Shown: positions 1 to 64,000, numbered from the stretch's first letter. The stretch: 64,000 nucleotides of DNA from Candidatus Latescibacterota bacterium (GCA_965207885.1 OZ242311.1:2528001-2592000); one strand, 5' to 3'. A program made the numbers and translations. Notes: generated by a model not told the origin, from the letters alone.

Positions 1-23
1 AATTCGCCCAGAGAAATGCGCCA

Positions 24-1991
24 GTGGCTACGAGAGACTTTTCCCGAGAAATAGAGGTTGGCCATCAGCGGCGTATCATGACGCCAAAGGCATTGACGGT
101 TGGGGTTCTGATCGTTGTCGCGGTGAATCTGTTGGCGCCGTTTTCCGAGTGGATTGTGCGATCCACGCTGTTGACGACCAATTATTTTCCGCTGGGGTTG
201 GCGGCGTTGTTCATTTTTGTGGTTGTGGTTTTAAACCCGGTTTTGAAGGCAGTGAAGCGCGAGGGAGGATTGACGGGTGATGAATTGGGCGTGGTCTATA
301 CGATGCTTTTGGCGGCGGTATCGGTGCCGACTTATGGGGTGACTGGTTATGTGATTTCCGTGTCGGCTTCGCCCTTTTATTTTGCGACAACTGAAAATGG
401 TTGGGGCGAATTTATACACGACCATGTGCCCCTGTGGGCTGTGCCCGGAGGGGGACGCGCAGTGGCGTGGTTTTTTGAGGGTTTGCCGCCGGGCGCGAAA
501 ATTCCGTGGGAAGTGTGGATCATGCCGTTGTTCTGGTGGGGATCGGTGATTGTCGCAACACTGACGCTTTGCACTTGTCTTATTGCGGTGTTTCGCAAGC
601 AGTGGGTAGATAAAGAGCGGCTGAATTTTCCTCTGGTTGATGTGCCGCTGGCGATGATGGATGGCGCCGAAGATGGTCGGATTTTGCCAAAATTTATGCG
701 TAGCCGATTGTTCTGGGTCGGCTTTGCCCTTGCCGCAGGCAAAATTGCTTGGAATGTGCCGGGTTATTTTTTTGAGGCCTGGCCGAGTATTCCCGCTATT
801 CGATTGAGCATTCCGGGTGGGCAGGTTTGGCCGGGTATTTCGTCAAATTTTTCGCTGCCTCTGGTGGGGATTACGTATTTTGTCAATGTGGATGTGATTT
901 TTAGTGTGTGGTTTTTCAACTTGTTTAATATGGCTGAGATCGCGCTGTTTAATCGCACGGGATTTACCATTGGCACATCAGAGGTTTATTCGGTGAGTCC
1001 GGCAGCGTTGGGATGGCAGGGGTTTGGGGCGTTTGTGGCGATCGTGCTGGGCAGTATTTGGGTTGCGCGCGAACATTTGCGCGGGGTGTGGCGAACCGCG
1101 TTGGGACAAGACAATGGCGTTTCAGACCGCGATGAGATCATGGGCTATCGCACAGCGCTGATAGGGATTGCGCTTGGGGTCGTGTACATTCTTTTTTGGT
1201 TGACGCGCATTGGCATCCACCCCGGCGTGGCTTTGTTGCTTCTCTTTGCGGTTATTACGCTTTATCTGGGTCTGACGCGCATTGTCATTGAAGGCGGACT
1301 GGTTTTTGTGCGGGGACCTCTCGTGCCGCAGGCTTATGCGATGCATCTCATTGGTCCGGCGGATTTGACGGGTTCAACGATGACAGGGCTGGGACTGTCG
1401 TATGGATGGGCATGCGATCCCATCGCCACATTTATGCCTTTTGGCGCAAATGCTGCACGCGTACACAGCGAGCGCCGATTTCCTCAAGGCGTTTATCTCA
1501 CTGCGGTTGGATTGGCACTGGGTATTAGTCTGATTGTATCTTTTTATTTTTCGCTCAAGCTGGCGTATGCTTCGGGTGCATACAATTTTGGCGAGTGGGT
1601 CTTTCGCCGTGGGGGACAGGTCCCTTATGATACGGTTGTAGCTAAAATTAAGGCGGCAGAGACGCTCAAATTTGGTCATTTTGCGTTTTTGGGCATTGGT
1701 GCGCTTGTGACGGTTTTGTTGACGTACTTACGTCATCGCTTCGCATGGTGGCGCTTGCATCCTATCGGGTTTTCAATTGCTTCTGTGGGACAAGTACGAT
1801 GGACCCTGTTGTCGCTATTTGCCGCCTGGGCGATTAAAACACTTTTGATCCGCTTTGGCGGTTTGATGCTTTACAATGGCGCAAAGCCCTTTTTTGTGGG
1901 TCTGGTCGTGGGGCACTTTTCCGGTGCTGGTATATCGTTTATTATCGATGCGTTGTGGTTTCGCGGACATGGACACAGTTTGTATTTTTAA
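24..1991 (+). CDS. Polytopic membrane protein, DUF6785/DUF6784-like (putative peptide transporter-like family)
   Basis: 655-aa ORF with many hydrophobic segments; motifs RKQWVDKERLNFPL and WWRLHPIGF; exact start uncertain. Confidence 0.7.
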   Translation: MATRDFSREIEVGHQRRIMTPKALTVGVLIVVAVNLLAPFSEWIVRSTLLTTNYFPLGLAALFIFVVVVLNPVLKAVKREGGLTGDELGVVYTMLLAAVSVPTYGVTGYVISVSASPFYFATTENGWGEFIHDHVPLWAVPGGGRAVAWFFEGLPPGAKIPWEVWIMPLFWWGSVIVATLTLCTCLIAVFRKQWVDKERLNFPLVDVPLAMMDGAEDGRILPKFMRSRLFWVGFALAAGKIAWNVPGYFFEAWPSIPAIRLSIPGGQVWPGISSNFSLPLVGITYFVNVDVIFSVWFFNLFNMAEIALFNRTGFTIGTSEVYSVSPAALGWQGFGAFVAIVLGSIWVAREHLRGVWRTALGQDNGVSDRDEIMGYRTALIGIALGVVYILFWLTRIGIHPGVALLLLFAVITLYLGLTRIVIEGGLVFVRGPLVPQAYAMHLIGPADLTGSTMTGLGLSYGWACDPIATFMPFGANAARVHSERRFPQGVYLTAVGLALGISLIVSFYFSLKLAYASGAYNFGEWVFRRGGQVPYDTVVAKIKAAETLKFGHFAFLGIGALVTVLLTYLRHRFAWWRLHPIGFSIASVGQVRWTLLSLFAAWAIKTLLIRFGGLMLYNGAKPFFVGLVVGHFSGAGISFIIDALWFRGHGHSLYF

Positions 1992-2002
1992 GAAGGAGGT
2001 TT

Positions 2003-3430
2003 ATGATGAATGTGATTTGTATTTGTCTGGATACGTTTCGCGCCGATATTGTCGGGTCAAATCAGAAGTTGAGTTTTGTCGAGACGCCAAATATGGATGC
2101 GTTTGCCGCAGAGTCCGTGGTGTTTGAACGGGCTTTCGGGGAATGCCAGCCGACGCTGCAGACGCGGCGGGGTTTGTTTACGGGGCGGCGCACCTTTCCC
2201 TGGCGATACAATTTTGATCGGCGCGGGCACTGGCATCACGCGCCCGGTTGGCACAAAATTCCGCCGGAACAAGATACGCTCGCTGAAATTCTGGTTGCGA
2301 ATGGGTATATGACCGGGTTGGTCGCCGATACGTATCACATGTTTAAGCCGACGATGAATTATACGCGCGGATTTGTGACGTATGATTTTATTCGCGGACA
2401 GGAGAGCGACAACTGGCGGTTTGGCACGCGGGAATCGATTGAAGATTTGTTGCGGCCGCATGTGCGTGAACCGATCAACTGGGATCGGCATGTCGGGCTA
2501 ATGCAATACATGTTCAATCAGAAGTTTCGGCAATGCGAAGAGGATTACAGTTGTGCGCGTGTGTTTCGGCGCGCGGCGGATTGGCTGAGCGAGAATGCAA
2601 ACAATGCGCCGTTTTTCCTGTGGGTCGATTCTTTTGATCCGCACGAACCATGGGATCCGCCGCGGGAATATGCAGATCGGTATATGCCCGATTGGGATGG
2701 GAAGGATTTTATTACACCTGGGGCTGGAAATGAAGGCGATGGGGTGAGCGATTCGGAGAGAGAACGGATCAAGGCGCTTTATTTTGGGGAGGTCACACTG
2801 GTGGATCGCTGGGTGGGGCATTTGCTGGAGCGGGTCGATGATCTGGGTCTGAAAAGCGATACGATTGTGATGTTGATGTCAGATCACGGCACGCAGGTAC
2901 TGGATCACGGACAATTTGGCAAAGGACCAGATCGCCTGCATCCGTACAACACGCGGTTGAACTGGATGGTGCGACATCCCGATGTGTGCAAGCGCGTTTC
3001 GGGTTTTGTTCAGGCGCACGATTTGTTGCCTACTGTGTTGGGCTTGCTGGATATTCCCTGCCAGGCCGTGGAGGGGGCAGATGTCTGGCCGCTGGTGACG
3101 GGAGAGGTGGATGCTGTGCGGGATCACGTTGTGATTGGCTGGGCCAGTTTTTCAACCGGGCCAGCCACGGGCAGGGCATCAGTGCGCGATGATCAGTGGA
3201 ATTATACGGTGAGTTTGAATGATGTGAACAATGAACAACTCTTTGACCTTGTTGCCGATCCCGATGAGCATACCAATGTCGCTGCAGATCATCCCGATGT
3301 GGTGGCTTTGCAAAGATCGCGCATCCAGGCGGTGATTCACCAGCCCCTGCCCGCCACGTTTAACGAAGTGTGCGACAACGCGCCCTCACCGAGTGCTATG
3401 TTTGTGCAGGGGAGAAGAAGAATGGGTTAA
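2003..3430 (+). CDS. Sulfatase-like hydrolase (alkaline phosphatase superfamily) with non-canonical active-site motif
   Basis: RBS AAGGAGG before ATG 2003; [17 protein letters not shown] and SDHG motifs; [10 protein letters not shown] in place of CxPxR. Confidence 0.85.
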
Positions 3431-4098
3431 ACCACCACGGGGTCGCTATTTTTTGCGGCTTGCCAGGTGCGCCAGTCGCTGAGGAAGCGTTCCAGACCGA
3501 TGTCGGTTAGGGGATGTGCGAGTAACTTGCTCAATACATCGGGCGGGAGGGTCGCAACATCTGCGCCAGCAAGCGCGCATTCGACAACGTGTTTGGGCGA
3601 GCGCAAACTCGCGGCCAGGACCTGGGTTTTAAATCCATAATTGTCGTAAATCTGGCGGACTGTGCTGATCAATTCCATGCCGTCTTGTCCCAAATCATCC
3701 AGGCGGCCAATAAATGGGCTGATATAAGTCGCGCCTGCTTTGGCGGCCATCAGTGCCTGATTTGCGGAGAAGCAAAGGGTTACGTTTACGCGAATCCCTT
3801 CGTCCGAACACGTTTTGATCGCTTTTAGACCGTCCGGTGTAATCGGAATTTTCACCACTACCTGTTCGTGGATTGCAGCATTTCGACGCGCTTCGGCGAT
3901 CATGCCTTCGGTGTCGGTGCTGACCACTTCTGCGCTTACTGGTCCATCTACAATTCCGCAGATTGCGCGAATGATGTCTTCAAATTCACCTTCTTCCTGC
4001 GACATAAGAGAAGGATTTGTCGTCACGCCATCCAGCACACCCATGGCCTGGGCTTCGCGGATTTCGTCTAAATTGGCTGTGTCGATAAAGAACTTCAT
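3427..4098 (-). CDS. tal: Transaldolase / fructose-6-phosphate aldolase family
   Basis: [30 protein letters not shown] and SPFIGRLDD motifs; RBS AAGGAGG before ATG 4098. Confidence 0.92.
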
Positions 4099-4111
4099 GT
4101 ATGCCTCCTTT

Positions 4112-5158
4112 TTAAAATACGCGCTCGACCAAAAATGAACACATTTCTCTGAGTATTTCTCTCGATTCCGACGGGGGCAACTGGGCGAGGCGCGCTTCGG
4201 CAGATTCGGCGCGCGTTTGGCAAGCCCGTTGCGCTTTTTCGATTGCGCCATATCTTCCCATCAAGTCAATCACCCACTCGACGTCTTCTTGCGATGTTGC
4301 ATCTCGATCTCGATCCAGAATTTCTCGCACTTTTTGATTTTCCTCTGGCGTACAGTGGTTGAGTAAATCGATGACCATCAAGGTGCGCTTGCCCTCGGCA
4401 ATGTCCCCGCCGCGCTCTTTGCCATAACCCCCGGATGTGGTTGTGGGAGCTAATGTTGCATCGGTATCTTCAACGACGATATTGAGCAAATCATCGCGAA
4501 TTTGAAATGCAACAGCTATGGCTTCGCCAAAATCGCCAATCGCCCGCTTCATATCATTGCCAGCACCCGCAATAATCGCGCCCATAGTACAGGGACCGCG
4601 GCCGCTATACCATCCTGTTTTGCGCCGCAGCATGTCAACAAAATCGCGTACATCGGGAATGACTTCGGCATCAATCCAGCCGATATCATAAGCCTGTCCT
4701 TCAAATGTTGTTTGTGCGCCCTGTATCATTTCACAAAGCAAATCGAGCGTTGTTGTTTCTCCTAAAATTTCGCGATTTGCCTGCAATATTTCAAATACTT
4801 TTGAATAAAGCGCGTCGCCCACGTTAATGCTCAGTGGAATCCCGTGTATCAGATGCAAGCACGGCTTTCCTCGCCGCATCAAAGAGGCATCCTCTATATC
4901 GTCGTGTACCAGGGCAAAGGACTGAAATAATTCAAAAGCAGCAGCCGTTCGCAAACCCACGTTGGGATCACCGCCAAATGCTTCAATGCCCAGCAGCACC
5001 AGGGCCGATCTAAACCGCTTGCCACCGCGCTGGGGATAATCGCGCATAGGCGCGTACAAAAAATCAATTGGATCTTTATCTTTGGGCAAGAACTGATACA
5101 TTTCCTCGTCGATACGAGGCACCCAGGTTTCCAAATAGTTTTTTAATCGCGTTTCCAT
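4112..5158 (-). CDS. Polyprenyl (GGPP-type) diphosphate synthase
   Basis: [25 protein letters not shown] and GDIAEGKRT motifs. Confidence 0.92.
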
Positions 5159-7627
5159 TTATCGCTTAAATTCCTTTACTTTTTTGCGAATTTTTGCCTC
5201 GACATTTGCCGATAGTGGCCGAACGGGAATTTTTTCATCGCTGTGAGTAGCAACACCACCTGCGATGGGTATTTCAAGACGCGGATGTTTGGGTACATAA
5301 GGTTCTTTTTCCAACATGGCATGTAACAAGACGAGGGCGGCTTCTTTGTCGGGAATCGTTCCTCTCGTATTGCCATCGTCGCCGGGGGGCAATGGCGCGC
5401 CTACACACGACGGACACCCTGCTTCGCATTCACATTCCGATACGACCATCCAGCAGGCTGTTATGACATCTTCGATCATCTCATAAGCTTTTTCCGAAAA
5501 ACCAATACCTCCCGGATGCCGGTCATATACAAATGCGGTCGGTCGCCCCGTATTGGAGCTATCTATTGTGGTGCCAATATCCATGACATCGCACATTGCA
5601 AATAAGGGGAGCACTTCTCCCATTACATTGGCAATGCCTTTGAGTCCTTCAGATGGCACGCGCCCATGTCGCCGGCACTGGTTTAGCCCTTCTTGAGGCG
5701 GTACAACCCAACAGGCGGCTGTATCGAGCTTGCGCTCGGGCAAATCGAGATTTTCCCAGCCAATGCTGTCGCGGTCTTCGAATTTTACTTTTTTAAACAT
5801 CGTTACCAGTGACGAGACTGAGACGTCGCCAAAATATACGTCACTGACGCGCCATGTGCCCGATATTTCGGTATCATTTACGACAATACTCGTCTCGTCA
5901 ACTGCCTGGGTATAATAATCCAGTGCTTTTTGGCTTACCCGCGCAATTTTGCGCTCTGTATCGAGTTGATCGACAAAGTACGTCTGCCCATTGTGCAAAT
6001 ATACAGCGTGTGTGTGTATCTGAAAAAACGCGCTGATTTCATCCAGGGAACCGATGACCTGCGGGTCACTTTCTGTCTCGTCAATAATAGTATAAGTCAG
6101 ATCGCTGATATTGCGTAGCCCAACCTCTGCTGCGGGATATCCCGATTGGCTGTAAAACCACTGCCCGTTGAGCTGGCGCGCCATGCCTTCATCTGACAGG
6201 ATCTCGAGCAGCGCACCGGTAAATTCTCCCATTACTTCGCCTTCTTCGCCCCGCACGGGCAATTCGCGCAAAGCACACCGCAGATGTCCCACGACGAGAT
6301 GCGGATTGTTGGGGTCAATAGTTGCGTGTTCGGGCGATTGTCCGAAAAAGTAAGCCGGGTCGCGCATCAAAAATTGATCGATGGGCGCGTTGTGTGCCAC
6401 AAAGACCACCAGCGACTCTTCGGACTGCCGTCCAGCCCGCCCAGCTTGCTGCCACATGCTGGAAATACTGCCCGGATATCCCACAATTAACGCGGCATCC
6501 AGGTCTCCAATATCAATGCCCAATTCCAGGGCGTTGGTACTCACCACGCCGAGCAACTCACCTTCAAATAATTGTCGCTCAATTTCTCTCCGTTCTGCGG
6601 GCAAATATCCGCCGCGATAAGCCCGAACTGCGCCTGCCAACCGCTGGCTTACCAGTGATAGATCTTCTTGCACATAGCGATAGATCACTTCTGCGGATGT
6701 GCGTGCTCTCACAAACGCGATGGTTTGCACTCTGTTGTGGATGAGTTTGCCGAGCAACCAGCGCGCCTCGGTATTTGAACTGCGTCGATCACTCGTGGTG
6801 CCTTCCAGAAAAGGCGGATTCCAGAACGCAAAATGGCGTTTGCCTCTCGGGGAGCCATCCCGATCAATCAGGCACATCGGCTGTCCGGTCAATGCTTCGG
6901 CGTGTTCTTTGGGATTTGCTATGGTCGCCGAGCAGCACACGAATTGCGGGGGCGTGCCATAGTGCGCGCAAATTCGCATCAGGCGGCGCAATACATTGGC
7001 TACATGCGAGCCAAAGACCCCCCGGTAAGTGTGTATTTCGTCGAGCACCACATAGCGCAAATTCTGAAAAAAACGCGCCCAGCGCGGGTGGTTGGGCAAT
7101 ACGCCCTGATGCAACATATCGGGATTGCTCAAAATCACCCGCCCCTCTTCGCGCAGTGTTTTGCGCTGGTTGGACGGCTTATCCCCATCGTAAGTACCCA
7201 GAGAAAATTTCAATTGCTCGTTTAATTCGCCAAACCGCGCCAGTCCTCGCGCCTGATCCTGTGCCAGGGCTTTGGTCGGGAAGAGATAGAGCGCGGTTGC
7301 CTGTGGGTCGGATAACAGTGCTTCCAGTGTGGGTATTTGATAACACAGGGTTTTTCCACTCGCCGTTGCCGTTACGACTACTACGTCTTCCTGACGCCTT
7401 AGTGCGGCCAGCGCATCGGCCTGATGCGTATAGAGCCGATCAATGTCTTGCTGTTTCAAGGCGTCGGAGATTGCGGGATGCAGCGCGCAGTCATCAGCGA
7501 CGAATGTAGCTTCTTGCGCGGGTATGGTTTCTATATGGGCTACCTGACCGGCATACCCATAGTCGCGGCGAACATGCGCGATAAATTGATTAAAATTCAT
7601 CATGCGGGAAGGGCTTTTGAATTCCAA
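5159..7627 (-). CDS. DEAD/DEAH-box helicase with C-terminal DUF1998 Zn domain (MrfA/Hrq1/SftH-like)
   Basis: TASGKT, DEIH, SAT and QQAGRAGR motifs; C-terminal C..CECEAGCPSC. Confidence 0.9.
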   Translation of the reverse strand: MEFKSPSRMMNFNQFIAHVRRDYGYAGQVAHIETIPAQEATFVADDCALHPAISDALKQQDIDRLYTHQADALAALRRQEDVVVVTATASGKTLCYQIPTLEALLSDPQATALYLFPTKALAQDQARGLARFGELNEQLKFSLGTYDGDKPSNQRKTLREEGRVILSNPDMLHQGVLPNHPRWARFFQNLRYVVLDEIHTYRGVFGSHVANVLRRLMRICAHYGTPPQFVCCSATIANPKEHAEALTGQPMCLIDRDGSPRGKRHFAFWNPPFLEGTTSDRRSSNTEARWLLGKLIHNRVQTIAFVRARTSAEVIYRYVQEDLSLVSQRLAGAVRAYRGGYLPAERREIERQLFEGELLGVVSTNALELGIDIGDLDAALIVGYPGSISSMWQQAGRAGRQSEESLVVFVAHNAPIDQFLMRDPAYFFGQSPEHATIDPNNPHLVVGHLRCALRELPVRGEEGEVMGEFTGALLEILSDEGMARQLNGQWFYSQSGYPAAEVGLRNISDLTYTIIDETESDPQVIGSLDEISAFFQIHTHAVYLHNGQTYFVDQLDTERKIARVSQKALDYYTQAVDETSIVVNDTEISGTWRVSDVYFGDVSVSSLVTMFKKVKFEDRDSIGWENLDLPERKLDTAACWVVPPQEGLNQCRRHGRVPSEGLKGIANVMGEVLPLFAMCDVMDIGTTIDSSNTGRPTAFVYDRHPGGIGFSEKAYEMIEDVITACWMVVSECECEAGCPSCVGAPLPPGDDGNTRGTIPDKEAALVLLHAMLEKEPYVPKHPRLEIPIAGGVATHSDEKIPVRPLSANVEAKIRKKVKEFKR

Positions 7628-7679
7628 AGGGAGAGAGAAAGGAAGTGAAAAATAAAGAGGGAGGTACGATAACTATAGA

Positions 7680-7708
7680 AATATAGTTGGAAGGTGAAAA
7701 TGGGTCAA
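7680..7708 (-). promoter_or_regulatory. Sigma70-type promoter for helicase operon
   Basis: TTGACC-17 bp-TATATT on minus strand upstream of the helicase. Confidence 0.6.
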
Positions 7709-7801
7709 CTTAAAAGAGGCGAACAGGAGGCGGGATTTACGTATTAGAGTAGGGATTTTTAGAAGGTGTGCCTGACAGTGTGCGAGGGTGAGTGCCAACA
7801 A

Positions 7802-10603
7802 CTACAGTGCATGGGAGAGGCGGAGGTATAAATACCTGCCCAGGAAATCGTAGGTATTGGCATCGGATGTGCCCAGGAAACCATTGAATATCACTGCTGG
7901 TGCCTGATTGAGGATGTTGTTTATTCCGATTGTGAGTACGGAGTGACCAAAGGCGGTCTCCAGTTGATATGATCCATGCATACTAAAGATGCTGTTGGAG
8001 CTGATTTTGCGACTTGGTGGTATTTCTGTCACATCCGGGCGGTACTTGCCCTTGCAGTCGTCATCTTCGCATTCCTCGAATCCGCCGATGTATCGCCAGG
8101 TTAGCCCAATGGAAGAACGGTGTTTCTCTACGCCAACTGAAGCGGCGTGACGCCAGCCTGGGAACGCGCCCAGGTCGTAGTAGCCCTTGCCTTTAACTAA
8201 TTCGGGACCGTTTGCTGAAGGCAGGATTTGATCGTAATTCACGAGCAGATTGCTCTCTATTTGCGCCGAGACAATACCCAGAGGTGAGTCGGTAGCGTAA
8301 TGGAGTCCGATATCCATGCCGCTGGTTTCGGTTTCGCCAACATTGGCGTTGGGTGACAGGATATGGTTAATCAGCATGGTATTTGGGTCGCGCACGACTT
8401 GATCGCAGTTGGATGGCGTGTCCTGCGAGTAGCAGTTACTCAAGATGAGGCTGGCAGGTAACGCGCCGATCTCACTCGTGATCGCGGTGGTATAGTAATC
8501 GACAGTTATATCGAATCCATCCAGAAAACTCGGTTGATAAACCAGACCTGCTGTGAGCATTGTGGCCTTTTCCGGATCGAGATCCGTGCTGCCACTGAAC
8601 TGGGCTCGCAGTTGTGCCCGTGAATCCTCAAAGTCGGATGGGATGCCCTGATCTGCACAATTTCGCATTTGCTGAGCAGTCAACGTTCGGGCATTGCCCG
8701 CTTCATCGACTGTACTACAGGGATCGCTGACCAACGGAAAACCATCGCTGTTGCCGAGGAACATTTCGGCGATGCTGGGGGCGCGAAAAGCATTGGAGTA
8801 TGTGGCGCGAAATGCCAATCCTTGAGGCAATTCGAGACGAGTCCCCGCTTTATATGTAGAGCCGTAGCCGAACGAATCGTAGTGGAAAGTGCGCCCAGCG
8901 GCTATTAAATCGAGGCTGACTTCTCCCGCTTTGTAGAGCGGCAAATGGGCTTCCGCATACAAAGCTTTGACCGAGTACGCACCATCGGTGGGTGCTTCGT
9001 CACTGCCAGTGGTATTTCCCGATGCGGTTATGGGATCGGGAAGATAGGCTCCCGCTTCCCAGCGCGAAGATAGACCTGCTGCCATGACCAGTGGACCAGC
9101 TGGGAGTTGCGCGATCTCACCGGTCAGATTCCACTGCAGGATTTGCTGTTGAGAGTAGCCTCTGGCGATACCGGTATATTGGATATAATCTAACATTTCC
9201 TGGGTGATTGTGCCGGCACCGTGGAGTATATCCAGTGACACGCAGTCGCCGGTACAATCCTCGTCTGGTCCCAGTGCCCGCACGAGATTACTGATTATAA
9301 ATCGGCCTTCGTTGACGCTGGTGCCCTCACTACGCCCGTAGGAAAAGGACAGGTCAGCGTCAAAGTCCATAAACTGATGGTCCAAACCCAAAACGATGCG
9401 ATAGGTGTCGATATCCTGGAGATAGTTGCGATTGCCTGCTTCGAGAAAACGCCGCCGGACATCGATAAAATCGCGGCCAAATTCGTTGTAACGGTTGGTG
9501 GCAGATACTACGATGCCGTCGCTGATGGTGAACAAGGGCGTTGGGGCCAGCTTCTGGTCGGATTGGCGATTGGTGTACGATACCTCGAAGAAAGTTTTCG
9601 CACCTTCTGTAAATTTGTAAGCACCACTAAAAAAGGAACTGTAGCGCGTCTGTGGGGTGTAGAGGTAATTCTCTGGCTGATAATTGTACGTGTCACCGCT
9701 TCCATCCGAGGAGATTCCAGCCCAGTTGAAGGGACGCCAGCCGGCATTTGGATCGCGGTGGTAATCACCTGCGTCCTCGCCAGCCGCTGCAACGACCGCC
9801 TGCCAGGCTTCGTTGCCCTCGGTGCCCAGGCGGTCGATGATGTGGCCTTCCGGGGTGGCCGAACTGCCGTTTTTGTTATAGGTGCCGTCGTTTTTTCCCC
9901 AGTCGTAGTTTTTGTCCGATACGCTGAAACTGCGGTCGCCGGTCCAGACGGGCTTTCGGTTGTGGTAACCTGCCGAAAACAATATGTGGCCTTTTTCGCT
10001 TTGCAAACCGGCGGTTATGCTGAGGTCGCGGACTTCGCCATCACCTGCGCCTGAAATCCCTTCATAATAATCTATCTCTACCCCTTCCATATCTGATCGG
10101 GTGATGATATTGATCACCCCTCCAATGGCGTCTGAACCATATATGGCTGAGGCTCCATCCTTGAGAATTTCGACGCGTTCGATAACTGAAGCGGGAATAG
10201 AGTTGAGATCAACAGATGAATTTGCGCCTGTTCCGCCCGGGACGAAGCGACGCCCGTTGACCAATACCAGGGTGCGATTAGAGCCGAGTCCGCGCAGACT
10301 AATTCTGGTAGAGCCATCGCCGCCGTTGTTGGACTGGGTATTGGTTGCATTGGACTGTACTGTGAGTGTTTGTAGCACATCTCCAATGGAAGTCAATCCC
10401 CGCGCTTTGATTTCGTCACCGGATAGGACGACGACTGGCGCAGGCGAAAGGCTTTCCGCACTTTTGATGCGGGAACCGGTTACGACAATCTCTTCAAATT
10501 CGTAGATTTTCGGCTCGTCGGGCGATTCTTTAACATCCTCTGCGAATGCTGATGTAATAAATACGATGGCGACTATCTGGCAGAATATGTGCTTCACACT
10601 CAT
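7802..10603 (-). CDS. TonB-dependent receptor
   Basis: Signal peptide, EEIVVTGSRI TonB box, plug motif IERVEILKDGASAIYGSDAIGGVINIIT, C-terminal YDFLGRYLYLRL. Confidence 0.93.
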   Translation of the reverse strand: MSVKHIFCQIVAIVFITSAFAEDVKESPDEPKIYEFEEIVVTGSRIKSAESLSPAPVVVLSGDEIKARGLTSIGDVLQTLTVQSNATNTQSNNGGDGSTRISLRGLGSNRTLVLVNGRRFVPGGTGANSSVDLNSIPASVIERVEILKDGASAIYGSDAIGGVINIITRSDMEGVEIDYYEGISGAGDGEVRDLSITAGLQSEKGHILFSAGYHNRKPVWTGDRSFSVSDKNYDWGKNDGTYNKNGSSATPEGHIIDRLGTEGNEAWQAVVAAAGEDAGDYHRDPNAGWRPFNWAGISSDGSGDTYNYQPENYLYTPQTRYSSFFSGAYKFTEGAKTFFEVSYTNRQSDQKLAPTPLFTISDGIVVSATNRYNEFGRDFIDVRRRFLEAGNRNYLQDIDTYRIVLGLDHQFMDFDADLSFSYGRSEGTSVNEGRFIISNLVRALGPDEDCTGDCVSLDILHGAGTITQEMLDYIQYTGIARGYSQQQILQWNLTGEIAQLPAGPLVMAAGLSSRWEAGAYLPDPITASGNTTGSDEAPTDGAYSVKALYAEAHLPLYKAGEVSLDLIAAGRTFHYDSFGYGSTYKAGTRLELPQGLAFRATYSNAFRAPSIAEMFLGNSDGFPLVSDPCSTVDEAGNARTLTAQQMRNCADQGIPSDFEDSRAQLRAQFSGSTDLDPEKATMLTAGLVYQPSFLDGFDITVDYYTTAITSEIGALPASLILSNCYSQDTPSNCDQVVRDPNTMLINHILSPNANVGETETSGMDIGLHYATDSPLGIVSAQIESNLLVNYDQILPSANGPELVKGKGYYDLGAFPGWRHAASVGVEKHRSSIGLTWRYIGGFEECEDDDCKGKYRPDVTEIPPSRKISSNSIFSMHGSYQLETAFGHSVLTIGINNILNQAPAVIFNGFLGTSDANTYDFLGRYLYLRLSHAL

Positions 10604-10634
10604 CTATACCTCGCGATTGGAGGATGACAATTTT

Positions 10635-11591
10635 TTAACCATCGCACGCATACGCATCAAATACAATTTTTAAATCGCGTTTTGCGCGTGCAAAATTCGA
10701 ATATGGCTGACGCGAACGGTTTTGAAGACAGGATAAAAAATCAGCTATCATCGCGCGATAGCCCATCAAATCTTTCAGGCCCGGCCAGAGAATCCGAAAG
10801 CCTTTCTGAGGTTTGCGAATATAAATGCCGTTGCTTTCAAAAACAATGCGTCCACGCGTCCCTTCGATATAAGAATGCTGAAAAACGCCTTTTGTCAAAC
10901 TGGGTGTTTGCCACGAGTAATGCAATTCGCCAATTGCGCCAGTAGGATAGACCATTCTCACGACAGATTCGCGCTCTGGCGTACTGCCAGAATAGCCCGG
11001 GAATATCGCTTCGATCTGTTCGGGTACCGCATCGAATAGATCTGAAATCAGGGCGATAAAATGAATACCGCCTTCCAGCAAAGCACCATGAACACTTTTC
11101 CAACCCTGCGCCTGCTGCGTTGTGAGCTTTTTTACTGAAACCGAACGCATTTCGCCAATATCGCCCTGGGTGACCATGTGCTTGATGTACGATAGCGAGG
11201 GTTTGTAATAATAATTCTCGGCGATCATCAATAGGGGGGTCTCGACCCGTTCCAGCGCGGTCTCGATCTCGACAATTTCCTCTGGCGAGATGCACATCGG
11301 TTTTTCGACGAGTACGGCTTTGCCAACTTCTAATAGTGCGATTATCTGGTCTTTGTGATGCTCTGGTGGGGAAGCGATCACCACGGCGTCCACATCACTT
11401 TCCAAAACGGCGTTCAGGTCGTCAAAGATGCCCTCGCCCTTAAACTTGAGATTGAACTTGTACGCGCTTACCCGCGACCGACTGCAAAAATACAACGTCG
11501 CTCGCCATTGCAAATTTTTCGCATGAAGCGCGCCGATATTTCCACACCCCAGGATGCAGATACGAGGCTTTTTATACGTCAGATGATCCAT
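10635..11591 (-). CDS. Gfo/Idh/MocA oxidoreductase
   Basis: ILGCGNIG Rossmann motif and VLVEKPM. Confidence 0.88.
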   Translation of the reverse strand: MDHLTYKKPRICILGCGNIGALHAKNLQWRATLYFCSRSRVSAYKFNLKFKGEGIFDDLNAVLESDVDAVVIASPPEHHKDQIIALLEVGKAVLVEKPMCISPEEIVEIETALERVETPLLMIAENYYYKPSLSYIKHMVTQGDIGEMRSVSVKKLTTQQAQGWKSVHGALLEGGIHFIALISDLFDAVPEQIEAIFPGYSGSTPERESVVRMVYPTGAIGELHYSWQTPSLTKGVFQHSYIEGTRGRIVFESNGIYIRKPQKGFRILWPGLKDLMGYRAMIADFLSCLQNRSRQPYSNFARAKRDLKIVFDAYACDG

Positions 11592-11635
11592 TTTTGATTA
11601 TTCTGCCCCTATAATAGAGAATCATATCATTTTTT

Positions 11636-11902
11636 TCATTCATCAAAGCTGAGGACAGGAACAGAAATATGGGGAGCGGTTGCTATCCGCTCGGGATTGT
11701 TCAGTAAATCTGCGATGCGAGATCCCACATCGGCTCGCACGACTTTGGCCCCACATTGGGGACAAACGCCTGCCAGAACATTCTCTAAAACGATGAGTTC
11801 ATCGCGTATCCAAAAGTCCTGTTTAATACGCTGTTCTTGCAGGGGTGTGTCACAGTTTTCACATTCTCCATAATCGTAAGCATTCATGTTGTCTTTGGGC
11901 AT
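11636..11902 (-). CDS. YgiT/MqsA-type zinc-finger protein (putative antitoxin)
   Basis: CENC...CPQCG zinc finger, 88 aa, directly downstream of DUF4258 gene. Confidence 0.8.
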   Translation of the reverse strand: MPKDNMNAYDYGECENCDTPLQEQRIKQDFWIRDELIVLENVLAGVCPQCGAKVVRADVGSRIADLLNNPERIATAPHISVPVLSFDE

Positions 11903-11904
11903 GG

Positions 11905-12183
11905 CTACTCCAGAGCGTAAGTTGTGATAAACAGTAATTTCCCGGTGCTCTTAATACGACATATTATAGCGATTTGTCTTCCGTCTGTTGCGGAACCTAC
12001 AATTTCGTACCGTGTACCTCGCGGGTCATGTGTAAATCTTCGTCTGATTTTTCCCCTTGCTATTGCTTCTTCAATATCTAGAAAGATTAGATTATCATCA
12101 GCCATTTCTTCAAAAAAATGTGGTATGGCAAATTCGTATTCTTGCTCTACCACCTTGCCTCGAATGACATCTATGATAGCCAC
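11905..12183 (-). CDS. DUF4258 protein (putative toxin)
   Basis: 92 aa; HFFEEM, DPRGTRYEIVG and FITTY pattern; coupled to YgiT-type gene. Confidence 0.78.
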   Translation of the reverse strand: MAIIDVIRGKVVEQEYEFAIPHFFEEMADDNLIFLDIEEAIARGKIRRRFTHDPRGTRYEIVGSATDGRQIAIICRIKSTGKLLFITTYALE

Positions 12184-12213
12184 TTTATATTTCCAGAGGG
12201 TTTATACTAACGT

Positions 12214-12603
12214 TTATACCTGTTGACCAAGACAATAGCACAACCTGTCTGGTGCGATGACAAAGAATATGCGGAAGGATTTATCGCCGTGTTGGTCAAT
12301 CCGATAATCGGGGTCGTCATTTTGCAATCCATTATTCTTCAATTCGTTGAAGGCGGTTTCGACATCATCCACTTCAAAAAAACACCCCTCTTGAGTCGGG
12401 TCGCCACCATTTTCTGCCAGGCCGATCTGGATATCGTCTCTTGCGAGTATAGCGGACTTACAGGGCGCGTCCTTCCGAGATACGACCCGAAATCCCATGA
12501 CTATTTCGTAAAAAGGGATGGCTTCTTCCAGGTTCTCAACCGGAAGGTTCATAGCGTCTTGCATGTAGGGCGAGGCTGTTTTAAATATAGATTTAGTTTT
12601 CAC
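12214..12603 (-). CDS. VOC/glyoxalase family protein
   Basis: LPVENLEEAIPFY, FFEVDDVE and FFVIAPD motifs. Confidence 0.8.
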   Translation of the reverse strand: MKTKSIFKTASPYMQDAMNLPVENLEEAIPFYEIVMGFRVVSRKDAPCKSAILARDDIQIGLAENGGDPTQEGCFFEVDDVETAFNELKNNGLQNDDPDYRIDQHGDKSFRIFFVIAPDRLCYCLGQQV

Positions 12604-12675
12604 GCTTATCTCCTTCTCTCTGAATCTATAAAAAAAATCACAGGTGTTTTTTGTTTCGCCTAATTTTTTATGTTC

Positions 12676-12765
12676 CTAACCTCGAAGCGGCCGGAACACA
12701 GTATTTAGACACAAAGGACTCACTTGCGTCCAGGATTGCTGAAGCTGTGGGGTAATAACACTCAT
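12676..12765 (-). pseudogene. 5' stub resembling the N-terminus of a HigA-type antitoxin
   Basis: ATG 1 nt after upstream stop; MSVITPQLQQSWTQVSPL then breaks off. Confidence 0.4.
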
Positions 12766-12766
12766 G

Positions 12767-14611
12767 TCATCCATCCACCTTCTGAGCTGTGGCATGGATT
12801 GTCCCTTCCGCAGGTACATCCACCCGCACGGTCAGCACGGTATATCTCTCATCGTCGCTGGTGACCATCGTTTCCAGACGTCCGCCATCCACTGCGTAAG
12901 CTCCTGCTGGGAGCACGAATGTCACCCGGCAATCGGGAAACGCGTCTTCCAGAATATTGGTCACTGTCGCTGTCACTCTGTCGTGTATCCCGTTGTTACC
13001 CGGATCGTATGCCACCTCAAGCGGCGGTGGTCCCTCTCGATTGAAAGGAACGGGAGCAACAGCATCTCCTCGATAGGTCGCCGATGTTACATGACCATCT
13101 TTAAAACGCACCACCCGAAAACTGCTGCTATTGCTTTTGCCCACCCGCGTCGTGGGTGTGGCTCCAATGGTCATCACCTTTTCCCCTGGGCCATGCGCGT
13201 CGTGGATCAGCTTTACCTTATGCCTATCCAGAAATGTCTCTACCGGGGCATTGTGCTCGAATGCGTTGATTATCTTGATCTTAGCCTTCGCCCGCGAGGA
13301 TAGAAGCGCGTTGGCTTGCGATAGATCCACATGCCAGGGATGCCGGAAATTCAGGATGCATAGGTCTGAGCCATAATCGATGATTCCCACCTGATCTCCA
13401 TACCACTTCTCGTGTCCGTAAAATTGGTGATTGCCGAATGTAATCGCATAGGGCATCTTCAGTACCAGATGTGATCCTGAGATATACGCCGGGTTCACCG
13501 CATTGCTAATCAGGACCATATCGGGTGCGATCAGGTTGGCGATCTCCGCCAGCCGTCTCTCGTACTCCGCCTGATATTGTCCCTGCGTGTCCAGGTGTCC
13601 AAACGTCATAAAAACCGGATCTTTCGGATAGTCTCGAACGACGTACACGCTTCTGGGAGACTGTCGTGTGAAATCTCCCCGCGAGCCGGACACCCTGATC
13701 GATAGATCGTATAACCCCGGTGGTATGTCTTGGGGCAGACTTACTGTGCCTTCCCGATCATAATAAAACTTCGCACTCGGATCTTCCTCAAACGCCACTG
13801 TGCGTGAGATCGTAGCTGGCCCAACCCGACGCGACAACTTCACTTGCCCTATCGTGTGATCGTAGGCTTCCAACCGCACCCGAAAGGATTCTCCGGGCTG
13901 CCGGATGGTCGGATGTCCCAGAACCGGGAATCGGACGCCTTGTGGCATGGTCTCTGGATGTCTATGAAGATACAGTGGTGGCAGGCGCGTTTCTTTTCCT
14001 TTTTGAATCGCGATTTCTTCAATTTTTTGAGACTCCCATCCGTACGCAATCAATTCCAATGAATATCCCTTTCCTGCGGGTAGGCCAGTCAGACGGCACG
14101 ACCCCGATAACCAATTCCGCACCAGTGTGTTCCGCACTATTTGACCTCTCTGGCGTACCACCGCTCGTGCATCTACGAGGAAGCCATTTTCCTCACCGTT
14201 GAGTACAAATGACAGCTCTCCAGAATGCTCCGCCAGGACTCGAAATCCAGATATACGGCAGCCCATCTCGCCCCTGTTCTGACGATGCTCAACGCGTACC
14301 CGGTGTTTCCCTTGTGTCAGTCCCCTCGCCAGTACCACCTCTCGTGCTTCGTTACCCGGATACAAGATGCGCGGACTCCCATTATCTACTGTCACAATTA
14401 GCTTTCCCAGGGACGGTCTCCCGTAGGCCGACACGGCGTGCTGGCCCAGACCAAGTGCCACTCCTGTACCGGTGAATTCAAACGTCAAGGTAGCGCCATT
14501 ATCCTCCGTCTCCAGACAGGCTGTCCTGGCATACCGGAACTGGCTCTCCCACCACGTACCTGATTGCAGCACACAGGCTGTATCCAGGGCTGACACCCAC
14601 TCTTTACTCAT
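12767..14611 (-). CDS. Hypothetical multidomain protein with C-terminal degenerate metallophosphoesterase-like domain
   Basis: 614-aa ORF with RBS; GHLDT, PDMVLISN, FGNH and HDAH motifs. Confidence 0.6.
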   Translation of the reverse strand: MSKEWVSALDTACVLQSGTWWESQFRYARTACLETEDNGATLTFEFTGTGVALGLGQHAVSAYGRPSLGKLIVTVDNGSPRILYPGNEAREVVLARGLTQGKHRVRVEHRQNRGEMGCRISGFRVLAEHSGELSFVLNGEENGFLVDARAVVRQRGQIVRNTLVRNWLSGSCRLTGLPAGKGYSLELIAYGWESQKIEEIAIQKGKETRLPPLYLHRHPETMPQGVRFPVLGHPTIRQPGESFRVRLEAYDHTIGQVKLSRRVGPATISRTVAFEEDPSAKFYYDREGTVSLPQDIPPGLYDLSIRVSGSRGDFTRQSPRSVYVVRDYPKDPVFMTFGHLDTQGQYQAEYERRLAEIANLIAPDMVLISNAVNPAYISGSHLVLKMPYAITFGNHQFYGHEKWYGDQVGIIDYGSDLCILNFRHPWHVDLSQANALLSSRAKAKIKIINAFEHNAPVETFLDRHKVKLIHDAHGPGEKVMTIGATPTTRVGKSNSSSFRVVRFKDGHVTSATYRGDAVAPVPFNREGPPPLEVAYDPGNNGIHDRVTATVTNILEDAFPDCRVTFVLPAGAYAVDGGRLETMVTSDDERYTVLTVRVDVPAEGTIHATAQKVDG

Positions 14612-14628
14612 CGGTGTTCACCCCTCTT

Positions 14629-15522
14629 TTAGACGCGCACTTCTCTCGCAACGATATCCAGATCCCACGCCTGCCAGTAATATTTCACCGGGTCGCTCGT
14701 GTCCCATTTTTCGTATACATCTTCCCACGTCAGCCAATTCATGTGCGGTTGTAGCGAATCGTCTCGAACTGGATGGCTTCGCGGTTGATATCGGTAATCA
14801 GCCGAAATCCGCAGACGGTCTGCCGACTCGTTATCGCGCCCCTGATGAATCGTCAAACTGTGTAGAATAATTACGTCGCCGCATAGATAGTCGCCGCCGA
14901 TCCAGACGGAATCCTCTTCGACGGGAACCTGACGACCACCTGGTCCCACGCCTTCGAATGTTTCCAGTTTCCCGCGTCGGTGCGAGCCTCGGGCGACGGC
15001 AAGTCCACCGAGTTCTTCTGGGCAGTCACCGCAGGGAATCCAGGCTGTCCAGGTATCGTCCGATCCTCCGATGAAGTAATTGTCCTGGTGCGGTGGGGTC
15101 GAATGGGTATCTGTATCAGGGAATACAAGGCGGCAGATGTTTCGGCTGTGCGGGAGTACCTGATCGCCGAACAGAACTTCAAACGCCTGAATCAGAGGGA
15201 GTTCGAGTGCCAGTGCGTGAAAGTCTCGAATTTTCAGTACATCATCATAAAATGCCTGCCAGCGCGGGTCTTTGCTCTCGACGACCTGAATGTCGGGATT
15301 TGCAATGCCCTCTGTCAGTTCGGAGCCTTCCGCCAGCCATCCATGATCCCGGCAGATGCCGAGAATCTGGTGCCGAACTTCGATTACACGTTCCGGATTG
15401 AGCAAGTTGCGAAAGAACAGATACCCATTCTCCTTTGCCTGTCGTCGAAGCGCCTCAGGATTCTGCAACAAATTCGTCGCGTCCTCAAGTGCTTCGATTT
15501 GCTTCATGTCAATCATTGCCAT
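14629..15522 (-). CDS. Phytanoyl-CoA dioxygenase (PhyH) family
   Basis: PPHQD, TAWIP, GSH, HSLTIH and RISADYRY motifs. Confidence 0.9.
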   Translation of the reverse strand: MAMIDMKQIEALEDATNLLQNPEALRRQAKENGYLFFRNLLNPERVIEVRHQILGICRDHGWLAEGSELTEGIANPDIQVVESKDPRWQAFYDDVLKIRDFHALALELPLIQAFEVLFGDQVLPHSRNICRLVFPDTDTHSTPPHQDNYFIGGSDDTWTAWIPCGDCPEELGGLAVARGSHRRGKLETFEGVGPGGRQVPVEEDSVWIGGDYLCGDVIILHSLTIHQGRDNESADRLRISADYRYQPRSHPVRDDSLQPHMNWLTWEDVYEKWDTSDPVKYYWQAWDLDIVAREVRV

Positions 15523-15561
15523 TATGACGGTCTCCTTTTTATGAACGAGTCAGGGTCCATG

Positions 15562-15918
15562 TCAGGGGGCCAACTCATGAATTTCGTCTGGTTCGGACAT
15601 GGATGTGAATTGGACAGCTTTTATCGTTTTACGCCCTTGAAGTATCGCTTTGCACAGGCGGTGGCCGCCATCCATGAGTGAGCCATCTGCATTTAGAATG
15701 ATAGGATATTTTAGGGAAGCGTGGTTAATTTTTTTACAATGCCGCGCGATCTCTCTTAATGTAGGTTTCTTTTCCCCAAACCAGCAGTCTTTGTCTAATT
15801 CTTCGATTGATGATATGTTGATTTCAAATGTAGAAAGATCGCTGGTCTGCATCCAGAGTTTTTCGGTGTACCATACGAGCCGTTTGCCATCGCGTATTGT
15901 GCTGTGTTTCTGTGGCAC
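15562..15918 (-). CDS. ParB/Srx-like small protein
   Basis: YPIIL..LMDGGHRL motif; RBS AGGAGG. Confidence 0.7.
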   Translation of the reverse strand: MPQKHSTIRDGKRLVWYTEKLWMQTSDLSTFEINISSIEELDKDCWFGEKKPTLREIARHCKKINHASLKYPIILNADGSLMDGGHRLCKAILQGRKTIKAVQFTSMSEPDEIHELAP

Positions 15919-15935
15919 GATTCCTCCTTTCGATT

Positions 15936-16451
15936 TCAGACCATACTCCGGCTGTATCGGATTTCTTTACGTTCAACCCCTGCAAGGGGTTCTACTTTTT
16001 GTGCACCATCCGCGCTGAATCCGAATTTTCGATAAAAGGAAATCGCCCTCTGGTTGGTATCGAGAAGCCAAATTTTTACCATTGAGCAATTCATATCGCG
16101 AAGGGCCGTAAGAGATGCCTCCATTAGCTTTCGGCCAATGCCGCGATCCCAGAATTCTTCAAGGGCATAAATTGCATAGACTTCGCCAACGGCGCTTTTA
16201 TCCAGTCCTTCATCTCGTACGGGGCCAAAGCTGATGAAAGCAATGATCCTTTGATCTACTTCGGCTACAAGTACTTTGTTGGAGGGACTATTGAGGGTCA
16301 GGTGCCATTGTTTCTCCCTCTGGTCAACAGATAAATTATCGAGGATGTCATCGGGCAATTGCCCCTTGTACGCAGCCTGCCAGGATCGAACGTGGACTTC
16401 GGCCAGACCTCTGGCGTCGTTTTTGGAAGGTTCTCGGATGATCATTGCCAT
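15936..16451 (-). CDS. GNAT N-acetyltransferase
   Basis: WDRGIGRKLM and NQRAISFYRKFGF motifs. Confidence 0.9.
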   Translation of the reverse strand: MAMIIREPSKNDARGLAEVHVRSWQAAYKGQLPDDILDNLSVDQREKQWHLTLNSPSNKVLVAEVDQRIIAFISFGPVRDEGLDKSAVGEVYAIYALEEFWDRGIGRKLMEASLTALRDMNCSMVKIWLLDTNQRAISFYRKFGFSADGAQKVEPLAGVERKEIRYSRSMV

Positions 16452-16485
16452 GGTAGGCGACCTTTCATAGTGATGGCGCCTTTCC

Positions 16486-17439
16486 TCATTTCTTGAGCGC
16501 GTCTCTCACGACCCTGGCGAGTTCCGGGTGCTTCTGCAGGGTGCTCAATCGAGAGATGACGAGATTGCCGCTGCCGTATTTCAGAGCGATTTCTATCTCT
16601 CTGACAAGGCGTTTGGGGGTGCGCACGAAGCCGGGCAGATCGTGGATGCCGATGAAGGGGACAAAGCGGTTGATCTCAGGATTTTCCAGGCGCTTCATTT
16701 GGGCGGCTTCCATTTCAACGCGTTCAAGTCGCCATTCGGGGGGATAGAACCAGGAGATGGTCTGTGTGCAATAGTCGAGTTTGTATTTGGCGCCAATGTA
16801 TTCGTCGGGAAGGAAGTGCGGCCAGACGTGGTTGGTGACGATGGCATTGGGATCTATGGATTTAGCGTGGTCGTAGAGGAGACGGTGAACGTCAATGAGT
16901 GTTTGCGTGGAGATTTTTTCCATGATTTCGATGTCGGACAGGTCGGGGTTTTGCTCGCGCGCTTCTTTACGGAGGGTTTCACAGCGGTCACAGAAACAGG
17001 CGTAGTAGTTGACAAAGCCAAAGCCGTCAAGGGCGATCCCGTCGGCGATGTTGAGGGCGCGCTCAACCCGCCTCTTGAGTTCGGCCTGCGATTCCGGATG
17101 CTCGAAACAGAGGACGGTTCTCGGTAAGACGAACGATTGCCAGCGGTAGCTCTCTCCGTGCAACCGGAGCCAGGATTGTCCGGTGATGACGTCCGAGACG
17201 TTGTGTTCGAATTCGCGCATTTTTTGAAGGCAATGCGGATAGGCATTTTCAAAGTCGTCGTCGGAATAGGGGAAGACGGTAGCGATGATCTGGATGTCTC
17301 GTTTATGGGCTCGCGCGACCATTTCAGGAGTGGCGCTATTGGTAATAAGCATGTTGCAGCCGAGGTCAGCCACAAAATCGACGGCTTGTTCGCGTTCGGC
17401 GTCGGTTCTGAGGCGGCCGATAGCCCAGACGGCTTTCAT
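16486..17439 (-). CDS. Hypothetical protein, glycoside-hydrolase-like TIM barrel
   Basis: LCFEHPE, DGIALDGF and CFCDRC motifs; RBS AAAGGA favours ATG 17439. Confidence 0.55.
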   Translation of the reverse strand: MKAVWAIGRLRTDAEREQAVDFVADLGCNMLITNSATPEMVARAHKRDIQIIATVFPYSDDDFENAYPHCLQKMREFEHNVSDVITGQSWLRLHGESYRWQSFVLPRTVLCFEHPESQAELKRRVERALNIADGIALDGFGFVNYYACFCDRCETLRKEAREQNPDLSDIEIMEKISTQTLIDVHRLLYDHAKSIDPNAIVTNHVWPHFLPDEYIGAKYKLDYCTQTISWFYPPEWRLERVEMEAAQMKRLENPEINRFVPFIGIHDLPGFVRTPKRLVREIEIALKYGSGNLVISRLSTLQKHPELARVVRDALKK

Positions 17440-17554
17440 GGGGAGATGTCCTTTATGGGGTTGGGCAACGGTCATCATCTGGTTCTGTCAGGTAATATCT
17501 CCCAGGTATATAGGAGGTGCCCCGGGTTCAGAGCCAAGATAATCGAGTAAAGGC

Positions 17555-18425
17555 TTAGGTAGTGTCTGAAAAGTAAGCTTTGAAGAGTTGTCTGATACAG
17601 GCCAGCTTGACCATAGTGAGAAAATGAGTCGCCTTTTTTTCAAATCGGGTCACAATCCGTCGGCAGTGTTTAAGCCAACCAAAGAGACGCTCCACGATAT
17701 TGCGTTTGGCATATAATCTTTTATCACACTTAGGCCGTGGTCCTCTCTTACGCCGTTTTCTGCCTTTGGGAATCGCCTTGTTTGGGATAGCAGCCTTGAT
17801 ACCCCGTTTGCGTAGATAGACTCTGATGCGTGAGACATCATAAGATTTATCAGCTACCAGATACTTGGGTCGGTTTCTTGGACGCCCTCGTTTGGTGGGT
17901 ATGCATACCTTTGACAGTAGCCTTTCAGCCTGTGTGGATTCTGACTGGTTACCAGGGAGAAGATCCACTGCTAAAGGATGCCCGACTGCATCGCAAAGAA
18001 GATGGATTTTCGTGGTCAAACCGCCACGAGAGCGTCCTAAAGCGTGATCTGGGGGCTCTTCTTCACCCTTTTTGCCCTTTTTTTTTCGCTCCTGCCGCGG
18101 CTTGTGTGGCTCGAATATGGGTTGCATCCATCATCCAGGTCGCATAATCTAAAAGACCATCTTCACCCAATTTGAGATGTAGCTTTTCTACAATGCGATC
18201 AAAGGTGCCATCCTGTTTCCATTTGCAGAATCGGTCAAAGGCTGTCTGCCAAGGACCATATCGTTCTGGCAGGTCGCGCCAAGCTGCACCTGAACACAAT
18301 ATCCAGAAGATCCCGTTGAATAATGTACGATCATCCCGACGGGGACGACCCATCTTCTTCGGCGGTGGGAACAGGTCTTGGATCAGATGCCAAGCCTCGT
18401 CGCGCAGTTCATATCTCCGTTGCAT
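17555..18425 (-). CDS. IS5-family transposase in two ORFs joined by probable -1 frameshift
   Basis: ORF A has WRDLPERYGPWQT; ORF B has GRSRGGLTTKIH, ADKSYD and RNIVERLF; A9 slippery run at 18078-18086. Confidence 0.9.
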
Positions 18426-18494
18426 ATCATACTCCTTGGTTTAGGGCGTATGCTGCAACTAAAATACATACTTTACGACTTTTCAGACACTACC
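17558..18494 (-). mobile_element. IS5-family (IS427-like) insertion sequence, 937 bp
   Basis: 17-bp perfect TIRs GGTAGTGTCTGAAAAGT at 17558-17574 and 18478-18494; TA duplication at 17556-57 and 18495-96. Confidence 0.93.
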
Positions 18495-18912
18495 TAGGAT
18501 AGAATCTCAGGTTTTTGAGTTCACTAATGCTCATCCATTTTACCCCAACCTGCATCGGATCTCCCTCTGGGGCCTCGGAGGCATTATATCTTTCATCAAC
18601 GGAACATCGGAAGATGAAATCAATTAAATGGACCCCTTTCGTCCGGGAGTCGGCGTGATTGTCAGTGATATATTCTCGAACAAAGTTTAAACCTTCAACT
18701 GTGACGTCAGCACCTATTTCTTCCTGGCACTCCCGCTTGAGAGCATCTATAAGTGTCTCTTTTCCAGGTTCCATGCCTCCCCCTGGTAGAATGTACCAAA
18801 GACCTTTGTCATCGATATTTTCAGTAACAAGAATTTGGTCGCCTCTCTGAATCAGAGCCTTGGCTGCATTTCGCAAGTTCATAATAGATACCTCAAGCGA
18901 ATCTCACGCTAC

Positions 18913-20256
18913 TCATCTCAGATCATTTTCCCCCAACACGTATTTGATCTGTACGTTCCCGTCTTTATCGACGATTTTCATGTTTAGCTCGCGGTTGCCT
19001 TTAGGGCCTGAGAAACGGAGTAGCCCGAAGTTGAAACCGGGATAGACTGTTGCGATACTCTGTGGGTTTCCGCGCCAGCCCGAGCGGGATCTCTGGACGA
19101 TTGGGTCTGTTCTGACGGCGGCGTTGGAACTGAGCAATTCAAAGAGGGGATAGGTGTCCTGTCCCTCGCGATAGAGGCGGTTGAGCGTCCCAACGTGCCA
19201 ATCGCCTGCGATGAAGACGACACCGGTGATGTTTTCGGCGAACATCCATTTCAGGAAGTCGTCCCGCTCTGTGCCGAAATTGTCCCAGCGTTCGCCGCGT
19301 CCCGTGAAGTCAACGACCATGCTATTTCCATTGGCGATTACTTTGAATGTCGCCGTGCTCGCCTTCAGGGATGCTTTCAGCCAGTCGATCTGGCCCCGGC
19401 CGAACATTGTCTTGCGGTCTTCTGCTTCGTTCGGGTCCCTATGATAGCGGTCGTCGAGCATGAAGAACTCGACATCGGAAATTCGAAATTTGTGAAAGAT
19501 CCCCTTTGTCTGGGAAGTGCCCCCGCCCGAGTTCGGCCAATACCGTCGATACAGTTCCAGGGTCTCTTCCCGGTAGGAGAATGTACGATCGGAGTTGTTG
19601 GGGCCATAGTCGTGGTCGTCCCAGATCCCATAGCTGGGCGTCGTTGCCATGAGTGCTCTGATCTCCGGTACATGTCGCACTTCGCGATGATATCCCGCCA
19701 TTGCATAGCGGACTGGATCCGGGTCCTCGCCGTAGTGACTGGATCGTCCCGGCATGTAGTTGATGTCGCCAATAAAGAAAAATGCGTTTGGGCGGTGTTG
19801 CAAGACTTCTGCAAATGCAGGTTGCATGGGCTGTGTTCCCGGGTTCAAGCAGGATCCGAATCCCACGGAGAAATCAGCGACGTAGGTTGAGTCATTCTGT
19901 CGCGGTTGCATCGCGGGCATTGTGCGGAATACCTGGGGGACAAGTGCTCTTATCTGTTTCCCATTTACCGAAATCGCGTAGTGAACCCTCGCGTTCTGCA
20001 CAAGTCCACTCAGTGTCACCGTGCCAGTGTGGGGATAGCTTTCTAAGGTCATCGTTTCTTTTGCTGCACGGGTGATCGTCATTGCTTTGCCCGTTTGTGT
20101 CCAGTAATCTACTGTGACCTTCGCTGGCGCGTCTGTCTCAACCCAGATTATCGCCGATGATGTCGTCGTGTGGCTTATCATTGGACCTGCAAGTAGCTCT
20201 GCGGCCATCATCCGCGTTGGAATAAGCATCAGTACTGTCAGGATCAAAATTTTCAT
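18913..20256 (-). CDS. phoD: PhoD-like alkaline phosphatase
   Basis: Signal peptide; FGSC, GDINY, WDDHDY and GDWH motifs. Confidence 0.85.
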   Translation of the reverse strand: MKILILTVLMLIPTRMMAAELLAGPMISHTTTSSAIIWVETDAPAKVTVDYWTQTGKAMTITRAAKETMTLESYPHTGTVTLSGLVQNARVHYAISVNGKQIRALVPQVFRTMPAMQPRQNDSTYVADFSVGFGSCLNPGTQPMQPAFAEVLQHRPNAFFFIGDINYMPGRSSHYGEDPDPVRYAMAGYHREVRHVPEIRALMATTPSYGIWDDHDYGPNNSDRTFSYREETLELYRRYWPNSGGGTSQTKGIFHKFRISDVEFFMLDDRYHRDPNEAEDRKTMFGRGQIDWLKASLKASTATFKVIANGNSMVVDFTGRGERWDNFGTERDDFLKWMFAENITGVVFIAGDWHVGTLNRLYREGQDTYPLFELLSSNAAVRTDPIVQRSRSGWRGNPQSIATVYPGFNFGLLRFSGPKGNRELNMKIVDKDGNVQIKYVLGENDLR

Positions 20257-20747
20257 CCTTCCTCCTCTGTTGTAAAGGTTTTGATTGTCTTTGCCAGTTC
20301 TTCAGATCGCTGAGAACCAATCAATAGTCGTTTACCATTGGTTAGCTCCAATTGTACGCCTCGATCTCCACTCACATTATAAGCCATTCCTTTAGTTCCA
20401 TATCGAATCCCCCATCCGCCATATTCTTTGATTGGGCTGTACTGTCTGGCATCACATTTTGCAATTTCTGAGAATGAGATTACCTCTCTCTTTAGCGGAA
20501 AGAATCGGATGTGAATGGCGTCATTTTTGACTTCAGTTACCATCTTTATCGAAAGCATAAACACCGGTACTAATACCAAAGCCAGAGCAATGGCACCAAA
20601 AATGAGCATATTGGTGCCAGACATTGGCCAGTTCCGAAATACCTTGAATCCTATATAGATCAAAGCTGAGATGCAAGGTACAAGTACTATAGCCAATAGC
20701 CAGCTCTGTCTAAATTGCTGAATTTCGATGAAATTTGAGTTGTCCAT
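20253..20747 (-). CDS. Small membrane protein, DUF6141-like
   Basis: Two TM helices; EYGGWGIRY and LLIGSQR motifs. Confidence 0.7.
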   Translation of the reverse strand: MDNSNFIEIQQFRQSWLLAIVLVPCISALIYIGFKVFRNWPMSGTNMLIFGAIALALVLVPVFMLSIKMVTEVKNDAIHIRFFPLKREVISFSEIAKCDARQYSPIKEYGGWGIRYGTKGMAYNVSGDRGVQLELTNGKRLLIGSQRSEELAKTIKTFTTEEEG

Positions 20748-21737
20748 TTATGACTCCCAGGGAATGGGTACATTGATCTCTGTGGCAATGTGTTGCAACA
20801 TGTCGAGATGCTCTTCGGTCAGCGGGATGCCGCTTTGCTCGCGTTCTTGTTCGCGTTGCCATTCCAAGCTGCCGGGGACTTCGGCGCTCGACAAGCCCGG
20901 CATGGGGTTCAGCGACCGGCTTTCGCGCAAGATGCGAGAGATTTCTGCCTTATAAGCCTCCAGGTCTCCCAGCTGAGCCACATCAATTGCCACAATCATA
21001 AATCCCCGCGTAGCGCTTGAAAATTTTGGTCTGTGCGATTCAGGTGTTGCTGTGCCTGCTAAAATACCCGCCAGGAACCACGATGTAAATCGCATGCCCA
21101 AACTTTTAAAAATAAAATCTGGAAATGTCTGCAATGCCTCGGCGAGTTTGCTGCGGTCTTTCAACATGTTTGCGTTCATGTCCAGTACAAAAGGCGGACC
21201 TTCTGCAGTTGGTATGCCAAAACACATCGGGGGGGCAGACATCGCATCCCATACCGTTGCATCGGGGCGTGTCGGTTTTTCCCAGGCGATTCCCCCTGCC
21301 ACGCAAAAGGTCGCCAGGTCGCGTGTTAGTGCCAGCCGCGCGTAGATCCCCGCGCTGCCCACATGGCCGTGATTGCGCGTGCTCGCAACGGCAATGCCGT
21401 TTGTTTTCGCCTTTTCAATGACGGCCTCTGTTGCCCGCGTTGCTACGAGGTAACCCGCACCGCCATCGCCATCAAAAATCGCCATTGAAGGGGCATCCAT
21501 GATCTGGGCAATTTCGGGCTGTGGGTTAATGCGCCCTTCTCGAAACTCAGCCACATACCGCCGCAACTGTCGCGTGCCGTGTGAGGCCACCCCGCGCAAA
21601 TCCACATCTACAAGATAGCGCGCGATCAACGCGGCATCGCCATCTGGCAAACCGACTTTGTGCAATGCTGCGGTAGCAAAGTCGCGCAACAGATCGGGCA
21701 TGATGCGCCTGGCGTCTTCGGGGATATAAACGGGCAT
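20748..21737 (-). CDS. Ldh_2 (malate/L-lactate dehydrogenase type 2) family oxidoreductase
   Basis: DLRGVASHG and RNHGHVG motifs. Confidence 0.85.
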   Translation of the reverse strand: MPVYIPEDARRIMPDLLRDFATAALHKVGLPDGDAALIARYLVDVDLRGVASHGTRQLRRYVAEFREGRINPQPEIAQIMDAPSMAIFDGDGGAGYLVATRATEAVIEKAKTNGIAVASTRNHGHVGSAGIYARLALTRDLATFCVAGGIAWEKPTRPDATVWDAMSAPPMCFGIPTAEGPPFVLDMNANMLKDRSKLAEALQTFPDFIFKSLGMRFTSWFLAGILAGTATPESHRPKFSSATRGFMIVAIDVAQLGDLEAYKAEISRILRESRSLNPMPGLSSAEVPGSLEWQREQEREQSGIPLTEEHLDMLQHIATEINVPIPWES

Positions 21738-21758
21738 GAAGTCTCCTGCGAGGTGGAA

Positions 21759-22982
21759 TTACTGTTCCGTCCAACTGGCGATGAAGTCCGCCGTGCTGTA
21801 GTCCGAGGGCATTTCGTTGAAATAGTGCTTCATAGGGATGGACTGAAAGCCCGGCACAAAGTGTTCTTCGTCCGATTGGAGTCGTGCTTCGAGTGGGCTG
21901 AAGCGATCCCAGAGTAAGTGGGCTTCTTCTGGAGTGAATCGTTCGGCGAATTTCGATCCCCAGTTGAGCGTGATGGGATGTTTTCCCAGCAGGCGACGCT
22001 GGAGGTCTTCGGCGATGTCCTGAAGCGGGGGATCTTTTCGCAGTCGAATCGCAAGTGCCGCTTTGCAGAGGAATACGGTTGACAGAATTCTACCTTTTTC
22101 GGCCCGCCACGGATGGAGGTTGTCCAGGGTGCTGAGATACGCGCTGCCATCGCCAGAGAGAACGGCTCTCAGTGCGTCTTCCGTATGCTGCTTCATTTGT
22201 TCACTGCGGTTGTTCCAGCGCGCGAATGCCTCCTGTGCCTGCGGAGAAATGTAGTTGGTAAACGAGAGGTCGTCAATTGAAGTGTGGGTCGAGAAGCCAC
22301 CGTGGATGGTTCGCCGCATTTTGGGGCTGTAGTTGCTGCCCCAGTGGAGGATGGGGAGGATATAGACGACGCCGTCACCGGCTTCGAGATGGGTCTGTAC
22401 GCTATTGGGTAGCGGACGACAGGGGTCTGCCAACAATAGCTCGTTCTCTTCTGGGGTGTTCAGCCGCAGATGGCTGCCCGGTATCACCCAGAGGACGCTG
22501 TCGTCGTAGAGCGGGATGTTCCACTGGACGTAGCGCGGGCCTCCTTCGAGGATGTCGTCGATATAGCCCTGAAGCGGTGCTGTGTCGATCGGATGGTGAT
22601 CGCGGTGCCACTTTGCCGGTCCGTGATCCCTGACGGGGTTGCACATCATCATCATTTCTGTGGCGGCTCCGTCCGCTACATCGAGAAGTTCTGTGCTGAC
22701 TCCGTGAATGTTTTCCTCGAGCCATACTTCGACCGCTGGCGCGGTCTCCTGGTCGATCTGATTGACGAGTGGCGACCTTGAAAGTTGCAGGCGAGGCTGC
22801 GGCGCTGTTTCCCATACGCCTCCAGGTGGATCATTTTCTGCACGCTCGGCTTTCCAGTTTTCGCGCTGGCGGTCAACGAGCGTTTCATACGCCTGACGGA
22901 CGCGTTCGAGTTTGTCGCGTGGTACGGCTTCCCTGACGATGAGGTAGCCTGTTTCCAAAAATTCGTCGCGGTTGAGTTTCAT
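21759..22982 (-). CDS. PhyH-family dioxygenase with C-terminal extension
   Basis: WHRD, VIPGSH, LHWGSNY and RRTIH motifs. Confidence 0.85.
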   Translation of the reverse strand: MKLNRDEFLETGYLIVREAVPRDKLERVRQAYETLVDRQRENWKAERAENDPPGGVWETAPQPRLQLSRSPLVNQIDQETAPAVEVWLEENIHGVSTELLDVADGAATEMMMMCNPVRDHGPAKWHRDHHPIDTAPLQGYIDDILEGGPRYVQWNIPLYDDSVLWVIPGSHLRLNTPEENELLLADPCRPLPNSVQTHLEAGDGVVYILPILHWGSNYSPKMRRTIHGGFSTHTSIDDLSFTNYISPQAQEAFARWNNRSEQMKQHTEDALRAVLSGDGSAYLSTLDNLHPWRAEKGRILSTVFLCKAALAIRLRKDPPLQDIAEDLQRRLLGKHPITLNWGSKFAERFTPEEAHLLWDRFSPLEARLQSDEEHFVPGFQSIPMKHYFNEMPSDYSTADFIASWTEQ

Positions 22983-23014
22983 GGCTGACTCCAAGGTGTT
23001 AGGCGAGGGCGTTT

Positions 23015-23482
23015 CTACCCGGTCCGGATAAGTATGAAATCTTCATCATCGCTCGGTGGCTCAAAGCGATTGATGAATTCTGTAAATGCCTGGTTGTTAA
23101 TCCAAAGTGAATCCTGGTCGTTTTTTGAACGAGTGAGGACCCGCTTTCGAAGTACGTCAATGGGAGCGTCGAGGAAATAGAGTTTTGATTCTGCGCCTAT
23201 GGCCGCCACCGCTTGCCTGATATTTTCGCGATCCCTTTTGTACCAGAATCCTTTATCGAGTATGACATCTGTGCCGAGGGCGAGATTGCGCGTGGCAATG
23301 CGCCAGATCCGATTGGAAACACGGTCGAAAAGTGCTTCAAATTGCTCGGGCGATCTGCCGTAGAGTTGAACCATCCACTCGTCATAAGTGTATCGCACAG
23401 CCCTATGAGTCTCTTCAAGCTCCCGAGCAAAAGTGGTCTTACCCGAACCCGGTCGGCTACAGAGTAAGTGAACGGTTGCCAT
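23015..23482 (-). CDS. AAA_33-type P-loop kinase
   Basis: PGSGKTT Walker A and VILDKGFW. Confidence 0.8.
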   Translation of the reverse strand: MATVHLLCSRPGSGKTTFARELEETHRAVRYTYDEWMVQLYGRSPEQFEALFDRVSNRIWRIATRNLALGTDVILDKGFWYKRDRENIRQAVAAIGAESKLYFLDAPIDVLRKRVLTRSKNDQDSLWINNQAFTEFINRFEPPSDDEDFILIRTG

Positions 23483-23505
23483 TGTATCTAATCAATACCT
23501 CTGTT

Positions 23506-24321
23506 TTAATTATCAGGCCTTTGCCCGATGTAGAGGATGTGTCTGGATGAAGCCACCATGCTTTGTTCGGCACTGATTTCGAATAGAAGATTCAGCCAGA
23601 GATCTCTCTGTTTTCCTTTAAGCGTGTTATAGCGTTCGTCGTCTGCGGAGATAGATGGCTCGACACCTGCAGTTTTGAGGGTGCGGAATCCCACGCACTC
23701 ATGCATAGGGGCGATTTCTTCCAGCCGAACATAATAGCCCCGAAAGCCTCCTTTTGGAGCATTGGAGGGGCGGTGGCCTTGTTCTATGTGTGACCAAACC
23801 GCTTCCTGGTTCTCAATCCACGAAGGATTGTCCTTGATGAGGTCCCCAAGAATACCAAATCTGGAAATCATTGCAGAAAAGATCACACCCCCTGGTTTTA
23901 GACAGGCATAGGCAGATCGCAGGGCTGCTGTTCGGTCGGTTTCAAGTAATAGGTGATACAGAGGCCCCATGAGGAGAACAGCTTCAAACTCGCCGCGCGG
24001 AATCCCATCCAGTTGGCGCGCATCGCCAGTGCGGAAATCAATTTGATCAGAGAGACCAAGCTCTTCCGCTTTCGCTTTGCATCGGGTGACGTACTCGTCG
24101 GCGAGGTCAATAGCCGTGATCTGATAGCCTCGTCTTGCCAGAGGAAAAGTGTAAAATCCCGTGCCGAAACCAATTTCGAGGAGCCTGCCGCGAGGTGGGA
24201 GGTATAGATTCAAATAGCGCCAGGTGATATCTGCTTCGAGTTGGTGGCGTTCCAATCTGTTTGCCTCTGCATCCCAGGCTGCGTTGTAAAACTCGCGTAT
24301 GTCGGTCAGATCGTCCATCAT
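23506..24321 (-). CDS. Class I SAM-dependent methyltransferase
   Basis: LLEIGFGTG, GPLYHL and LKPGG motifs. Confidence 0.9.
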   Translation of the reverse strand: MMDDLTDIREFYNAAWDAEANRLERHQLEADITWRYLNLYLPPRGRLLEIGFGTGFYTFPLARRGYQITAIDLADEYVTRCKAKAEELGLSDQIDFRTGDARQLDGIPRGEFEAVLLMGPLYHLLLETDRTAALRSAYACLKPGGVIFSAMISRFGILGDLIKDNPSWIENQEAVWSHIEQGHRPSNAPKGGFRGYYVRLEEIAPMHECVGFRTLKTAGVEPSISADDERYNTLKGKQRDLWLNLLFEISAEQSMVASSRHILYIGQRPDN

Positions 24322-24358
24322 GTCAGAGGATTGCTCTATCTGCGTGTGGCACTTTCCC

Positions 24359-25447
24359 TTACCTCGGTTCGTTGGGATATAAATTCATTACATATTGGTC
24401 ATACCCATTGAATAGCAGGGTCGGGCGTATTTCGGGGTTCGAAGCATTGGTGGTGATAAATCGTTCCTGGGCTTGAGACCACCGGGGATGGGCGACCTTG
24501 GGATTGACATTGGCAAAGAAACCGTATTCTCTTGGAACGAGCGTATTCCAGAAGGTTCTCGGTTGCTCGCGGACAAACTCAATGCTCACGAGCGATTTGA
24601 TGCTCTTAAAGCCGTATTTCCAGGGCACGACCAGACGGATGGGTGCCCCGTGCTGGTTGGGCATTTCGTGACCGTAAATCCCCGTAGCTATAAAAGCGAG
24701 TTCATTTGTCGCTTCTTCCATTGTCAGCCCTTCGACATAGGGCCAGGGATAGTGGGGGGCGTTGAGCTGGCCAGGAGCCTGATTCGGATCCAGAAAGGTT
24801 GTCATCTTGACGAACTTTGCCGTAGAAAGCGGTTGTACCAGGTCTATGAGGGCTTTCATCGGAAAACCGGTCCATGGTATCGCCATAGACCACGCCTCTA
24901 CACACCGCAAGCGGTAAAGCCGTTCTTCCAGCGGAATAGCGCGGACCAGATCGCCAAAGTCATATGTCTTTGCCTGAGGGACCTCTCCCTTGATTTCCAC
25001 TTTCCAGGGATCTGTCATGAAGTTTTCTGATAGCGGCTTTACCTGAGTCTTGCCGGTGCTGAATTCATAAAAATTATTGTACGATCCGGCAATTGACTCC
25101 TCGGTTAAAGGCCGGTCCAGTTCCTTGAATTCATCATTGAGTCTGGCGGGGTAAAGCGGCTGCGGCGGTTGTGGTGGTTGCGGTGGATCTGGCGGTTGTT
25201 GCGGCGGTTGTGGCGGTTGCTGTGGATCCTGAGGTTGCTGAGGTTGTTGCGGTTGCTGCGGTGGTTGTTGAGGCTCCTCAGTCGGCGTAGTGGGTGCTCT
25301 TTCTGCAGGGGTAAAAATTTTCTCATGTCCGCAGCCTGCTAACGTCCCCAGGGCACCTCCTGCGGCTACCATAAACTTTCGCCGGTTCATATAAACATCT
25401 TCTGGCGTTGCTTCTCTCTCGGGTATTTCCCAACCTCGTTTTGGCAT
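24359..25447 (-). CDS. msrP: Protein-methionine-sulfoxide reductase catalytic subunit MsrP with P/Q-rich linker
   Basis: Tat motif NRRKF; YNNFYEF, RCVEAWS, HGAPIRLVVPWKYGFKSIK and HPRWSQA motifs. Confidence 0.93.
   Translation of the reverse strand: MPKRGWEIPEREATPEDVYMNRRKFMVAAGGALGTLAGCGHEKIFTPAERAPTTPTEEPQQPPQQPQQPQQPQDPQQPPQPPQQPPDPPQPPQPPQPLYPARLNDEFKELDRPLTEESIAGSYNNFYEFSTGKTQVKPLSENFMTDPWKVEIKGEVPQAKTYDFGDLVRAIPLEERLYRLRCVEAWSMAIPWTGFPMKALIDLVQPLSTAKFVKMTTFLDPNQAPGQLNAPHYPWPYVEGLTMEEATNELAFIATGIYGHEMPNQHGAPIRLVVPWKYGFKSIKSLVSIEFVREQPRTFWNTLVPREYGFFANVNPKVAHPRWSQAQERFITTNASNPEIRPTLLFNGYDQYVMNLYPNEPR
25157..25274 (-). repeat. Low-complexity coding repeat (PQQPPQ)n
   Basis: Degenerate CCG/CAA/CAG codon repeats within msrP. 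Confidence 0.85.
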
Positions 25448-25474
25448 ATCAACCTCCTTGATCAGGTCCCTGGC

Positions 25475-26332
25475 TTATTTTTTAAATGCTATTCCAAACA
25501 AAAACGTATTTCCTGCAGAGGTGTTGCAACCCGCTGCGATGCGAATCATATCCACGCTCAGTTCCATCCAGTTTGTTAAACGGTAAATTACTCCAGGAGA
25601 GATTTTTAAGACACTCTGGTCACCGATCAATTCAACCTCTCCAACCGGATTGCAAGTTCCAAAGGTGCGGATACCCGAAAGATACCCTTTGAACAGGAAT
25701 CGGTCCACTGTAATCCCGACCTCCAGGGCATAAAACCATTCATTACTGATGTCTCCACCGCGGACCCGGTAGCCTACCTCTCCAGTTACATAAATCGGAG
25801 CGGGGTAAAGAGATTGGCCCAGTAGCAGCCGAATATCTGCATCCATCTTTTTAGAACTCAGGGGAACCCGCGTGTTGGGGTCGTCATCGTACCACAGTGG
25901 AATTTTGCCTCCCACAGCAATTGATGCGACCACGGGCTTGTTGGCCAAAAGCCACCGCAAACGCATTTCCATGTCGCCAAAACCCCACCGGCGCTCCAGT
26001 GCTGTGCCCGTAACAACCAGATCGAGATCTCTCAGGGTGCGGGTATCCCTTAGCTGTTTGTAGGGGACGGACGACACAAGTGTGAGTCGGTCCAACAAGC
26101 CGTATTCCAGGTAGGTCGAATAATTGAGATCTCTCAGTTCTCCCATATTTGCCTTCTGAATCTGCTTGCCGTTGGCATCAATATCTATGGTCGAGTTCAA
26201 ATAGCTGGCTCCGACCTTAAAATAATAGCCACCCTTATTCTGGGTCCACGCGCCGGCAAAGGCAGTGGATGTCAGTCCTAAATAGGTCGCGCAAATAACA
26301 ATAAAAAATAGTCTTCGCATTGGCTTATCCAT
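25475..26332 (-). CDS. Putative outer-membrane beta-barrel protein
   Basis: Signal peptide ending AFA-GAW; YLEYGL and GFGDME motifs; aromatic residue near C-terminus. Confidence 0.6.
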   Translation of the reverse strand: MDKPMRRLFFIVICATYLGLTSTAFAGAWTQNKGGYYFKVGASYLNSTIDIDANGKQIQKANMGELRDLNYSTYLEYGLLDRLTLVSSVPYKQLRDTRTLRDLDLVVTGTALERRWGFGDMEMRLRWLLANKPVVASIAVGGKIPLWYDDDPNTRVPLSSKKMDADIRLLLGQSLYPAPIYVTGEVGYRVRGGDISNEWFYALEVGITVDRFLFKGYLSGIRTFGTCNPVGEVELIGDQSVLKISPGVIYRLTNWMELSVDMIRIAAGCNTSAGNTFLFGIAFKK

Positions 26333-26403
26333 ATTCTATGAGGTTTTATTGATAGTGTCGGTCAGCATTATAAAGCCTATAATCAATTTAAGTTCCCCTT
26401 CCC

Positions 26404-27897
26404 TCATTCCTCTTCAATGACGGCCGTGTGGGCAGTCATCGTCGCACTGGGCGAGAGTCGCGGCCTCAGGCCGCTGGCAGTCGTCAGACCCCGGAGCCTT
26501 ACTTCCTGGCAGGGGGTGTATGGGAAAGGACGTTCCTCAGACGCGGAGGCCTGTTCGACGCCATCGTGGAAGTTGTCCGGGTCGGTGAAGAAGTACATGC
26601 CCTGGTAATTCTCGGGCGTATTGGAATCATCTACGAATAGTCCGTCAATAACGACTTCTTCAGGCATAGAGCAGGGATATCCGAAATCGTGCGTGCCGTC
26701 ATTGGAAACATTGATCATGTGAGGCTGACAGGTGTCTCCACAAGCCGGAATCCATCGGCAGTTGCGGATCTCGATCGCTCCCTCCCAGGTGCTGCCATAG
26801 TCGCGCCGAAAGGAGACCAGGCTACTGCCGTACAACGTAGAATCCTCGAGTGTTAGCTGGCCTCGGCCGATCGCGTTCAGCCCCATATGGCCCAGGGTGC
26901 AGCGACGGATAACATAGGTGCCGGAAACGCCCATGTGCGTGTCCATTCTGGAGAGATGGCAGTCCTCGAGCAGGATATCTTTGCAGAAGTTGGATCCGAT
27001 CACGCCCCAGCGCGTGCGGTCGGTGATGTGGTTCATCCGACATCCAATCATTGTGAATCCCACGACGTTGTTCGCATTGTAGTCGTAGGTGCCCATGCTG
27101 ACCGGCTTACCCGCCGCGCCGATGGTTGAGTAGATTTTGTGCCCGGTGGCGAAGCAGTTGCGCAGCGTGATGTGGGCACACTGTTGCACGCTGATGAATC
27201 CGGAATAGGGACAGCCCACGGCTGTCTCGCCGACGACATAGTGGGTCAGATCCGCGACTTCTGTATTCGAGCGGGAGATCACAATATTCCGATTCCAGTA
27301 GTTGTAACCATTTGGATGGTGCTCGCGGTTGGCAAATGTGGTAAAGACGCCGCCGCGCAGGTATAGCGTCTGCTCGTCAATTGGCCGCGCTTCCACCCGG
27401 GTGATCTGATCGTATTCCCAGTCGATGTCCGCCTCCACCGAGCCGTCTCGACGCAGGATGAAGCAGTCGTGCTGGGGTGCGCCGTCGTTCTGGTTGAGCC
27501 CCCGCCGGATATACAGCCTCTTGTGCGCGTTTTCCACGAGGACGTGACAGTCGCGCTTCGGCCGCGCATCCACCTGTTTCTGGTCTCTCGTGAGCCGATC
27601 AATCTGCAGTTCCTCTGGTTCCAACAGCGAGCGTACTTCAAAGAGATGCGCTTTGTGGTCTTCAACCTGTGTGTCGTCAATCGTGAAACGGGAGGTGTTC
27701 CAGTCGGTATCGGTTGCGATTATGGCGGTCAGTGCCCGGCCGCCGAGATGGTACGTCGCGCCAGGCTTTGTCCTGACACTCAGGCCGTGCGCGTTGGCGT
27801 AGGCGTGTGCCTCGCAGATCGCTGGCATGTCATCCGTGACGCCGTCGCCCTTTGCACCGAAAGCCTCGTAGTCTATCAGGCCTTCTTTAAAATCCAT
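26404..27897 (-). CDS. Pectin-lyase-fold (beta-helix) protein
   Basis: FGAKGDGVTDD N-terminal motif and beta-helix-like repeats. Confidence 0.7.
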   Translation of the reverse strand: MDFKEGLIDYEAFGAKGDGVTDDMPAICEAHAYANAHGLSVRTKPGATYHLGGRALTAIIATDTDWNTSRFTIDDTQVEDHKAHLFEVRSLLEPEELQIDRLTRDQKQVDARPKRDCHVLVENAHKRLYIRRGLNQNDGAPQHDCFILRRDGSVEADIDWEYDQITRVEARPIDEQTLYLRGGVFTTFANREHHPNGYNYWNRNIVISRSNTEVADLTHYVVGETAVGCPYSGFISVQQCAHITLRNCFATGHKIYSTIGAAGKPVSMGTYDYNANNVVGFTMIGCRMNHITDRTRWGVIGSNFCKDILLEDCHLSRMDTHMGVSGTYVIRRCTLGHMGLNAIGRGQLTLEDSTLYGSSLVSFRRDYGSTWEGAIEIRNCRWIPACGDTCQPHMINVSNDGTHDFGYPCSMPEEVVIDGLFVDDSNTPENYQGMYFFTDPDNFHDGVEQASASEERPFPYTPCQEVRLRGLTTASGLRPRLSPSATMTAHTAVIEEE

Positions 27898-27899
27898 GG

Positions 27900-28443
27900 A
27901 TGTCTCCTTTTAAATGCTATCTCGGTCCCTTGTATTTTCGTCCGCGATCGGCCACACGGCGCTCTCTGACCAGAGCCAGGATTGGGACACCATAACCACA
28001 ACTCGTTTGCGTTTTTTCAATGTTTACTTCAATCACTTGCCGAGGTTTCTTCAATTCTTGAGCAGGTCTTTTGAGCATCTTACGTGCGAGAGGCGAGTCG
28101 TCAAGCTCAACGATCCGCGCATGTCCATAGAGTCGAACAATGCCCGCATCACCTTCCTCAAAGGAGCATACCATGATCGTGATTGGCCCCCCAGAGGTCG
28201 CCTGACGCGCTGTCTCGTTCCCACTACCGGGATAGTCGAGGTAAGCAACGCGATTTGGCGTGAGAATATGCAAGGGCGTTCCACCCTTTGGCGACAAATT
28301 TACAGCACCTGTTCCATCAGGCCCGTTTTCCAAATTTGGATCGGCTGTTGCTACAAAGAATAGGGGAGCGTTCTTGATTAGCGCTGCTTGCTCATCTGTT
28401 ATAGAAGTGTATTGCGTTGCCATTTCGCGTATGTCTCCTTTTA
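27900..28443. repeat. 13-bp direct repeat TAAAAGGAGACAT (minus strand) flanking one gene
   Basis: atgtctcctttta at 27900-27912 and 28431-28443. Confidence 0.85.
27917..28423 (-). CDS. Pyridoxamine 5'-phosphate oxidase-like FMN-binding protein
   Basis: FFVATA, VNLSPKG, GSGNET and TSCGYGVP motifs. Confidence 0.88.
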   Translation of the reverse strand: MATQYTSITDEQAALIKNAPLFFVATADPNLENGPDGTGAVNLSPKGGTPLHILTPNRVAYLDYPGSGNETARQATSGGPITIMVCSFEEGDAGIVRLYGHARIVELDDSPLARKMLKRPAQELKKPRQVIEVNIEKTQTSCGYGVPILALVRERRVADRGRKYKGPR

Positions 28444-28869
28444 GCGGCGGTATTTGGCTAACTCGGTTTTGACCTTGTGGAAAAGATCAGGCTGAATCTC
28501 TGGATAGGTCAGTTTTTCAGGGAGATTATCATCGAGAGAGATTTCCGATATTTCAGAATTGAGCATTTTCTTCAGTTTTTCTACTTGGGCATGAAACAGG
28601 AGGCCATAGGAGGTCCGTTCCTCGTGTTCCACCGAATATGTACAGATTCTCTTCAGTTCAAAAGTTTCTGCGCCAGTCTCCTCGTGTAGTTCTCTTGCCG
28701 CAGCCTCCATTGGCTTCTCTCCAGGCTCAATGTGGCCACCGGGAATTTCCCATGTATCTCTGTCTTTGTGCTTGCAGAAGATCCATTTGCCTTTGGTCTC
28801 AGCAACAATAACTACGTATGTGAGATCGCGATTTGTGATAGTTCCCACTTCAGGAAATGAAACGACCAC
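28441..28869 (-). CDS. NUDIX hydrolase
   Basis: WEIPGGHIEPGEKPMEAAARELHEETG. Confidence 0.9.
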   Translation of the reverse strand: MVVSFPEVGTITNRDLTYVVIVAETKGKWIFCKHKDRDTWEIPGGHIEPGEKPMEAAARELHEETGAETFELKRICTYSVEHEERTSYGLLFHAQVEKLKKMLNSEISEISLDDNLPEKLTYPEIQPDLFHKVKTELAKYRR

Positions 28870-29100
28870 TCAGTTCCTCCAAGGCTTAACATTGAGAGGT
28901 AGTGTCCGTCCTGCTCTATGTGCTACAATGGCCTCATCGGCCAACCGCTCCAGTAAATCCTCGGACTCGGGGCGGCTAAATAACTCAGCCCATCGCTGAT
29001 CCGACTCAAGTTCGGCCAGCAGGAAACGCGCAAATTTATCTTGTTCCTCTTGAGGGAGTTTGGTGGCTCTCTCGAAAGCCTTTTGAAGAAGTGGAGTCAT
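28870..29100 (-). CDS. Orphan antitoxin-like small protein
   Basis: MTPLLQKAFE..LPQEEQD..LERLADEA pattern typical of small antitoxins; RBS AAGGAG. Confidence 0.6.
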   Translation of the reverse strand: MTPLLQKAFERATKLPQEEQDKFARFLLAELESDQRWAELFSRPESEDLLERLADEAIVAHRAGRTLPLNVKPWRN

Positions 29101-29125
29101 TTGTTTTACTCCTTCCTGAGTGAAC

Positions 29126-29191
29126 AATTAACGTTTTCGCCGTGCCCGAACCTCGGGCTATGCGCTGAAATCGCGTATGAATGTGTTAGCC
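29126..29191 (-). other. Truncated attC-like hairpin
   Basis: GGCTAAC start and GCCCGA-GGT-TCGGGC stem with imperfect arms; downstream arm incomplete. Confidence 0.35.
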
Positions 29192-29273
29192 ACCGAACGT
29201 TTGTTTTTTAGCCCGCAGCAGGATTTGGTTTGTTTATTTGAAATCCAAGTTGTGTGATTTTGCCATCACCGAA

Positions 29274-29930
29274 TTAGTAGTGCTTTATAGTATCATACAT
29301 AGATAAATCATTCCAATCCGCTCCCAATTTCGGGCGAGTGAGCGACGCTTCGGGGCACCACTGTTCTAGACTTTCCGAATACAGCCCACCATTACGCTCA
29401 ATTTCTATAACTGCGAGTAGCCCTTCTTCTCTGACTGCTTTGCCCTGCACAGGTGTCAGGCGCCCAAGTTCCACAGCAAGGTCAAGTTCATCTTGATCTT
29501 TCCATCTCCAATTGCGATTAGGTTCAACAATAATATCTAATTGATGATCTCTAAAATCAAAGCCCAGACGCGTACGACATAGTTTACTTTGCAGGTTTAC
29601 ATACCAACCTTGAAACACGCGATCTGCCGACCATCGCACCCAAGTTGCACGACAATTGTCCGGACGAACTACGATCAGAAGTTCTGCCCATTGCCAAATC
29701 GAATCCACCAATGCCCAAGATCCCTCCACCCAATTACGTGGTGTGCCCGGAGTGTGGTTCAGCAATACCGGCTTTTTCGTCGGTGTTCCCAATGGAAGCC
29801 AAAGAGCAATTTGCACATCAGAATCTTCAATAACGGTGACGGGTTTCACATCGACAACTTGACCATGCTCGTCAAGTTCTCGATATAGAATTGGTTCGCC
29901 GTAACAAAATTTAGACGGTATATATTTCAT
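29274..29930 (-). CDS. DUF402 family protein
   Basis: GWYVNLQ, DHQLDIIV and WKDQDEL motifs; start uncertain. Confidence 0.8.
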   Translation of the reverse strand: MKYIPSKFCYGEPILYRELDEHGQVVDVKPVTVIEDSDVQIALWLPLGTPTKKPVLLNHTPGTPRNWVEGSWALVDSIWQWAELLIVVRPDNCRATWVRWSADRVFQGWYVNLQSKLCRTRLGFDFRDHQLDIIVEPNRNWRWKDQDELDLAVELGRLTPVQGKAVREEGLLAVIEIERNGGLYSESLEQWCPEASLTRPKLGADWNDLSMYDTIKHY

Positions 29931-30008
29931 GAAGAGAGCACTGTTCAAATAAATTGGCACCGGAAACAGCCATGTTTACGATGTTAGACGCCGTATAACA
30001 GATGATCC

Positions 30009-30977
30009 CTATCGCAGCCACGTCCACGCAGCCCGAGTTGCTGGATAGGCTATCTCTTCTCCCAAATGCAATTTCTTCACTTCTGGATCTTTAATCGCGC
30101 GACGAACACCCTGGGCATATTGATATATTTCATTGTCCGGGTAGGCCGTGCCTGCTCGACCCGTTGCAGAAAAGCCAAGTTGCTGGAGCTTCTCCGTATA
30201 AATCATCTCTATGCGATCAACCAATTCTCGTTTACCATTCACCTTCTCGAATCCCTCCTCAAGCAGGGGAGAAACTTTGTCGGCAATAGTGCCCAATTTC
30301 CTGAATTCTGTCCACAACCATTTGTGGTAGGGTGCATAACGCTGACTCATTAGAAAACCAACCTTCATTGCGTACTCTGCGAATTTTGTCCAATAGCAAC
30401 ACGCACTCACATGGTCTCCTCGCGTCTCCGCCCTGAAGAGTTGCTTTCGTCCCCACTCATAGCACCAGGAGAGGCAAGCTCCCAGCCGCTGCTTCCATAC
30501 ATCATCCGGATATTTGGAGAATGCTCGAAAGCGAGCACTGACAATGCCCGGCCCATCGTGATAAAGTCTATTCGGGGTCAACTCAAACAGATACGGTTCT
30601 GGTATTCGCAACCAGTCCACGGGTGACTGAGGCGGCTCTGAGAATCCGACCATAGATTTTATATAGCTACTGATTTCCATTACAATACAGGTCCTGACCT
30701 CTGGTTTCTGCCATCGAAATCCGTCATACTCATGGGGAAGGGTATCCAGTATTTCTTGAAGTTCCTCGCCGTAATCATCGAAATCGTCTTTGGCAAGCCA
30801 CACCATGAATTCCGGTCCCCAGCCATGATCACGAGACACATCATCGTCGTTTTTGTGCGCTTGAGAGCCTAAACCAACGCCTACTGCCAGTTTCGGGATA
30901 CATCTGGGCAATTGTTGCTCAATGGCAGGTAGCCCAATCTCCTGAAAGAATCGCTCTGATAGTTCAAATCCTTTCAT
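30009..30977 (-). CDS. DUF4037 domain protein
   Basis: GS...DDDVSRDHGWGP and YAPYHKW motifs. Confidence 0.8.
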   Translation of the reverse strand: MKGFELSERFFQEIGLPAIEQQLPRCIPKLAVGVGLGSQAHKNDDDVSRDHGWGPEFMVWLAKDDFDDYGEELQEILDTLPHEYDGFRWQKPEVRTCIVMEISSYIKSMVGFSEPPQSPVDWLRIPEPYLFELTPNRLYHDGPGIVSARFRAFSKYPDDVWKQRLGACLSWCYEWGRKQLFRAETRGDHVSACCYWTKFAEYAMKVGFLMSQRYAPYHKWLWTEFRKLGTIADKVSPLLEEGFEKVNGKRELVDRIEMIYTEKLQQLGFSATGRAGTAYPDNEIYQYAQGVRRAIKDPEVKKLHLGEEIAYPATRAAWTWLR

Positions 30978-31007
30978 CGAGTCCTCCGCGATTTTAAATA
31001 CTCCAGA

Positions 31008-31679
31008 TTATGACAGACTGTTCATTGATTTATCACCTGACCGGCCTGTGAAAACTGCCACTTTATACTCAATCTCAATATCTACTTTGCTACCCGATTT
31101 GCGCCCGTTGAGCGTCCAATAAAATGACAGAAGCTCCTGGGCTTCCTCTATGGAGTCAAACTTAAAACTGGTCTCCAAAATATGACTCTCAAAACCTCTC
31201 TTATACCACCAGGATGAATCACTGGAAATATCGCGCTCAAAAAGACCGCAGAATGCGTCATCTCCTGCATTATCTACAATGCAGATTGGACCTTGAGGCT
31301 TGACCACTCTGATCAATTCTTTCAATCCCTCTTCTCCATATCCCATAGCAGGAAAAAAGTACGCCCATGTAGCATAGGCTCCTTCAAAGGAATTTGATCT
31401 GAAGGGAAGTTCCTGTGCAATTCCTCTGCCCCAGGGAAGGGATTGATTCAGATCAATCATGTTATAGGATGGCTCATAGGGTATAACCCTTCTATTACTT
31501 CTGGTTAGCAATGCTGCCGCATATCCATTTCCCGCTCCAATGTCAATCGTCTTTCCGGAAGGCAAGATTTTATCGAGGTACTCAATGACGACGCCATCTT
31601 TATCCATACATCGCCGTTCAATCTCAAATAGATGGCGGTTTTCGGATCCGTAGAAGGGTATAATTTTGCTTTTATTCAT
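31008..31679 (-). CDS. Class I SAM-dependent methyltransferase
   Basis: IDIGAGNG, LPFRSNSF and ELIRVVKPQG motifs. Confidence 0.85.
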   Translation of the reverse strand: MNKSKIIPFYGSENRHLFEIERRCMDKDGVVIEYLDKILPSGKTIDIGAGNGYAAALLTRSNRRVIPYEPSYNMIDLNQSLPWGRGIAQELPFRSNSFEGAYATWAYFFPAMGYGEEGLKELIRVVKPQGPICIVDNAGDDAFCGLFERDISSDSSWWYKRGFESHILETSFKFDSIEEAQELLSFYWTLNGRKSGSKVDIEIEYKVAVFTGRSGDKSMNSLS

Positions 31680-31700
31680 TTAAAGTTTCAATTGACGTGC

Positions 31701-32435
31701 TCACACATCATGGATAATCCACACATTGGGTTCTTCGTGATAGCCAAAGTTGTTTTCTCGGTCAATTGAGACGAGTGCCAATGCCCCTGGAACGACGTAT
31801 TCTCCCGATGTTGGGAAGGACATGTCCGTCCATTTCTCCCAATCATTGACTGTACCTCGGACAGACATTGATTTCGGTGCCGCCCGTGCAATCCGACCTC
31901 CAATTTTCCAATGTACTCGGATCCATGGATCAAAGGGCTGCCCATCCTCTCGTTGCCACGCTATATAGTCCTCAATTGCCGTGAGCGGATATCTATCCTT
32001 AAACGTTGGTCTCACCGGCGCGATAAGGAATGAGAATCCATGGCAGTCGGCAATGCGCTTCATAGCCAGTAAAATTTCTCGGCTGTAACCTTGTCCCTGG
32101 CAATCAGGCCTTATATCGACTCCCAACGCGCAGAGGGTTGTAGGATTCTGTGTTCCTTCTCTCAAGCCCAATTCCAGTGTTGATGTCCAGCCTTCAGGTA
32201 AATCTTCATCATGGCCGGTCCACGGGATGGGGATTGCGATACTATAGGCAGCCAGTCGATCCTCAGGTTCGCAATAATATAGTTGAAACTGGGGAAACTT
32301 TGTGAGCAACTGAGCTGTTATCTCCTTGGGCCCCTCGGCATGAAAGATGAACTCGGGCCAGTTCGTACGGGAATCCCATGTCTGCTCTCGCAGATCGGGG
32401 TGCTCGGTATGCGAATACACTGTCAACTTTTTCAC
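31701..32435 (-). CDS. GNAT-fold acetyltransferase
   Basis: CQGQGYS, APVRP and DPWIRVH motifs. Confidence 0.8.
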   Translation of the reverse strand: MKKLTVYSHTEHPDLREQTWDSRTNWPEFIFHAEGPKEITAQLLTKFPQFQLYYCEPEDRLAAYSIAIPIPWTGHDEDLPEGWTSTLELGLREGTQNPTTLCALGVDIRPDCQGQGYSREILLAMKRIADCHGFSFLIAPVRPTFKDRYPLTAIEDYIAWQREDGQPFDPWIRVHWKIGGRIARAAPKSMSVRGTVNDWEKWTDMSFPTSGEYVVPGALALVSIDRENNFGYHEEPNVWIIHDV

Positions 32436-32454
32436 AGTATTTTTGTAATCCCTT

Positions 32455-33303
32455 CTAATTGGTTCTACGCCGAGAGGGTCTATTTATAGCGTCAGCCAGC
32501 AATTGAAATCCCCCATCACGTTTATAGGTGCTCAGCCAATTCCCGCTTACAAATTCAAAATCGCCGGTCTCTGTATCGAGCGCACCAATACATCCTTCGT
32601 TTATAACCTGCAATGTTGGGTCTCTGGGGTTGCTCACTACGCTGACGACCTGAATGCACTCCGTTTCATACACTTTTCTCGGCTCGACTGGATGGTGAAA
32701 GTGCCCAAATACATGGTAGCGCGGTTTCGATGTTCTCAGATATTCGAGCAAATCCTGAGGCCCTTCGGCGAGGTTATCAGCATCGGCACCAACTCCAAAT
32801 CCTCCTTCGTGTGAAACGAGAATATCTATACCCCTTGTGTGGCTGCGTCTAAGAGCCTTCGGGTTTCCTCCTTCACAAAAGCCAATTACTTCTTTTCCAA
32901 CCTCAAGTGTGAAGCCGTCCGGTACGCACTCGAAGAGACCATGCGGGTCAAGTGGAATGGGTACAGAAGATTTTGTCTCTATAGCATTTCGAATAGCAGA
33001 GAATTCGTCGTGATTGCCTGCTACCACAAGGATCGAAGATGTCAATTGCGCCCGTGTATCGCGTGCGAGTTGTGCATCTGGCCCCTCTGCCAGGATGAGG
33101 CTACACAAATCGTACACGGCTGGGTCCCACTGTGCAAACCTGTCGTAGGGAATCTCACCACTCTGCGGTAGTGGCATAACCCCCAGATCGCCAACCTGCA
33201 CGACAAGGTCAAATATCTTTTTTCGCATTGACTGCCAGGTCAGGAGAATGGCAAGGGCATGGCATGCGCGTCCATGTATATCGCCTATGAAACCTATAAT
33301 CAA
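32455..33303 (-). CDS. Metallophosphoesterase
   Basis: GDIHG, GDLG, GNHD, SHE and FGHFH motifs. Confidence 0.9.
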   Translation of the reverse strand: MIIGFIGDIHGRACHALAILLTWQSMRKKIFDLVVQVGDLGVMPLPQSGEIPYDRFAQWDPAVYDLCSLILAEGPDAQLARDTRAQLTSSILVVAGNHDEFSAIRNAIETKSSVPIPLDPHGLFECVPDGFTLEVGKEVIGFCEGGNPKALRRSHTRGIDILVSHEGGFGVGADADNLAEGPQDLLEYLRTSKPRYHVFGHFHHPVEPRKVYETECIQVVSVVSNPRDPTLQVINEGCIGALDTETGDFEFVSGNWLSTYKRDGGFQLLADAINRPSRRRTN

Positions 33304-33363
33304 TTTAAGTTCCTTCTACCAAATGGTCCCTTCCATAGAGTGGTATGATCTCGCTTATATTCA

Positions 33364-33834
33364 TCAACACTCAGCGGACTGTAGATCGTTCCTGATTTTT
33401 GCACAAATCTCATTCATTTTATCTTCACTTACTCTTTCTTCTGGAGGGACTCCCAAATAGCCAAATACTTGCGCGCTTTGTCGGTTGGCTGGTTGATCAG
33501 CCATTCGCGGCACAATATGGAAATGAACATGCGGGTGATCCTCGTGTTCGGCAAATTGAATCACGTATGTTTTCACGCATCCGATTATACTCTTAAGGGA
33601 CGAGGAAACACGGCGAATCAGTGGGCCTAATTCAGCGGCTTCTTGCTCAGTAAGCTCATCAAGAGATTCGATGTGTCGTTTCAGAACCAATACCAGCCAC
33701 CCGGGTAAAGCGGTGTTATATGCATGCGCCACGTCCCAGTATTCGGTCTGGTAAATGCAGTCCCAAAGTGGAGCCTTACCCAGTCTTCTTTGCGCTGTTA
33801 ATTCGCACGTTTTACACACGTCACGACCGTTCAT
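33364..33834 (-). CDS. HIT family hydrolase
   Basis: HVHFHIVPR histidine triad. Confidence 0.9.
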   Translation of the reverse strand: MNGRDVCKTCELTAQRRLGKAPLWDCIYQTEYWDVAHAYNTALPGWLVLVLKRHIESLDELTEQEAAELGPLIRRVSSSLKSIIGCVKTYVIQFAEHEDHPHVHFHIVPRMADQPANRQSAQVFGYLGVPPEERVSEDKMNEICAKIRNDLQSAEC

Positions 33835-33921
33835 ATGCGGCCTCTCGTTGCATCTTTATATTGAGGGGTTTTATCCGTTGGATTCCTCGGATGAATATCT
33901 TGACTGCCTGTGCATGACAGC

Positions 33922-35286
33922 TCAGAGTTTGTGTGTAGCAATCTCGTACATTTTGTCTGTGCAGGTCTTGAGGACTTTCAGGAGTTCTGGATATGGTTCG
34001 CCGTAGCCGGTGAGCAATCCAGAATGCTGACGGTCCTGTTTTTGGGAGACCAGATTGGAGGCGTCAATCAGACCGCAATAGTGCCAGCCAATAAATTCCG
34101 GGCGCGCAAAGGCGTTCCGAAAGAACTCATCGGTCCATTCGGCTCGCTGTTCGATGTTGTCTGCCACGGGACCGTAGGGGCGCGGCATGGTATCTGTGAT
34201 CATCGTGAATGCAGAATCGCCATTGATCAGCGGCTTGTCGGCGATCCTGTACCAGCGATCTAATCCGGGTTTTTGCACTTCGTATCGCGCATACATTTGA
34301 TAGAATACGATGTCGGTAAATTGGCTTGTAATGGGCAATAGGGTATCCAGCGCATCTGTGTTGGCATTGATTTTGTCGCCGACGAACAGGTGATTTGGAT
34401 CGTATCGGCGGATCGCATCTCGCGTTGTCTGGTAGTATTTTGCGACGACTTTTTGGAGGAATTCAATATTGTCGCGGGTTTCGTTGCCATTAGAAAGATC
34501 GGTGTGTGGCCGCCAGTTCTCGGCTATTTGGAGCGCGTCAAATGAATCAAATTGCGTGCTATAAGTTGTGTTGAAATCGCTGATTTGCCCGCGATATATA
34601 TCGCTCATGGTCTGAACATAAGCCTTTTTGCCCGGTGCATTGGCACCCAAATTGCGCAGCCGCCGCGGCCAGCCTATTCGAGCTTCCCGGCGTGCGCCGC
34701 CAATTACGTCGGGGCGTTCCCGGCAATCTTCTTCTGTAAACAGCGGACAGTCGGTCATGGCATAACCGAGCAGGAAGGGATCATCTTTTGTAGGCGCAGC
34801 AAACTCCTTTGCCATCTGATCGCAGTGTGAGGCAAATGTTTCTGAAAAGACATCCAAAAAATTGCTGTCGGGTATTTCTGCCTGCCAATGTGGGATATCG
34901 ACAAAGTGAATCGACTGCATATAGGGGATAGATGGCTGCGGGCGATTGACGGCTGACAACTCTGTGTGTACGCCTACTGTATTGAAGCCGTACTGACGAC
35001 ATGTTTGCAGGAACCAGGTTTTGAGGGCAGGTGTGAATTCGCGGCTGTCCAGATTGTCTATGCCCAATCGCTTTTTCCAGGCTTCGCGATTGTAGTCCTG
35101 TTTCCACAGATGGGGATGCAGGTGGTTTATTCCGAAGCTCAGAAACGCATTCCCCTCGGGCGTTACGAGCCACCATCTTTCGTCTTTTTCTATGCGAAAA
35201 AAGCCAGTTGCCTCAAATTTCTTGCCCGTCCAGCCGCCGTATTGATCGCGTTCGGCGGTGTCCCGGTGCGATTTATGTCTGTTCAT
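33922..35286 (-). CDS. Agarase-like (GH50-like) glycoside hydrolase homolog
   Basis: DQYGG, ATGFFR, RWWLVTPEG, GFNT and IRRYDPNHL motifs. Confidence 0.6.
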   Translation of the reverse strand: MNRHKSHRDTAERDQYGGWTGKKFEATGFFRIEKDERWWLVTPEGNAFLSFGINHLHPHLWKQDYNREAWKKRLGIDNLDSREFTPALKTWFLQTCRQYGFNTVGVHTELSAVNRPQPSIPYMQSIHFVDIPHWQAEIPDSNFLDVFSETFASHCDQMAKEFAAPTKDDPFLLGYAMTDCPLFTEEDCRERPDVIGGARREARIGWPRRLRNLGANAPGKKAYVQTMSDIYRGQISDFNTTYSTQFDSFDALQIAENWRPHTDLSNGNETRDNIEFLQKVVAKYYQTTRDAIRRYDPNHLFVGDKINANTDALDTLLPITSQFTDIVFYQMYARYEVQKPGLDRWYRIADKPLINGDSAFTMITDTMPRPYGPVADNIEQRAEWTDEFFRNAFARPEFIGWHYCGLIDASNLVSQKQDRQHSGLLTGYGEPYPELLKVLKTCTDKMYEIATHKL

Positions 35287-35317
35287 TTGGGTACCTTTGA
35301 ATAGTTATCAGAGTATT

Positions 35318-36169
35318 TTACTCGGCGGGAATAACTTCTCGTGTAACCTCTTGAACTTTACCGGGGAAGGTTTGTCCTCTTATCCACATAATGGGTTGGC
35401 CGTTGCCGGCGTTTTCAGGATTCATCCATTCTGCTTGCGCACTTAAGTAATGCGATACATAGCTGCGCCTAAATCGTTGGCTATGATTATTTGTGCTTTT
35501 GTGTAGCAGGTGAGAGTGGAACCAGATGACCGCACCAGGGGGGGCTTCTACGGGAATGCCGTCCTCATCGCGGGCATTGCGCGCGAGTTTGAATTCATTT
35601 TGCTGAGATCCTTCAATGTCGTCGTGTTCGGAGATTTCCTGTTTGTGACTGCCGGGAATTACGTAGAGGCAGCCGTTTTCGCGATCGGCTGGATCGACTG
35701 CTGTCCAGGTGCCGACAGTTGTCGCTGTTTTGAACCGCCTGCCAAAGTAAAATTTGTCCTGATGCCAGGGGAATCCCAATCCGATTTTTGGGGCTTTCCA
35801 GATGAAGAGGTTGTTGATGCCCAGAATGTCTGGGCCGAGTATGTCGAGGAGTGGGTCTGTCAGGCGTGGGTCGCGCACGCGGGCGAGGAATTCCGGGATG
35901 TAGCAACTGGGGTGGTGGATTTTGTGCATGGCGTAGATACCCGATTGTTTGTGTTTGCCGTCCCGGACGAGGGCATTGCGGTCGATATGAGCCATTGGCA
36001 TTTTTCGCTTTCCCTCGACAATGTCTTCGGCGACCTGCCGCAGGTCGTCGTTTTCTTTATGTGAAAAGACGTTTTCCCGCACAAAATATCCATTGCGCTC
36101 CCAGTGCTGAATTTCATCGGGTGTCATGCGGTTGGTATTTGTTTTTAATGGTGTTGCTGGGTTTTTCAT
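35318..36169 (-). CDS. PhyH-family dioxygenase
   Basis: WHQD, ENGCLYVIPGSH and HSHLLH motifs; RBS AGGAG before ATG 36169. Confidence 0.9.
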   Translation of the reverse strand: MKNPATPLKTNTNRMTPDEIQHWERNGYFVRENVFSHKENDDLRQVAEDIVEGKRKMPMAHIDRNALVRDGKHKQSGIYAMHKIHHPSCYIPEFLARVRDPRLTDPLLDILGPDILGINNLFIWKAPKIGLGFPWHQDKFYFGRRFKTATTVGTWTAVDPADRENGCLYVIPGSHKQEISEHDDIEGSQQNEFKLARNARDEDGIPVEAPPGAVIWFHSHLLHKSTNNHSQRFRRSYVSHYLSAQAEWMNPENAGNGQPIMWIRGQTFPGKVQEVTREVIPAE

Positions 36170-36411
36170 ATACGATCTCCTGAGTATGATAGTGATCAAT
36201 CGGTAGTCGAGAACTGCCTTGTAGTAATTTGCTATTGAGCTCTGGTATTTACGATAGCCGAAGTTCCTTTGGACTCGACTTTGTCCGTTTTGAGAGATAT
36301 ATTCAAATTGCGGATGGGGAAAAGCAAAGAGTGTATCCTTTAATATCTGAAAAAAATAAATATTATGCAATTATCTGTAGGGAGATTGCGTTTTAGCACA
36401 GGGAGCGGGAG

Positions 36412-37251
36412 ATGGCAAATGCAGGTGTGAGATCGAAACGGGAGATTTTGCTCGATACCGGATATTTTGTAGAAAAGGGCGTCCTGAGCGATTCGGATAT
36501 TAGGGTTTGTAAGGATCGATTGCGAGAGATTGCGCTCCGTATTGATTTTTACCGCGATAAGCTTCGGGCGATTATAGATGTGCAGGACGAGGCGTACCAG
36601 AACCATCCCGATCCTCTGTTGCGATTTGATTGGATCAATGAGATTTCGTTTCGCGATCGGGTATTGTGGAAATATTCTGCTGCACACCCCAGGCTTATCG
36701 CATTGGCTATGGAAGTGTTAGGTCCCGATATTTATCCACTTAATGGCGGCGGGTTCTTTATGAAGCCTCCCCGTTGTGGCGGTGAGGTACCGTGGCACCA
36801 GGATGCGAGTCCTTTCGATGGTTCAGAGGATATACCCGTGCCTGTGCTTTTCGATTTCTGGCTGGGACTGGATGCGGCAGATGTTGAGAATGGGTGTATG
36901 GAACTGATTCCTGGATCGCATACCTTGGGGCGTTTGGAGCACGAGCAAACGGGTAAGATTTTGAGGGAGATGGATCCCTTTAAGCACGGATTTACCGAGG
37001 ACGATGTGGTGCGTATTGAGACTGATCCTGGCGATGTGATTGTGTGGCATCAAGATCTGATCCACCGATCTTCTGCTAATTTCTCAGATCGTCCGCGGAT
37101 TGGCAAAGCGAGTGTTTATATGTCCCAAGCCGATGAGGAGACGATACGGCAAATGTCCGATCCCTGGGGAATGAATCCGAATCGACCACCGATCTGTTTG
37201 GACAGTAAAATCTGTGAGCTGACGCATTTTATTGAAGCACCGGGGCTGTAA
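36412..37251 (+). CDS. PhyH-family dioxygenase (only plus-strand gene in the array)
   Basis: FMKPP, WHQD, ENGCMELIPGSH and HRSSAN motifs. Confidence 0.9.
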   Translation: MANAGVRSKREILLDTGYFVEKGVLSDSDIRVCKDRLREIALRIDFYRDKLRAIIDVQDEAYQNHPDPLLRFDWINEISFRDRVLWKYSAAHPRLIALAMEVLGPDIYPLNGGGFFMKPPRCGGEVPWHQDASPFDGSEDIPVPVLFDFWLGLDAADVENGCMELIPGSHTLGRLEHEQTGKILREMDPFKHGFTEDDVVRIETDPGDVIVWHQDLIHRSSANFSDRPRIGKASVYMSQADEETIRQMSDPWGMNPNRPPICLDSKICELTHFIEAPGL

Positions 37252-37693
37252 GTGCTGGCAGTTTTTTCATCTGAACATGTGTAGAATCTTCACCGATGAT
37301 TGAAAATCCCAGTCTCTGGTAGAAGGCGATGCCGCGGATGTTGATCTTTAATACTTGAAGGTTTACAGCTTTCCCCGCAGCGTTGGCATCAGCGAGAATG
37401 CTTGTCATGCACGCTGATCCGATTCCTCTACCCTGATACTCAGGATGGATAAAGAACTGATAGACCTTGAGAGAATCGGAAGTACAGGATGTGGAGAAGA
37501 AACCAATATCGTTTCCTTGAAATTGGATAATGCGAAAATTCTGCGAATCAAACCGCTTATTGTGTAATCCCCTCTGATGTGTATCGTCCCACTCCTCGAC
37601 CTGCTCCACATATTCGCGGAATGCGGCCTTCTTTACGGCAAAGACAAAGTCGCTGTCAGTTGCATCCGCCTTCCGAATGTTCAACTCTTTCAT
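37229..37693 (-). CDS. GNAT N-acetyltransferase
   Basis: PEYQGRGIG and FYQRLGF motifs. Confidence 0.88.
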   Translation of the reverse strand: MKELNIRKADATDSDFVFAVKKAAFREYVEQVEEWDDTHQRGLHNKRFDSQNFRIIQFQGNDIGFFSTSCTSDSLKVYQFFIHPEYQGRGIGSACMTSILADANAAGKAVNLQVLKINIRGIAFYQRLGFSIIGEDSTHVQMKKLPALTAPVLQ

Positions 37694-37726
37694 GGAGAGA
37701 CCTTTTATTAGAATGTATCCTGGCAT

Positions 37727-38218
37727 TTACCACACTTCTTTCCCTACAGGTTTTCCCCAATCTAACTCTTCGATCGGTTTCACCATCTCGAGGTACCAGG
37801 GAGCAAATCCACAGTCCCGATAAAATGCAAGGATGTCATCGAAACGCTTCGCTGCCGAGTAGAGCCGCATGTAACCGAATCCAGCGGCTTCTGCTTTTGA
37901 TTGAGCAGTTTTGACCAGTCGCTGGCCTATTCCACTGTGGCGGGATTCGGGACGCACATATAGTTCAATGATTTCGAGAATACGGCTACCTTCGGGGAAT
38001 ACACATTCGCCTCGATATGGCCGTTCCTCACAATAGATGAATCCAACAGATTCACAGCCATCTATCGCCAAAAAGAGCCAATCCAGGTCACGATTATTCC
38101 ATACTTCCACCGAATCGGATCCATAACCCCATATTGCGCCTTCGGATGTTAGGTCTTCTTGCATCGAAAGGACGGCGACTATATCCGCCTCGTTTGCCTT
38201 ACGGATTGTAACGGTCAT
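37727..38218 (-). CDS. GNAT N-acetyltransferase
   Basis: LYVRPESRHSGIG and FYRDCGF motifs. Confidence 0.88.
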   Translation of the reverse strand: MTVTIRKANEADIVAVLSMQEDLTSEGAIWGYGSDSVEVWNNRDLDWLFLAIDGCESVGFIYCEERPYRGECVFPEGSRILEIIELYVRPESRHSGIGQRLVKTAQSKAEAAGFGYMRLYSAAKRFDDILAFYRDCGFAPWYLEMVKPIEELDWGKPVGKEVW

Positions 38219-38252
38219 ATTGCATCCAGTCCAGTACTGGCAATTCCTGCAT

Positions 38253-39071
38253 CTAACCGAAATGTTCTTCTAACCATGCAACGGCGAAATCAGTCAGATC
38301 CTTAGCGTCGAACAAATAAGAGTCTGCGGCTCCAACCCGTCCTGTTGCATAGCTTGCCTGGGTCATATATTCCTCTACAATACGAAGGAAATAGTCGCCA
38401 TTGGGGGGCCCCCAATCGACGATGCCACCAGAAGTGTCAAATTGCTCAAATTCTATCCATTCGCACTTGCCATCACGCAAGATGGGCCACCGATAGCGCT
38501 CGGTTTTCTTGTTGGGCACGTCAGCAATATGCTCTGCGTAATGTAGAATCGTCAGGCTATCAAAGAGTGGTCCAAGCAGTAGTATTCGCCCCCTGACTTT
38601 GCACAATTTTGCGAGAGGGGAGCCTGCACCATAACCAAATTGGAGGGGATGATCCGATGTGATCCACTCCGCTTTTGCACCAATAGCCGCCATTCTTGCT
38701 TCAGGATGGTTGCTGCAATACGCGCCGGGCCATGTTCGGAGGTGCTCGGTGAGGATGCTCCACTTGCGGAAGGCGCGTGTCCGTTTAGGATCAAACGGTG
38801 GGCATTCTGCCAGGTACGCTTTTTGCCAGTCCTCTGGCCAATATTCAATTTCGTTTAGAGGCTCCTCGCATTTTATGTACATCATCAAGGTGCCCGTAGG
38901 TCCAATCACATCCAAAATTGCCTGAATCACCATATCAGGTCCGCCAACGATCCAGCCGACTGCCTTGACAGACGCGTGCAGCATCAGGGTATCGCCCGGG
39001 ACAATCCCCAGTTTTGATAAGTCAGATACCAGCTTGCTTCGCGTAATTACTGGCAAATCTATTTTCGCCAT
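38253..39071 (-). CDS. Aminoglycoside 3-N-acetyltransferase (AAC(3)) family
   Basis: LMLHASVKAVG, GAGSPL, TILHYAEH and FDTS motifs. Confidence 0.9.
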   Translation of the reverse strand: MAKIDLPVITRSKLVSDLSKLGIVPGDTLMLHASVKAVGWIVGGPDMVIQAILDVIGPTGTLMMYIKCEEPLNEIEYWPEDWQKAYLAECPPFDPKRTRAFRKWSILTEHLRTWPGAYCSNHPEARMAAIGAKAEWITSDHPLQFGYGAGSPLAKLCKVRGRILLLGPLFDSLTILHYAEHIADVPNKKTERYRWPILRDGKCEWIEFEQFDTSGGIVDWGPPNGDYFLRIVEEYMTQASYATGRVGAADSYLFDAKDLTDFAVAWLEEHFG

Positions 39072-39108
39072 TGCGATCTCCTTTTTAGATCAGGTTTATC
39101 ATAATCCT

Positions 39109-40380
39109 CTATTTATCTAAACCAGGTACAACTGCGCCATGTGACAAAAGCAATTCGCGCAGATCGGAAATAGGGACTTCGCGAGGTGTGGTTTCCAGAC
39201 GCACAGATAATGCAGCGGCAGCACCCACAGCCTGTCCCATGGCCATAGATGACGCCTGTACTCGTAAAGCGGAATTCGCCAACCGGTCACTGCTCACGCT
39301 GCGACCAGCGACCAGCAAATTGCGACTCTCTTTGGGGATAAGCGCGCGAAGAGGGACGGTGGGAACGATTCCTTTGGATAGCGGTCTGGGTTTGATGCCA
39401 TCGCGGTCGTGGAGATCAATGGGGTAAAAAGAATAGGATACGGCATCGTCAAAAAACCGTCCGCTCGTGTAATCTTCATGGGTTATTTGCACATCGCCAA
39501 CAATGCGATAGGTCTCACGCACGGCTGTTTCTGCCTGAGCTTTCAAAACACATGCGTTTTCGCACCCTGGTAGAGAACGCACAAAACGCAGAATCCGCAA
39601 TAGCGCCTGTCGCCCTGCTATGTTGGTTTTTGTATGCCTGTCAGAGGTTGATGCATCAGCACCAAATACATGCTGGGCATTTCCGCCTTTTCGAAGATAA
39701 CTGATAAATCGCACCTGTGGATTCATTACATCGCCGTGCTGCAAGCGGCCATCTTTAATGGCAGCAGAAAAATGCGCCTGAATGACCTCCTCATCCAGTG
39801 ATTCGACATTATACCCCCCGAGTTCAAAAATCAACGTGCCGGGTTGGGTTTCTTGTTCGCGCAAACGCGGAAAACCGATCTGCCCGACAATATTTGCGCC
39901 ACCAGTACAATCAATTAACTGTTTGGCCCATATAGTGCGGCGCATGTTTTTGCCTGTGGTTTCTACTGTCCAGCCCGTGTCCGTTTCTGAAACCCGAGCC
40001 GGTATTTCGTAGAAATGTAATTTCACCCCTGCTTGCGTACAGGCTTCTTCGACGAGTGCGGCATATACTGGACCGTTGATGCGAATTTGGTGCATCCAAT
40101 GGCGCTCGGGAGGTACTGAAAAATCTGGCAATTTTCTACTGTCAAGTGCCACAGCTTTTGTAACGAGTTCCCATCCGATACCCGCAATAATCTGTTTTCC
40201 CCAGGCGTGAAAAAGGCCCGGAAACGAGACCCCACCCGTTGTGGTTACACCACCGAGTTGGCTGCCGGATTCAATCAGGGCTGTGCGAAGTCCCGTGCGC
40301 CCAGCTTGTACCGCAGCAATGGTGCCCGCTGTACCACCGCCAATGACCAGAACATCTACATTTTCTTTCATGTGCTCCAT
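39109..40380 (-). CDS. FAD-dependent oxidoreductase (FAD_oxidored family)
   Basis: VIGGGTAG, IDCTG, RETYRIVG and MAMGQAVG motifs. Confidence 0.9.
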   Translation of the reverse strand: MEHMKENVDVLVIGGGTAGTIAAVQAGRTGLRTALIESGSQLGGVTTTGGVSFPGLFHAWGKQIIAGIGWELVTKAVALDSRKLPDFSVPPERHWMHQIRINGPVYAALVEEACTQAGVKLHFYEIPARVSETDTGWTVETTGKNMRRTIWAKQLIDCTGGANIVGQIGFPRLREQETQPGTLIFELGGYNVESLDEEVIQAHFSAAIKDGRLQHGDVMNPQVRFISYLRKGGNAQHVFGADASTSDRHTKTNIAGRQALLRILRFVRSLPGCENACVLKAQAETAVRETYRIVGDVQITHEDYTSGRFFDDAVSYSFYPIDLHDRDGIKPRPLSKGIVPTVPLRALIPKESRNLLVAGRSVSSDRLANSALRVQASSMAMGQAVGAAAALSVRLETTPREVPISDLRELLLSHGAVVPGLDK

Positions 40381-40400
40381 ATTGACAATCTCCCTGTGCT

Positions 40401-41000
40401 TTACTCCTCAGTTTCAGTGTCGCCAAGAGGATGAAGATCAATCGGTGTGAGAATTCCGTAAAATCCGTATTTGATACCTGAGCGATCTCCTTTTCCGGGC
40501 GGAAAGTATTCTTCTATAAGTGCCAATAATCGACGACCAAATTCTGATGCCTGTTCTTCAGATAGCCGCGCGCGGTTGTGATTGACGGATGTCTGGAATG
40601 TCGAACCGTACAAGCCCTCAGCAGCTTCGCGAAATGATTGATTGAACTGGCTGATAACATCGATTGGCATGGCCTCTGCAACCTGGTTGTTTGCGAGGAG
40701 GTCCTCTCGAACGCGAATCTTATCCGCTGCTGGCGAACAACGCCATTCATTGGGGTCAGTTTCACCTTCCTTTAAATGTACGACACCTGTTTCTGCCAGC
40801 TTTTTCAAGTGATACAGCACCCGGGCATCAGTAATTTCCAATGTCTGCGAGATTTCTGCAACCGACTTTCCGTCGCGAAGAGTTTCGAGGATGATCCAAC
40901 GCAGTGGATCGGCAAGTATGTTCGCGCGGTCATCCTCAATAACGATTACCGTCTCCTTTAAGGCATTGGTCGGGAATGTCAATTCGCGCCATGTACTCAT
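40401..41000 (-). CDS. ArsR-like winged-HTH protein
   Basis: LADPLRWIILETL...VLYHLKKL. Confidence 0.8.
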   Translation of the reverse strand: MSTWRELTFPTNALKETVIVIEDDRANILADPLRWIILETLRDGKSVAEISQTLEITDARVLYHLKKLAETGVVHLKEGETDPNEWRCSPAADKIRVREDLLANNQVAEAMPIDVISQFNQSFREAAEGLYGSTFQTSVNHNRARLSEEQASEFGRRLLALIEEYFPPGKGDRSGIKYGFYGILTPIDLHPLGDTETEE

Positions 41001-41066
41001 TCATACTCTCCAGTCGTATAATTGAAGGATCACTCTTTGAGGCGGGGAAGCACATCTTCTGTATTT

Positions 41067-42182
41067 TTAACCTTTCTTTCCTGCTAAATATAGTATTCGA
41101 TGGACAAAGTCGGTTTTGCCTTCTGTATAACCCTTACCAGATGGGTCTTTCTGTAATAACTCTTCTTTGAGTTTTGCATACTCATCTCTTGCTTCTTGAT
41201 TAGATCGCAAAAAGTCGCGGAAAAGGATCTGACGATCCCAAAATCCTCCACGGTCAGTATAGGCAATAGACAGATGGAACTTGACAGGCGTGCCCTTGGC
41301 AAAGAAGTGCCGTTCGGTACTGGACCGGGTGGAGTAGAAATCGTATCCTATTTGAGCAAGGGCTTTTATGAATCCATCGGCATCTTTGTGATTTTCAATC
41401 TTAACGGCAATATCAATTATCGGTTTCGATGGCAGTTTCTCAATGGATGTACTACCGATATGTTCAATCTCTATAGCTGCCGTACCGAATATATCCCAGA
41501 GCTTACGTTTTTCCACGTTAAATTCCCGCTTCCAGATTGGCTGATATTGAGACAATTGGATTGGAGTAGAACTATTCATTGTTTGACTCAGCTTTGATAT
41601 CCACTCGTGTCCAGGATAGCATAGCTCTAAACTTCGTCTTAGCCACGTAGCTTCCTCGTAGTTGAGGAGCGGCAGAGTATTTCTGAAGTCGGCGTTATTC
41701 CGATCAATCTGTAGATTGTTCGCCTTGTAGAGAAGCTGAATCTGCGGAGAGAGATAAGGTATTCCGGATCTGGTTATCCGTCCCAGGGAGGAAATTGGTC
41801 CAGTGATCTTCGGTTCACGACGGAAAACCCACGAATCTCCATCTGTTTCCATAAGCATTAGCTGGATCGCCCAGGGGGATTCCGGCGTACGGCGCCCCCA
41901 AATGTCATTAATGGGTGGATCCAGGAAATCGCCTTTGGACCATGTCGTAAACTCTGGCGAACTCCTGTCGCTTAGGTCCCAATTAGAAAGGTGTTCTTGG
42001 AATATGAGTTGATCGTCTCTAAGGATCAGGACATCCAGGTCCCCATGAGGGCGTGTCTGATGACCGATAAAAAGATCAATGGCCCACCCGCCAGAAATCC
42101 ACCACGGTGCGGATAGCCCAGAGAATAGTTCCTGTGCCTCCGTGGGGGAGAGCGGATCCCAAATATGGGCGGTTTCTTCCAA
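41067..42182 (-). CDS. Fusion of aminoglycoside-nucleotidyltransferase-like domain and GrpB domain
   Basis: N-half GGWAIDLF..RPHGDLDV; C-half IEHIGSTS, KPIIDI, FRDFLR and YTEGKT. Confidence 0.85.
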   Translation of the reverse strand: MEETAHIWDPLSPTEAQELFSGLSAPWWISGGWAIDLFIGHQTRPHGDLDVLILRDDQLIFQEHLSNWDLSDRSSPEFTTWSKGDFLDPPINDIWGRRTPESPWAIQLMLMETDGDSWVFRREPKITGPISSLGRITRSGIPYLSPQIQLLYKANNLQIDRNNADFRNTLPLLNYEEATWLRRSLELCYPGHEWISKLSQTMNSSTPIQLSQYQPIWKREFNVEKRKLWDIFGTAAIEIEHIGSTSIEKLPSKPIIDIAVKIENHKDADGFIKALAQIGYDFYSTRSSTERHFFAKGTPVKFHLSIAYTDRGGFWDRQILFRDFLRSNQEARDEYAKLKEELLQKDPSGKGYTEGKTDFVHRILYLAGKKG

Positions 42183-42261
42183 GTGGCTTCTCCTTGTATG
42201 CTACGCCAGAACTAAATTTTGCAGAAATCTTATCGCGCGTCTTCTGATTATTAAGGCTTGT

Positions 42262-43032
42262 TTAATTTTTGATCAGAATCACGTAGGTCCTGCGAGAGAC
42301 CTCTTGAAAGCCAAGTTTCGCTGCAACTCGCAAAGAAGCAAAATTATCCTCTCCTGTGCTCCAAACGGGAACGCGTCCTTCTTTCTGAAGCCGATTCGAT
42401 ACTATCGAGGCGGCGGCACTACACAGGCCCATTTTGCGCCAGGGTTCGAGAGTTCCAACGCCAATCTCACCGTGAAGATCAGTGACGCCGCTTGTGTGGG
42501 CTATGGACACCAATCGCCCCGCATCAATAGCGCCCGCCACAATTCCCTCTGAGAGCATTATTTCCATATCCTCGTAGCCACTACCCTGTATTTCGATAGG
42601 TGCGGAGGCAATTAAGTTTCGGTCCTGCGTGGTCAATTCGCGAACGTATTCACTGGTGAACAGTTGGACTGGTCTCGTCAACGAATGATAAACGTCGCCA
42701 TAGTAGCGCACTTTTATTCCGTTGGACTTCTCTATCATATCACCAAGCGGTTTGGCGCATTGTCGATTCACACCTATACAGTCCCAACCCTCCACCAACT
42801 GAAGCAATTCCCACAGTGCCCGCGCCTCGGTCCCAAATCCCCTGGGTTCTTCTGGATCGAAGTGGCCCTGGACGATAGCTGCGCTGAAGGAGGTGGGACT
42901 TCCTGCGACAAAGGCCTTGCACAGTTTCTTTCTGAGAAGGTGTACTGCCACTACAGTCTCGGGAGTATCACCCAGAGTATCCGCGAGTTCGGCAAAATCC
43001 CCTGAATCCAGTTGTGCGATGTCGTATGCCAT
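42262..43032 (-). CDS. GNAT family acetyltransferase
   Basis: EIGVGT..WRKMGL and NFASLRVAAKLGF motifs. Confidence 0.85.
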   Translation of the reverse strand: MAYDIAQLDSGDFAELADTLGDTPETVVAVHLLRKKLCKAFVAGSPTSFSAAIVQGHFDPEEPRGFGTEARALWELLQLVEGWDCIGVNRQCAKPLGDMIEKSNGIKVRYYGDVYHSLTRPVQLFTSEYVRELTTQDRNLIASAPIEIQGSGYEDMEIMLSEGIVAGAIDAGRLVSIAHTSGVTDLHGEIGVGTLEPWRKMGLCSAAASIVSNRLQKEGRVPVWSTGEDNFASLRVAAKLGFQEVSRRTYVILIKN

Positions 43033-43041
43033 TGAAATCAC

Positions 43042-43758
43042 TCAGGTCAGTTTTTCGACCAGATCATCGAAGTCAGATGCGCTTACATCAAAGGTCTCAA
43101 GGGGCATAGTAGGCTCATCCGTTGGAAACCTCCTCCACCAGTCGTTTTCCCTATGTACGTATGCGGTTTTCAGACCTGCGTTTTTGGCACCCTTGAGATC
43201 GTTCGCATGCGCCGCCACCATCATCACCTCATCTGGTGCGCAACCGAGGAGTTCAGCGGCCTGTTGATAAGCTCGCGTGTCTGTTTTATATCGCTCCAGA
43301 AATTCACACGATAATATACCGTCCCAACTGAGGTTGTTATACTTTGAGCAATCTACGGCAATTGCGTAACTCAATACGGTCAATATGATGACTGAATAAT
43401 GATCTCGCAATTTGTGTATTGCGCTAACAGCGTCTGGTCAGGTTTTCATTCTGTGCCACACCAGATTCAGGTCGTCCCTTTCCTTCGCGGAAAGATGAAT
43501 GGCGTTGAGGTTCTCGAGAATATTGTCAAGTACGAGCCGATGAATCGCATCGGCGTTCATCCTTGGCAACTCACCTGTTTTTACTCGCGCCAGCATCTCA
43601 AACATACCACTGCGCCAGTCCGTGGCGAACTGACGTGCGTCAAGCCTTACACCTTTTTCTGCTGACAATGCGCGGAGTTCTGCCTCAATCGTCCCTCTCC
43701 AATCAAAAACAGTACCTCCAACATCAAATGTAAGCGCTTTTACACCTGGATATTTCAT
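43042..43758 (-). pseudogene. Haloacid dehalogenase type II with in-frame TGA
   Basis: FDVGGTVFDW and MVAAHANDL motifs; the two ORFs are in one frame, split by TGA at 43438-43440 where W of the WPD motif is expected. Confidence 0.85.
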
Positions 43759-43768
43759 TGTTGGCTCC

Positions 43769-44320
43769 CTACTTGAACAGTTCGAGCAAAAGGGCGGTTA
43801 GTGAGAGCCCGTCCCTGAGTTTTCTTTCCCGGATCAGTTGACTGACTTCAGCACGAGTACACCATCTCACACTCCTCACTCCATTCCTATCAAACTCCCC
43901 TTGGGACCCTGTTGCCAAACATTTCGCAATGTGGAACACCTGGTTTGAAATACCATTGGAGGGATGAAAAGTGTAGATCACTTCCATATTACTCGTATCA
44001 TATCCTGTCTCTTCAATGACTTCGCGCCTGGCAGCTTCCAGTACAGATTCTCCTTTTTCAATTCCTCCTGCTGGAATCTCCCACTCGATAGTGCCGGTCG
44101 TGTATCGGTAAGATTCGATCATCAGGATTTGTCCATTATCATTTTCAACGAGTACAGCGACTGCCTCCTTCTTAAAATCTAAGAAATAATGGCGATCAAT
44201 TATCCTGCCTTGGGGAAATTCCACCTTGTCGGCATAGAGATTCATCCACGAACTCTCGTAGATTATCTCCCGGGATAACCGGCGTGGCTTCCGCGGTCCA
44301 TGGCTATCTGAAGTATTCAT
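43769..44320 (-). CDS. NUDIX hydrolase (ADP-ribose pyrophosphatase-like)
   Basis: WEIPAGGIEKGESVLEAARREVIEETGY. Confidence 0.9.
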   Translation of the reverse strand: MNTSDSHGPRKPRRLSREIIYESSWMNLYADKVEFPQGRIIDRHYFLDFKKEAVAVLVENDNGQILMIESYRYTTGTIEWEIPAGGIEKGESVLEAARREVIEETGYDTSNMEVIYTFHPSNGISNQVFHIAKCLATGSQGEFDRNGVRSVRWCTRAEVSQLIRERKLRDGLSLTALLLELFK

Positions 44321-44343
44321 AGTTTATCCTTTTAGCTATCATT

Positions 44344-45468
44344 CTATTTCCCATTATCTGTCTCGCTGACCGCAGGTAACACATGACCAATCGCGATCCG
44401 GAACGCTTGATTGGCCACAGACGAACCGTAGTTGCCACCTGTGAAGACGATGACCAGAGACAACTCTGGGATGGCGAAGATGAACTGACCGCCGTTTCCT
44501 TCGGCCGCAAGAACTTCAACTGATCGCCCGCGGTATGGAAAATGATCGAGCCACCAGCCGAAACCATATCGGTCGTTGCCGTAATGCCCCTTCGCCGACT
44601 CGCTGATCCAGGTTGCCGATACAATCTGTTTGTCCTGAAAACGTCCGTTATCTACATAGAGTTGGCCGATCTTGGCCATGTCGCGCGGCCTGAGTCGCAA
44701 GCCAGCATGCGTTTGGGGCAAGCCGCTTTTGGTGTACCACCATTCTGAATGATCTATTCCGAGCGGCGCAAAGAGATGGTTATCTGCGAATTTATCCGCA
44801 TGCATACCCGATGCCCGCTTGATTACGCCAGCGAGCAAGATGAAACAACCGCTGTTGTAGTTGAATCGTGAACCTGGTTCGTCCGACACCTCTCTGGAAA
44901 GCACATACTCTATAAAGTCGCTGGCGTTTTCCATCTGCGCTTCGGAATTGAGGGAACCCGGCTCAGAGTTATGTGCGCCAGATTGATCCCAGTTGAATCC
45001 GGCGGTCATCGTCAGTAGATGCTTCAGGGTAATTCGCCCTTTTTCCTTCGTTAGATAGCGGGCATACTCCGGAAAAAAACGAGCCATTGGTACATCTACG
45101 GAGTCGATATATCCACGATCGATGGCGATGCCGATTAGTGTAGAAGTGATGCTCTTGGAAACAGATCGTGTATCATGCAGGGTTTGCTCACCGAACTCGA
45201 CCACACCCCTCGCACCGTCAGTGCCGGTGTAATACGCTTCGAATACCAGCTTGCCATTTCTGACGATTAGAAAACTATGGATGTTCTTATATGCTTGGCT
45301 GCGTATCTGGTTTGCAACCTGAACAATCGGTTCTGGATCAATCCCCTCCAATTCAAGTGTTGATAAGGGCCAGTCATCGGGTAGGGTAGATTCGCTGGTT
45401 TCTTGTGCCATTGCGACGCTGGGAAGGCAAACGAACCATAGTAATAGGGCTAAAGCTGGCTTCAACAT
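44344..45468 (-). CDS. Serine hydrolase, beta-lactamase class C-like
   Basis: Signal peptide; SVSK, FNYNS and AEGNGGQ motifs. Confidence 0.9.
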   Translation of the reverse strand: MLKPALALLLWFVCLPSVAMAQETSESTLPDDWPLSTLELEGIDPEPIVQVANQIRSQAYKNIHSFLIVRNGKLVFEAYYTGTDGARGVVEFGEQTLHDTRSVSKSITSTLIGIAIDRGYIDSVDVPMARFFPEYARYLTKEKGRITLKHLLTMTAGFNWDQSGAHNSEPGSLNSEAQMENASDFIEYVLSREVSDEPGSRFNYNSGCFILLAGVIKRASGMHADKFADNHLFAPLGIDHSEWWYTKSGLPQTHAGLRLRPRDMAKIGQLYVDNGRFQDKQIVSATWISESAKGHYGNDRYGFGWWLDHFPYRGRSVEVLAAEGNGGQFIFAIPELSLVIVFTGGNYGSSVANQAFRIAIGHVLPAVSETDNGK

Positions 45469-45480
45469 GTGGAATCTCTA

Positions 45481-46119
45481 CTACGTATTTTCGACTCGAA
45501 AACCACTAACGAATTCGCGAATCACCCAAAGATGTTGATCTGGTTTATAAAGCGTTTGAATGTATCCTGTATCCCCAAAGGAAAATTCAATCCCCTGACC
45601 ACTGACCGATGGCTGTGCACCGACTATACAACGCAACGTGGCATTTAAAATACCTCCGTGTGCGACCACCAGATAGCGCCCTCTTCCTTGTCTGATCACT
45701 TTCTCCAGCGCCCGTGCGGCTCGACAGTGAAATGCCCAGGCACTCTCTCCCGCATCTGCACTTACAACATGGGGTTGAAAGGGATTGTGAAAATCAGGTA
45801 ATGGATATCTGGCTCTGGCGACCTGATGTGGCAAACCTGCAATCGGACCATTATCCTTTTCCATCCAGTCTTCATCAAATTCGACACCTACACCCAGGAT
45901 GTTATCTACTATTTGGGCTGTCTCGCAGGCACGCTTTAATGGACTCGCAATAATCCTGTCAAATGTGATCTCTCTCGACTTCAGTTCCTGTGCTCGGGCT
46001 TCAGCTTGTTCACGACCCACATCTGTAAGAGGTGCATCATATCGGCCCTCAATGACATTCTCGTCATCTGCTCGAGAGCGTCCGTGGCGCATGAACATAA
46101 TCTTGATATCACTATTCAT
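45481..46119 (-). CDS. Histidine phosphatase (PGM family), intact copy
   Basis: RHG, SPLKRA and VAHGG motifs. Confidence 0.9.
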   Translation of the reverse strand: MNSDIKIMFMRHGRSRADDENVIEGRYDAPLTDVGREQAEARAQELKSREITFDRIIASPLKRACETAQIVDNILGVGVEFDEDWMEKDNGPIAGLPHQVARARYPLPDFHNPFQPHVVSADAGESAWAFHCRAARALEKVIRQGRGRYLVVAHGGILNATLRCIVGAQPSVSGQGIEFSFGDTGYIQTLYKPDQHLWVIREFVSGFRVENT

Positions 46120-46150
46120 AAAATAACTCCATCATCAATCAGGAGAGAGA

Positions 46151-46214
46151 GAAACTCCATCTTGTCGGCATAAAGATTCATCCACGAGCTCTCGTAGATT
46201 ATCTCCCGAGGTAA
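46151..46214 (-). pseudogene. Fragment of a NUDIX allele matching 44215-44278
   Basis: 58/64 nt identical; LPREIIYESSWMNLYADKMEF. Confidence 0.9.
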
Positions 46215-46218
46215 TAAG

Positions 46219-47145
46219 TCAGTGTTTCCTATGGCCCACGAGTTGAGTAAGTTTTTCCCTATTTGCTTCAAAATTCTTTTTATTATGATTCACGTATGTT
46301 GCACCAAATAAGAAACACACTTCAAACCATAGAAGCTCCGCAACGTCCCTTCTAAATGCCTGACAAAAAATGGTCTTAAGTTCCGGTTTTTGGTGTAACC
46401 AACCTACGCATAGAATTTCACCGAGTGGATCATTTTTTAAACAAGCAAATTCCCAATCTATGGCAGCATATATAATACCATTTTTATGCAGAAAATTCTG
46501 TGGGTTCGGATCCCCGTGACAAAAGGTTAGAGGACGTGCATTTGGAAGCCGTTCACTCAGCCAGGAGAGCGAATATCTCACCAATGGATCATTTCTAAAT
46601 GTGCGCGAGTTCTCATCTAACCAGGCAAGGTTACTACACATTGTGCGGATAGGGAGAATAGATTCGAGGCTATCGGCTTCTTTGTAGTCGATAGTAGAAA
46701 TATATGCAATCAACTCTGCCAGTTGCGAAACCAATTGGTCGCTATAGGAAGGATGGAATGTCCACCTTAGATGCTTGCCAGGCAGACATTCCATCAGAAA
46801 ACTGGGGACACCAAAAGTTTCTCCATGATCATATCCCCAAACTTGGGGGGTGCGAAGCCTTAGATTTAGTTTATGTAGTTCCTGTAAAATCAAATATTCG
46901 CGGTGAAGATTATACAGATCATAGCTTTTTCGCCATTGGGGGATATATTCGGGTTCGCATCTTAGGACGAAATCAACATTTCCATCATCCGTTTTTGCAT
47001 AAATATAGTAATTGCGATTCTCTGTGCCCCCTGTCGTAGGTTGGGGCGGTCTTCTGAGCTCGATGATTTCTTTACCAACAGCAATAGACAAATATTCAAT
47101 GAGGTTTAACCTGTTTTCCTCAAATGTTGGATTCAGAAACTTCAT
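46219..47145 (-). CDS. APH/choline-kinase-like phosphotransferase
   Basis: CHGDPNPQNFL and IDWE motifs. Confidence 0.88.
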   Translation of the reverse strand: MKFLNPTFEENRLNLIEYLSIAVGKEIIELRRPPQPTTGGTENRNYYIYAKTDDGNVDFVLRCEPEYIPQWRKSYDLYNLHREYLILQELHKLNLRLRTPQVWGYDHGETFGVPSFLMECLPGKHLRWTFHPSYSDQLVSQLAELIAYISTIDYKEADSLESILPIRTMCSNLAWLDENSRTFRNDPLVRYSLSWLSERLPNARPLTFCHGDPNPQNFLHKNGIIYAAIDWEFACLKNDPLGEILCVGWLHQKPELKTIFCQAFRRDVAELLWFEVCFLFGATYVNHNKKNFEANREKLTQLVGHRKH

Positions 47146-48437
47146 TCGTCTCGAAGGGCATCCGTTACTTGCCCCTCCCTCTCAGCTCGAAAGCTTATAG
47201 ATTTACCATCTTTAATGGTGAAAGTCACCTTGTAATACGGATCGGTAGAAAAAACAAAGGTGTGATTTCCCATGGCTCGAAGTGGACGACCACTTACTCT
47301 GAGTGTACCTTCTGCAACTGATACTGGGAATGGCACGGGTGCCATAGTTGATCCCCACTTGTAAGTTCCCGTATAGATTTCGAGGTTATCTTCTGACACA
47401 TGGATTTCATCAATTACGATTTCAGGAATCCCCAACATCAGGCGTGAAACTTGACTCTCAAGTTGTGCACGAGGAGCAGAGTTGAGATTGCACAATACAG
47501 TGACAGTAAGACCATCATCGGGATAAGCAGATAATTGAGCACGAAATCCGTTTATGTCTCCGCCATGCTCAATTTTGCGATGTCCATTGAGATTGCTGAT
47601 GAAAAAACCATATCCGTATGTAGTTTGTTTTCCATTCCTTAAAAGACCTGGCTCAATCATCTCATTATAGCTTTGTCGTGATATGAGTTTATTCTCGTTT
47701 AGTGCAGTCTGCCATTTCAGCAGGTCTAATATACTGGAACCCAATGAACCTCCAGAGAATGGGTTATCCATGCCGAGGGGGCGCGCCAGAACAAATTCAT
47801 TATCCTTATGGTCATAACCCGTTGCGAGATTCTTGATAGGTTTGGTTTTCCCCAAATAGTAGGTGTCAAACATTTCCAAAGGTTGCCATACGTTCGCTTT
47901 GAGAAAGTCAGCATAGCTCATACCAGACACATTTTCGATTATCAAGCCCAGGAGGTAATACCCTGAGTTATTGTACTGAAAATTTTCACAGGGTGAAAAT
48001 TCAACGGGTTCTGACGAGAACAGATCAACGATCTCCTTTCGCGAAAGATCGCGTTCAGATATTTCCCAAAATTTCTCGATATCTGTATAGCTTTTGATGC
48101 CCGATGTATGGTTGAGAAGCTGATCAATTGTGACTTTATGATCTCTTTGGGGATAATTGGGCAGATAGTCCAGCATAATATCATTCAAATCCACCTTGCC
48201 CTGTTCAACAAGAATCATGATAGCGAGAGCTGTAAACTGTTTCGTTATTGAGCCAATCCGGTAAACAGTATGTTCAGTAGCTTCTACTTTTTTGTTCAAA
48301 TCTGCGTAGCCATATCCACGCGCAAGAATGATCTCATTATGGCGCATAACACCCACCGATGCCCCCACCAATTGGGTCTCATTTATCGCATTTTCTACAA
48401 TTGCATCAATCTGTTCTTGAATGGTTGCGTCTGGCAT
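47142..48437 (-). CDS. Serine hydrolase, beta-lactamase class C-like
   Basis: SITK, YNN and HGG motifs. Confidence 0.9.
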   Translation of the reverse strand: MPDATIQEQIDAIVENAINETQLVGASVGVMRHNEIILARGYGYADLNKKVEATEHTVYRIGSITKQFTALAIMILVEQGKVDLNDIMLDYLPNYPQRDHKVTIDQLLNHTSGIKSYTDIEKFWEISERDLSRKEIVDLFSSEPVEFSPCENFQYNNSGYYLLGLIIENVSGMSYADFLKANVWQPLEMFDTYYLGKTKPIKNLATGYDHKDNEFVLARPLGMDNPFSGGSLGSSILDLLKWQTALNENKLISRQSYNEMIEPGLLRNGKQTTYGYGFFISNLNGHRKIEHGGDINGFRAQLSAYPDDGLTVTVLCNLNSAPRAQLESQVSRLMLGIPEIVIDEIHVSEDNLEIYTGTYKWGSTMAPVPFPVSVAEGTLRVSGRPLRAMGNHTFVFSTDPYYKVTFTIKDGKSISFRAEREGQVTDALRDE

Positions 48438-48552
48438 GAATTCACCATATATGTTCAACGATATTTTTTCGGGTAGTGGGTTCGGAAGGACGCGTGAAGC
48501 CGTTGGTATAAGCCGTGCCGTATTTTTCCCAGCGGCCTTAGATCATCAATAT

Positions 48553-49353
48553 TTAGACCTTCATAAAATCGCTGAAATTGATCTGCTTGGGTCTGCAATA
48601 GGTGAAATCAAAAAGTCGTTCAAACCCGATTTTTCGGTAAATTGGCTCGCCCATTGATGACGCTTGAAGAGTTGAAATTTGAAAACCCCTCTCTAATGCA
48701 TCTAGCAATGGTGCGATCGTTAAAGCAGTTCCAATTCCTTGATTCCTGAATTCTGGCAAAACCATAACATTGTAGAGTCCAGCTACACCGGAAGAATAAA
48801 ACATCATAGACCTGCCAACGACTTTTCCACCCAATGATCCTGAATAGAGTCGCAAATTCGGTTCTGATAATAGCCTCTCATAGAGGCTGAACTCAAAACC
48901 ACTTCCCACTTGACACCATTGAGTGAGTTTTTCGATAGCATCGACAACCTCGATAGCTACGTCTTCAGATTTATGAGAATCGAATTTGCATTCGCTCAGA
49001 TCAGCAGCCATTGCAGGGCGCGAGAGAAACGGTTCAAAGTCTTTTTCTATCAGCCTTTCCTCCAGATTATCGGGTTTACTACTCACACTGAGTTTTATGA
49101 CAGGCGGGGCGACAAAATCCCTTATTGCGTCCATGATCGCGTCAAGTCTTTCATCTACCTGTTGTGGGGCAAAGCAGGGAGAAAAAATAAAATTTGGCCA
49201 CGAAGGTTTAGCTATAACCCAACTGACATCATCCTCTTCCACAAGAGTACGTCTACCTTTCTGTGCAAGAAATTTGTAGATATCGTATAGATTGTTTTCA
49301 TTCGCTGAAATCAAGTCATCAAGTGATGTTGACTTCATGATTGACCCTAACAT
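48553..49353 (-). CDS. GNAT family acetyltransferase
   Basis: PEFRNQGIG and LQAS..YRKIGF motifs. Confidence 0.85.
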   Translation of the reverse strand: MLGSIMKSTSLDDLISANENNLYDIYKFLAQKGRRTLVEEDDVSWVIAKPSWPNFIFSPCFAPQQVDERLDAIMDAIRDFVAPPVIKLSVSSKPDNLEERLIEKDFEPFLSRPAMAADLSECKFDSHKSEDVAIEVVDAIEKLTQWCQVGSGFEFSLYERLLSEPNLRLYSGSLGGKVVGRSMMFYSSGVAGLYNVMVLPEFRNQGIGTALTIAPLLDALERGFQISTLQASSMGEPIYRKIGFERLFDFTYCRPKQINFSDFMKV

Positions 49354-49376
49354 AGAGTCTCCTGATTTATTGAACT

Positions 49377-50018
49377 TTAAAAAAAGCGAAGGCGTTCTTC
49401 CACTGATAAATCTTTGGTCTGCAAATAATGCACTTGCCGAATGAAGTGTATTTCCTGCATCATTTCATCATTCGGAAATTCCTTCTGAACGTCCTTCCAA
49501 TGACTGGTGGCTGTGCACCGACTATACAACGCAACGTGGCCATTTAAAATACCTCCGTGTGCGACCACCAGGTAGCGCCCTTTTCCCAGTCGGATCACTT
49601 TCTCCAACGCCCGTGCGGCTCGACAGTGAAATGCCCAGGCACTCTCTCCCGCATCTGCACTTACAACATGGGGTTGAAAGGGATTATGAAAAGCAGGTAA
49701 TGGATACCTGGCTCTGGCGACCTGATGCGGCAAACCTGCAATCGGACCATTATCCTTTTCCATCCAGTCTTCATCGAACTCGACACCTACACCCAGGATG
49801 TTATCTACTATTTGGGCTGTCTCGCAGGCACGCTTTAATGGACTCGCAATAATTCTGTCAAATTTGATCTTTCTTGCCTTCAGCTCCTGTGCTCGGGCTT
49901 CAGCTTGTTCACGACCCACGTCTGTAAGAGGTGCATCATATCGGCCCTCAATGACATTCTCGTCATCTGCTCGAGAGCGTCCGTGGCGCATGAACATAAT
50001 CTTGATATCATCATTCAT
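49377..50018 (-). pseudogene. Second PGM-family copy, frameshifted and fused to a foreign 3' fragment
   Basis: 1-bp insertion near 49540; homology ends at ~49501, then WKDVQKEFPNDEMMQEIHFIRQ... Confidence 0.85.
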
Positions 50019-50148
50019 AAAATAACTCCATCATCAATCTTCACATACTCTTACAAGGATCTCCGTTGAGTCCGAGGTGTTCGTAGAACTCTTTGCCCGG
50101 CTGGTCAAGAGGCTTCCCATACACCGGCTCAAAGACACTAAGGTCCAT

Positions 50149-50811
50149 CTACGAGCTATCTCTTTTGACGGCGAAGAAAAATGGGTGAACTTCCTCCGGC
50201 GCATTAACACTTTTGGATCCACTTCCTACGGTACCTTCCTGTTCAATCTGGAACCCAGTCTCAGTGAGAAACTTTTTGTAGGTTGAGGGGCCAAAGTTGC
50301 TCCAGTACATGGTCCCGCCGAAGAAATCATCTTCAGTATATCCCGGCCCATCGTCGTACCTTGCAACCGTAAACAGAAGGAGGCCACCGGGCCGAAGCCA
50401 TTGTGCAAATCTACGAAAGAGGTCCTGGTGCTCCTGTCTCGGGATATGGAAGATGGCGTAAAAGCTGACAATTGCATCGAAGCTACCTGAGGGGAATTCG
50501 GTCTTCATTACGTCGGCGATGATGAATTCGGCTGTGGGGACGTTTTTCTTAGCTAAAGCGATCATGTTTGAGGAGATGTCGATCCCAGTGAGGCTGAATG
50601 TCCCGGCAAGATGTTGTGCAACCGGGATACCAGCACCACATCCAACATCAAGGATCTTTGCACCAGGCAGCAGATGCTCAGTTATCAAGTTGAGTTCCGC
50701 TTCAGGTGTGATACGCCTTTGCCCAGCGTAATCTCTCGCACACCGGTTATAGGCGGTCCTTACCAGGTCCCGATAATCGGTCTCCGGATCGTCAGCAATC
50801 TTGAATGGCAT
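50149..50811 (-). CDS. Class I SAM-dependent methyltransferase
   Basis: ILDVGCGAG and WLRPGG motifs. Confidence 0.9.
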   Translation of the reverse strand: MPFKIADDPETDYRDLVRTAYNRCARDYAGQRRITPEAELNLITEHLLPGAKILDVGCGAGIPVAQHLAGTFSLTGIDISSNMIALAKKNVPTAEFIIADVMKTEFPSGSFDAIVSFYAIFHIPRQEHQDLFRRFAQWLRPGGLLLFTVARYDDGPGYTEDDFFGGTMYWSNFGPSTYKKFLTETGFQIEQEGTVGSGSKSVNAPEEVHPFFFAVKRDSS

Positions 50812-50844
50812 AGGTCTCCTTGTTGATCTAAGTTATGCGTTTCC

Positions 50845-51753
50845 CTATCCGGTTCCGACGAGCACAAGCCCTGTGAAGATGATGGCGGTTCCGAGATATT
50901 TGGGGGTGTAGCCGGGTTCTTTGAGACAGAGAATACCGAAAATAGTGCCCAGGGGAATGCTGATCTGGCGAAAAGTAACGACATAGCTGACGTTTGAGAC
51001 AAAGGCCAGACTGATCAGGACCAGAGTATAAGCGACGGCCATGCCAGCACCTGCCAGCAGGGCGCGAGATGCCCGCGTTTTCAGGATTTCCCACATAAGG
51101 ATGCGACCGCGTTTTTGAAATAAAACCCAAATGCCCAGCCAGAGTGAGGTAATGAGGCCTTCAAAAAAGGCATAGAGAATCGTAGCCTGCCAGCCTGCAA
51201 TGGGAAGATCGGGAGTATCTCTGAGGAAGCGCAAAGCCTCGTCGTCGATGATCGAATAACCTGCTGAGGTGAAGGCGGCCATCAATGCAAACAATACCGA
51301 TGAATTCAGGTAGTTGTCAATACGGAAATCACTCAGATGCTTCATGGGCAGGATAAACATTCCAACGGCAACCAGGGCAATGCCCCAAATGCACTGTGTG
51401 CTGACCTGGTCGGCACGGTCAAAAAAAAGCGTCACGATAATGACTACGATGACCGGGGATGACCGGGCGATGGGGTAGAGGATGGACAGATCTCCTCTCT
51501 GGTAGGCGTTGGCCAACCCGAGGATGTAGATGGTCTGAAAAATACCTGTTGCGATAAGCAAGAACCATACGGAAGTAGGGAATGTGGGAATTGCTGAACC
51601 GAATAGGATGAGTGCGGGAATCAGGCACAGAGTTCCCAGTGTGTTGACCAGGAGGAAGAAGGCAGAGGACGGATGTTCCCGCTTACACAACAGGTTCCAG
51701 CCCACGTGAGTGAAGGCGGAGATGAGGATGAGGATGATGGCGGTGAGGGTCAA
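50845..51753 (-). CDS. EamA/DMT family transporter
   Basis: About 10 TM helices; GDLSILYPIARS and FRQISI motifs. Confidence 0.88.
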   Translation of the reverse strand: MTLTAIILILISAFTHVGWNLLCKREHPSSAFFLLVNTLGTLCLIPALILFGSAIPTFPTSVWFLLIATGIFQTIYILGLANAYQRGDLSILYPIARSSPVIVVIIVTLFFDRADQVSTQCIWGIALVAVGMFILPMKHLSDFRIDNYLNSSVLFALMAAFTSAGYSIIDDEALRFLRDTPDLPIAGWQATILYAFFEGLITSLWLGIWVLFQKRGRILMWEILKTRASRALLAGAGMAVAYTLVLISLAFVSNVSYVVTFRQISIPLGTIFGILCLKEPGYTPKYLGTAIIFTGLVLVGTG

Positions 51754-51819
51754 GGCGACATTTTTTGAATGATGGAAACAGGGAGGGTATCTTATCGTAA
51801 AAAACGGGCAAGTCGAGTA

Positions 51820-52122
51820 CTACACTTTATTTCGCGCTTCTAACCATCGCTTTAGCGAACGTTGGCTCTCTCCCGAAGGTCGGCCAGCCCATACATTTTC
51901 GACGCTAATATCCTCATCCAGATCAGGCCAATGGATGCCTTCACCTCGACCGATGAGTCGCCAATTATTGCGCTCTTGAGAGGTGCCATGCAATAGACGA
52001 GGATACCATTCTAAAGGGACTCTTATGCTTCGTCCATCAACTAAGTCTATCATTAGTGACTCGTCGTCGATAGAGATACGCTCCGCAAGCGTAGGTTGAA
52101 TTTCAATCGTTGAAATACTCAT
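51820..52122 (-). CDS. DUF2442 protein (DhiA-like antitoxin)
   Basis: LVDGR..VPLEWYPRL and GIHWPDLDEDISV motifs. Confidence 0.88.
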   Translation of the reverse strand: MSISTIEIQPTLAERISIDDESLMIDLVDGRSIRVPLEWYPRLLHGTSQERNNWRLIGRGEGIHWPDLDEDISVENVWAGRPSGESQRSLKRWLEARNKV

Positions 52123-52339
52123 TCCAGAACTCCACGATATCGTCTTGTTTTTCTCCAATAATCCTTCTGATACGCCTCAAATCCGTACTGCGAAAACCAC
52201 TACTTCTCTGTAATCGGATAGGTTCTATCCAAAATTTTGCGATAGAATCATCTCTTTCCACATGAACATGAATCGGTTCATCCCGGTCACCTGCATAAAA
52301 GAAAAATCGGTAGGGACCGTTTGAAAAAATAGTTGGCAT
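52103..52339 (-). CDS. DUF4160 protein (DhiT-like toxin)
   Basis: MPTI..GPYRFFFY and EPIHVHV motifs; overlaps DUF2442 start. Confidence 0.88.
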   Translation of the reverse strand: MPTIFSNGPYRFFFYAGDRDEPIHVHVERDDSIAKFWIEPIRLQRSSGFRSTDLRRIRRIIGEKQDDIVEFWNEYFND

Positions 52340-52348
52340 GTACGTATA

Positions 52349-52410
52349 TCATTGTTTTACAATGAAATGGAATCAAATAACAATTTTCAATGAAATATGA
52401 AAATTGTCAA
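52349..52410 (-). promoter_or_regulatory. Promoter/operator region of TA module with two palindromes
   Basis: TTGACA at 52405-52410; inverted repeats ACAATTTTCA-8-TGAAAATTGT (52380-52407) and TCATTGT-3-ACAATGA (52349-52365). Confidence 0.6.
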
Positions 52411-52459
52411 GGGAAATGTATTCAGCGGGCTGAACAACCAAAGGAAGTAAAGGGGTAAT

Positions 52460-53725
52460 TCAGGCCTCTGCCAACTCTAATTCACTCTCAAACGCTGTCA
52501 GGGATGCCTGCATTTCACTTGCCAATGCCCTTGAGTTGGACGCTTCTGTTAGGTTCCTGGTTTCCCAGGGATCCGCTTCCATATCGAAAAGCTGGATTAC
52601 TGGGTCGTCCTCATAGGTAATGAGCTTATGTGTGTTGGTGCGGAGCATCTTACCGCCTCCGGTGGCGTGTGCTACCACAAAATCCCGCCAATCTGGATTT
52701 TTACCTTCAGCAATCGCACGCAGGCTGTATCCCCGCATCATGGGAGGTGGCGAGATCCCGGCATAATCACAAACTGTCGGAAAAACATCCACGCCCGATA
52801 CGAGATGCTCGTGGTCGATCACCTGTTCCTCGATGTGACCGGGCCAGCTCATGATAAAGGGTACCCGCGCGGCCTCATCGTATAGAAAGCTCTTAAAGAC
52901 CATCTTGTGCCGAAGATGCCCATCCCCATGGTCGGACGTAAGGATTATGACTGTATTGTCCTTAAATGCTGAGTTCTCGAGCGCGTCCATGATCAGGCCG
53001 ATCTGTCCATCCACCTTTTCAATGTAGCGGTAGTAGGTCCAAATATAGTACCGGTAGAGTTTCTCTTCCCACTTTTCCATACCCGATTCTTCGCCTCGAT
53101 CTACCATTTTCTGATTCCGGGAGTTCCTGATTCTTTCCGGCTCCGCCATGTCTGTCTCGAAATTGGGGGGTAGCGGGGGAAGATCGTCAATCTCGGGGAA
53201 CGGCATCTCCCCGTCGTGCATCGTATGCGTCAGTACGAAAGAGCAGATATCGTGCGGATTCAAGAGTCCGACTGACAGGAAGAAGGGTTCTTTCTTCTGG
53301 TAGTTCTGGAGAAACCCGATCGCACTGCGGGTCGAAGCAATGTCTCCGGTCTCAGCCGTATTCCGCGGATCGAGGCAGATATGGTGGAAACTCTGTGCGA
53401 CATCTCTGCCGGGAATATGCCATTTCCCGCTGTAGTAGGCGTTGTAACCATTTTTGTTCAGCCATTGTCCCAGGTCCGGCATGGATGGAACCATGTTGGC
53501 ACCGTTAGTTACTACTCCGTTTTCGGGTGTGTGGCGCCCGGTAAACCAACTCGCACGCGCTGGACAGCAGACTGGATTGGCGCTATAGGATTTTGCAAAG
53601 CTGATTCCCCTTGCTGCAAGTCGGTCCATACCGGGTGTCTTCACGTCATTGCACCCCAGATGTCCAAGGGCTTCCGCGCTGTGCTGGTCGGTTGTAATCA
53701 GAAGGATATTTGGTCTCTGTTCCAT
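52460..53725 (-). CDS. Sulfatase (FGly type)
   Basis: CCPAR, GKWH and SDHG motifs. Confidence 0.92.
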   Translation of the reverse strand: MEQRPNILLITTDQHSAEALGHLGCNDVKTPGMDRLAARGISFAKSYSANPVCCPARASWFTGRHTPENGVVTNGANMVPSMPDLGQWLNKNGYNAYYSGKWHIPGRDVAQSFHHICLDPRNTAETGDIASTRSAIGFLQNYQKKEPFFLSVGLLNPHDICSFVLTHTMHDGEMPFPEIDDLPPLPPNFETDMAEPERIRNSRNQKMVDRGEESGMEKWEEKLYRYYIWTYYRYIEKVDGQIGLIMDALENSAFKDNTVIILTSDHGDGHLRHKMVFKSFLYDEAARVPFIMSWPGHIEEQVIDHEHLVSGVDVFPTVCDYAGISPPPMMRGYSLRAIAEGKNPDWRDFVVAHATGGGKMLRTNTHKLITYEDDPVIQLFDMEADPWETRNLTEASNSRALASEMQASLTAFESELELAEA

Positions 53726-53728
53726 CGC

Positions 53729-54454
53729 TTATGACCCCTCTTTCTTGAGGATCACTGTCCGACGCGTACTCACCACGAGAAATAATCTTCCATTCGCATC
53801 TACATAATAACAAGTGGGAATAACGGATTCTCCGTAGTGGCAATACACATCTGCAGTCACAGCACTTTGATCTGTTGTGATCTTCGATGTCCCGCGATAA
53901 ATTAGAAACTGATTTTCCCGGATCATTGAGAATTCTTCTATCAGGTCAAATGCGTGCTTTGTAGTGTCCTTTCTCACGGCCAGACGCTGGACTGCGTCAA
54001 AAAGACACCAGTCGGCGGTATAGAGCCCAAGCGTTTTTGAGCGCGCAGGCTCTTTGCCATCCATCAAAAGCCGACTATTTTGGATTTCCCCTTTCTGGGT
54101 GTATCCAACCAGTCCTTTTCCCGCCGGGCTTCCGTTGGAATACTTTAGCGTCCAGACCGTTGGAGATGTGAGTGCGTTGTTCTCGCATTGTGCATTAATT
54201 TTTGTCGTGTTATCGAACTTCAGGTCTGAGCAGGTGATGTCCAAATGACGGTTTTTACCTTCATGCCTGGCGGAAATCCTGAGCGTAGCCTCAGGCTCGT
54301 GAGACCTGCTCCCTCGCGTCGTCCGAATGTTCATCCAGTAGATGTCGTATGTCTGCTCTCCCGGCGCCTCCGGATCAAAGGCTCCGGCGGGCAAACCGTA
54401 TTTGTTCAACACCTTCTTTGTATGGATATATTCCCATGGCTCAGCCATTTTCAC
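53729..54454 (-). CDS. Hypothetical protein
   Basis: 241-aa ORF with RBS AAGGAG, 3 nt upstream of the sulfatase. Confidence 0.6.
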   Translation of the reverse strand: MKMAEPWEYIHTKKVLNKYGLPAGAFDPEAPGEQTYDIYWMNIRTTRGSRSHEPEATLRISARHEGKNRHLDITCSDLKFDNTTKINAQCENNALTSPTVWTLKYSNGSPAGKGLVGYTQKGEIQNSRLLMDGKEPARSKTLGLYTADWCLFDAVQRLAVRKDTTKHAFDLIEEFSMIRENQFLIYRGTSKITTDQSAVTADVYCHYGESVIPTCYYVDANGRLFLVVSTRRTVILKKEGS

Positions 54455-54478
54455 GCTCCTTTCCGAGAAAGGCTCTCG

Positions 54479-54589
54479 ATGAACGACATGCAGATTCTAC
54501 GACATACTGAGGGGAAGAGCAAGCATCATCTGGTATGGATTTCGAAAGAGGGGCGGAAAATGCTCTATAACCCACTTCGCCGAGCTTGA
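54479..54589 (+). pseudogene. Degenerate IS200/IS605 tnpA 5' remnant
   Basis: MNDMQILRHTEGKSKHHLVWISKEGRKMLY resembles Y1 transposase N-terminus (SH..W.CKYH.V..PKYRRK.LY). Confidence 0.65.
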
Positions 54590-54661
54590 CCCACAAAGGC
54601 GAAGTCGCTATTGTATTGGGTCACGAATAGTGCTGCAGGAGCGACTGATGGAGGGCCGACG

Positions 54662-55981
54662 ATGTCGAATGAAAAACCGAATGTGCTGGTGATTCAGCCC
54701 GACCAGCACCGCGGAACGGTGATGGGTTGTGCAGGTGACTCGCAGGTGAAAACGCCGAATCTGGACCGCCTTGCGTCGGCGGGGATACGGTTCTCGCACT
54801 GCGCCTCGTCCAGCCCTGTGTGTTCCCCGTTTCGGGGGACGATGCAGACCGGATTGTATTGCCATACCCACGGCGTGGATGTGAACAATATTCTGCTGAA
54901 TCCCGAGCTGATCACGTTCGCCGATCTGTTTGCGGATACTGGATATGCCACAGGCTATATCGGAAAGTGGCATCTGGATGGGTTTAAGCCCAGGGGATGG
55001 GGTGGATTTATTGAGCCTGGTCCCAGGCGAGCGGGATGGCGGGAATGGCACGGGTACCAGAAGGGGCACGAGTTTTTTGAAGTCTGGGACTACAACGAGA
55101 ATCGCGAGAGGGTGCGGATCAAAGGCTACGACTGGGAGCCGACATGGCATACGGATATGGCTCTGGACTTTGTAAAACGAAATCGCGACGCGGGTCGTCC
55201 CTGGCTCTACTATTTGGGATATGGCCCGCCGCACCAGCCCGAACAGTGCCCGCAGAAGTACCTGGATATGTACGATCCAGATATCTTTGAACTGCCAGAC
55301 GACGTGAAGGGACGGTTCGGAGATCGGGAACGCGAGCTTCGGCGGCTTTATCGAATGTATTACGCTCAGGTAACAGCAGTGGATGTAGAGATTGGACGTG
55401 TGATGGCTGGCCTGGAGGAATTGGGAATCGGAGATAATACGATTGTGGTCTATGTAAGCGATCACGGCGACAAGCTGGGCAGTCACTGCGAACCCGATGA
55501 CCGCAACTTTCGTGGTAAGGGAAGTCCTTTTGCGACCGCGTTTCGCATCCCGTTCATCGTGCATTGGCCCGATCACATCAAACCAAATCAGGTGTGTGAC
55601 GCGCTGGTGAGTAGCGTGGATCTCACGCCCACGATTTTGGACCTGGCGGGATTGGGGATTCCCGATGTGATGCAGGGCGACAGTATGGCGAACTGGTGTC
55701 TGGAGGGGAAAGGCGTGAAGAACGACTGTGTATATATGGGACTCCGCGGCGCGACCCAGCCCGATGGATGGCGTGCCGTATGGGATGGCCGTTACGTGTT
55801 TTCACCAGGAATTCACAATGTCCTGTATGACCACGAATCCGATCCGTTGGAGATGGAAAATCTCATTGACGCGCCACAGATTTCAGAAGAGAAGAAGCGG
55901 TTAGCAGGGCTACTCGTACAGATGGCCGAGAAGACAGAAGATCCGATGCTGCAGGAGGTGAAGGGTCTTTGCGATGTGTGA
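54662..55981 (+). CDS. Sulfatase (FGly type)
   Basis: CSPFR, GKWHL and SDHG motifs; GGAGG RBS. Confidence 0.92.
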   Translation: MSNEKPNVLVIQPDQHRGTVMGCAGDSQVKTPNLDRLASAGIRFSHCASSSPVCSPFRGTMQTGLYCHTHGVDVNNILLNPELITFADLFADTGYATGYIGKWHLDGFKPRGWGGFIEPGPRRAGWREWHGYQKGHEFFEVWDYNENRERVRIKGYDWEPTWHTDMALDFVKRNRDAGRPWLYYLGYGPPHQPEQCPQKYLDMYDPDIFELPDDVKGRFGDRERELRRLYRMYYAQVTAVDVEIGRVMAGLEELGIGDNTIVVYVSDHGDKLGSHCEPDDRNFRGKGSPFATAFRIPFIVHWPDHIKPNQVCDALVSSVDLTPTILDLAGLGIPDVMQGDSMANWCLEGKGVKNDCVYMGLRGATQPDGWRAVWDGRYVFSPGIHNVLYDHESDPLEMENLIDAPQISEEKKRLAGLLVQMAEKTEDPMLQEVKGLCDV

Positions 55982-57280
55982 TCATCCCTGACCGTCATCG
56001 CGGCCATGCGCACGCTCCCACGCCTTCACCCGTTCAAACAATACGCCCACGCGCTCTTGACATCTTGCATCCTCAATCCGATTATAAAACTCCTTCGGAT
56101 CCTTCGATAGATCAAAATACTCTCCTGCTTCACTCTGATATACATTCAACTTTTCCGTCTCCGTCCGAATCATCTGGGTATCACCAATCTGACTGAATAC
56201 CGCATCCCGCCAATCATCAGGGGGCGGCTCTCCATCCAGCAATGGTTTCAACGACTGTCCGTGTACAGAGTCGGGAACCTCAGCTCCAATCAAATCACAA
56301 ATCGTCGGAAATAAATCAATGTGTTCTACCAGTTCATCCCGCACGCCCGATCGAATTCTGGGATCAGAAATCAACAACGGCACATGCACCGAAGCCTCTC
56401 GCATATTAAACTTCAAAAACATCTCATGCTCCCACATCTGGTCGCCGTGATCTGCCGTCCAGATCACAATCGTCTCGTCCCTGATCCCCAACCGATCCAG
56501 CGCATCTAAAACCATCCCACAATACCCATCCACAAGTTCAATCATCCCATAATATCCCGCAATAACCTGCCGCAGTTCCACGGGTGTCAGATGCGCCCAT
56601 TCTTTCCGTTTTTTCAAAATATCACTGTGAGGCAAGGGCGCATCAGCAGGTGCTTGTTCTGGTAATTCGATCTTTGACTGATCGATCTTTTCATAAATTT
56701 CTTTGGGCGGATAAAACGGGGGATGAGGCTCGGTAAAACTCGTCCAGGACAAAAACTTCTCTCCTTTACTGACGGCTTCTTCAATCTGCCGAATCGACTC
56801 TGTCGCCACATGATATCCCCAATGCTGTTCTCGACTTCGCGGACTTGGCCCGCCAGATGACCTCCGCAATACACCCTCATTTTCCCAATCGTATCGGGCC
56901 AGCATATTCTCAGGCATTGTCTCGCGCCACATCTGTTGTGTAATTTCTGGCTCATAGCCATTGTCCATATCGGGATCTTTCCAGTGCATATGGCCCAGAT
57001 GAAAACGGCGATAATTCAGGGGTTGCACGGCGTGTGCGATCGTGTACATCCCCGGATAAGGCATTGAATTATTGGTAAAGACGCCATGTGTATGGACATA
57101 TTTGCCGGTTGCCAAACTGTGCCGCGCTGGCGAACACACAGGCGACTGTGTATAACACTGGTCAAATCGCACACTCTTTTCGGCCAGACGATCCAGATTG
57201 GGCGTATGAGCCAGTGGATTCCCCAGGCACCCCAATGCGCCAAATCTGTGATGATCGCTCATCAAAACAAGCACATTCAT
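55982..57280 (-). CDS. Sulfatase (choline-sulfatase-like)
   Basis: CSPAR and ADHG motifs. Confidence 0.9.
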   Translation of the reverse strand: MNVLVLMSDHHRFGALGCLGNPLAHTPNLDRLAEKSVRFDQCYTQSPVCSPARHSLATGKYVHTHGVFTNNSMPYPGMYTIAHAVQPLNYRRFHLGHMHWKDPDMDNGYEPEITQQMWRETMPENMLARYDWENEGVLRRSSGGPSPRSREQHWGYHVATESIRQIEEAVSKGEKFLSWTSFTEPHPPFYPPKEIYEKIDQSKIELPEQAPADAPLPHSDILKKRKEWAHLTPVELRQVIAGYYGMIELVDGYCGMVLDALDRLGIRDETIVIWTADHGDQMWEHEMFLKFNMREASVHVPLLISDPRIRSGVRDELVEHIDLFPTICDLIGAEVPDSVHGQSLKPLLDGEPPPDDWRDAVFSQIGDTQMIRTETEKLNVYQSEAGEYFDLSKDPKEFYNRIEDARCQERVGVLFERVKAWERAHGRDDGQG

Positions 57281-57298
57281 CGATAAATCTCCTTTCAA

Positions 57299-58546
57299 TC
57301 AACTCCTCGTTCGATTTCTCCATTGGTTAAGCGCGAGGAGCATGCTGTCTCTGGTTTCGGAGTTCAGACTCTGAGCCAGGTTGTTGCGTTCATACGGGTC
57401 GTCCGCCAGATTAAAGCAATGCGTAATGTCATTATCGTTCCGCTTCGTAATTAGCTTTACGTCGCCCCTGATAACACAATCATCTTTGTGCTCGATAAAG
57501 ACATCGGTTGAGGTATCTGGCTCTCCTGTCATGCAGGGCAGTAGAGAGCGTCCTTCAGTTTCTCCTGGATTTTCAGCATCGGCCAGATGGAGAATTGTGG
57601 CGAATAGATCTACGGTAGATACTGGTTTCTCAACAACACATTGTGCTGTTCTGGGTACGCGGATGAGCAGGGGCACGCGAACAGACTCATCGAACATAAC
57701 GCCTTTTCCGAACAGGCCATGACAACCGGCCATATCGCCATGGTCAGATGTGAAGATGACGACAGTATCATTTGCCAGTCCAGTCTTTTCCAGTGTTTTT
57801 AATACGCGGCCCAACGCGGTGTCCAACTGAGAAATTTCCCCAAAGTACCGCTTCCTGAATTCTTCAACACCGTAGTCCGCATTCCAACCCCTGTTCTTGA
57901 ACCAGGCGTCGCGGTCTGTATTAGGCGGACCATCCAGTACGGATTTGTCATATCGATGCATGTCGGCCATCGGAGGCGAACAGGGAGGGTGGGGCGCTTG
58001 ATACGATACGGCCAGGAAGAATGGGGATTTCGGGGATGATAGCGATTCCAGTTCCTCGCAGACAATATCTGTCAAGCCATCGGTTTCGTGCCCACGAAGC
58101 TTTACGGGGGTGTCGGGATCATCGTACCAGATCAGTCCGGCGTTGTGATCTACATGGTGGCTTTCCCACCCAATGAAGTGCTGAAAGCCTCCCCGCAGTT
58201 CTGGCGGGACCCATCCATTCTGTTTTTCACCACTCAAATGCCATTTCCCGATATAGTGCGTGTCATAACCCGCCCGGTTCAGATGATGGGCAATGGTCGG
58301 CTGATTCTCGGGGAGGCGCATACCATTCCCTGTGACGCCGGTCTGGCTCGGGTATTGACCGGTTAATAGACAAGCCCTGTATGGGGTGCACAGCGGTACA
58401 TTCGTATAAGCGCGATTGAATTGCGCGTTTTGTGCGGCGAATTGTGATAGGTTGGGGGAATGAATTAGATGATTCCCATAGAACGGCAACCATCTGGCGC
58501 TAAGCTGGTCGGGAAAAATGAACAGGATGTTTGGTCTGTGTATCAT
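57299..58546 (-). CDS. Sulfatase (FGly type)
   Basis: CTPYR, GKWHL and SDHG motifs. Confidence 0.92.
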   Translation of the reverse strand: MIHRPNILFIFPDQLSARWLPFYGNHLIHSPNLSQFAAQNAQFNRAYTNVPLCTPYRACLLTGQYPSQTGVTGNGMRLPENQPTIAHHLNRAGYDTHYIGKWHLSGEKQNGWVPPELRGGFQHFIGWESHHVDHNAGLIWYDDPDTPVKLRGHETDGLTDIVCEELESLSSPKSPFFLAVSYQAPHPPCSPPMADMHRYDKSVLDGPPNTDRDAWFKNRGWNADYGVEEFRKRYFGEISQLDTALGRVLKTLEKTGLANDTVVIFTSDHGDMAGCHGLFGKGVMFDESVRVPLLIRVPRTAQCVVEKPVSTVDLFATILHLADAENPGETEGRSLLPCMTGEPDTSTDVFIEHKDDCVIRGDVKLITKRNDNDITHCFNLADDPYERNNLAQSLNSETRDSMLLALNQWRNRTRS

Positions 58547-58578
58547 GTATTCGGGGTGGGGGAGCGATTGATTCTTTT

Positions 58579-61041
58579 TTAGTTGCTTTTGAAAGGGTCG
58601 CTCAAAACAACGAGGGTGATAAGATCGCGCAGGCCCTTATTTTTTTCCTGTACATCTCGAACGATTGCATCAATCCCCGGTCGATCAGTAATTCCCAACT
58701 CGCGACCAATCGCATAGGTCAACAATTTTTCTGTCAGACAACGCGTGAATTCTGCGTGACGCTTTGCCATTAACTTGCGAAATTCGACGAAGGATTGAAA
58801 GGTCTCTCCACTCGGCAATTGTCCCGAGGGATCAATCGCTGCGCTTCTGGTATAGTGGGTTCGCCAGCCGCCGATCGCGTCAAAGTTTTCCAGCGCGAAA
58901 CCAGGGGGATCGATTTTGTTATGGCATTGGGCGCAGGTCGGCATCTCGCGGTGCTTGACCAGTTGATCTCTGACAGTCGTTGCGCCGCGCGTGTCTGGCT
59001 CAATTTCGGGCACATCGTCTGGCGGTGGCGGCGGTGTGTATCCCAGCACATTTTCCAGCACATAAATCCCGCGCACCACGGGCGAAGTATCTACGCCATT
59101 GGCTGAAGCCATGAGGAAACTGCCCTGGCCCATCAAACCACCGCGTGGTGTCCCGGTGAGCGAAATCCGGCGGAAATGATCGCCTTCAATACCTTCTATC
59201 CCATAATGCCGGGCGAGTTCTCGATTGAGAAAGGAATAATCAGCAGAGAGAAATTCGCGAGGCGAGAGATTGTTGTCGAGTACGTGCCGGAAAAACGTCT
59301 CTGTTTCAGTCACCATAGCAGGGCCGAGGTTGTCGCGAAAATAGACTCTAAAATCCGGGGACGGTGGCATCTCTCCAATATTGTCATAGTGGAGCCACAC
59401 GCGAATGAAATTTTTAACAAAGCGGTGCGATTTTGTGTCTTTGAGCATGCGATGGATCTGCTTACTGAGCGTGGCCGGGTCGCTTAGTTTTTTCTTTTGA
59501 GCAAGTGCTATCAGTTCATCATCTGGTGCAGAAGACCACAGAAAATAGGATAATCGAGCCGCCAGAGAATAATCATCCAGAGCACCCTCGCCTTCATGCA
59601 AAAACAGAAACGCAGGCGAACTGAGAATGGTCTGAAAACCCAGCTGTAATGCGGTTAACGGCTCCATGCCATTGCGGAGTTTTTCATGCGCAAGCGATTC
59701 AAATGGTGCCAGTTCTCCGGGCCGCAAGGGCCTGCGAAAAGCGGTTGTGGCAAATGCACGCAGACGCTCCGAAATACGCTTCTGGTCCAGATCCTCAGGT
59801 TTTAGGTCGCCATACATCAACTGATGTCCGCGTGGAGGCCAGTCTTTCTCTTGAGGACCACTAACCTGAATTTCCCAAACCCTTAGCTTAGGCCCGCGGT
59901 AAACCTTTAGCAGCGCGTGATTTCTTTTATTTCCCGCTTTCTGATCCACGAAGGGCAGGATTTCGGGTTTTGGATTTTTTGCCTTAGTAAGTTTGCGAAC
60001 CAGGGCTTTGGTTGCCAGCGTTCCATTGCGGAAACGAACCTCAGGCTCAAATCCTTTTTCCAGATAGACATCCCATTCAAACCACTGAGGCTCTTCACGG
60101 GTCAGTTCAACAGTTGCAAGCGTGTATTCGCGAGTAATATTGCCCGTGCTCACTACACTGCCTTTGCGATCTACAGCCGCTAACTCCAGCACAAGCGGGT
60201 CGCCTGTGGGAAAATCGTTGAGTTCTCTGTCATAATGGTGATTGCGATCAATTGCTGCCGCCTGTACCCTTATGGTGTAGGTACCACTGACAGGGGCGCC
60301 ACCATTCGCCAGCGGGTAAAAGCCAATATGACCACCGCGGTAGTGACGTCCAGTGAGATCATCGTATCCCGTATCGGATACAAACCGAAAGCGATCCTCT
60401 CTAAAAACCTTGGGCAAGGACAAGGAATTGGCCTGTTTGTTTGTAAAATAGAAGGGTGATTCTTGCACGTAATTTTGGGCTTCGGGTTTGGCTTCAAAAT
60501 GCGTGGCACGTGTGACGGCTTCTTCAGCAACACGCAAATAGTGATCGAGCAACATGCCCGACGTGACAAGCCCGGCAGCATTGTTATCAAAGCCCTTGAC
60601 CTTCACTTCGGGCGGAAAATCTTCCGTTGGATCCCAGGCCTCCATATTCAGACCGAGTAAATCGCCGAGTGTCTGGCGATATTCCCAGGCGTTGAGCCGC
60701 CTCAAAGGTGTGTGCTGTCCTTTGCCCGACAATCGCATACGCGCTTCAGCAATTGATGCTGTAATCACCTGAACAGTGGCGAGTACCTCATCTTTACCCG
60801 GCTGCATCTGGCGCTTTGGTGGCATCAACTGCAGGTTGAGCTGATCGACAATATCCTGCCAGAGTTCTAATTCTTTGAAATCGGCAATTGTCTCGGAAAA
60901 CTGATCAAAGCGCCGATCGGCTTTTTGCACGCTTGAACCGTGACATTTGACACAATATTGTGTGAGAAATGCCCTGGGCAGTTCTGCCCAGACAGAATGG
61001 GCGAATAGGGTGGAGACAATGACCATCAAAATCCGTTTCAT
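58579..61041 (-). CDS. Planctomycete-type DUF1592/DUF1588 (PSD) cytochrome c domain protein
   Basis: Signal peptide; heme motifs CVKCH and CAQCH; LAARLSYFLWSSAPD and TSPVVRG motifs. Confidence 0.9.
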   Translation of the reverse strand: MKRILMVIVSTLFAHSVWAELPRAFLTQYCVKCHGSSVQKADRRFDQFSETIADFKELELWQDIVDQLNLQLMPPKRQMQPGKDEVLATVQVITASIAEARMRLSGKGQHTPLRRLNAWEYRQTLGDLLGLNMEAWDPTEDFPPEVKVKGFDNNAAGLVTSGMLLDHYLRVAEEAVTRATHFEAKPEAQNYVQESPFYFTNKQANSLSLPKVFREDRFRFVSDTGYDDLTGRHYRGGHIGFYPLANGGAPVSGTYTIRVQAAAIDRNHHYDRELNDFPTGDPLVLELAAVDRKGSVVSTGNITREYTLATVELTREEPQWFEWDVYLEKGFEPEVRFRNGTLATKALVRKLTKAKNPKPEILPFVDQKAGNKRNHALLKVYRGPKLRVWEIQVSGPQEKDWPPRGHQLMYGDLKPEDLDQKRISERLRAFATTAFRRPLRPGELAPFESLAHEKLRNGMEPLTALQLGFQTILSSPAFLFLHEGEGALDDYSLAARLSYFLWSSAPDDELIALAQKKKLSDPATLSKQIHRMLKDTKSHRFVKNFIRVWLHYDNIGEMPPSPDFRVYFRDNLGPAMVTETETFFRHVLDNNLSPREFLSADYSFLNRELARHYGIEGIEGDHFRRISLTGTPRGGLMGQGSFLMASANGVDTSPVVRGIYVLENVLGYTPPPPPDDVPEIEPDTRGATTVRDQLVKHREMPTCAQCHNKIDPPGFALENFDAIGGWRTHYTRSAAIDPSGQLPSGETFQSFVEFRKLMAKRHAEFTRCLTEKLLTYAIGRELGITDRPGIDAIVRDVQEKNKGLRDLITLVVLSDPFKSN

Positions 61042-62291
61042 GAAATCTCCATCGCAGAAAAGGTCCCTGTGCTTTTGCCAAAGCTATCTCGTTCTACACC
61101 AAACCACTGCAAGGCGGAGAGCCAGAGATTTGACAGTGGGATCCGCTTGTGTGCTTCAGCAGGACACACGAGATGCCCCTGATGTTTCAAACCGCCTCCA
61201 GCGAGAATCACCGGCAAATTCCTGTTGGAATGCCTGGAGCCATCGCCCATGCCACTTCCCAGAACGACCAGCGTGTCGTCAAACACCTTTGCTTCTTTGA
61301 GGCGATCCAGAAACCGACCAAACTGAGTCAACAAATATTTTTCCACAATCTGCAGGTCTTTCAATCGCCCCTCGTCCTTGCCGTGATGCGAAAGGCCGTG
61401 ATATCCGCCAAGGTTGAGTTCGGATGTCTTAAAGCCCATGGGGATTTCAAAGGTTATGACCCGTGTCGAGTCTGTCTGTAATGCCAGTGTTAGCAGATCA
61501 TAAAAAAGCGGCATTTCCTCAATTTGCATCCGTTCGAGGTCTTCCACGGGTTCGATTGGAGATTCTGGCTTGGGTTTGTCGAGCCATTCGCGCGACATTT
61601 GCAAACGACGCTCGACATCGCGCACCGAAGTCAGGTATTGATCGAGCTTTCCGCGATCCGCCGCATTCAACTGTCCATCGAGTGTTTTTGCCGACGCGAG
61701 TAAGGCGTCGAGCACACTGCCCCGATTTGATAGCGTACGACGCTCTGCGTTTCGCATAGCCTCATCATTCTGTACAAACAAAGCCTGAAAAATGCGGGCG
61801 GGATTGTTAATCGGTGCCACATTTACGCCAGACCGCGTCCATACCATGTCTGTCCCCCCGCCCAGTCCTGCAGTAATTGAGGGAAAGCGCGTTGTACTGC
61901 CCACGTGCTCAGCCGCGACCTGGTCCAGCGTCATATTCTTTTCGGGAAAACCTGCGGCTTCTTCCTTGCGTATGCTGCTCAGAAATACATGTACGCCGGA
62001 GTGTCCACCGCCCGTACCGTGATCGAGATTTGAAAAGATAGTAAAATCATTTCGGTGTGAATCGATATACTTCAGCGTCAGGCTCGTCTCATAGTCCTTG
62101 CCGGACTGCTCGGGAAAAAATCCGCCCGGCCAAAATCCCAGATGATTGCCCACGCAGACCAGGCGCCTCGGATTTGCCGCACCGTACACCATGCTGCTTT
62201 CTAAGAAGGGCAAAGATAGTGCTATGCCTGTGCCCTGTAAAAAGTGCCGACGATTAACCCTCGCTTGCAAAAGTTCAGAAATGACGTTCAT
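61038..62291 (-). CDS. DUF1552 (HXXSHH) protein
   Basis: Tat-like NRRHFL; HGLSHH and NLPVILAGG motifs. Confidence 0.9.
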   Translation of the reverse strand: MNVISELLQARVNRRHFLQGTGIALSLPFLESSMVYGAANPRRLVCVGNHLGFWPGGFFPEQSGKDYETSLTLKYIDSHRNDFTIFSNLDHGTGGGHSGVHVFLSSIRKEEAAGFPEKNMTLDQVAAEHVGSTTRFPSITAGLGGGTDMVWTRSGVNVAPINNPARIFQALFVQNDEAMRNAERRTLSNRGSVLDALLASAKTLDGQLNAADRGKLDQYLTSVRDVERRLQMSREWLDKPKPESPIEPVEDLERMQIEEMPLFYDLLTLALQTDSTRVITFEIPMGFKTSELNLGGYHGLSHHGKDEGRLKDLQIVEKYLLTQFGRFLDRLKEAKVFDDTLVVLGSGMGDGSRHSNRNLPVILAGGGLKHQGHLVCPAEAHKRIPLSNLWLSALQWFGVERDSFGKSTGTFSAMEIS

Positions 62292-62341
62292 GCCTTATCC
62301 TCTTCTATATAGGTTAAAATCTCTACGCCAAAATCTGTTCT

Positions 62342-62371
62342 AATATAGCAGGTAATCAAATCTTTTGTCAA
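62342..62371 (-). promoter_or_regulatory. Sigma70-type promoter
   Basis: TTGACA-18 bp-TATATT with TG extension, upstream of DUF1552. Confidence 0.65.
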
Positions 62372-62442
62372 GCCAACGATTGGTGTTTCTGCCTTGCGAT
62401 TCACTGGATTGATTTAGAGATGTGACATCATTGGATAGGGGG

Positions 62443-63441
62443 TCAGATTGTCGTTCTTCCCTGATACAGTAATGGATGTATGATCCCAATCGCGTCAATC
62501 TCAGACTGGAGATCGGCAGGGAGGGGACCACGCTCAATGGCGTCGATATTCAAATCGATTTCATGCGGATTTTTGAAGCCAGTTACGATACATTTGAGAC
62601 GTTGCTCAGGCAGTAGCCAGCGCAGGGTGAGTTCCGGCAACTCCAGGCCCGATGATGCCTGGATGTCCAGGTATTTGCAATACGCGCGGTGGAAACTTTC
62701 ATCCATCCATTCTGGCAGATGGTCACGCCACTCTGACTTGGCAACGGCAAGCCAGCCCTTCATAAACATCGCACCACCAACCACTCCTACGCCCTCTTCT
62801 TCGGTAAGGGGAAGCAGAAAGCGAGCAGCGTTGCGATAAATTGGATTGTATTGGTGTGCGACCATCATTGAATCCAGTTCAGTGGCGCTGACCAGCCGAG
62901 CAAGGCGTCGTGCATCTTTACCAGTGATGCCGATGAAGCGTGCCTTGCCTTGTTTCTTTGCAATGCGAAGAAACTCCAAACAAGGTGCCGCCGGAAAGTC
63001 ATACTCTTCCTCGTCTATGATCAGCGGTCCTCCGTGGGATATGGCAATCTCTTTAGGCACAGGATCATCTGACCACCACTTTCGCTGATCTGCCTCATGT
63101 AGCTGGATCAGATCTACATAGTCGGTCTGAAGCCTGCCCAGACTCTCTTCAAATTGTCGCATGAGAGAATTGACTGTGCGGTGTCCCCCGGGGTCTTCTA
63201 CACCACCTACCTTGGTCGCCAAGAATACCTTTTCCCGGCGACCACGCAATGCCTCACCTAACATACGCTCATCTTTGCCTTTGCCATAGGCGGCAGCCGT
63301 ATCGAAGTAATTGATCCCCCGGTCAACTGCCAGGGCAATACATTCGTTTACTCCCGGTTGGCCCTGGCCAGACATAAAAGCTGTGCCCAGGCCAAGTTCG
63401 CTGACATTCACTCCCGTATTTCCAAGTGCTCGACGCTTCAT
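62443..63441 (-). CDS. Aldo/keto reductase
   Basis: GINYFDTAAAYG, LATK and DYVDLIQLH motifs. Confidence 0.92.
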   Translation of the reverse strand: MKRRALGNTGVNVSELGLGTAFMSGQGQPGVNECIALAVDRGINYFDTAAAYGKGKDERMLGEALRGRREKVFLATKVGGVEDPGGHRTVNSLMRQFEESLGRLQTDYVDLIQLHEADQRKWWSDDPVPKEIAISHGGPLIIDEEEYDFPAAPCLEFLRIAKKQGKARFIGITGKDARRLARLVSATELDSMMVAHQYNPIYRNAARFLLPLTEEEGVGVVGGAMFMKGWLAVAKSEWRDHLPEWMDESFHRAYCKYLDIQASSGLELPELTLRWLLPEQRLKCIVTGFKNPHEIDLNIDAIERGPLPADLQSEIDAIGIIHPLLYQGRTTI

Positions 63442-63522
63442 ATAAATACCGTACTCCTTTCGCCGTCATGTTGCTTTTCTCGCATACACGCCGGTAGTCA
63501 AACATTGAACGGAATGACTCTG

Positions 63523-64000
63523 TCAATTCAAGTGGTTGTCCAGGAATCCCAATACTCTCGCGAAGGCGGCTTTCACTTGAGGGTCCCACCTGCGTCCGTC
63601 GAATCCGTGGCCGCCGCTCTCGATCGTGACCATCTCGTGGTCCACACCGGCCTCCTTCAGGCGGTTCTGCATACGCACAGACAGTTCGTATGGAACGTCG
63701 GTATCGTCTGTCCCGTGTAGCAGCAGCGTTGGCGGATAGTTCGCGTCGATGTTCTGATCTGGGCAGTAGGGGGTGAAAAACGCGGGATCCTTCGCAGGAT
63801 CGAAGCCGCTGACTTCGATCGGCCAGATGCCCTGTTGCCGCGTGTACAGATAGAACGTGCCTGGACGTCTGCCTTCCGAAATCGCTCTCGGCTCGATCTG
63901 CTCCATCGCCTCTTCGCGCCCGATATGCCGCTGCTTTAAGTAGAATGGGGACGGTTTTGAATACCACGAACCGATCAGATCTCCATATCCATAGAAGGAT
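63523..64000 (-). CDS. Alpha/beta hydrolase (partial, 5' end beyond window)
   Basis: PPTLLLHGTDDTDVP and GHGFD motifs; frame open to window edge. Confidence 0.8.
   Translation of the reverse strand, partial: SFYGYGDLIGSWYSKPSPFYLKQRHIGREEAMEQIEPRAISEGRRPGTFYLYTRQQGIWPIEVSGFDPAKDPAFFTPYCPDQNIDANYPPTLLLHGTDDTDVPYELSVRMQNRLKEAGVDHEMVTIESGGHGFDGRRWDPQVKAAFARVLGFLDNHLN

What the first reader, a model, noticed from the sequence alone, without database searches (positions are those of the whole stretch)
11636..52339. Candidate attC-independent gene-cassette array (~40 kb, ~50 co-oriented unrelated genes)
Seen: all genes but one lie on the minus strand and most gaps are under ~100 nt. Neighbours are functionally unrelated and base composition visibly shifts gene to gene (e.g. 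GC-rich 26404-27897 vs AT-rich 46219-47145). No repeated intergenic element or integrase is present, and junctions hold fragments of other genes. Known: this family mix (GNAT, NUDIX, VOC, SAM-MTase, HIT, AAC, TA pairs) is typical of superintegron cassettes, which normally require attC sites. Inference: a gene-by-gene capture/shuffling array whose units are RBS+ORF+short tail, joined at microhomologies rather than att sites. This may be an undescribed cassette system. Similar packing continues to the window edge.
Basis: partly seen in the sequence, partly recalled or inferred. Interest (0 to 1): 0.88.

Follow-up and report, generated by a model that had tools for sequence, protein, structure and literature searches.

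The report
Co-oriented accessory-enzyme tract, not a cassette system
A sponge-associated Latescibacterota chromosome carries a very long one-directional run of unrelated small enzyme genes that gains, loses and reorders single genes between species, but the ragged junctions point to ordinary recombination and deletion, not a new integron-like machine.

Summary
In 11636-52339 about 50 ORFs lie on the minus strand and one on the plus strand. 45 of 49 gaps are under 100 nt. There are no attC-like sites, no repeated intergenic element, and no recombinase within 800 kb.

The junctions are not site-specific. They hold remnants of deleted genes with different endpoints in different species. Three control regions elsewhere in the genome show the same gene-scale mosaic. 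GC heterogeneity and gap size are typical for this genome.

What is unusual is the scale:
- The one-directional tract runs about 120 kb.
- It holds 11 of the genome's 38 GNAT matches in 1.8% of the sequence.
- A relative from another family has a comparable 170-kb tract.

Best reading (0.62): this is an accessory-gene plasticity zone free of mobile elements apart from insertion sequences. It evolves by ragged deletion, occasional duplication, IS insertion and homologous exchange with co-occurring congeners.

A dedicated attC-independent cassette system is unsupported (about 0.08).

A weaker integron-like reading remains open (about 0.15): promoterless genes kept co-oriented because they depend on read-through transcription.

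The parts
4112..11591 (-). Conserved downstream flank: four genes of 348, 822, 933 and 318 aa. The last is a GFO/IDH/MocA oxidoreductase.
   Evidence: Pfam; families 4, 5 and 7 are in all 6 genomes; family 6 is missing in G006; the 822-aa anchor is found in 21 of 21 genus genomes.
11636..12183 (-). Toxin-antitoxin-like pair: YgiT-type zinc-finger protein (11636-11902) and DUF4258 protein (11905-12183). It is a clean two-gene insertion into a spacer that is 7-18 nt long in the relatives.
   Evidence: Absent in the 5 fetched congeners. One search shows it in G007 and part of it in G017.
12214..12603 (-). VOC/glyoxalase-fold gene, present in all six genomes.
12604..12766 (-). Spacer holding the remnant of a HigB/antitoxin module that is intact in G008. 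The 3' end of the upstream 614-aa gene is fused onto the last codons of the lost higB.
   Evidence: aligned spacers of six genomes; HigB_toxin in G008.
12767..17478 (-). Five genes: CE2_N-like 614 aa, PhyH 297 aa, unknown 118 aa, GNAT 171 aa, unknown 330 aa.
   Evidence: families 12 and 15 are universal; 11, 13 and 14 are variable. In G008 family 13 survives as a full-length remnant with no open frame.
17555..18500 (-). IS5-family insertion sequence with two overlapping transposase ORFs (DUF4096 and DDE_Tnp_1). Its 19-nt perfect inverted ends lie at 17556-17574 and 18478-18496. It sits in the 3' end of the NUDIX gene.
   Evidence: repeat I7; six further copies in G000 at 100% identity, and no copy at this site in relatives. 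One search shows two more copies.
18490..18882 (-). NUDIX gene truncated by the IS: 130 aa here against 151 aa in G002, G004 and G008. Its original end survives at 17479-17554.
18913..28423 (-). Mostly conserved backbone block: PhoD, DUF6141, Ldh_2, PhyH-like 411 aa, AAA_33 kinase-like, SAM-MTase, molybdopterin oxidoreductase, unknown 285 aa, unknown 497 aa, PNPOx-like.
   Evidence: 8 of these 10 are in all six genomes. DUF6141 was lost in G004 and the MTase in G002 by internal deletion, leaving both ends.
28441..33834 (-). Variable zone 1: NUDIX, 85-aa ORF, DUF402, DUF4037, SAM-MTase, unknown 244 aa, metallophosphoesterase, HIT. Content and order differ in every one of the six genomes.
   Evidence: One search shows gene-scale skips in contigs of other metagenomes.
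33304..33363 (-). Spacer carrying about 33 nt that resemble the 5' end of the MTase gene at 31008-31679. This gene-start remnant travels with the metallophosphoesterase gene.
   Evidence: families 33, 35, 36.
26333..26403 (-). Spacer carrying a 28-nt copy (93%) of the start region of the metallophosphoesterase gene at 33286-33313.
   Evidence: (repeat D8).
33922..36370 (-). Backbone: unknown 454 aa and PhyH 350 aa, both present in all six genomes.
36412..37251 (+). The only plus-strand gene: a PhyH dioxygenase of 279 aa, present in 4 of 6 genomes.
37229..51753 (-). Variable zone 2: GNAT, GNAT, AAC(3)-type acetyltransferase, FAD oxidoreductase, ArsR-type HTH, GrpB/ANT-like, GNAT_acetyltran, HAD (broken), NUDIX, beta-lactamase fold, His_Phos_1, APH, beta-lactamase fold, GNAT, His_Phos_1, SAM-MTase, EamA transporter.
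39109..40380 (-). FAD oxidoreductase gene, likely a recent import. It is 99.1% and 98.3% identical to G008 and G010 against a background of 90-94%. Where it is absent in G004 only a 6-nt spacer stands, with no remnant.
   Evidence: an 84% paralog lies at 2,924,652 in another tract.
43042..43758 (-). HAD hydrolase gene split into two ORFs (106 + 122 aa). It is a single 238-aa gene in G002, G004 and G008.
45481..46119 (-). His_Phos_1 gene, one of two copies. The other is at 49377-50018. A 300-nt stretch is 96% identical, and the upstream 22 nt are shared.
   Evidence: (repeats D1, D4); 80.6% aa identity.
51820..52339 (-). DUF4160 (52103-52339) and DUF2442 (51820-52158) pair, found in G000 and G002 only among the six genomes.
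52460..62291 (-). Sulfatase block: four sulfatases on the minus strand, one on the plus strand at 54611-55981, plus genes of 241, 820 and 417 aa. It is conserved, but the sulfatase at 55982-57298 sits at another position in G004 and G006.

Best explanation
The stretch is the first third of a roughly 120-kb one-directional tract of stand-alone accessory genes. The tract spans about 2,532,000-2,652,000 on a complete 6.23-Mb chromosome. The closest relatives' record titles read Candidatus Latescibacterota, and near-identical DNA is held in runs labelled sponge metagenome.

It is a chromosomal plasticity zone, not a site-specific cassette platform.

SHOWN
- The genes are unrelated single-function units. 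They are mostly small-molecule-modifying enzymes, together with toxin-antitoxin modules and an IS.
- A collinear backbone is inherited vertically within a 16-species subclade of the genus.
- Genes are lost by deletions with ragged endpoints that spare the neighbours and leave stumps of the lost gene.
- Occasional duplication and IS insertion occur.
- Adjacent genes differ widely in identity to the same relative (82-99%), and the nearest relative changes from gene to gene.

INFERRED
- New genes and new orders arrive mainly by homologous recombination in the conserved neighbouring genes, using DNA of co-occurring congeners.
- Illegitimate joins at short homologies also contribute.
- Selection removes any event that damages a neighbour. 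That is why surviving breakpoints hug stops and ribosome-binding sites in a genome whose normal spacer is only about 30-36 nt.

NOT EXPLAINED
- Why the tract is one-directional is not settled. Tandem duplication does not account for it, and judging by the position of dnaA and the sign of the GC skew, neither does replication direction.
For: - Collinear backbone with gene-scale differences in 5 fetched congeners: 15 of 49 array families are in all six genomes, against 12 of 14 flank families.
- The two anchor genes lie on one contig in 13 congeners, 33.8-56.4 kb apart.
- Ragged junctions and stumps:
  - The MTase at 23506-24321 is reduced in G002 to its ATG plus its last ~50 nt.
  - DUF6141 is reduced in G004 to its first ~50 and last ~70 nt.
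  - AAC(3) and a GNAT were lost independently in G002 and G008, leaving 47 nt and ~100 nt of the gene start.
  - The 3' end of the NUDIX gene at 28441-28869 survives at four different lengths in four genomes.
  - higB/antitoxin remnants remain in G000 and G004.
- Breakpoints are spread over about -100 to +30 nt around starts and -50 to +30 nt around stops; there is no fixed point.
- Mosaic identity: the background is 90-94%. Gene 39109-40380 reaches 99.1% and 98.3%. Gene 29274-29960 is 97.8% identical to G006, where it sits at a different position. Gene 15936-16451 is 82.9% identical to G010 but 92.4% to G008. The nearest relative is G010 for 31, G008 for 10, G002 for 5, G004 for 5 and G006 for 4 of 55 genes.
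- The same fragmentation occurs elsewhere in the genome. Matches per congener in three control 20-kb regions were 10, 11, 15, 15, 7 / 6, 7, 6, 9, 6 / 5, 4, 7, 5, 8. The array halves gave 10, 10, 13, 8, 12 and 12, 12, 15, 14, 12.
- No attC, integrase, tRNA or repeated element.
- GC heterogeneity and gap size are ordinary for this genome.
- Contigs of other metagenomes join across whole genes, for example 39071 to 40397 and 43768 to 47150. An independent 5.8-kb contig confirms the G000 order over 29525-35259.
- Literature: hotspots without mobile elements that diversify by recombination at flanking core genes are described in PMC5635113 (abstract and passages read).
Against: - Homologous exchange is inferred from identity mosaics. 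I ran no formal recombination or gain/loss test.
- The array is more variable than its immediate flanks (15 of 49 against 12 of 14 families universal). It also shows more pieces than 2 of the 3 controls, so it may be a true hotspot and not merely average.
- One-directionality at the 98.9th percentile over about 120 kb is left unexplained. So is a comparable tract of about 170 kb in another family.
- All variable enzyme genes seen in the six arrays are co-oriented. The opposite-strand insertions are MazF-type TA, IS transposases, a GntR + peptidase pair and a LapA-like gene, most of them module types that usually carry their own promoters (that point is recalled). This hints at an orientation constraint that plain recombination does not predict.
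- Several insertions are very clean, notably the TA pair at 11636-12183 and the gene at 39109-40380.
Confidence: 0.62

Rival explanations
1. Integron-like by selection. The tract is a long read-through expression platform. Most enzyme genes lack promoters of their own and are expressed only when co-oriented with upstream transcription. Ordinary recombination supplies the genes, and selection keeps only co-oriented, tightly joined RBS+ORF units. This would be a functional analogue of an integron array with no dedicated recombinase.
For: - One plus-strand gene among about 50 in the finding, and about 9 exceptions among about 125 crude calls over 120 kb.
- 30 of 47 genes have an SD-like core just upstream of the called start, and the median spacer is 30 nt.
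- Promoter-like and terminator-like sites are not enriched over shuffles.
- In relatives the opposite-strand insertions are TA, IS and regulator-led modules, while variable enzyme genes are all co-oriented.
- Only 11 of 117 tract genes have their best paralog inside the tract, so duplication does not explain the orientation.
- Contigs from an RNA library span several genes, at 31558-33835 and 39116-40654.
- A comparable tract exists in another family.
Against: - There is no transcript evidence. The RNA-library contigs are about 91-93% identical, so they come from relatives. They cannot show one transcript, and DNA carry-over is not excluded.
- The promoter scan uses a sigma-70 consensus that may not apply in this phylum.
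- Co-orientation of variable genes may simply be inherited from one ancestral array followed by differential loss.
- The 30-nt spacers are the genome norm.
Confidence: 0.15
2. One reading: a dedicated, undescribed attC-independent cassette system that captures and shuffles RBS+ORF units at microhomologies by means of some specific machinery.
For: - Gene-by-gene presence/absence and order changes between congeners.
- Breakpoints near stops and ribosome-binding sites.
- Some clean single-unit insertions.
- The gene at 29274-29960 is 97.8% identical in G006, where it sits at another position in the array.
- The family mix is cassette-like.
Against: - There is no fixed junction. Stumps of lost genes have differing endpoints.
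- The moved unit around 29274-29960 carries 80 nt upstream and 383 nt downstream, including a second ORF. It is not a trimmed ORF.
- The same mosaic appears in 3 of 3 control regions.
- No tyrosine recombinase lies within 800 kb, and the genome has no serine recombinase.
- The only transposases belong to ordinary IS copies.
- Most of the order is conserved in 13 congeners.
Confidence: 0.08
3. A decayed sedentary integron (CALIN-like) whose attC sites have eroded or overlap coding sequence.
For: Cassette-like gene families, TA modules inside the array, and co-orientation.
Against: - 45 of 49 spacers are under 100 nt and the median is 30 nt. That is too short for attC sites, whose minimum length of about 55-60 nt is recalled, not measured here.
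- 0 attC-like candidates.
- 0 of 12 long spacers fold better than chance.
- No IntI relative nearby.
- No shared element in any spacer.
Confidence: 0.02
4. The array grew by tandem duplication and divergence of a few enzyme families, which would give co-orientation for free.
For: - Two His_Phos_1 copies are 80.6% identical at the protein level, with a 300-nt stretch at 96%.
- The tract holds several GNAT, MTase, NUDIX and PhyH genes.
Against: - Only 11 of 117 tract genes have their best paralog in the tract.
- 51 of 117 have no paralog at E<1e-8.
- Most best paralogs lie in other parts of the chromosome at 25-60% identity.
Confidence: 0.03
5. Assembly or binning chimera.
For: None found.
Against: - The chromosome is a single 6.23-Mb contig.
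- The same order occurs in many independent single-contig congeners.
- Contigs of a different study cover 28400-39071 in the same order with few differences (run X5, records 17-20).
Confidence: 0.01

Closest known systems
Sedentary chromosomal integrons and CALIN arrays (Vibrio-type superintegrons)
   Same: A long co-oriented run of short, functionally unrelated genes. The family mix is the same (GNAT, NUDIX, VOC, MTase, HIT, aminoglycoside-modifying folds). TA modules are interspersed. Content differs gene by gene between relatives.
   Different: No attC sites, and spacers with a median of 30 nt leave no room for them. No IntI, attI or any nearby recombinase. Junctions are ragged with gene stumps, not a fixed crossover point. 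A large collinear backbone is shared by 13+ species.
[quoted passage not shown]
   Same: Accessory-gene turnover concentrated between conserved genes. No integrase or self-mobile element. Mosaic identity in the conserved neighbours. Enrichment in strain- or species-specific adaptive genes and TA/defence-like modules.
   Different: Here dozens of small variable spots are chained with single backbone genes into one tract of about 120 kb on one strand. Whether turnover exceeds the rest of this genome is not established (controls look similar). The comparison is between species of a genus, not strains.
Neisseria minimal mobile elements (passages in PMC1797815 read; the original 2002 paper was seen only as a reference)
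   Same: Alternative whole-gene inserts of one to three genes at syntenic positions between conserved genes, without mobility genes of their own.
   Different: Natural transformation and uptake sequences are unknown for this organism. The units here are strung in a very long co-oriented series.
Long operons and uber-operons (recalled, no paper read)
   Same: Tight spacing, start/stop overlaps (ATGA, TAAATG) and one direction of transcription.
   Different: The genes have no evident functional link. Neighbours are not conserved outside the subclade: G001 has other genes at the site, and homologues of the 497-aa gene in MAGs labelled with 5 other taxa have unrelated neighbours.

Membership tests
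Integron / CALIN | attC recombination site (imperfect palindrome with R''/R' cores) after each cassette | tested here: not met
   Spacers: 45 of 49 under 100 nt, median 30 nt. Motif-plus-pairing scan: 0 hits against a mean of 0.13 in 30 controls. 0 of 12 spacers of 60 nt or more fold better than shuffles. No shared spacer element. The IntegronFinder attC model itself was not available.
Integron / CALIN | IntI tyrosine recombinase with attI and Pc next to the array (complete integron) | tested here: not met
   4 PF00589 matches in the genome, at 0.66, 1.70, 4.84 and 5.82 Mb. None lies within 800 kb of 2.54-2.58 Mb.
Integron / CALIN | Co-oriented, mostly promoterless cassettes | tested here: inconclusive
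   Co-orientation is met. Promoterless status is not testable: the consensus scan shows no enrichment, and no usable transcript data exist.
Integron / CALIN | Precise, recurrent cassette boundaries | tested here: not met
   Ragged endpoints and gene stumps.
Mobile-element-free HGT hotspot / plasticity zone | Accessory genes turning over between conserved genes | tested here: met
   15 of 49 array families are universal in six genomes, against 12 of 14 flank families. Order changes occur in two zones.
Mobile-element-free HGT hotspot / plasticity zone | No integrase or self-mobile element accounting for the turnover | tested here: met
   Only IS copies are present, inserted independently in G000, G002 and G006.
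Mobile-element-free HGT hotspot / plasticity zone | Excess homologous recombination in the conserved neighbours | tested here: inconclusive
   Identity to one relative ranges from 82% to 99% between adjacent genes, and the nearest relative switches. No formal test such as ClonalFrameML or tree incongruence was run.
Mobile-element-free HGT hotspot / plasticity zone | Turnover above the genome background | tested here: inconclusive
   The number of pieces per congener is similar to control 1 and higher than controls 2 and 3. This is a crude measure.
Minimal mobile elements | Alternative gene inserts at one syntenic site between conserved genes | tested here: met
   For example, the NUDIX gene at 18490-18882 is replaced by a PhyH-fragment ORF in G010. 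The zone between 27917-28423 and 33922-35286 differs in all six genomes.
Minimal mobile elements | Spread by natural transformation | not testable with these tools
   The organism is uncultured. Competence genes and uptake sequences were not examined.
Operon / uber-operon | Functionally linked genes with neighbourhood conserved across distant taxa | tested here: not met
   Unrelated Pfam families. The array is absent beside the left anchor in G001. Contexts are unrelated in other phyla.
Genomic island / ICE / prophage | Integrase, tRNA or direct-repeat borders, transfer or phage genes | tested here: not met
   and Pfam.

The most novel reading that the evidence does not exclude
This order of sponge-associated Latescibacterota keeps 100-kb-scale one-directional 'enzyme libraries'. 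These are read-through expression tracts into which promoterless single genes are recruited and swapped among co-resident species by general recombination. They would work like a superintegron with no attC and no integrase. Orientation and tight RBS+ORF joints would be enforced by selection for expression, not by a recombinase.
Probability: 0.15. Interest if true: 0.7.

Novelty: new member of a known kind. Interest (0 to 1): 0.38.

Why it matters
If the ordinary reading is right, the value is descriptive. Complete symbiont genomes show that single-gene mosaicism with near-perfect gene boundaries can arise without any cassette machinery. Integron-like gene content and packing alone should therefore not be read as a new mobile system.

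The scale is still notable:
- About 120 kb runs on one strand.
- 11 of the genome's 38 GNAT matches sit in 1.8% of the sequence.
- Sister tracts exist elsewhere in the genome, and a comparable tract exists in another family.

This makes the locus a good natural test of whether read-through expression can organise accessory genes the way integrons do. The tract is also a compact catalogue of small-molecule-modifying enzymes from an uncultured sponge symbiont. It includes seven proteins with no Pfam or NCBIfam family.

Tried and rejected
- Rfam at gathering thresholds found nothing in the window, and ARAGORN found no tRNA.
- Sigma-70-like promoters numbered 22 and 33, against shuffle means of 18.1 and 27.7. 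Terminator-like sites numbered 18 and 16, against 21.3 and 20.1. Neither differs from chance, so these scans say nothing either way.
- Tandem duplication as the source of co-orientation was rejected.
- Leading-strand bias as the source was rejected provisionally. dnaA lies at 331,970, where the skew switches from negative to positive. The skew switches back near 3.1 Mb. That would place the minus-strand tract on the lagging strand, but the skew is patchy and near zero across 2.2-2.9 Mb, so the replichore assignment is not firm.
- Neighbourhoods of homologues of the 497-aa gene (26404-27897) in MAGs labelled Gemmatimonadetes, Gemmatimonas, Planctomycetota, Clostridia, Limnochordia and Pontiellaceae share no array genes.
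- Literature searches: 'Latescibacteria / sponge / integron'; 'gene cassettes / without attC / integron-like / cassette array / no integrase'; and a term search inside PMC12993501. None found a description of such a tract. These three searches are the only basis for saying I found none in print. Supplements were not seen.
- Read laying used contigs only, so it could show no transcript ends, strands or levels. The RNA-library runs X17 and X18 gave short or divergent contigs. Stretches without cover mean nothing. The joints come from a run laid at 90% likeness and most likely belong to related organisms, not to excision in this strain.
Their shares are not used as evidence.
- The search for homologous proteins, the search of protein representatives, structure prediction, complex prediction and the protein-atlas search were not used.

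Full report
WHERE THE WINDOW LIES

The window is G000:C1:2528001-2592000 of a single-contig genome of 6,228,721 bases with 51.1% GC. Record titles of the closest relatives of one array gene read 'Candidatus Latescibacterota bacterium' or 'uncultured Latescibacteria bacterium'. Runs labelled sponge metagenome hold near-identical DNA. Run X5, from a different study, was laid and gave contigs of 4.3-7.0 kb with few differences.

THE OBSERVATION

ORF listing and Pfam/NCBIfam scans give about 50 ORFs in 11636-52339. All are on the minus strand except the PhyH gene at 36412-37251.

Of the 49 junctions in the finding, 45 are under 100 nt. The median over the window's 61 minus-strand junctions is 30 nt. 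There are six 0-nt and three -4 overlaps.

The two ends of the finding are toxin-antitoxin-like pairs: YgiT zinc finger + DUF4258 at 11636-12183, and DUF4160 + DUF2442 at 51820-52339.

It truncates the NUDIX gene at 18490-18882 to 130 aa, against 151 aa in three relatives.

IS IT MORE THAN CHANCE FOR THIS GENOME?

With a crude genome-wide gene call (5,023 ORFs), the genome is not globally strand-biased: 32-74% of genes are on the minus strand per 200 kb. I compared the array with all windows of 48 consecutive genes:
- Strand uniformity is at the 98.9th percentile.
- Median gene length (251 aa) is at the 0.7th percentile.
- GC sd is at the 53rd percentile.
- GC3 sd is at the 70th percentile.
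- The median gap is 30 nt, against a genome median of 36 nt.

One-directionality and short genes are the real peculiarities.

The minus-strand run extends from about 2,532,000 to 2,652,000, with about 9 exceptions among about 125 crude calls. I sampled twenty genes from 2,592,000-2,632,000. Eighteen of the 20 had Pfam matches showing the same mix: GNAT x7, MTase x4, NUDIX, HAD, PhyH, AAA_33, ANT(2''), sulfotransferase, 2'-5' RNA ligase and one DUF4838. Two had no family.

Eleven of the genome's 38 PF00583 matches and 4 of its 19 NUDIX matches lie in 2,539,600-2,652,000, which is 1.8% of the genome. Other clusters lie near 1.447-1.460, 1.80-1.87 and 2.84-2.95 Mb.

INTEGRON TESTS

- No Rfam family and no tRNA.
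- A scan for R''...R' cores with paired inner arms found 0 candidates, against 0.13 ± 0.50 in 30 Markov-1 controls.
- None of the 12 spacers of 60 nt or more folds better than its shuffles; z-scores run from -1.40 to +1.38.
- No direct or inverted repeat family marks the spacers.
- The genome has four PF00589 matches, all more than 800 kb away, and no PF00239 match.
- The attC covariance model of IntegronFinder was not available, so the negative rests on spacer length, motif, folding and repeats.

RELATIVES

All 20 other species genomes of the genus match the region.

In 13 of them the two anchor genes (the 822-aa and 820-aa proteins) lie on one contig, 33.8-56.4 kb apart; in G000 the distance is 51.0 kb. 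Four more distant congeners lack the right anchor. In one of these, G001, the left flank is followed by different, larger genes, and array homologues are scattered.

I fetched the whole region from five congeners, clustered ORFs at 70% identity or more, and drew the order map:
- Flank families are nearly invariant: 12 of 14 are in all six genomes.
- 15 of 49 array families are in all six. These form a collinear backbone.
- Two zones, 28441-33834 and 37229-51753, differ in content in every genome and also in order. For example, the transcription order MTase, metallophosphoesterase, HIT in G008 is HIT, metallophosphoesterase, unknown, MTase in G000.
- Even a sulfatase at 55982-57298 sits elsewhere in G004 and G006.

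WHAT THE JUNCTIONS SAY

Where neighbours differ, homology ends close to the gene. The mode is 10-30 nt before the start and 0-10 nt after the stop, but the endpoints are spread from about -100 to +30 and from -50 to +30.

Read base by base, many 'absences' are deletions that left stumps:
- G002 keeps the ATG and the last ~50 nt of the MTase at 23506-24321.
- G004 keeps the first ~50 and last ~70 nt of DUF6141.
- G002 and G008 lost AAC(3) plus a GNAT by different deletions, leaving 47 nt and ~100 nt of the AAC(3) start.
- The tail of the NUDIX gene at 28441-28869 survives at four different lengths in G008, G006, G004 and G002.
- A HigB/antitoxin pair that is intact in G008 is a 163-nt remnant in G000, and the upstream gene now ends in higB's last codons.
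- In G008 the 118-aa gene at 15562-15918 survives as a full-length remnant with no open frame.
- Stumps also travel. About 33 nt resembling the MTase start precede the metallophosphoesterase gene wherever it goes, and a 28-nt copy of that gene's start sits in the spacer at 26333-26403 (repeat D8).

A few events look like clean insertions:
- The TA pair at 11636-12183 sits in a spacer that is 7-18 nt long in relatives.
- The FAD oxidoreductase at 39109-40380 has an empty site in G004 that is a 6-nt spacer.

None of this has the signature of a site-specific crossover.

SIGNS OF EXCHANGE

Per-gene nucleotide identity of G000 to the five congeners is mostly 90-94%, but it is strongly heterogeneous:
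- 39109-40380 is 99.1% identical to G008 and 98.3% to G010. Elevated identity to G010 covers about 2.65 kb around it.
- 29274-29960 is 97.8% identical to G006, where it lies between other genes. The shared unit runs from -80 to +383 nt and includes a second small ORF.
- 15936-16451 is 82.9% identical to G010 but 92.4% to G008.
- 31701-32435 is 82.3% identical to G010 but about 92% to G004 and G006.
- The nearest relative is G010 for 31, G008 for 10, G002 for 5, G004 for 5 and G006 for 4 of 55 genes.

This is what homologous exchange among diverged co-resident lineages produces, but I ran no formal test.

Contigs of another metagenome, laid at 90% likeness, join across whole genes: 28455 to 28886, 28468 or 28481 to 32481, 29117 to 33381, 39071 to 40397, 43768 to 47150, and 45480 to 46193. 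Related populations with other gene sets therefore co-occur.

CONTROLS

Three arbitrary 20-kb regions of G000 (at 0.50, 3.50 and 5.00 Mb) were searched against the same five congeners. They break into gene-scale pieces too. Matches per genome were 10, 11, 15, 15, 7; then 6, 7, 6, 9, 6; then 5, 4, 7, 5, 8. The two array halves gave 10, 10, 13, 8, 12 and 12, 12, 15, 14, 12. Gene-by-gene mosaicism is thus a trait of the genus, not of this locus alone, although the array sits at the upper end.

WHY ONE DIRECTION?

- Duplication does not explain it. Only 11 of 117 tract genes have their best paralog inside the tract, and 51 have none.
- Replication direction probably does not explain it. dnaA and a skew switch lie at 0.33 Mb. 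The skew turns negative near 3.1 Mb, which would put these minus-strand genes head-on. The skew is patchy and near zero here, so this is tentative.
- In the relatives' arrays the opposite-strand insertions are a MazF-type TA pair, IS transposases, a GntR regulator with an S41 peptidase, and a LapA-like gene. Variable genes on the array strand include MTase, GNAT, GPP34, GFO/IDH/MocA, SIR2, PIN and Gp49-like. This fits, but does not prove, a dependence of promoterless genes on read-through transcription.
- A genome of another family in the order (G027) has a stretch of about 170 kb in which 155 of 214 crude ORFs, and nearly all long ones, share one strand. Only a few 60-76% homologues of the G000 array genes are scattered through it.

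VERDICT

The locus is best filed with mobile-element-free plasticity zones or hotspots that diversify by recombination at conserved neighbours (PMC5635113). It also resembles the minimal-mobile-element idea from Neisseria (PMC1797815). Ragged deletion is the most visible process. It works partly like an integron array in content and layout, but it fails every tested defining feature of an integron. The specific claim of a new cassette system is not supported. The unusual length, one-directionality and enzyme enrichment of the tract remain unexplained and are worth a transcript-level test.

Noticed in passing
window 26404-27897 (-): This 497-aa protein has no Pfam or NCBIfam family. Its only PDB sequence hit is a weak 64-residue match to a tail-spike protein (E 5e-05). 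It is nevertheless 69-79% identical to proteins in MAGs labelled Gemmatimonadetes, Gemmatimonas, Planctomycetota, Clostridia, Limnochordia and Pontiellaceae, always in unrelated neighbourhoods. It looks like a highly conserved, widely transferred enzyme of unknown function.
   Followed up: partly
whole genome G000:C1 (outside the window): GC skew changes sign at least eight times, with blocks of ±0.1-0.2. It is near zero across 2.2-2.9 Mb. dnaA (331,970) sits at one switch. This suggests several large recent inversions, or a terminus-proximal accessory zone with weak skew.
   Followed up: partly
G000:C1 about 1.447-1.470 Mb, 1.80-1.87 Mb, 2.69-2.79 Mb and 2.84-2.95 Mb: Further long one-directional runs. 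Some are enriched in GNAT and NUDIX genes and hold the best paralogs of several array genes, for example an 84% paralog of the FAD oxidoreductase at 2,924,652.
   Followed up: partly
G027:C1:3380001-3560000 (loci L051-L059): A relative from another family has a stretch of about 170 kb of small genes almost all on one strand. Its spacers are wider than in G000, and only a handful of array homologues are present.
   Followed up: partly
window 17555-18500 and G000:C1 224929, 566477, 1000678, 4211071, 4313106, 4462562, 5332668, 2619739: At least nine identical copies of one IS5-family element are in the genome. One copy lies in the tract just beyond the window, in the opposite orientation. The element appears recently active.
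   Followed up: partly
window 25147-25281 (-): Degenerate 9-nt periodic repeat (nine overlapping 48-nt copies) inside the molybdopterin oxidoreductase gene. It probably encodes a low-complexity linker.
   Followed up: no
window 43042-43758 (-): The HAD hydrolase gene is broken into two ORFs in G000 but is intact (238 aa) in three congeners.
   Followed up: yes
window 62292-62442: This 151-nt spacer upstream of the 417-aa gene contains a near-consensus TTGACA-17-TATATT promoter-like site on the minus strand. It is one of the few obvious candidate promoters in the run.
   Followed up: no
L020-L022 (G002), L016-L018 (G006): Congeners carry different insertion sequences inside their arrays: DDE_Tnp_1, DDE_5 and Mutator-family transposases. 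One splits the DUF6141 gene in G002.
   Followed up: partly
window 15562-15918, 16486-17478, 25475-26332, 31701-32435, 33922-35286, 53729-54454: Six further conserved ORFs with no Pfam or NCBIfam family.
   Followed up: no
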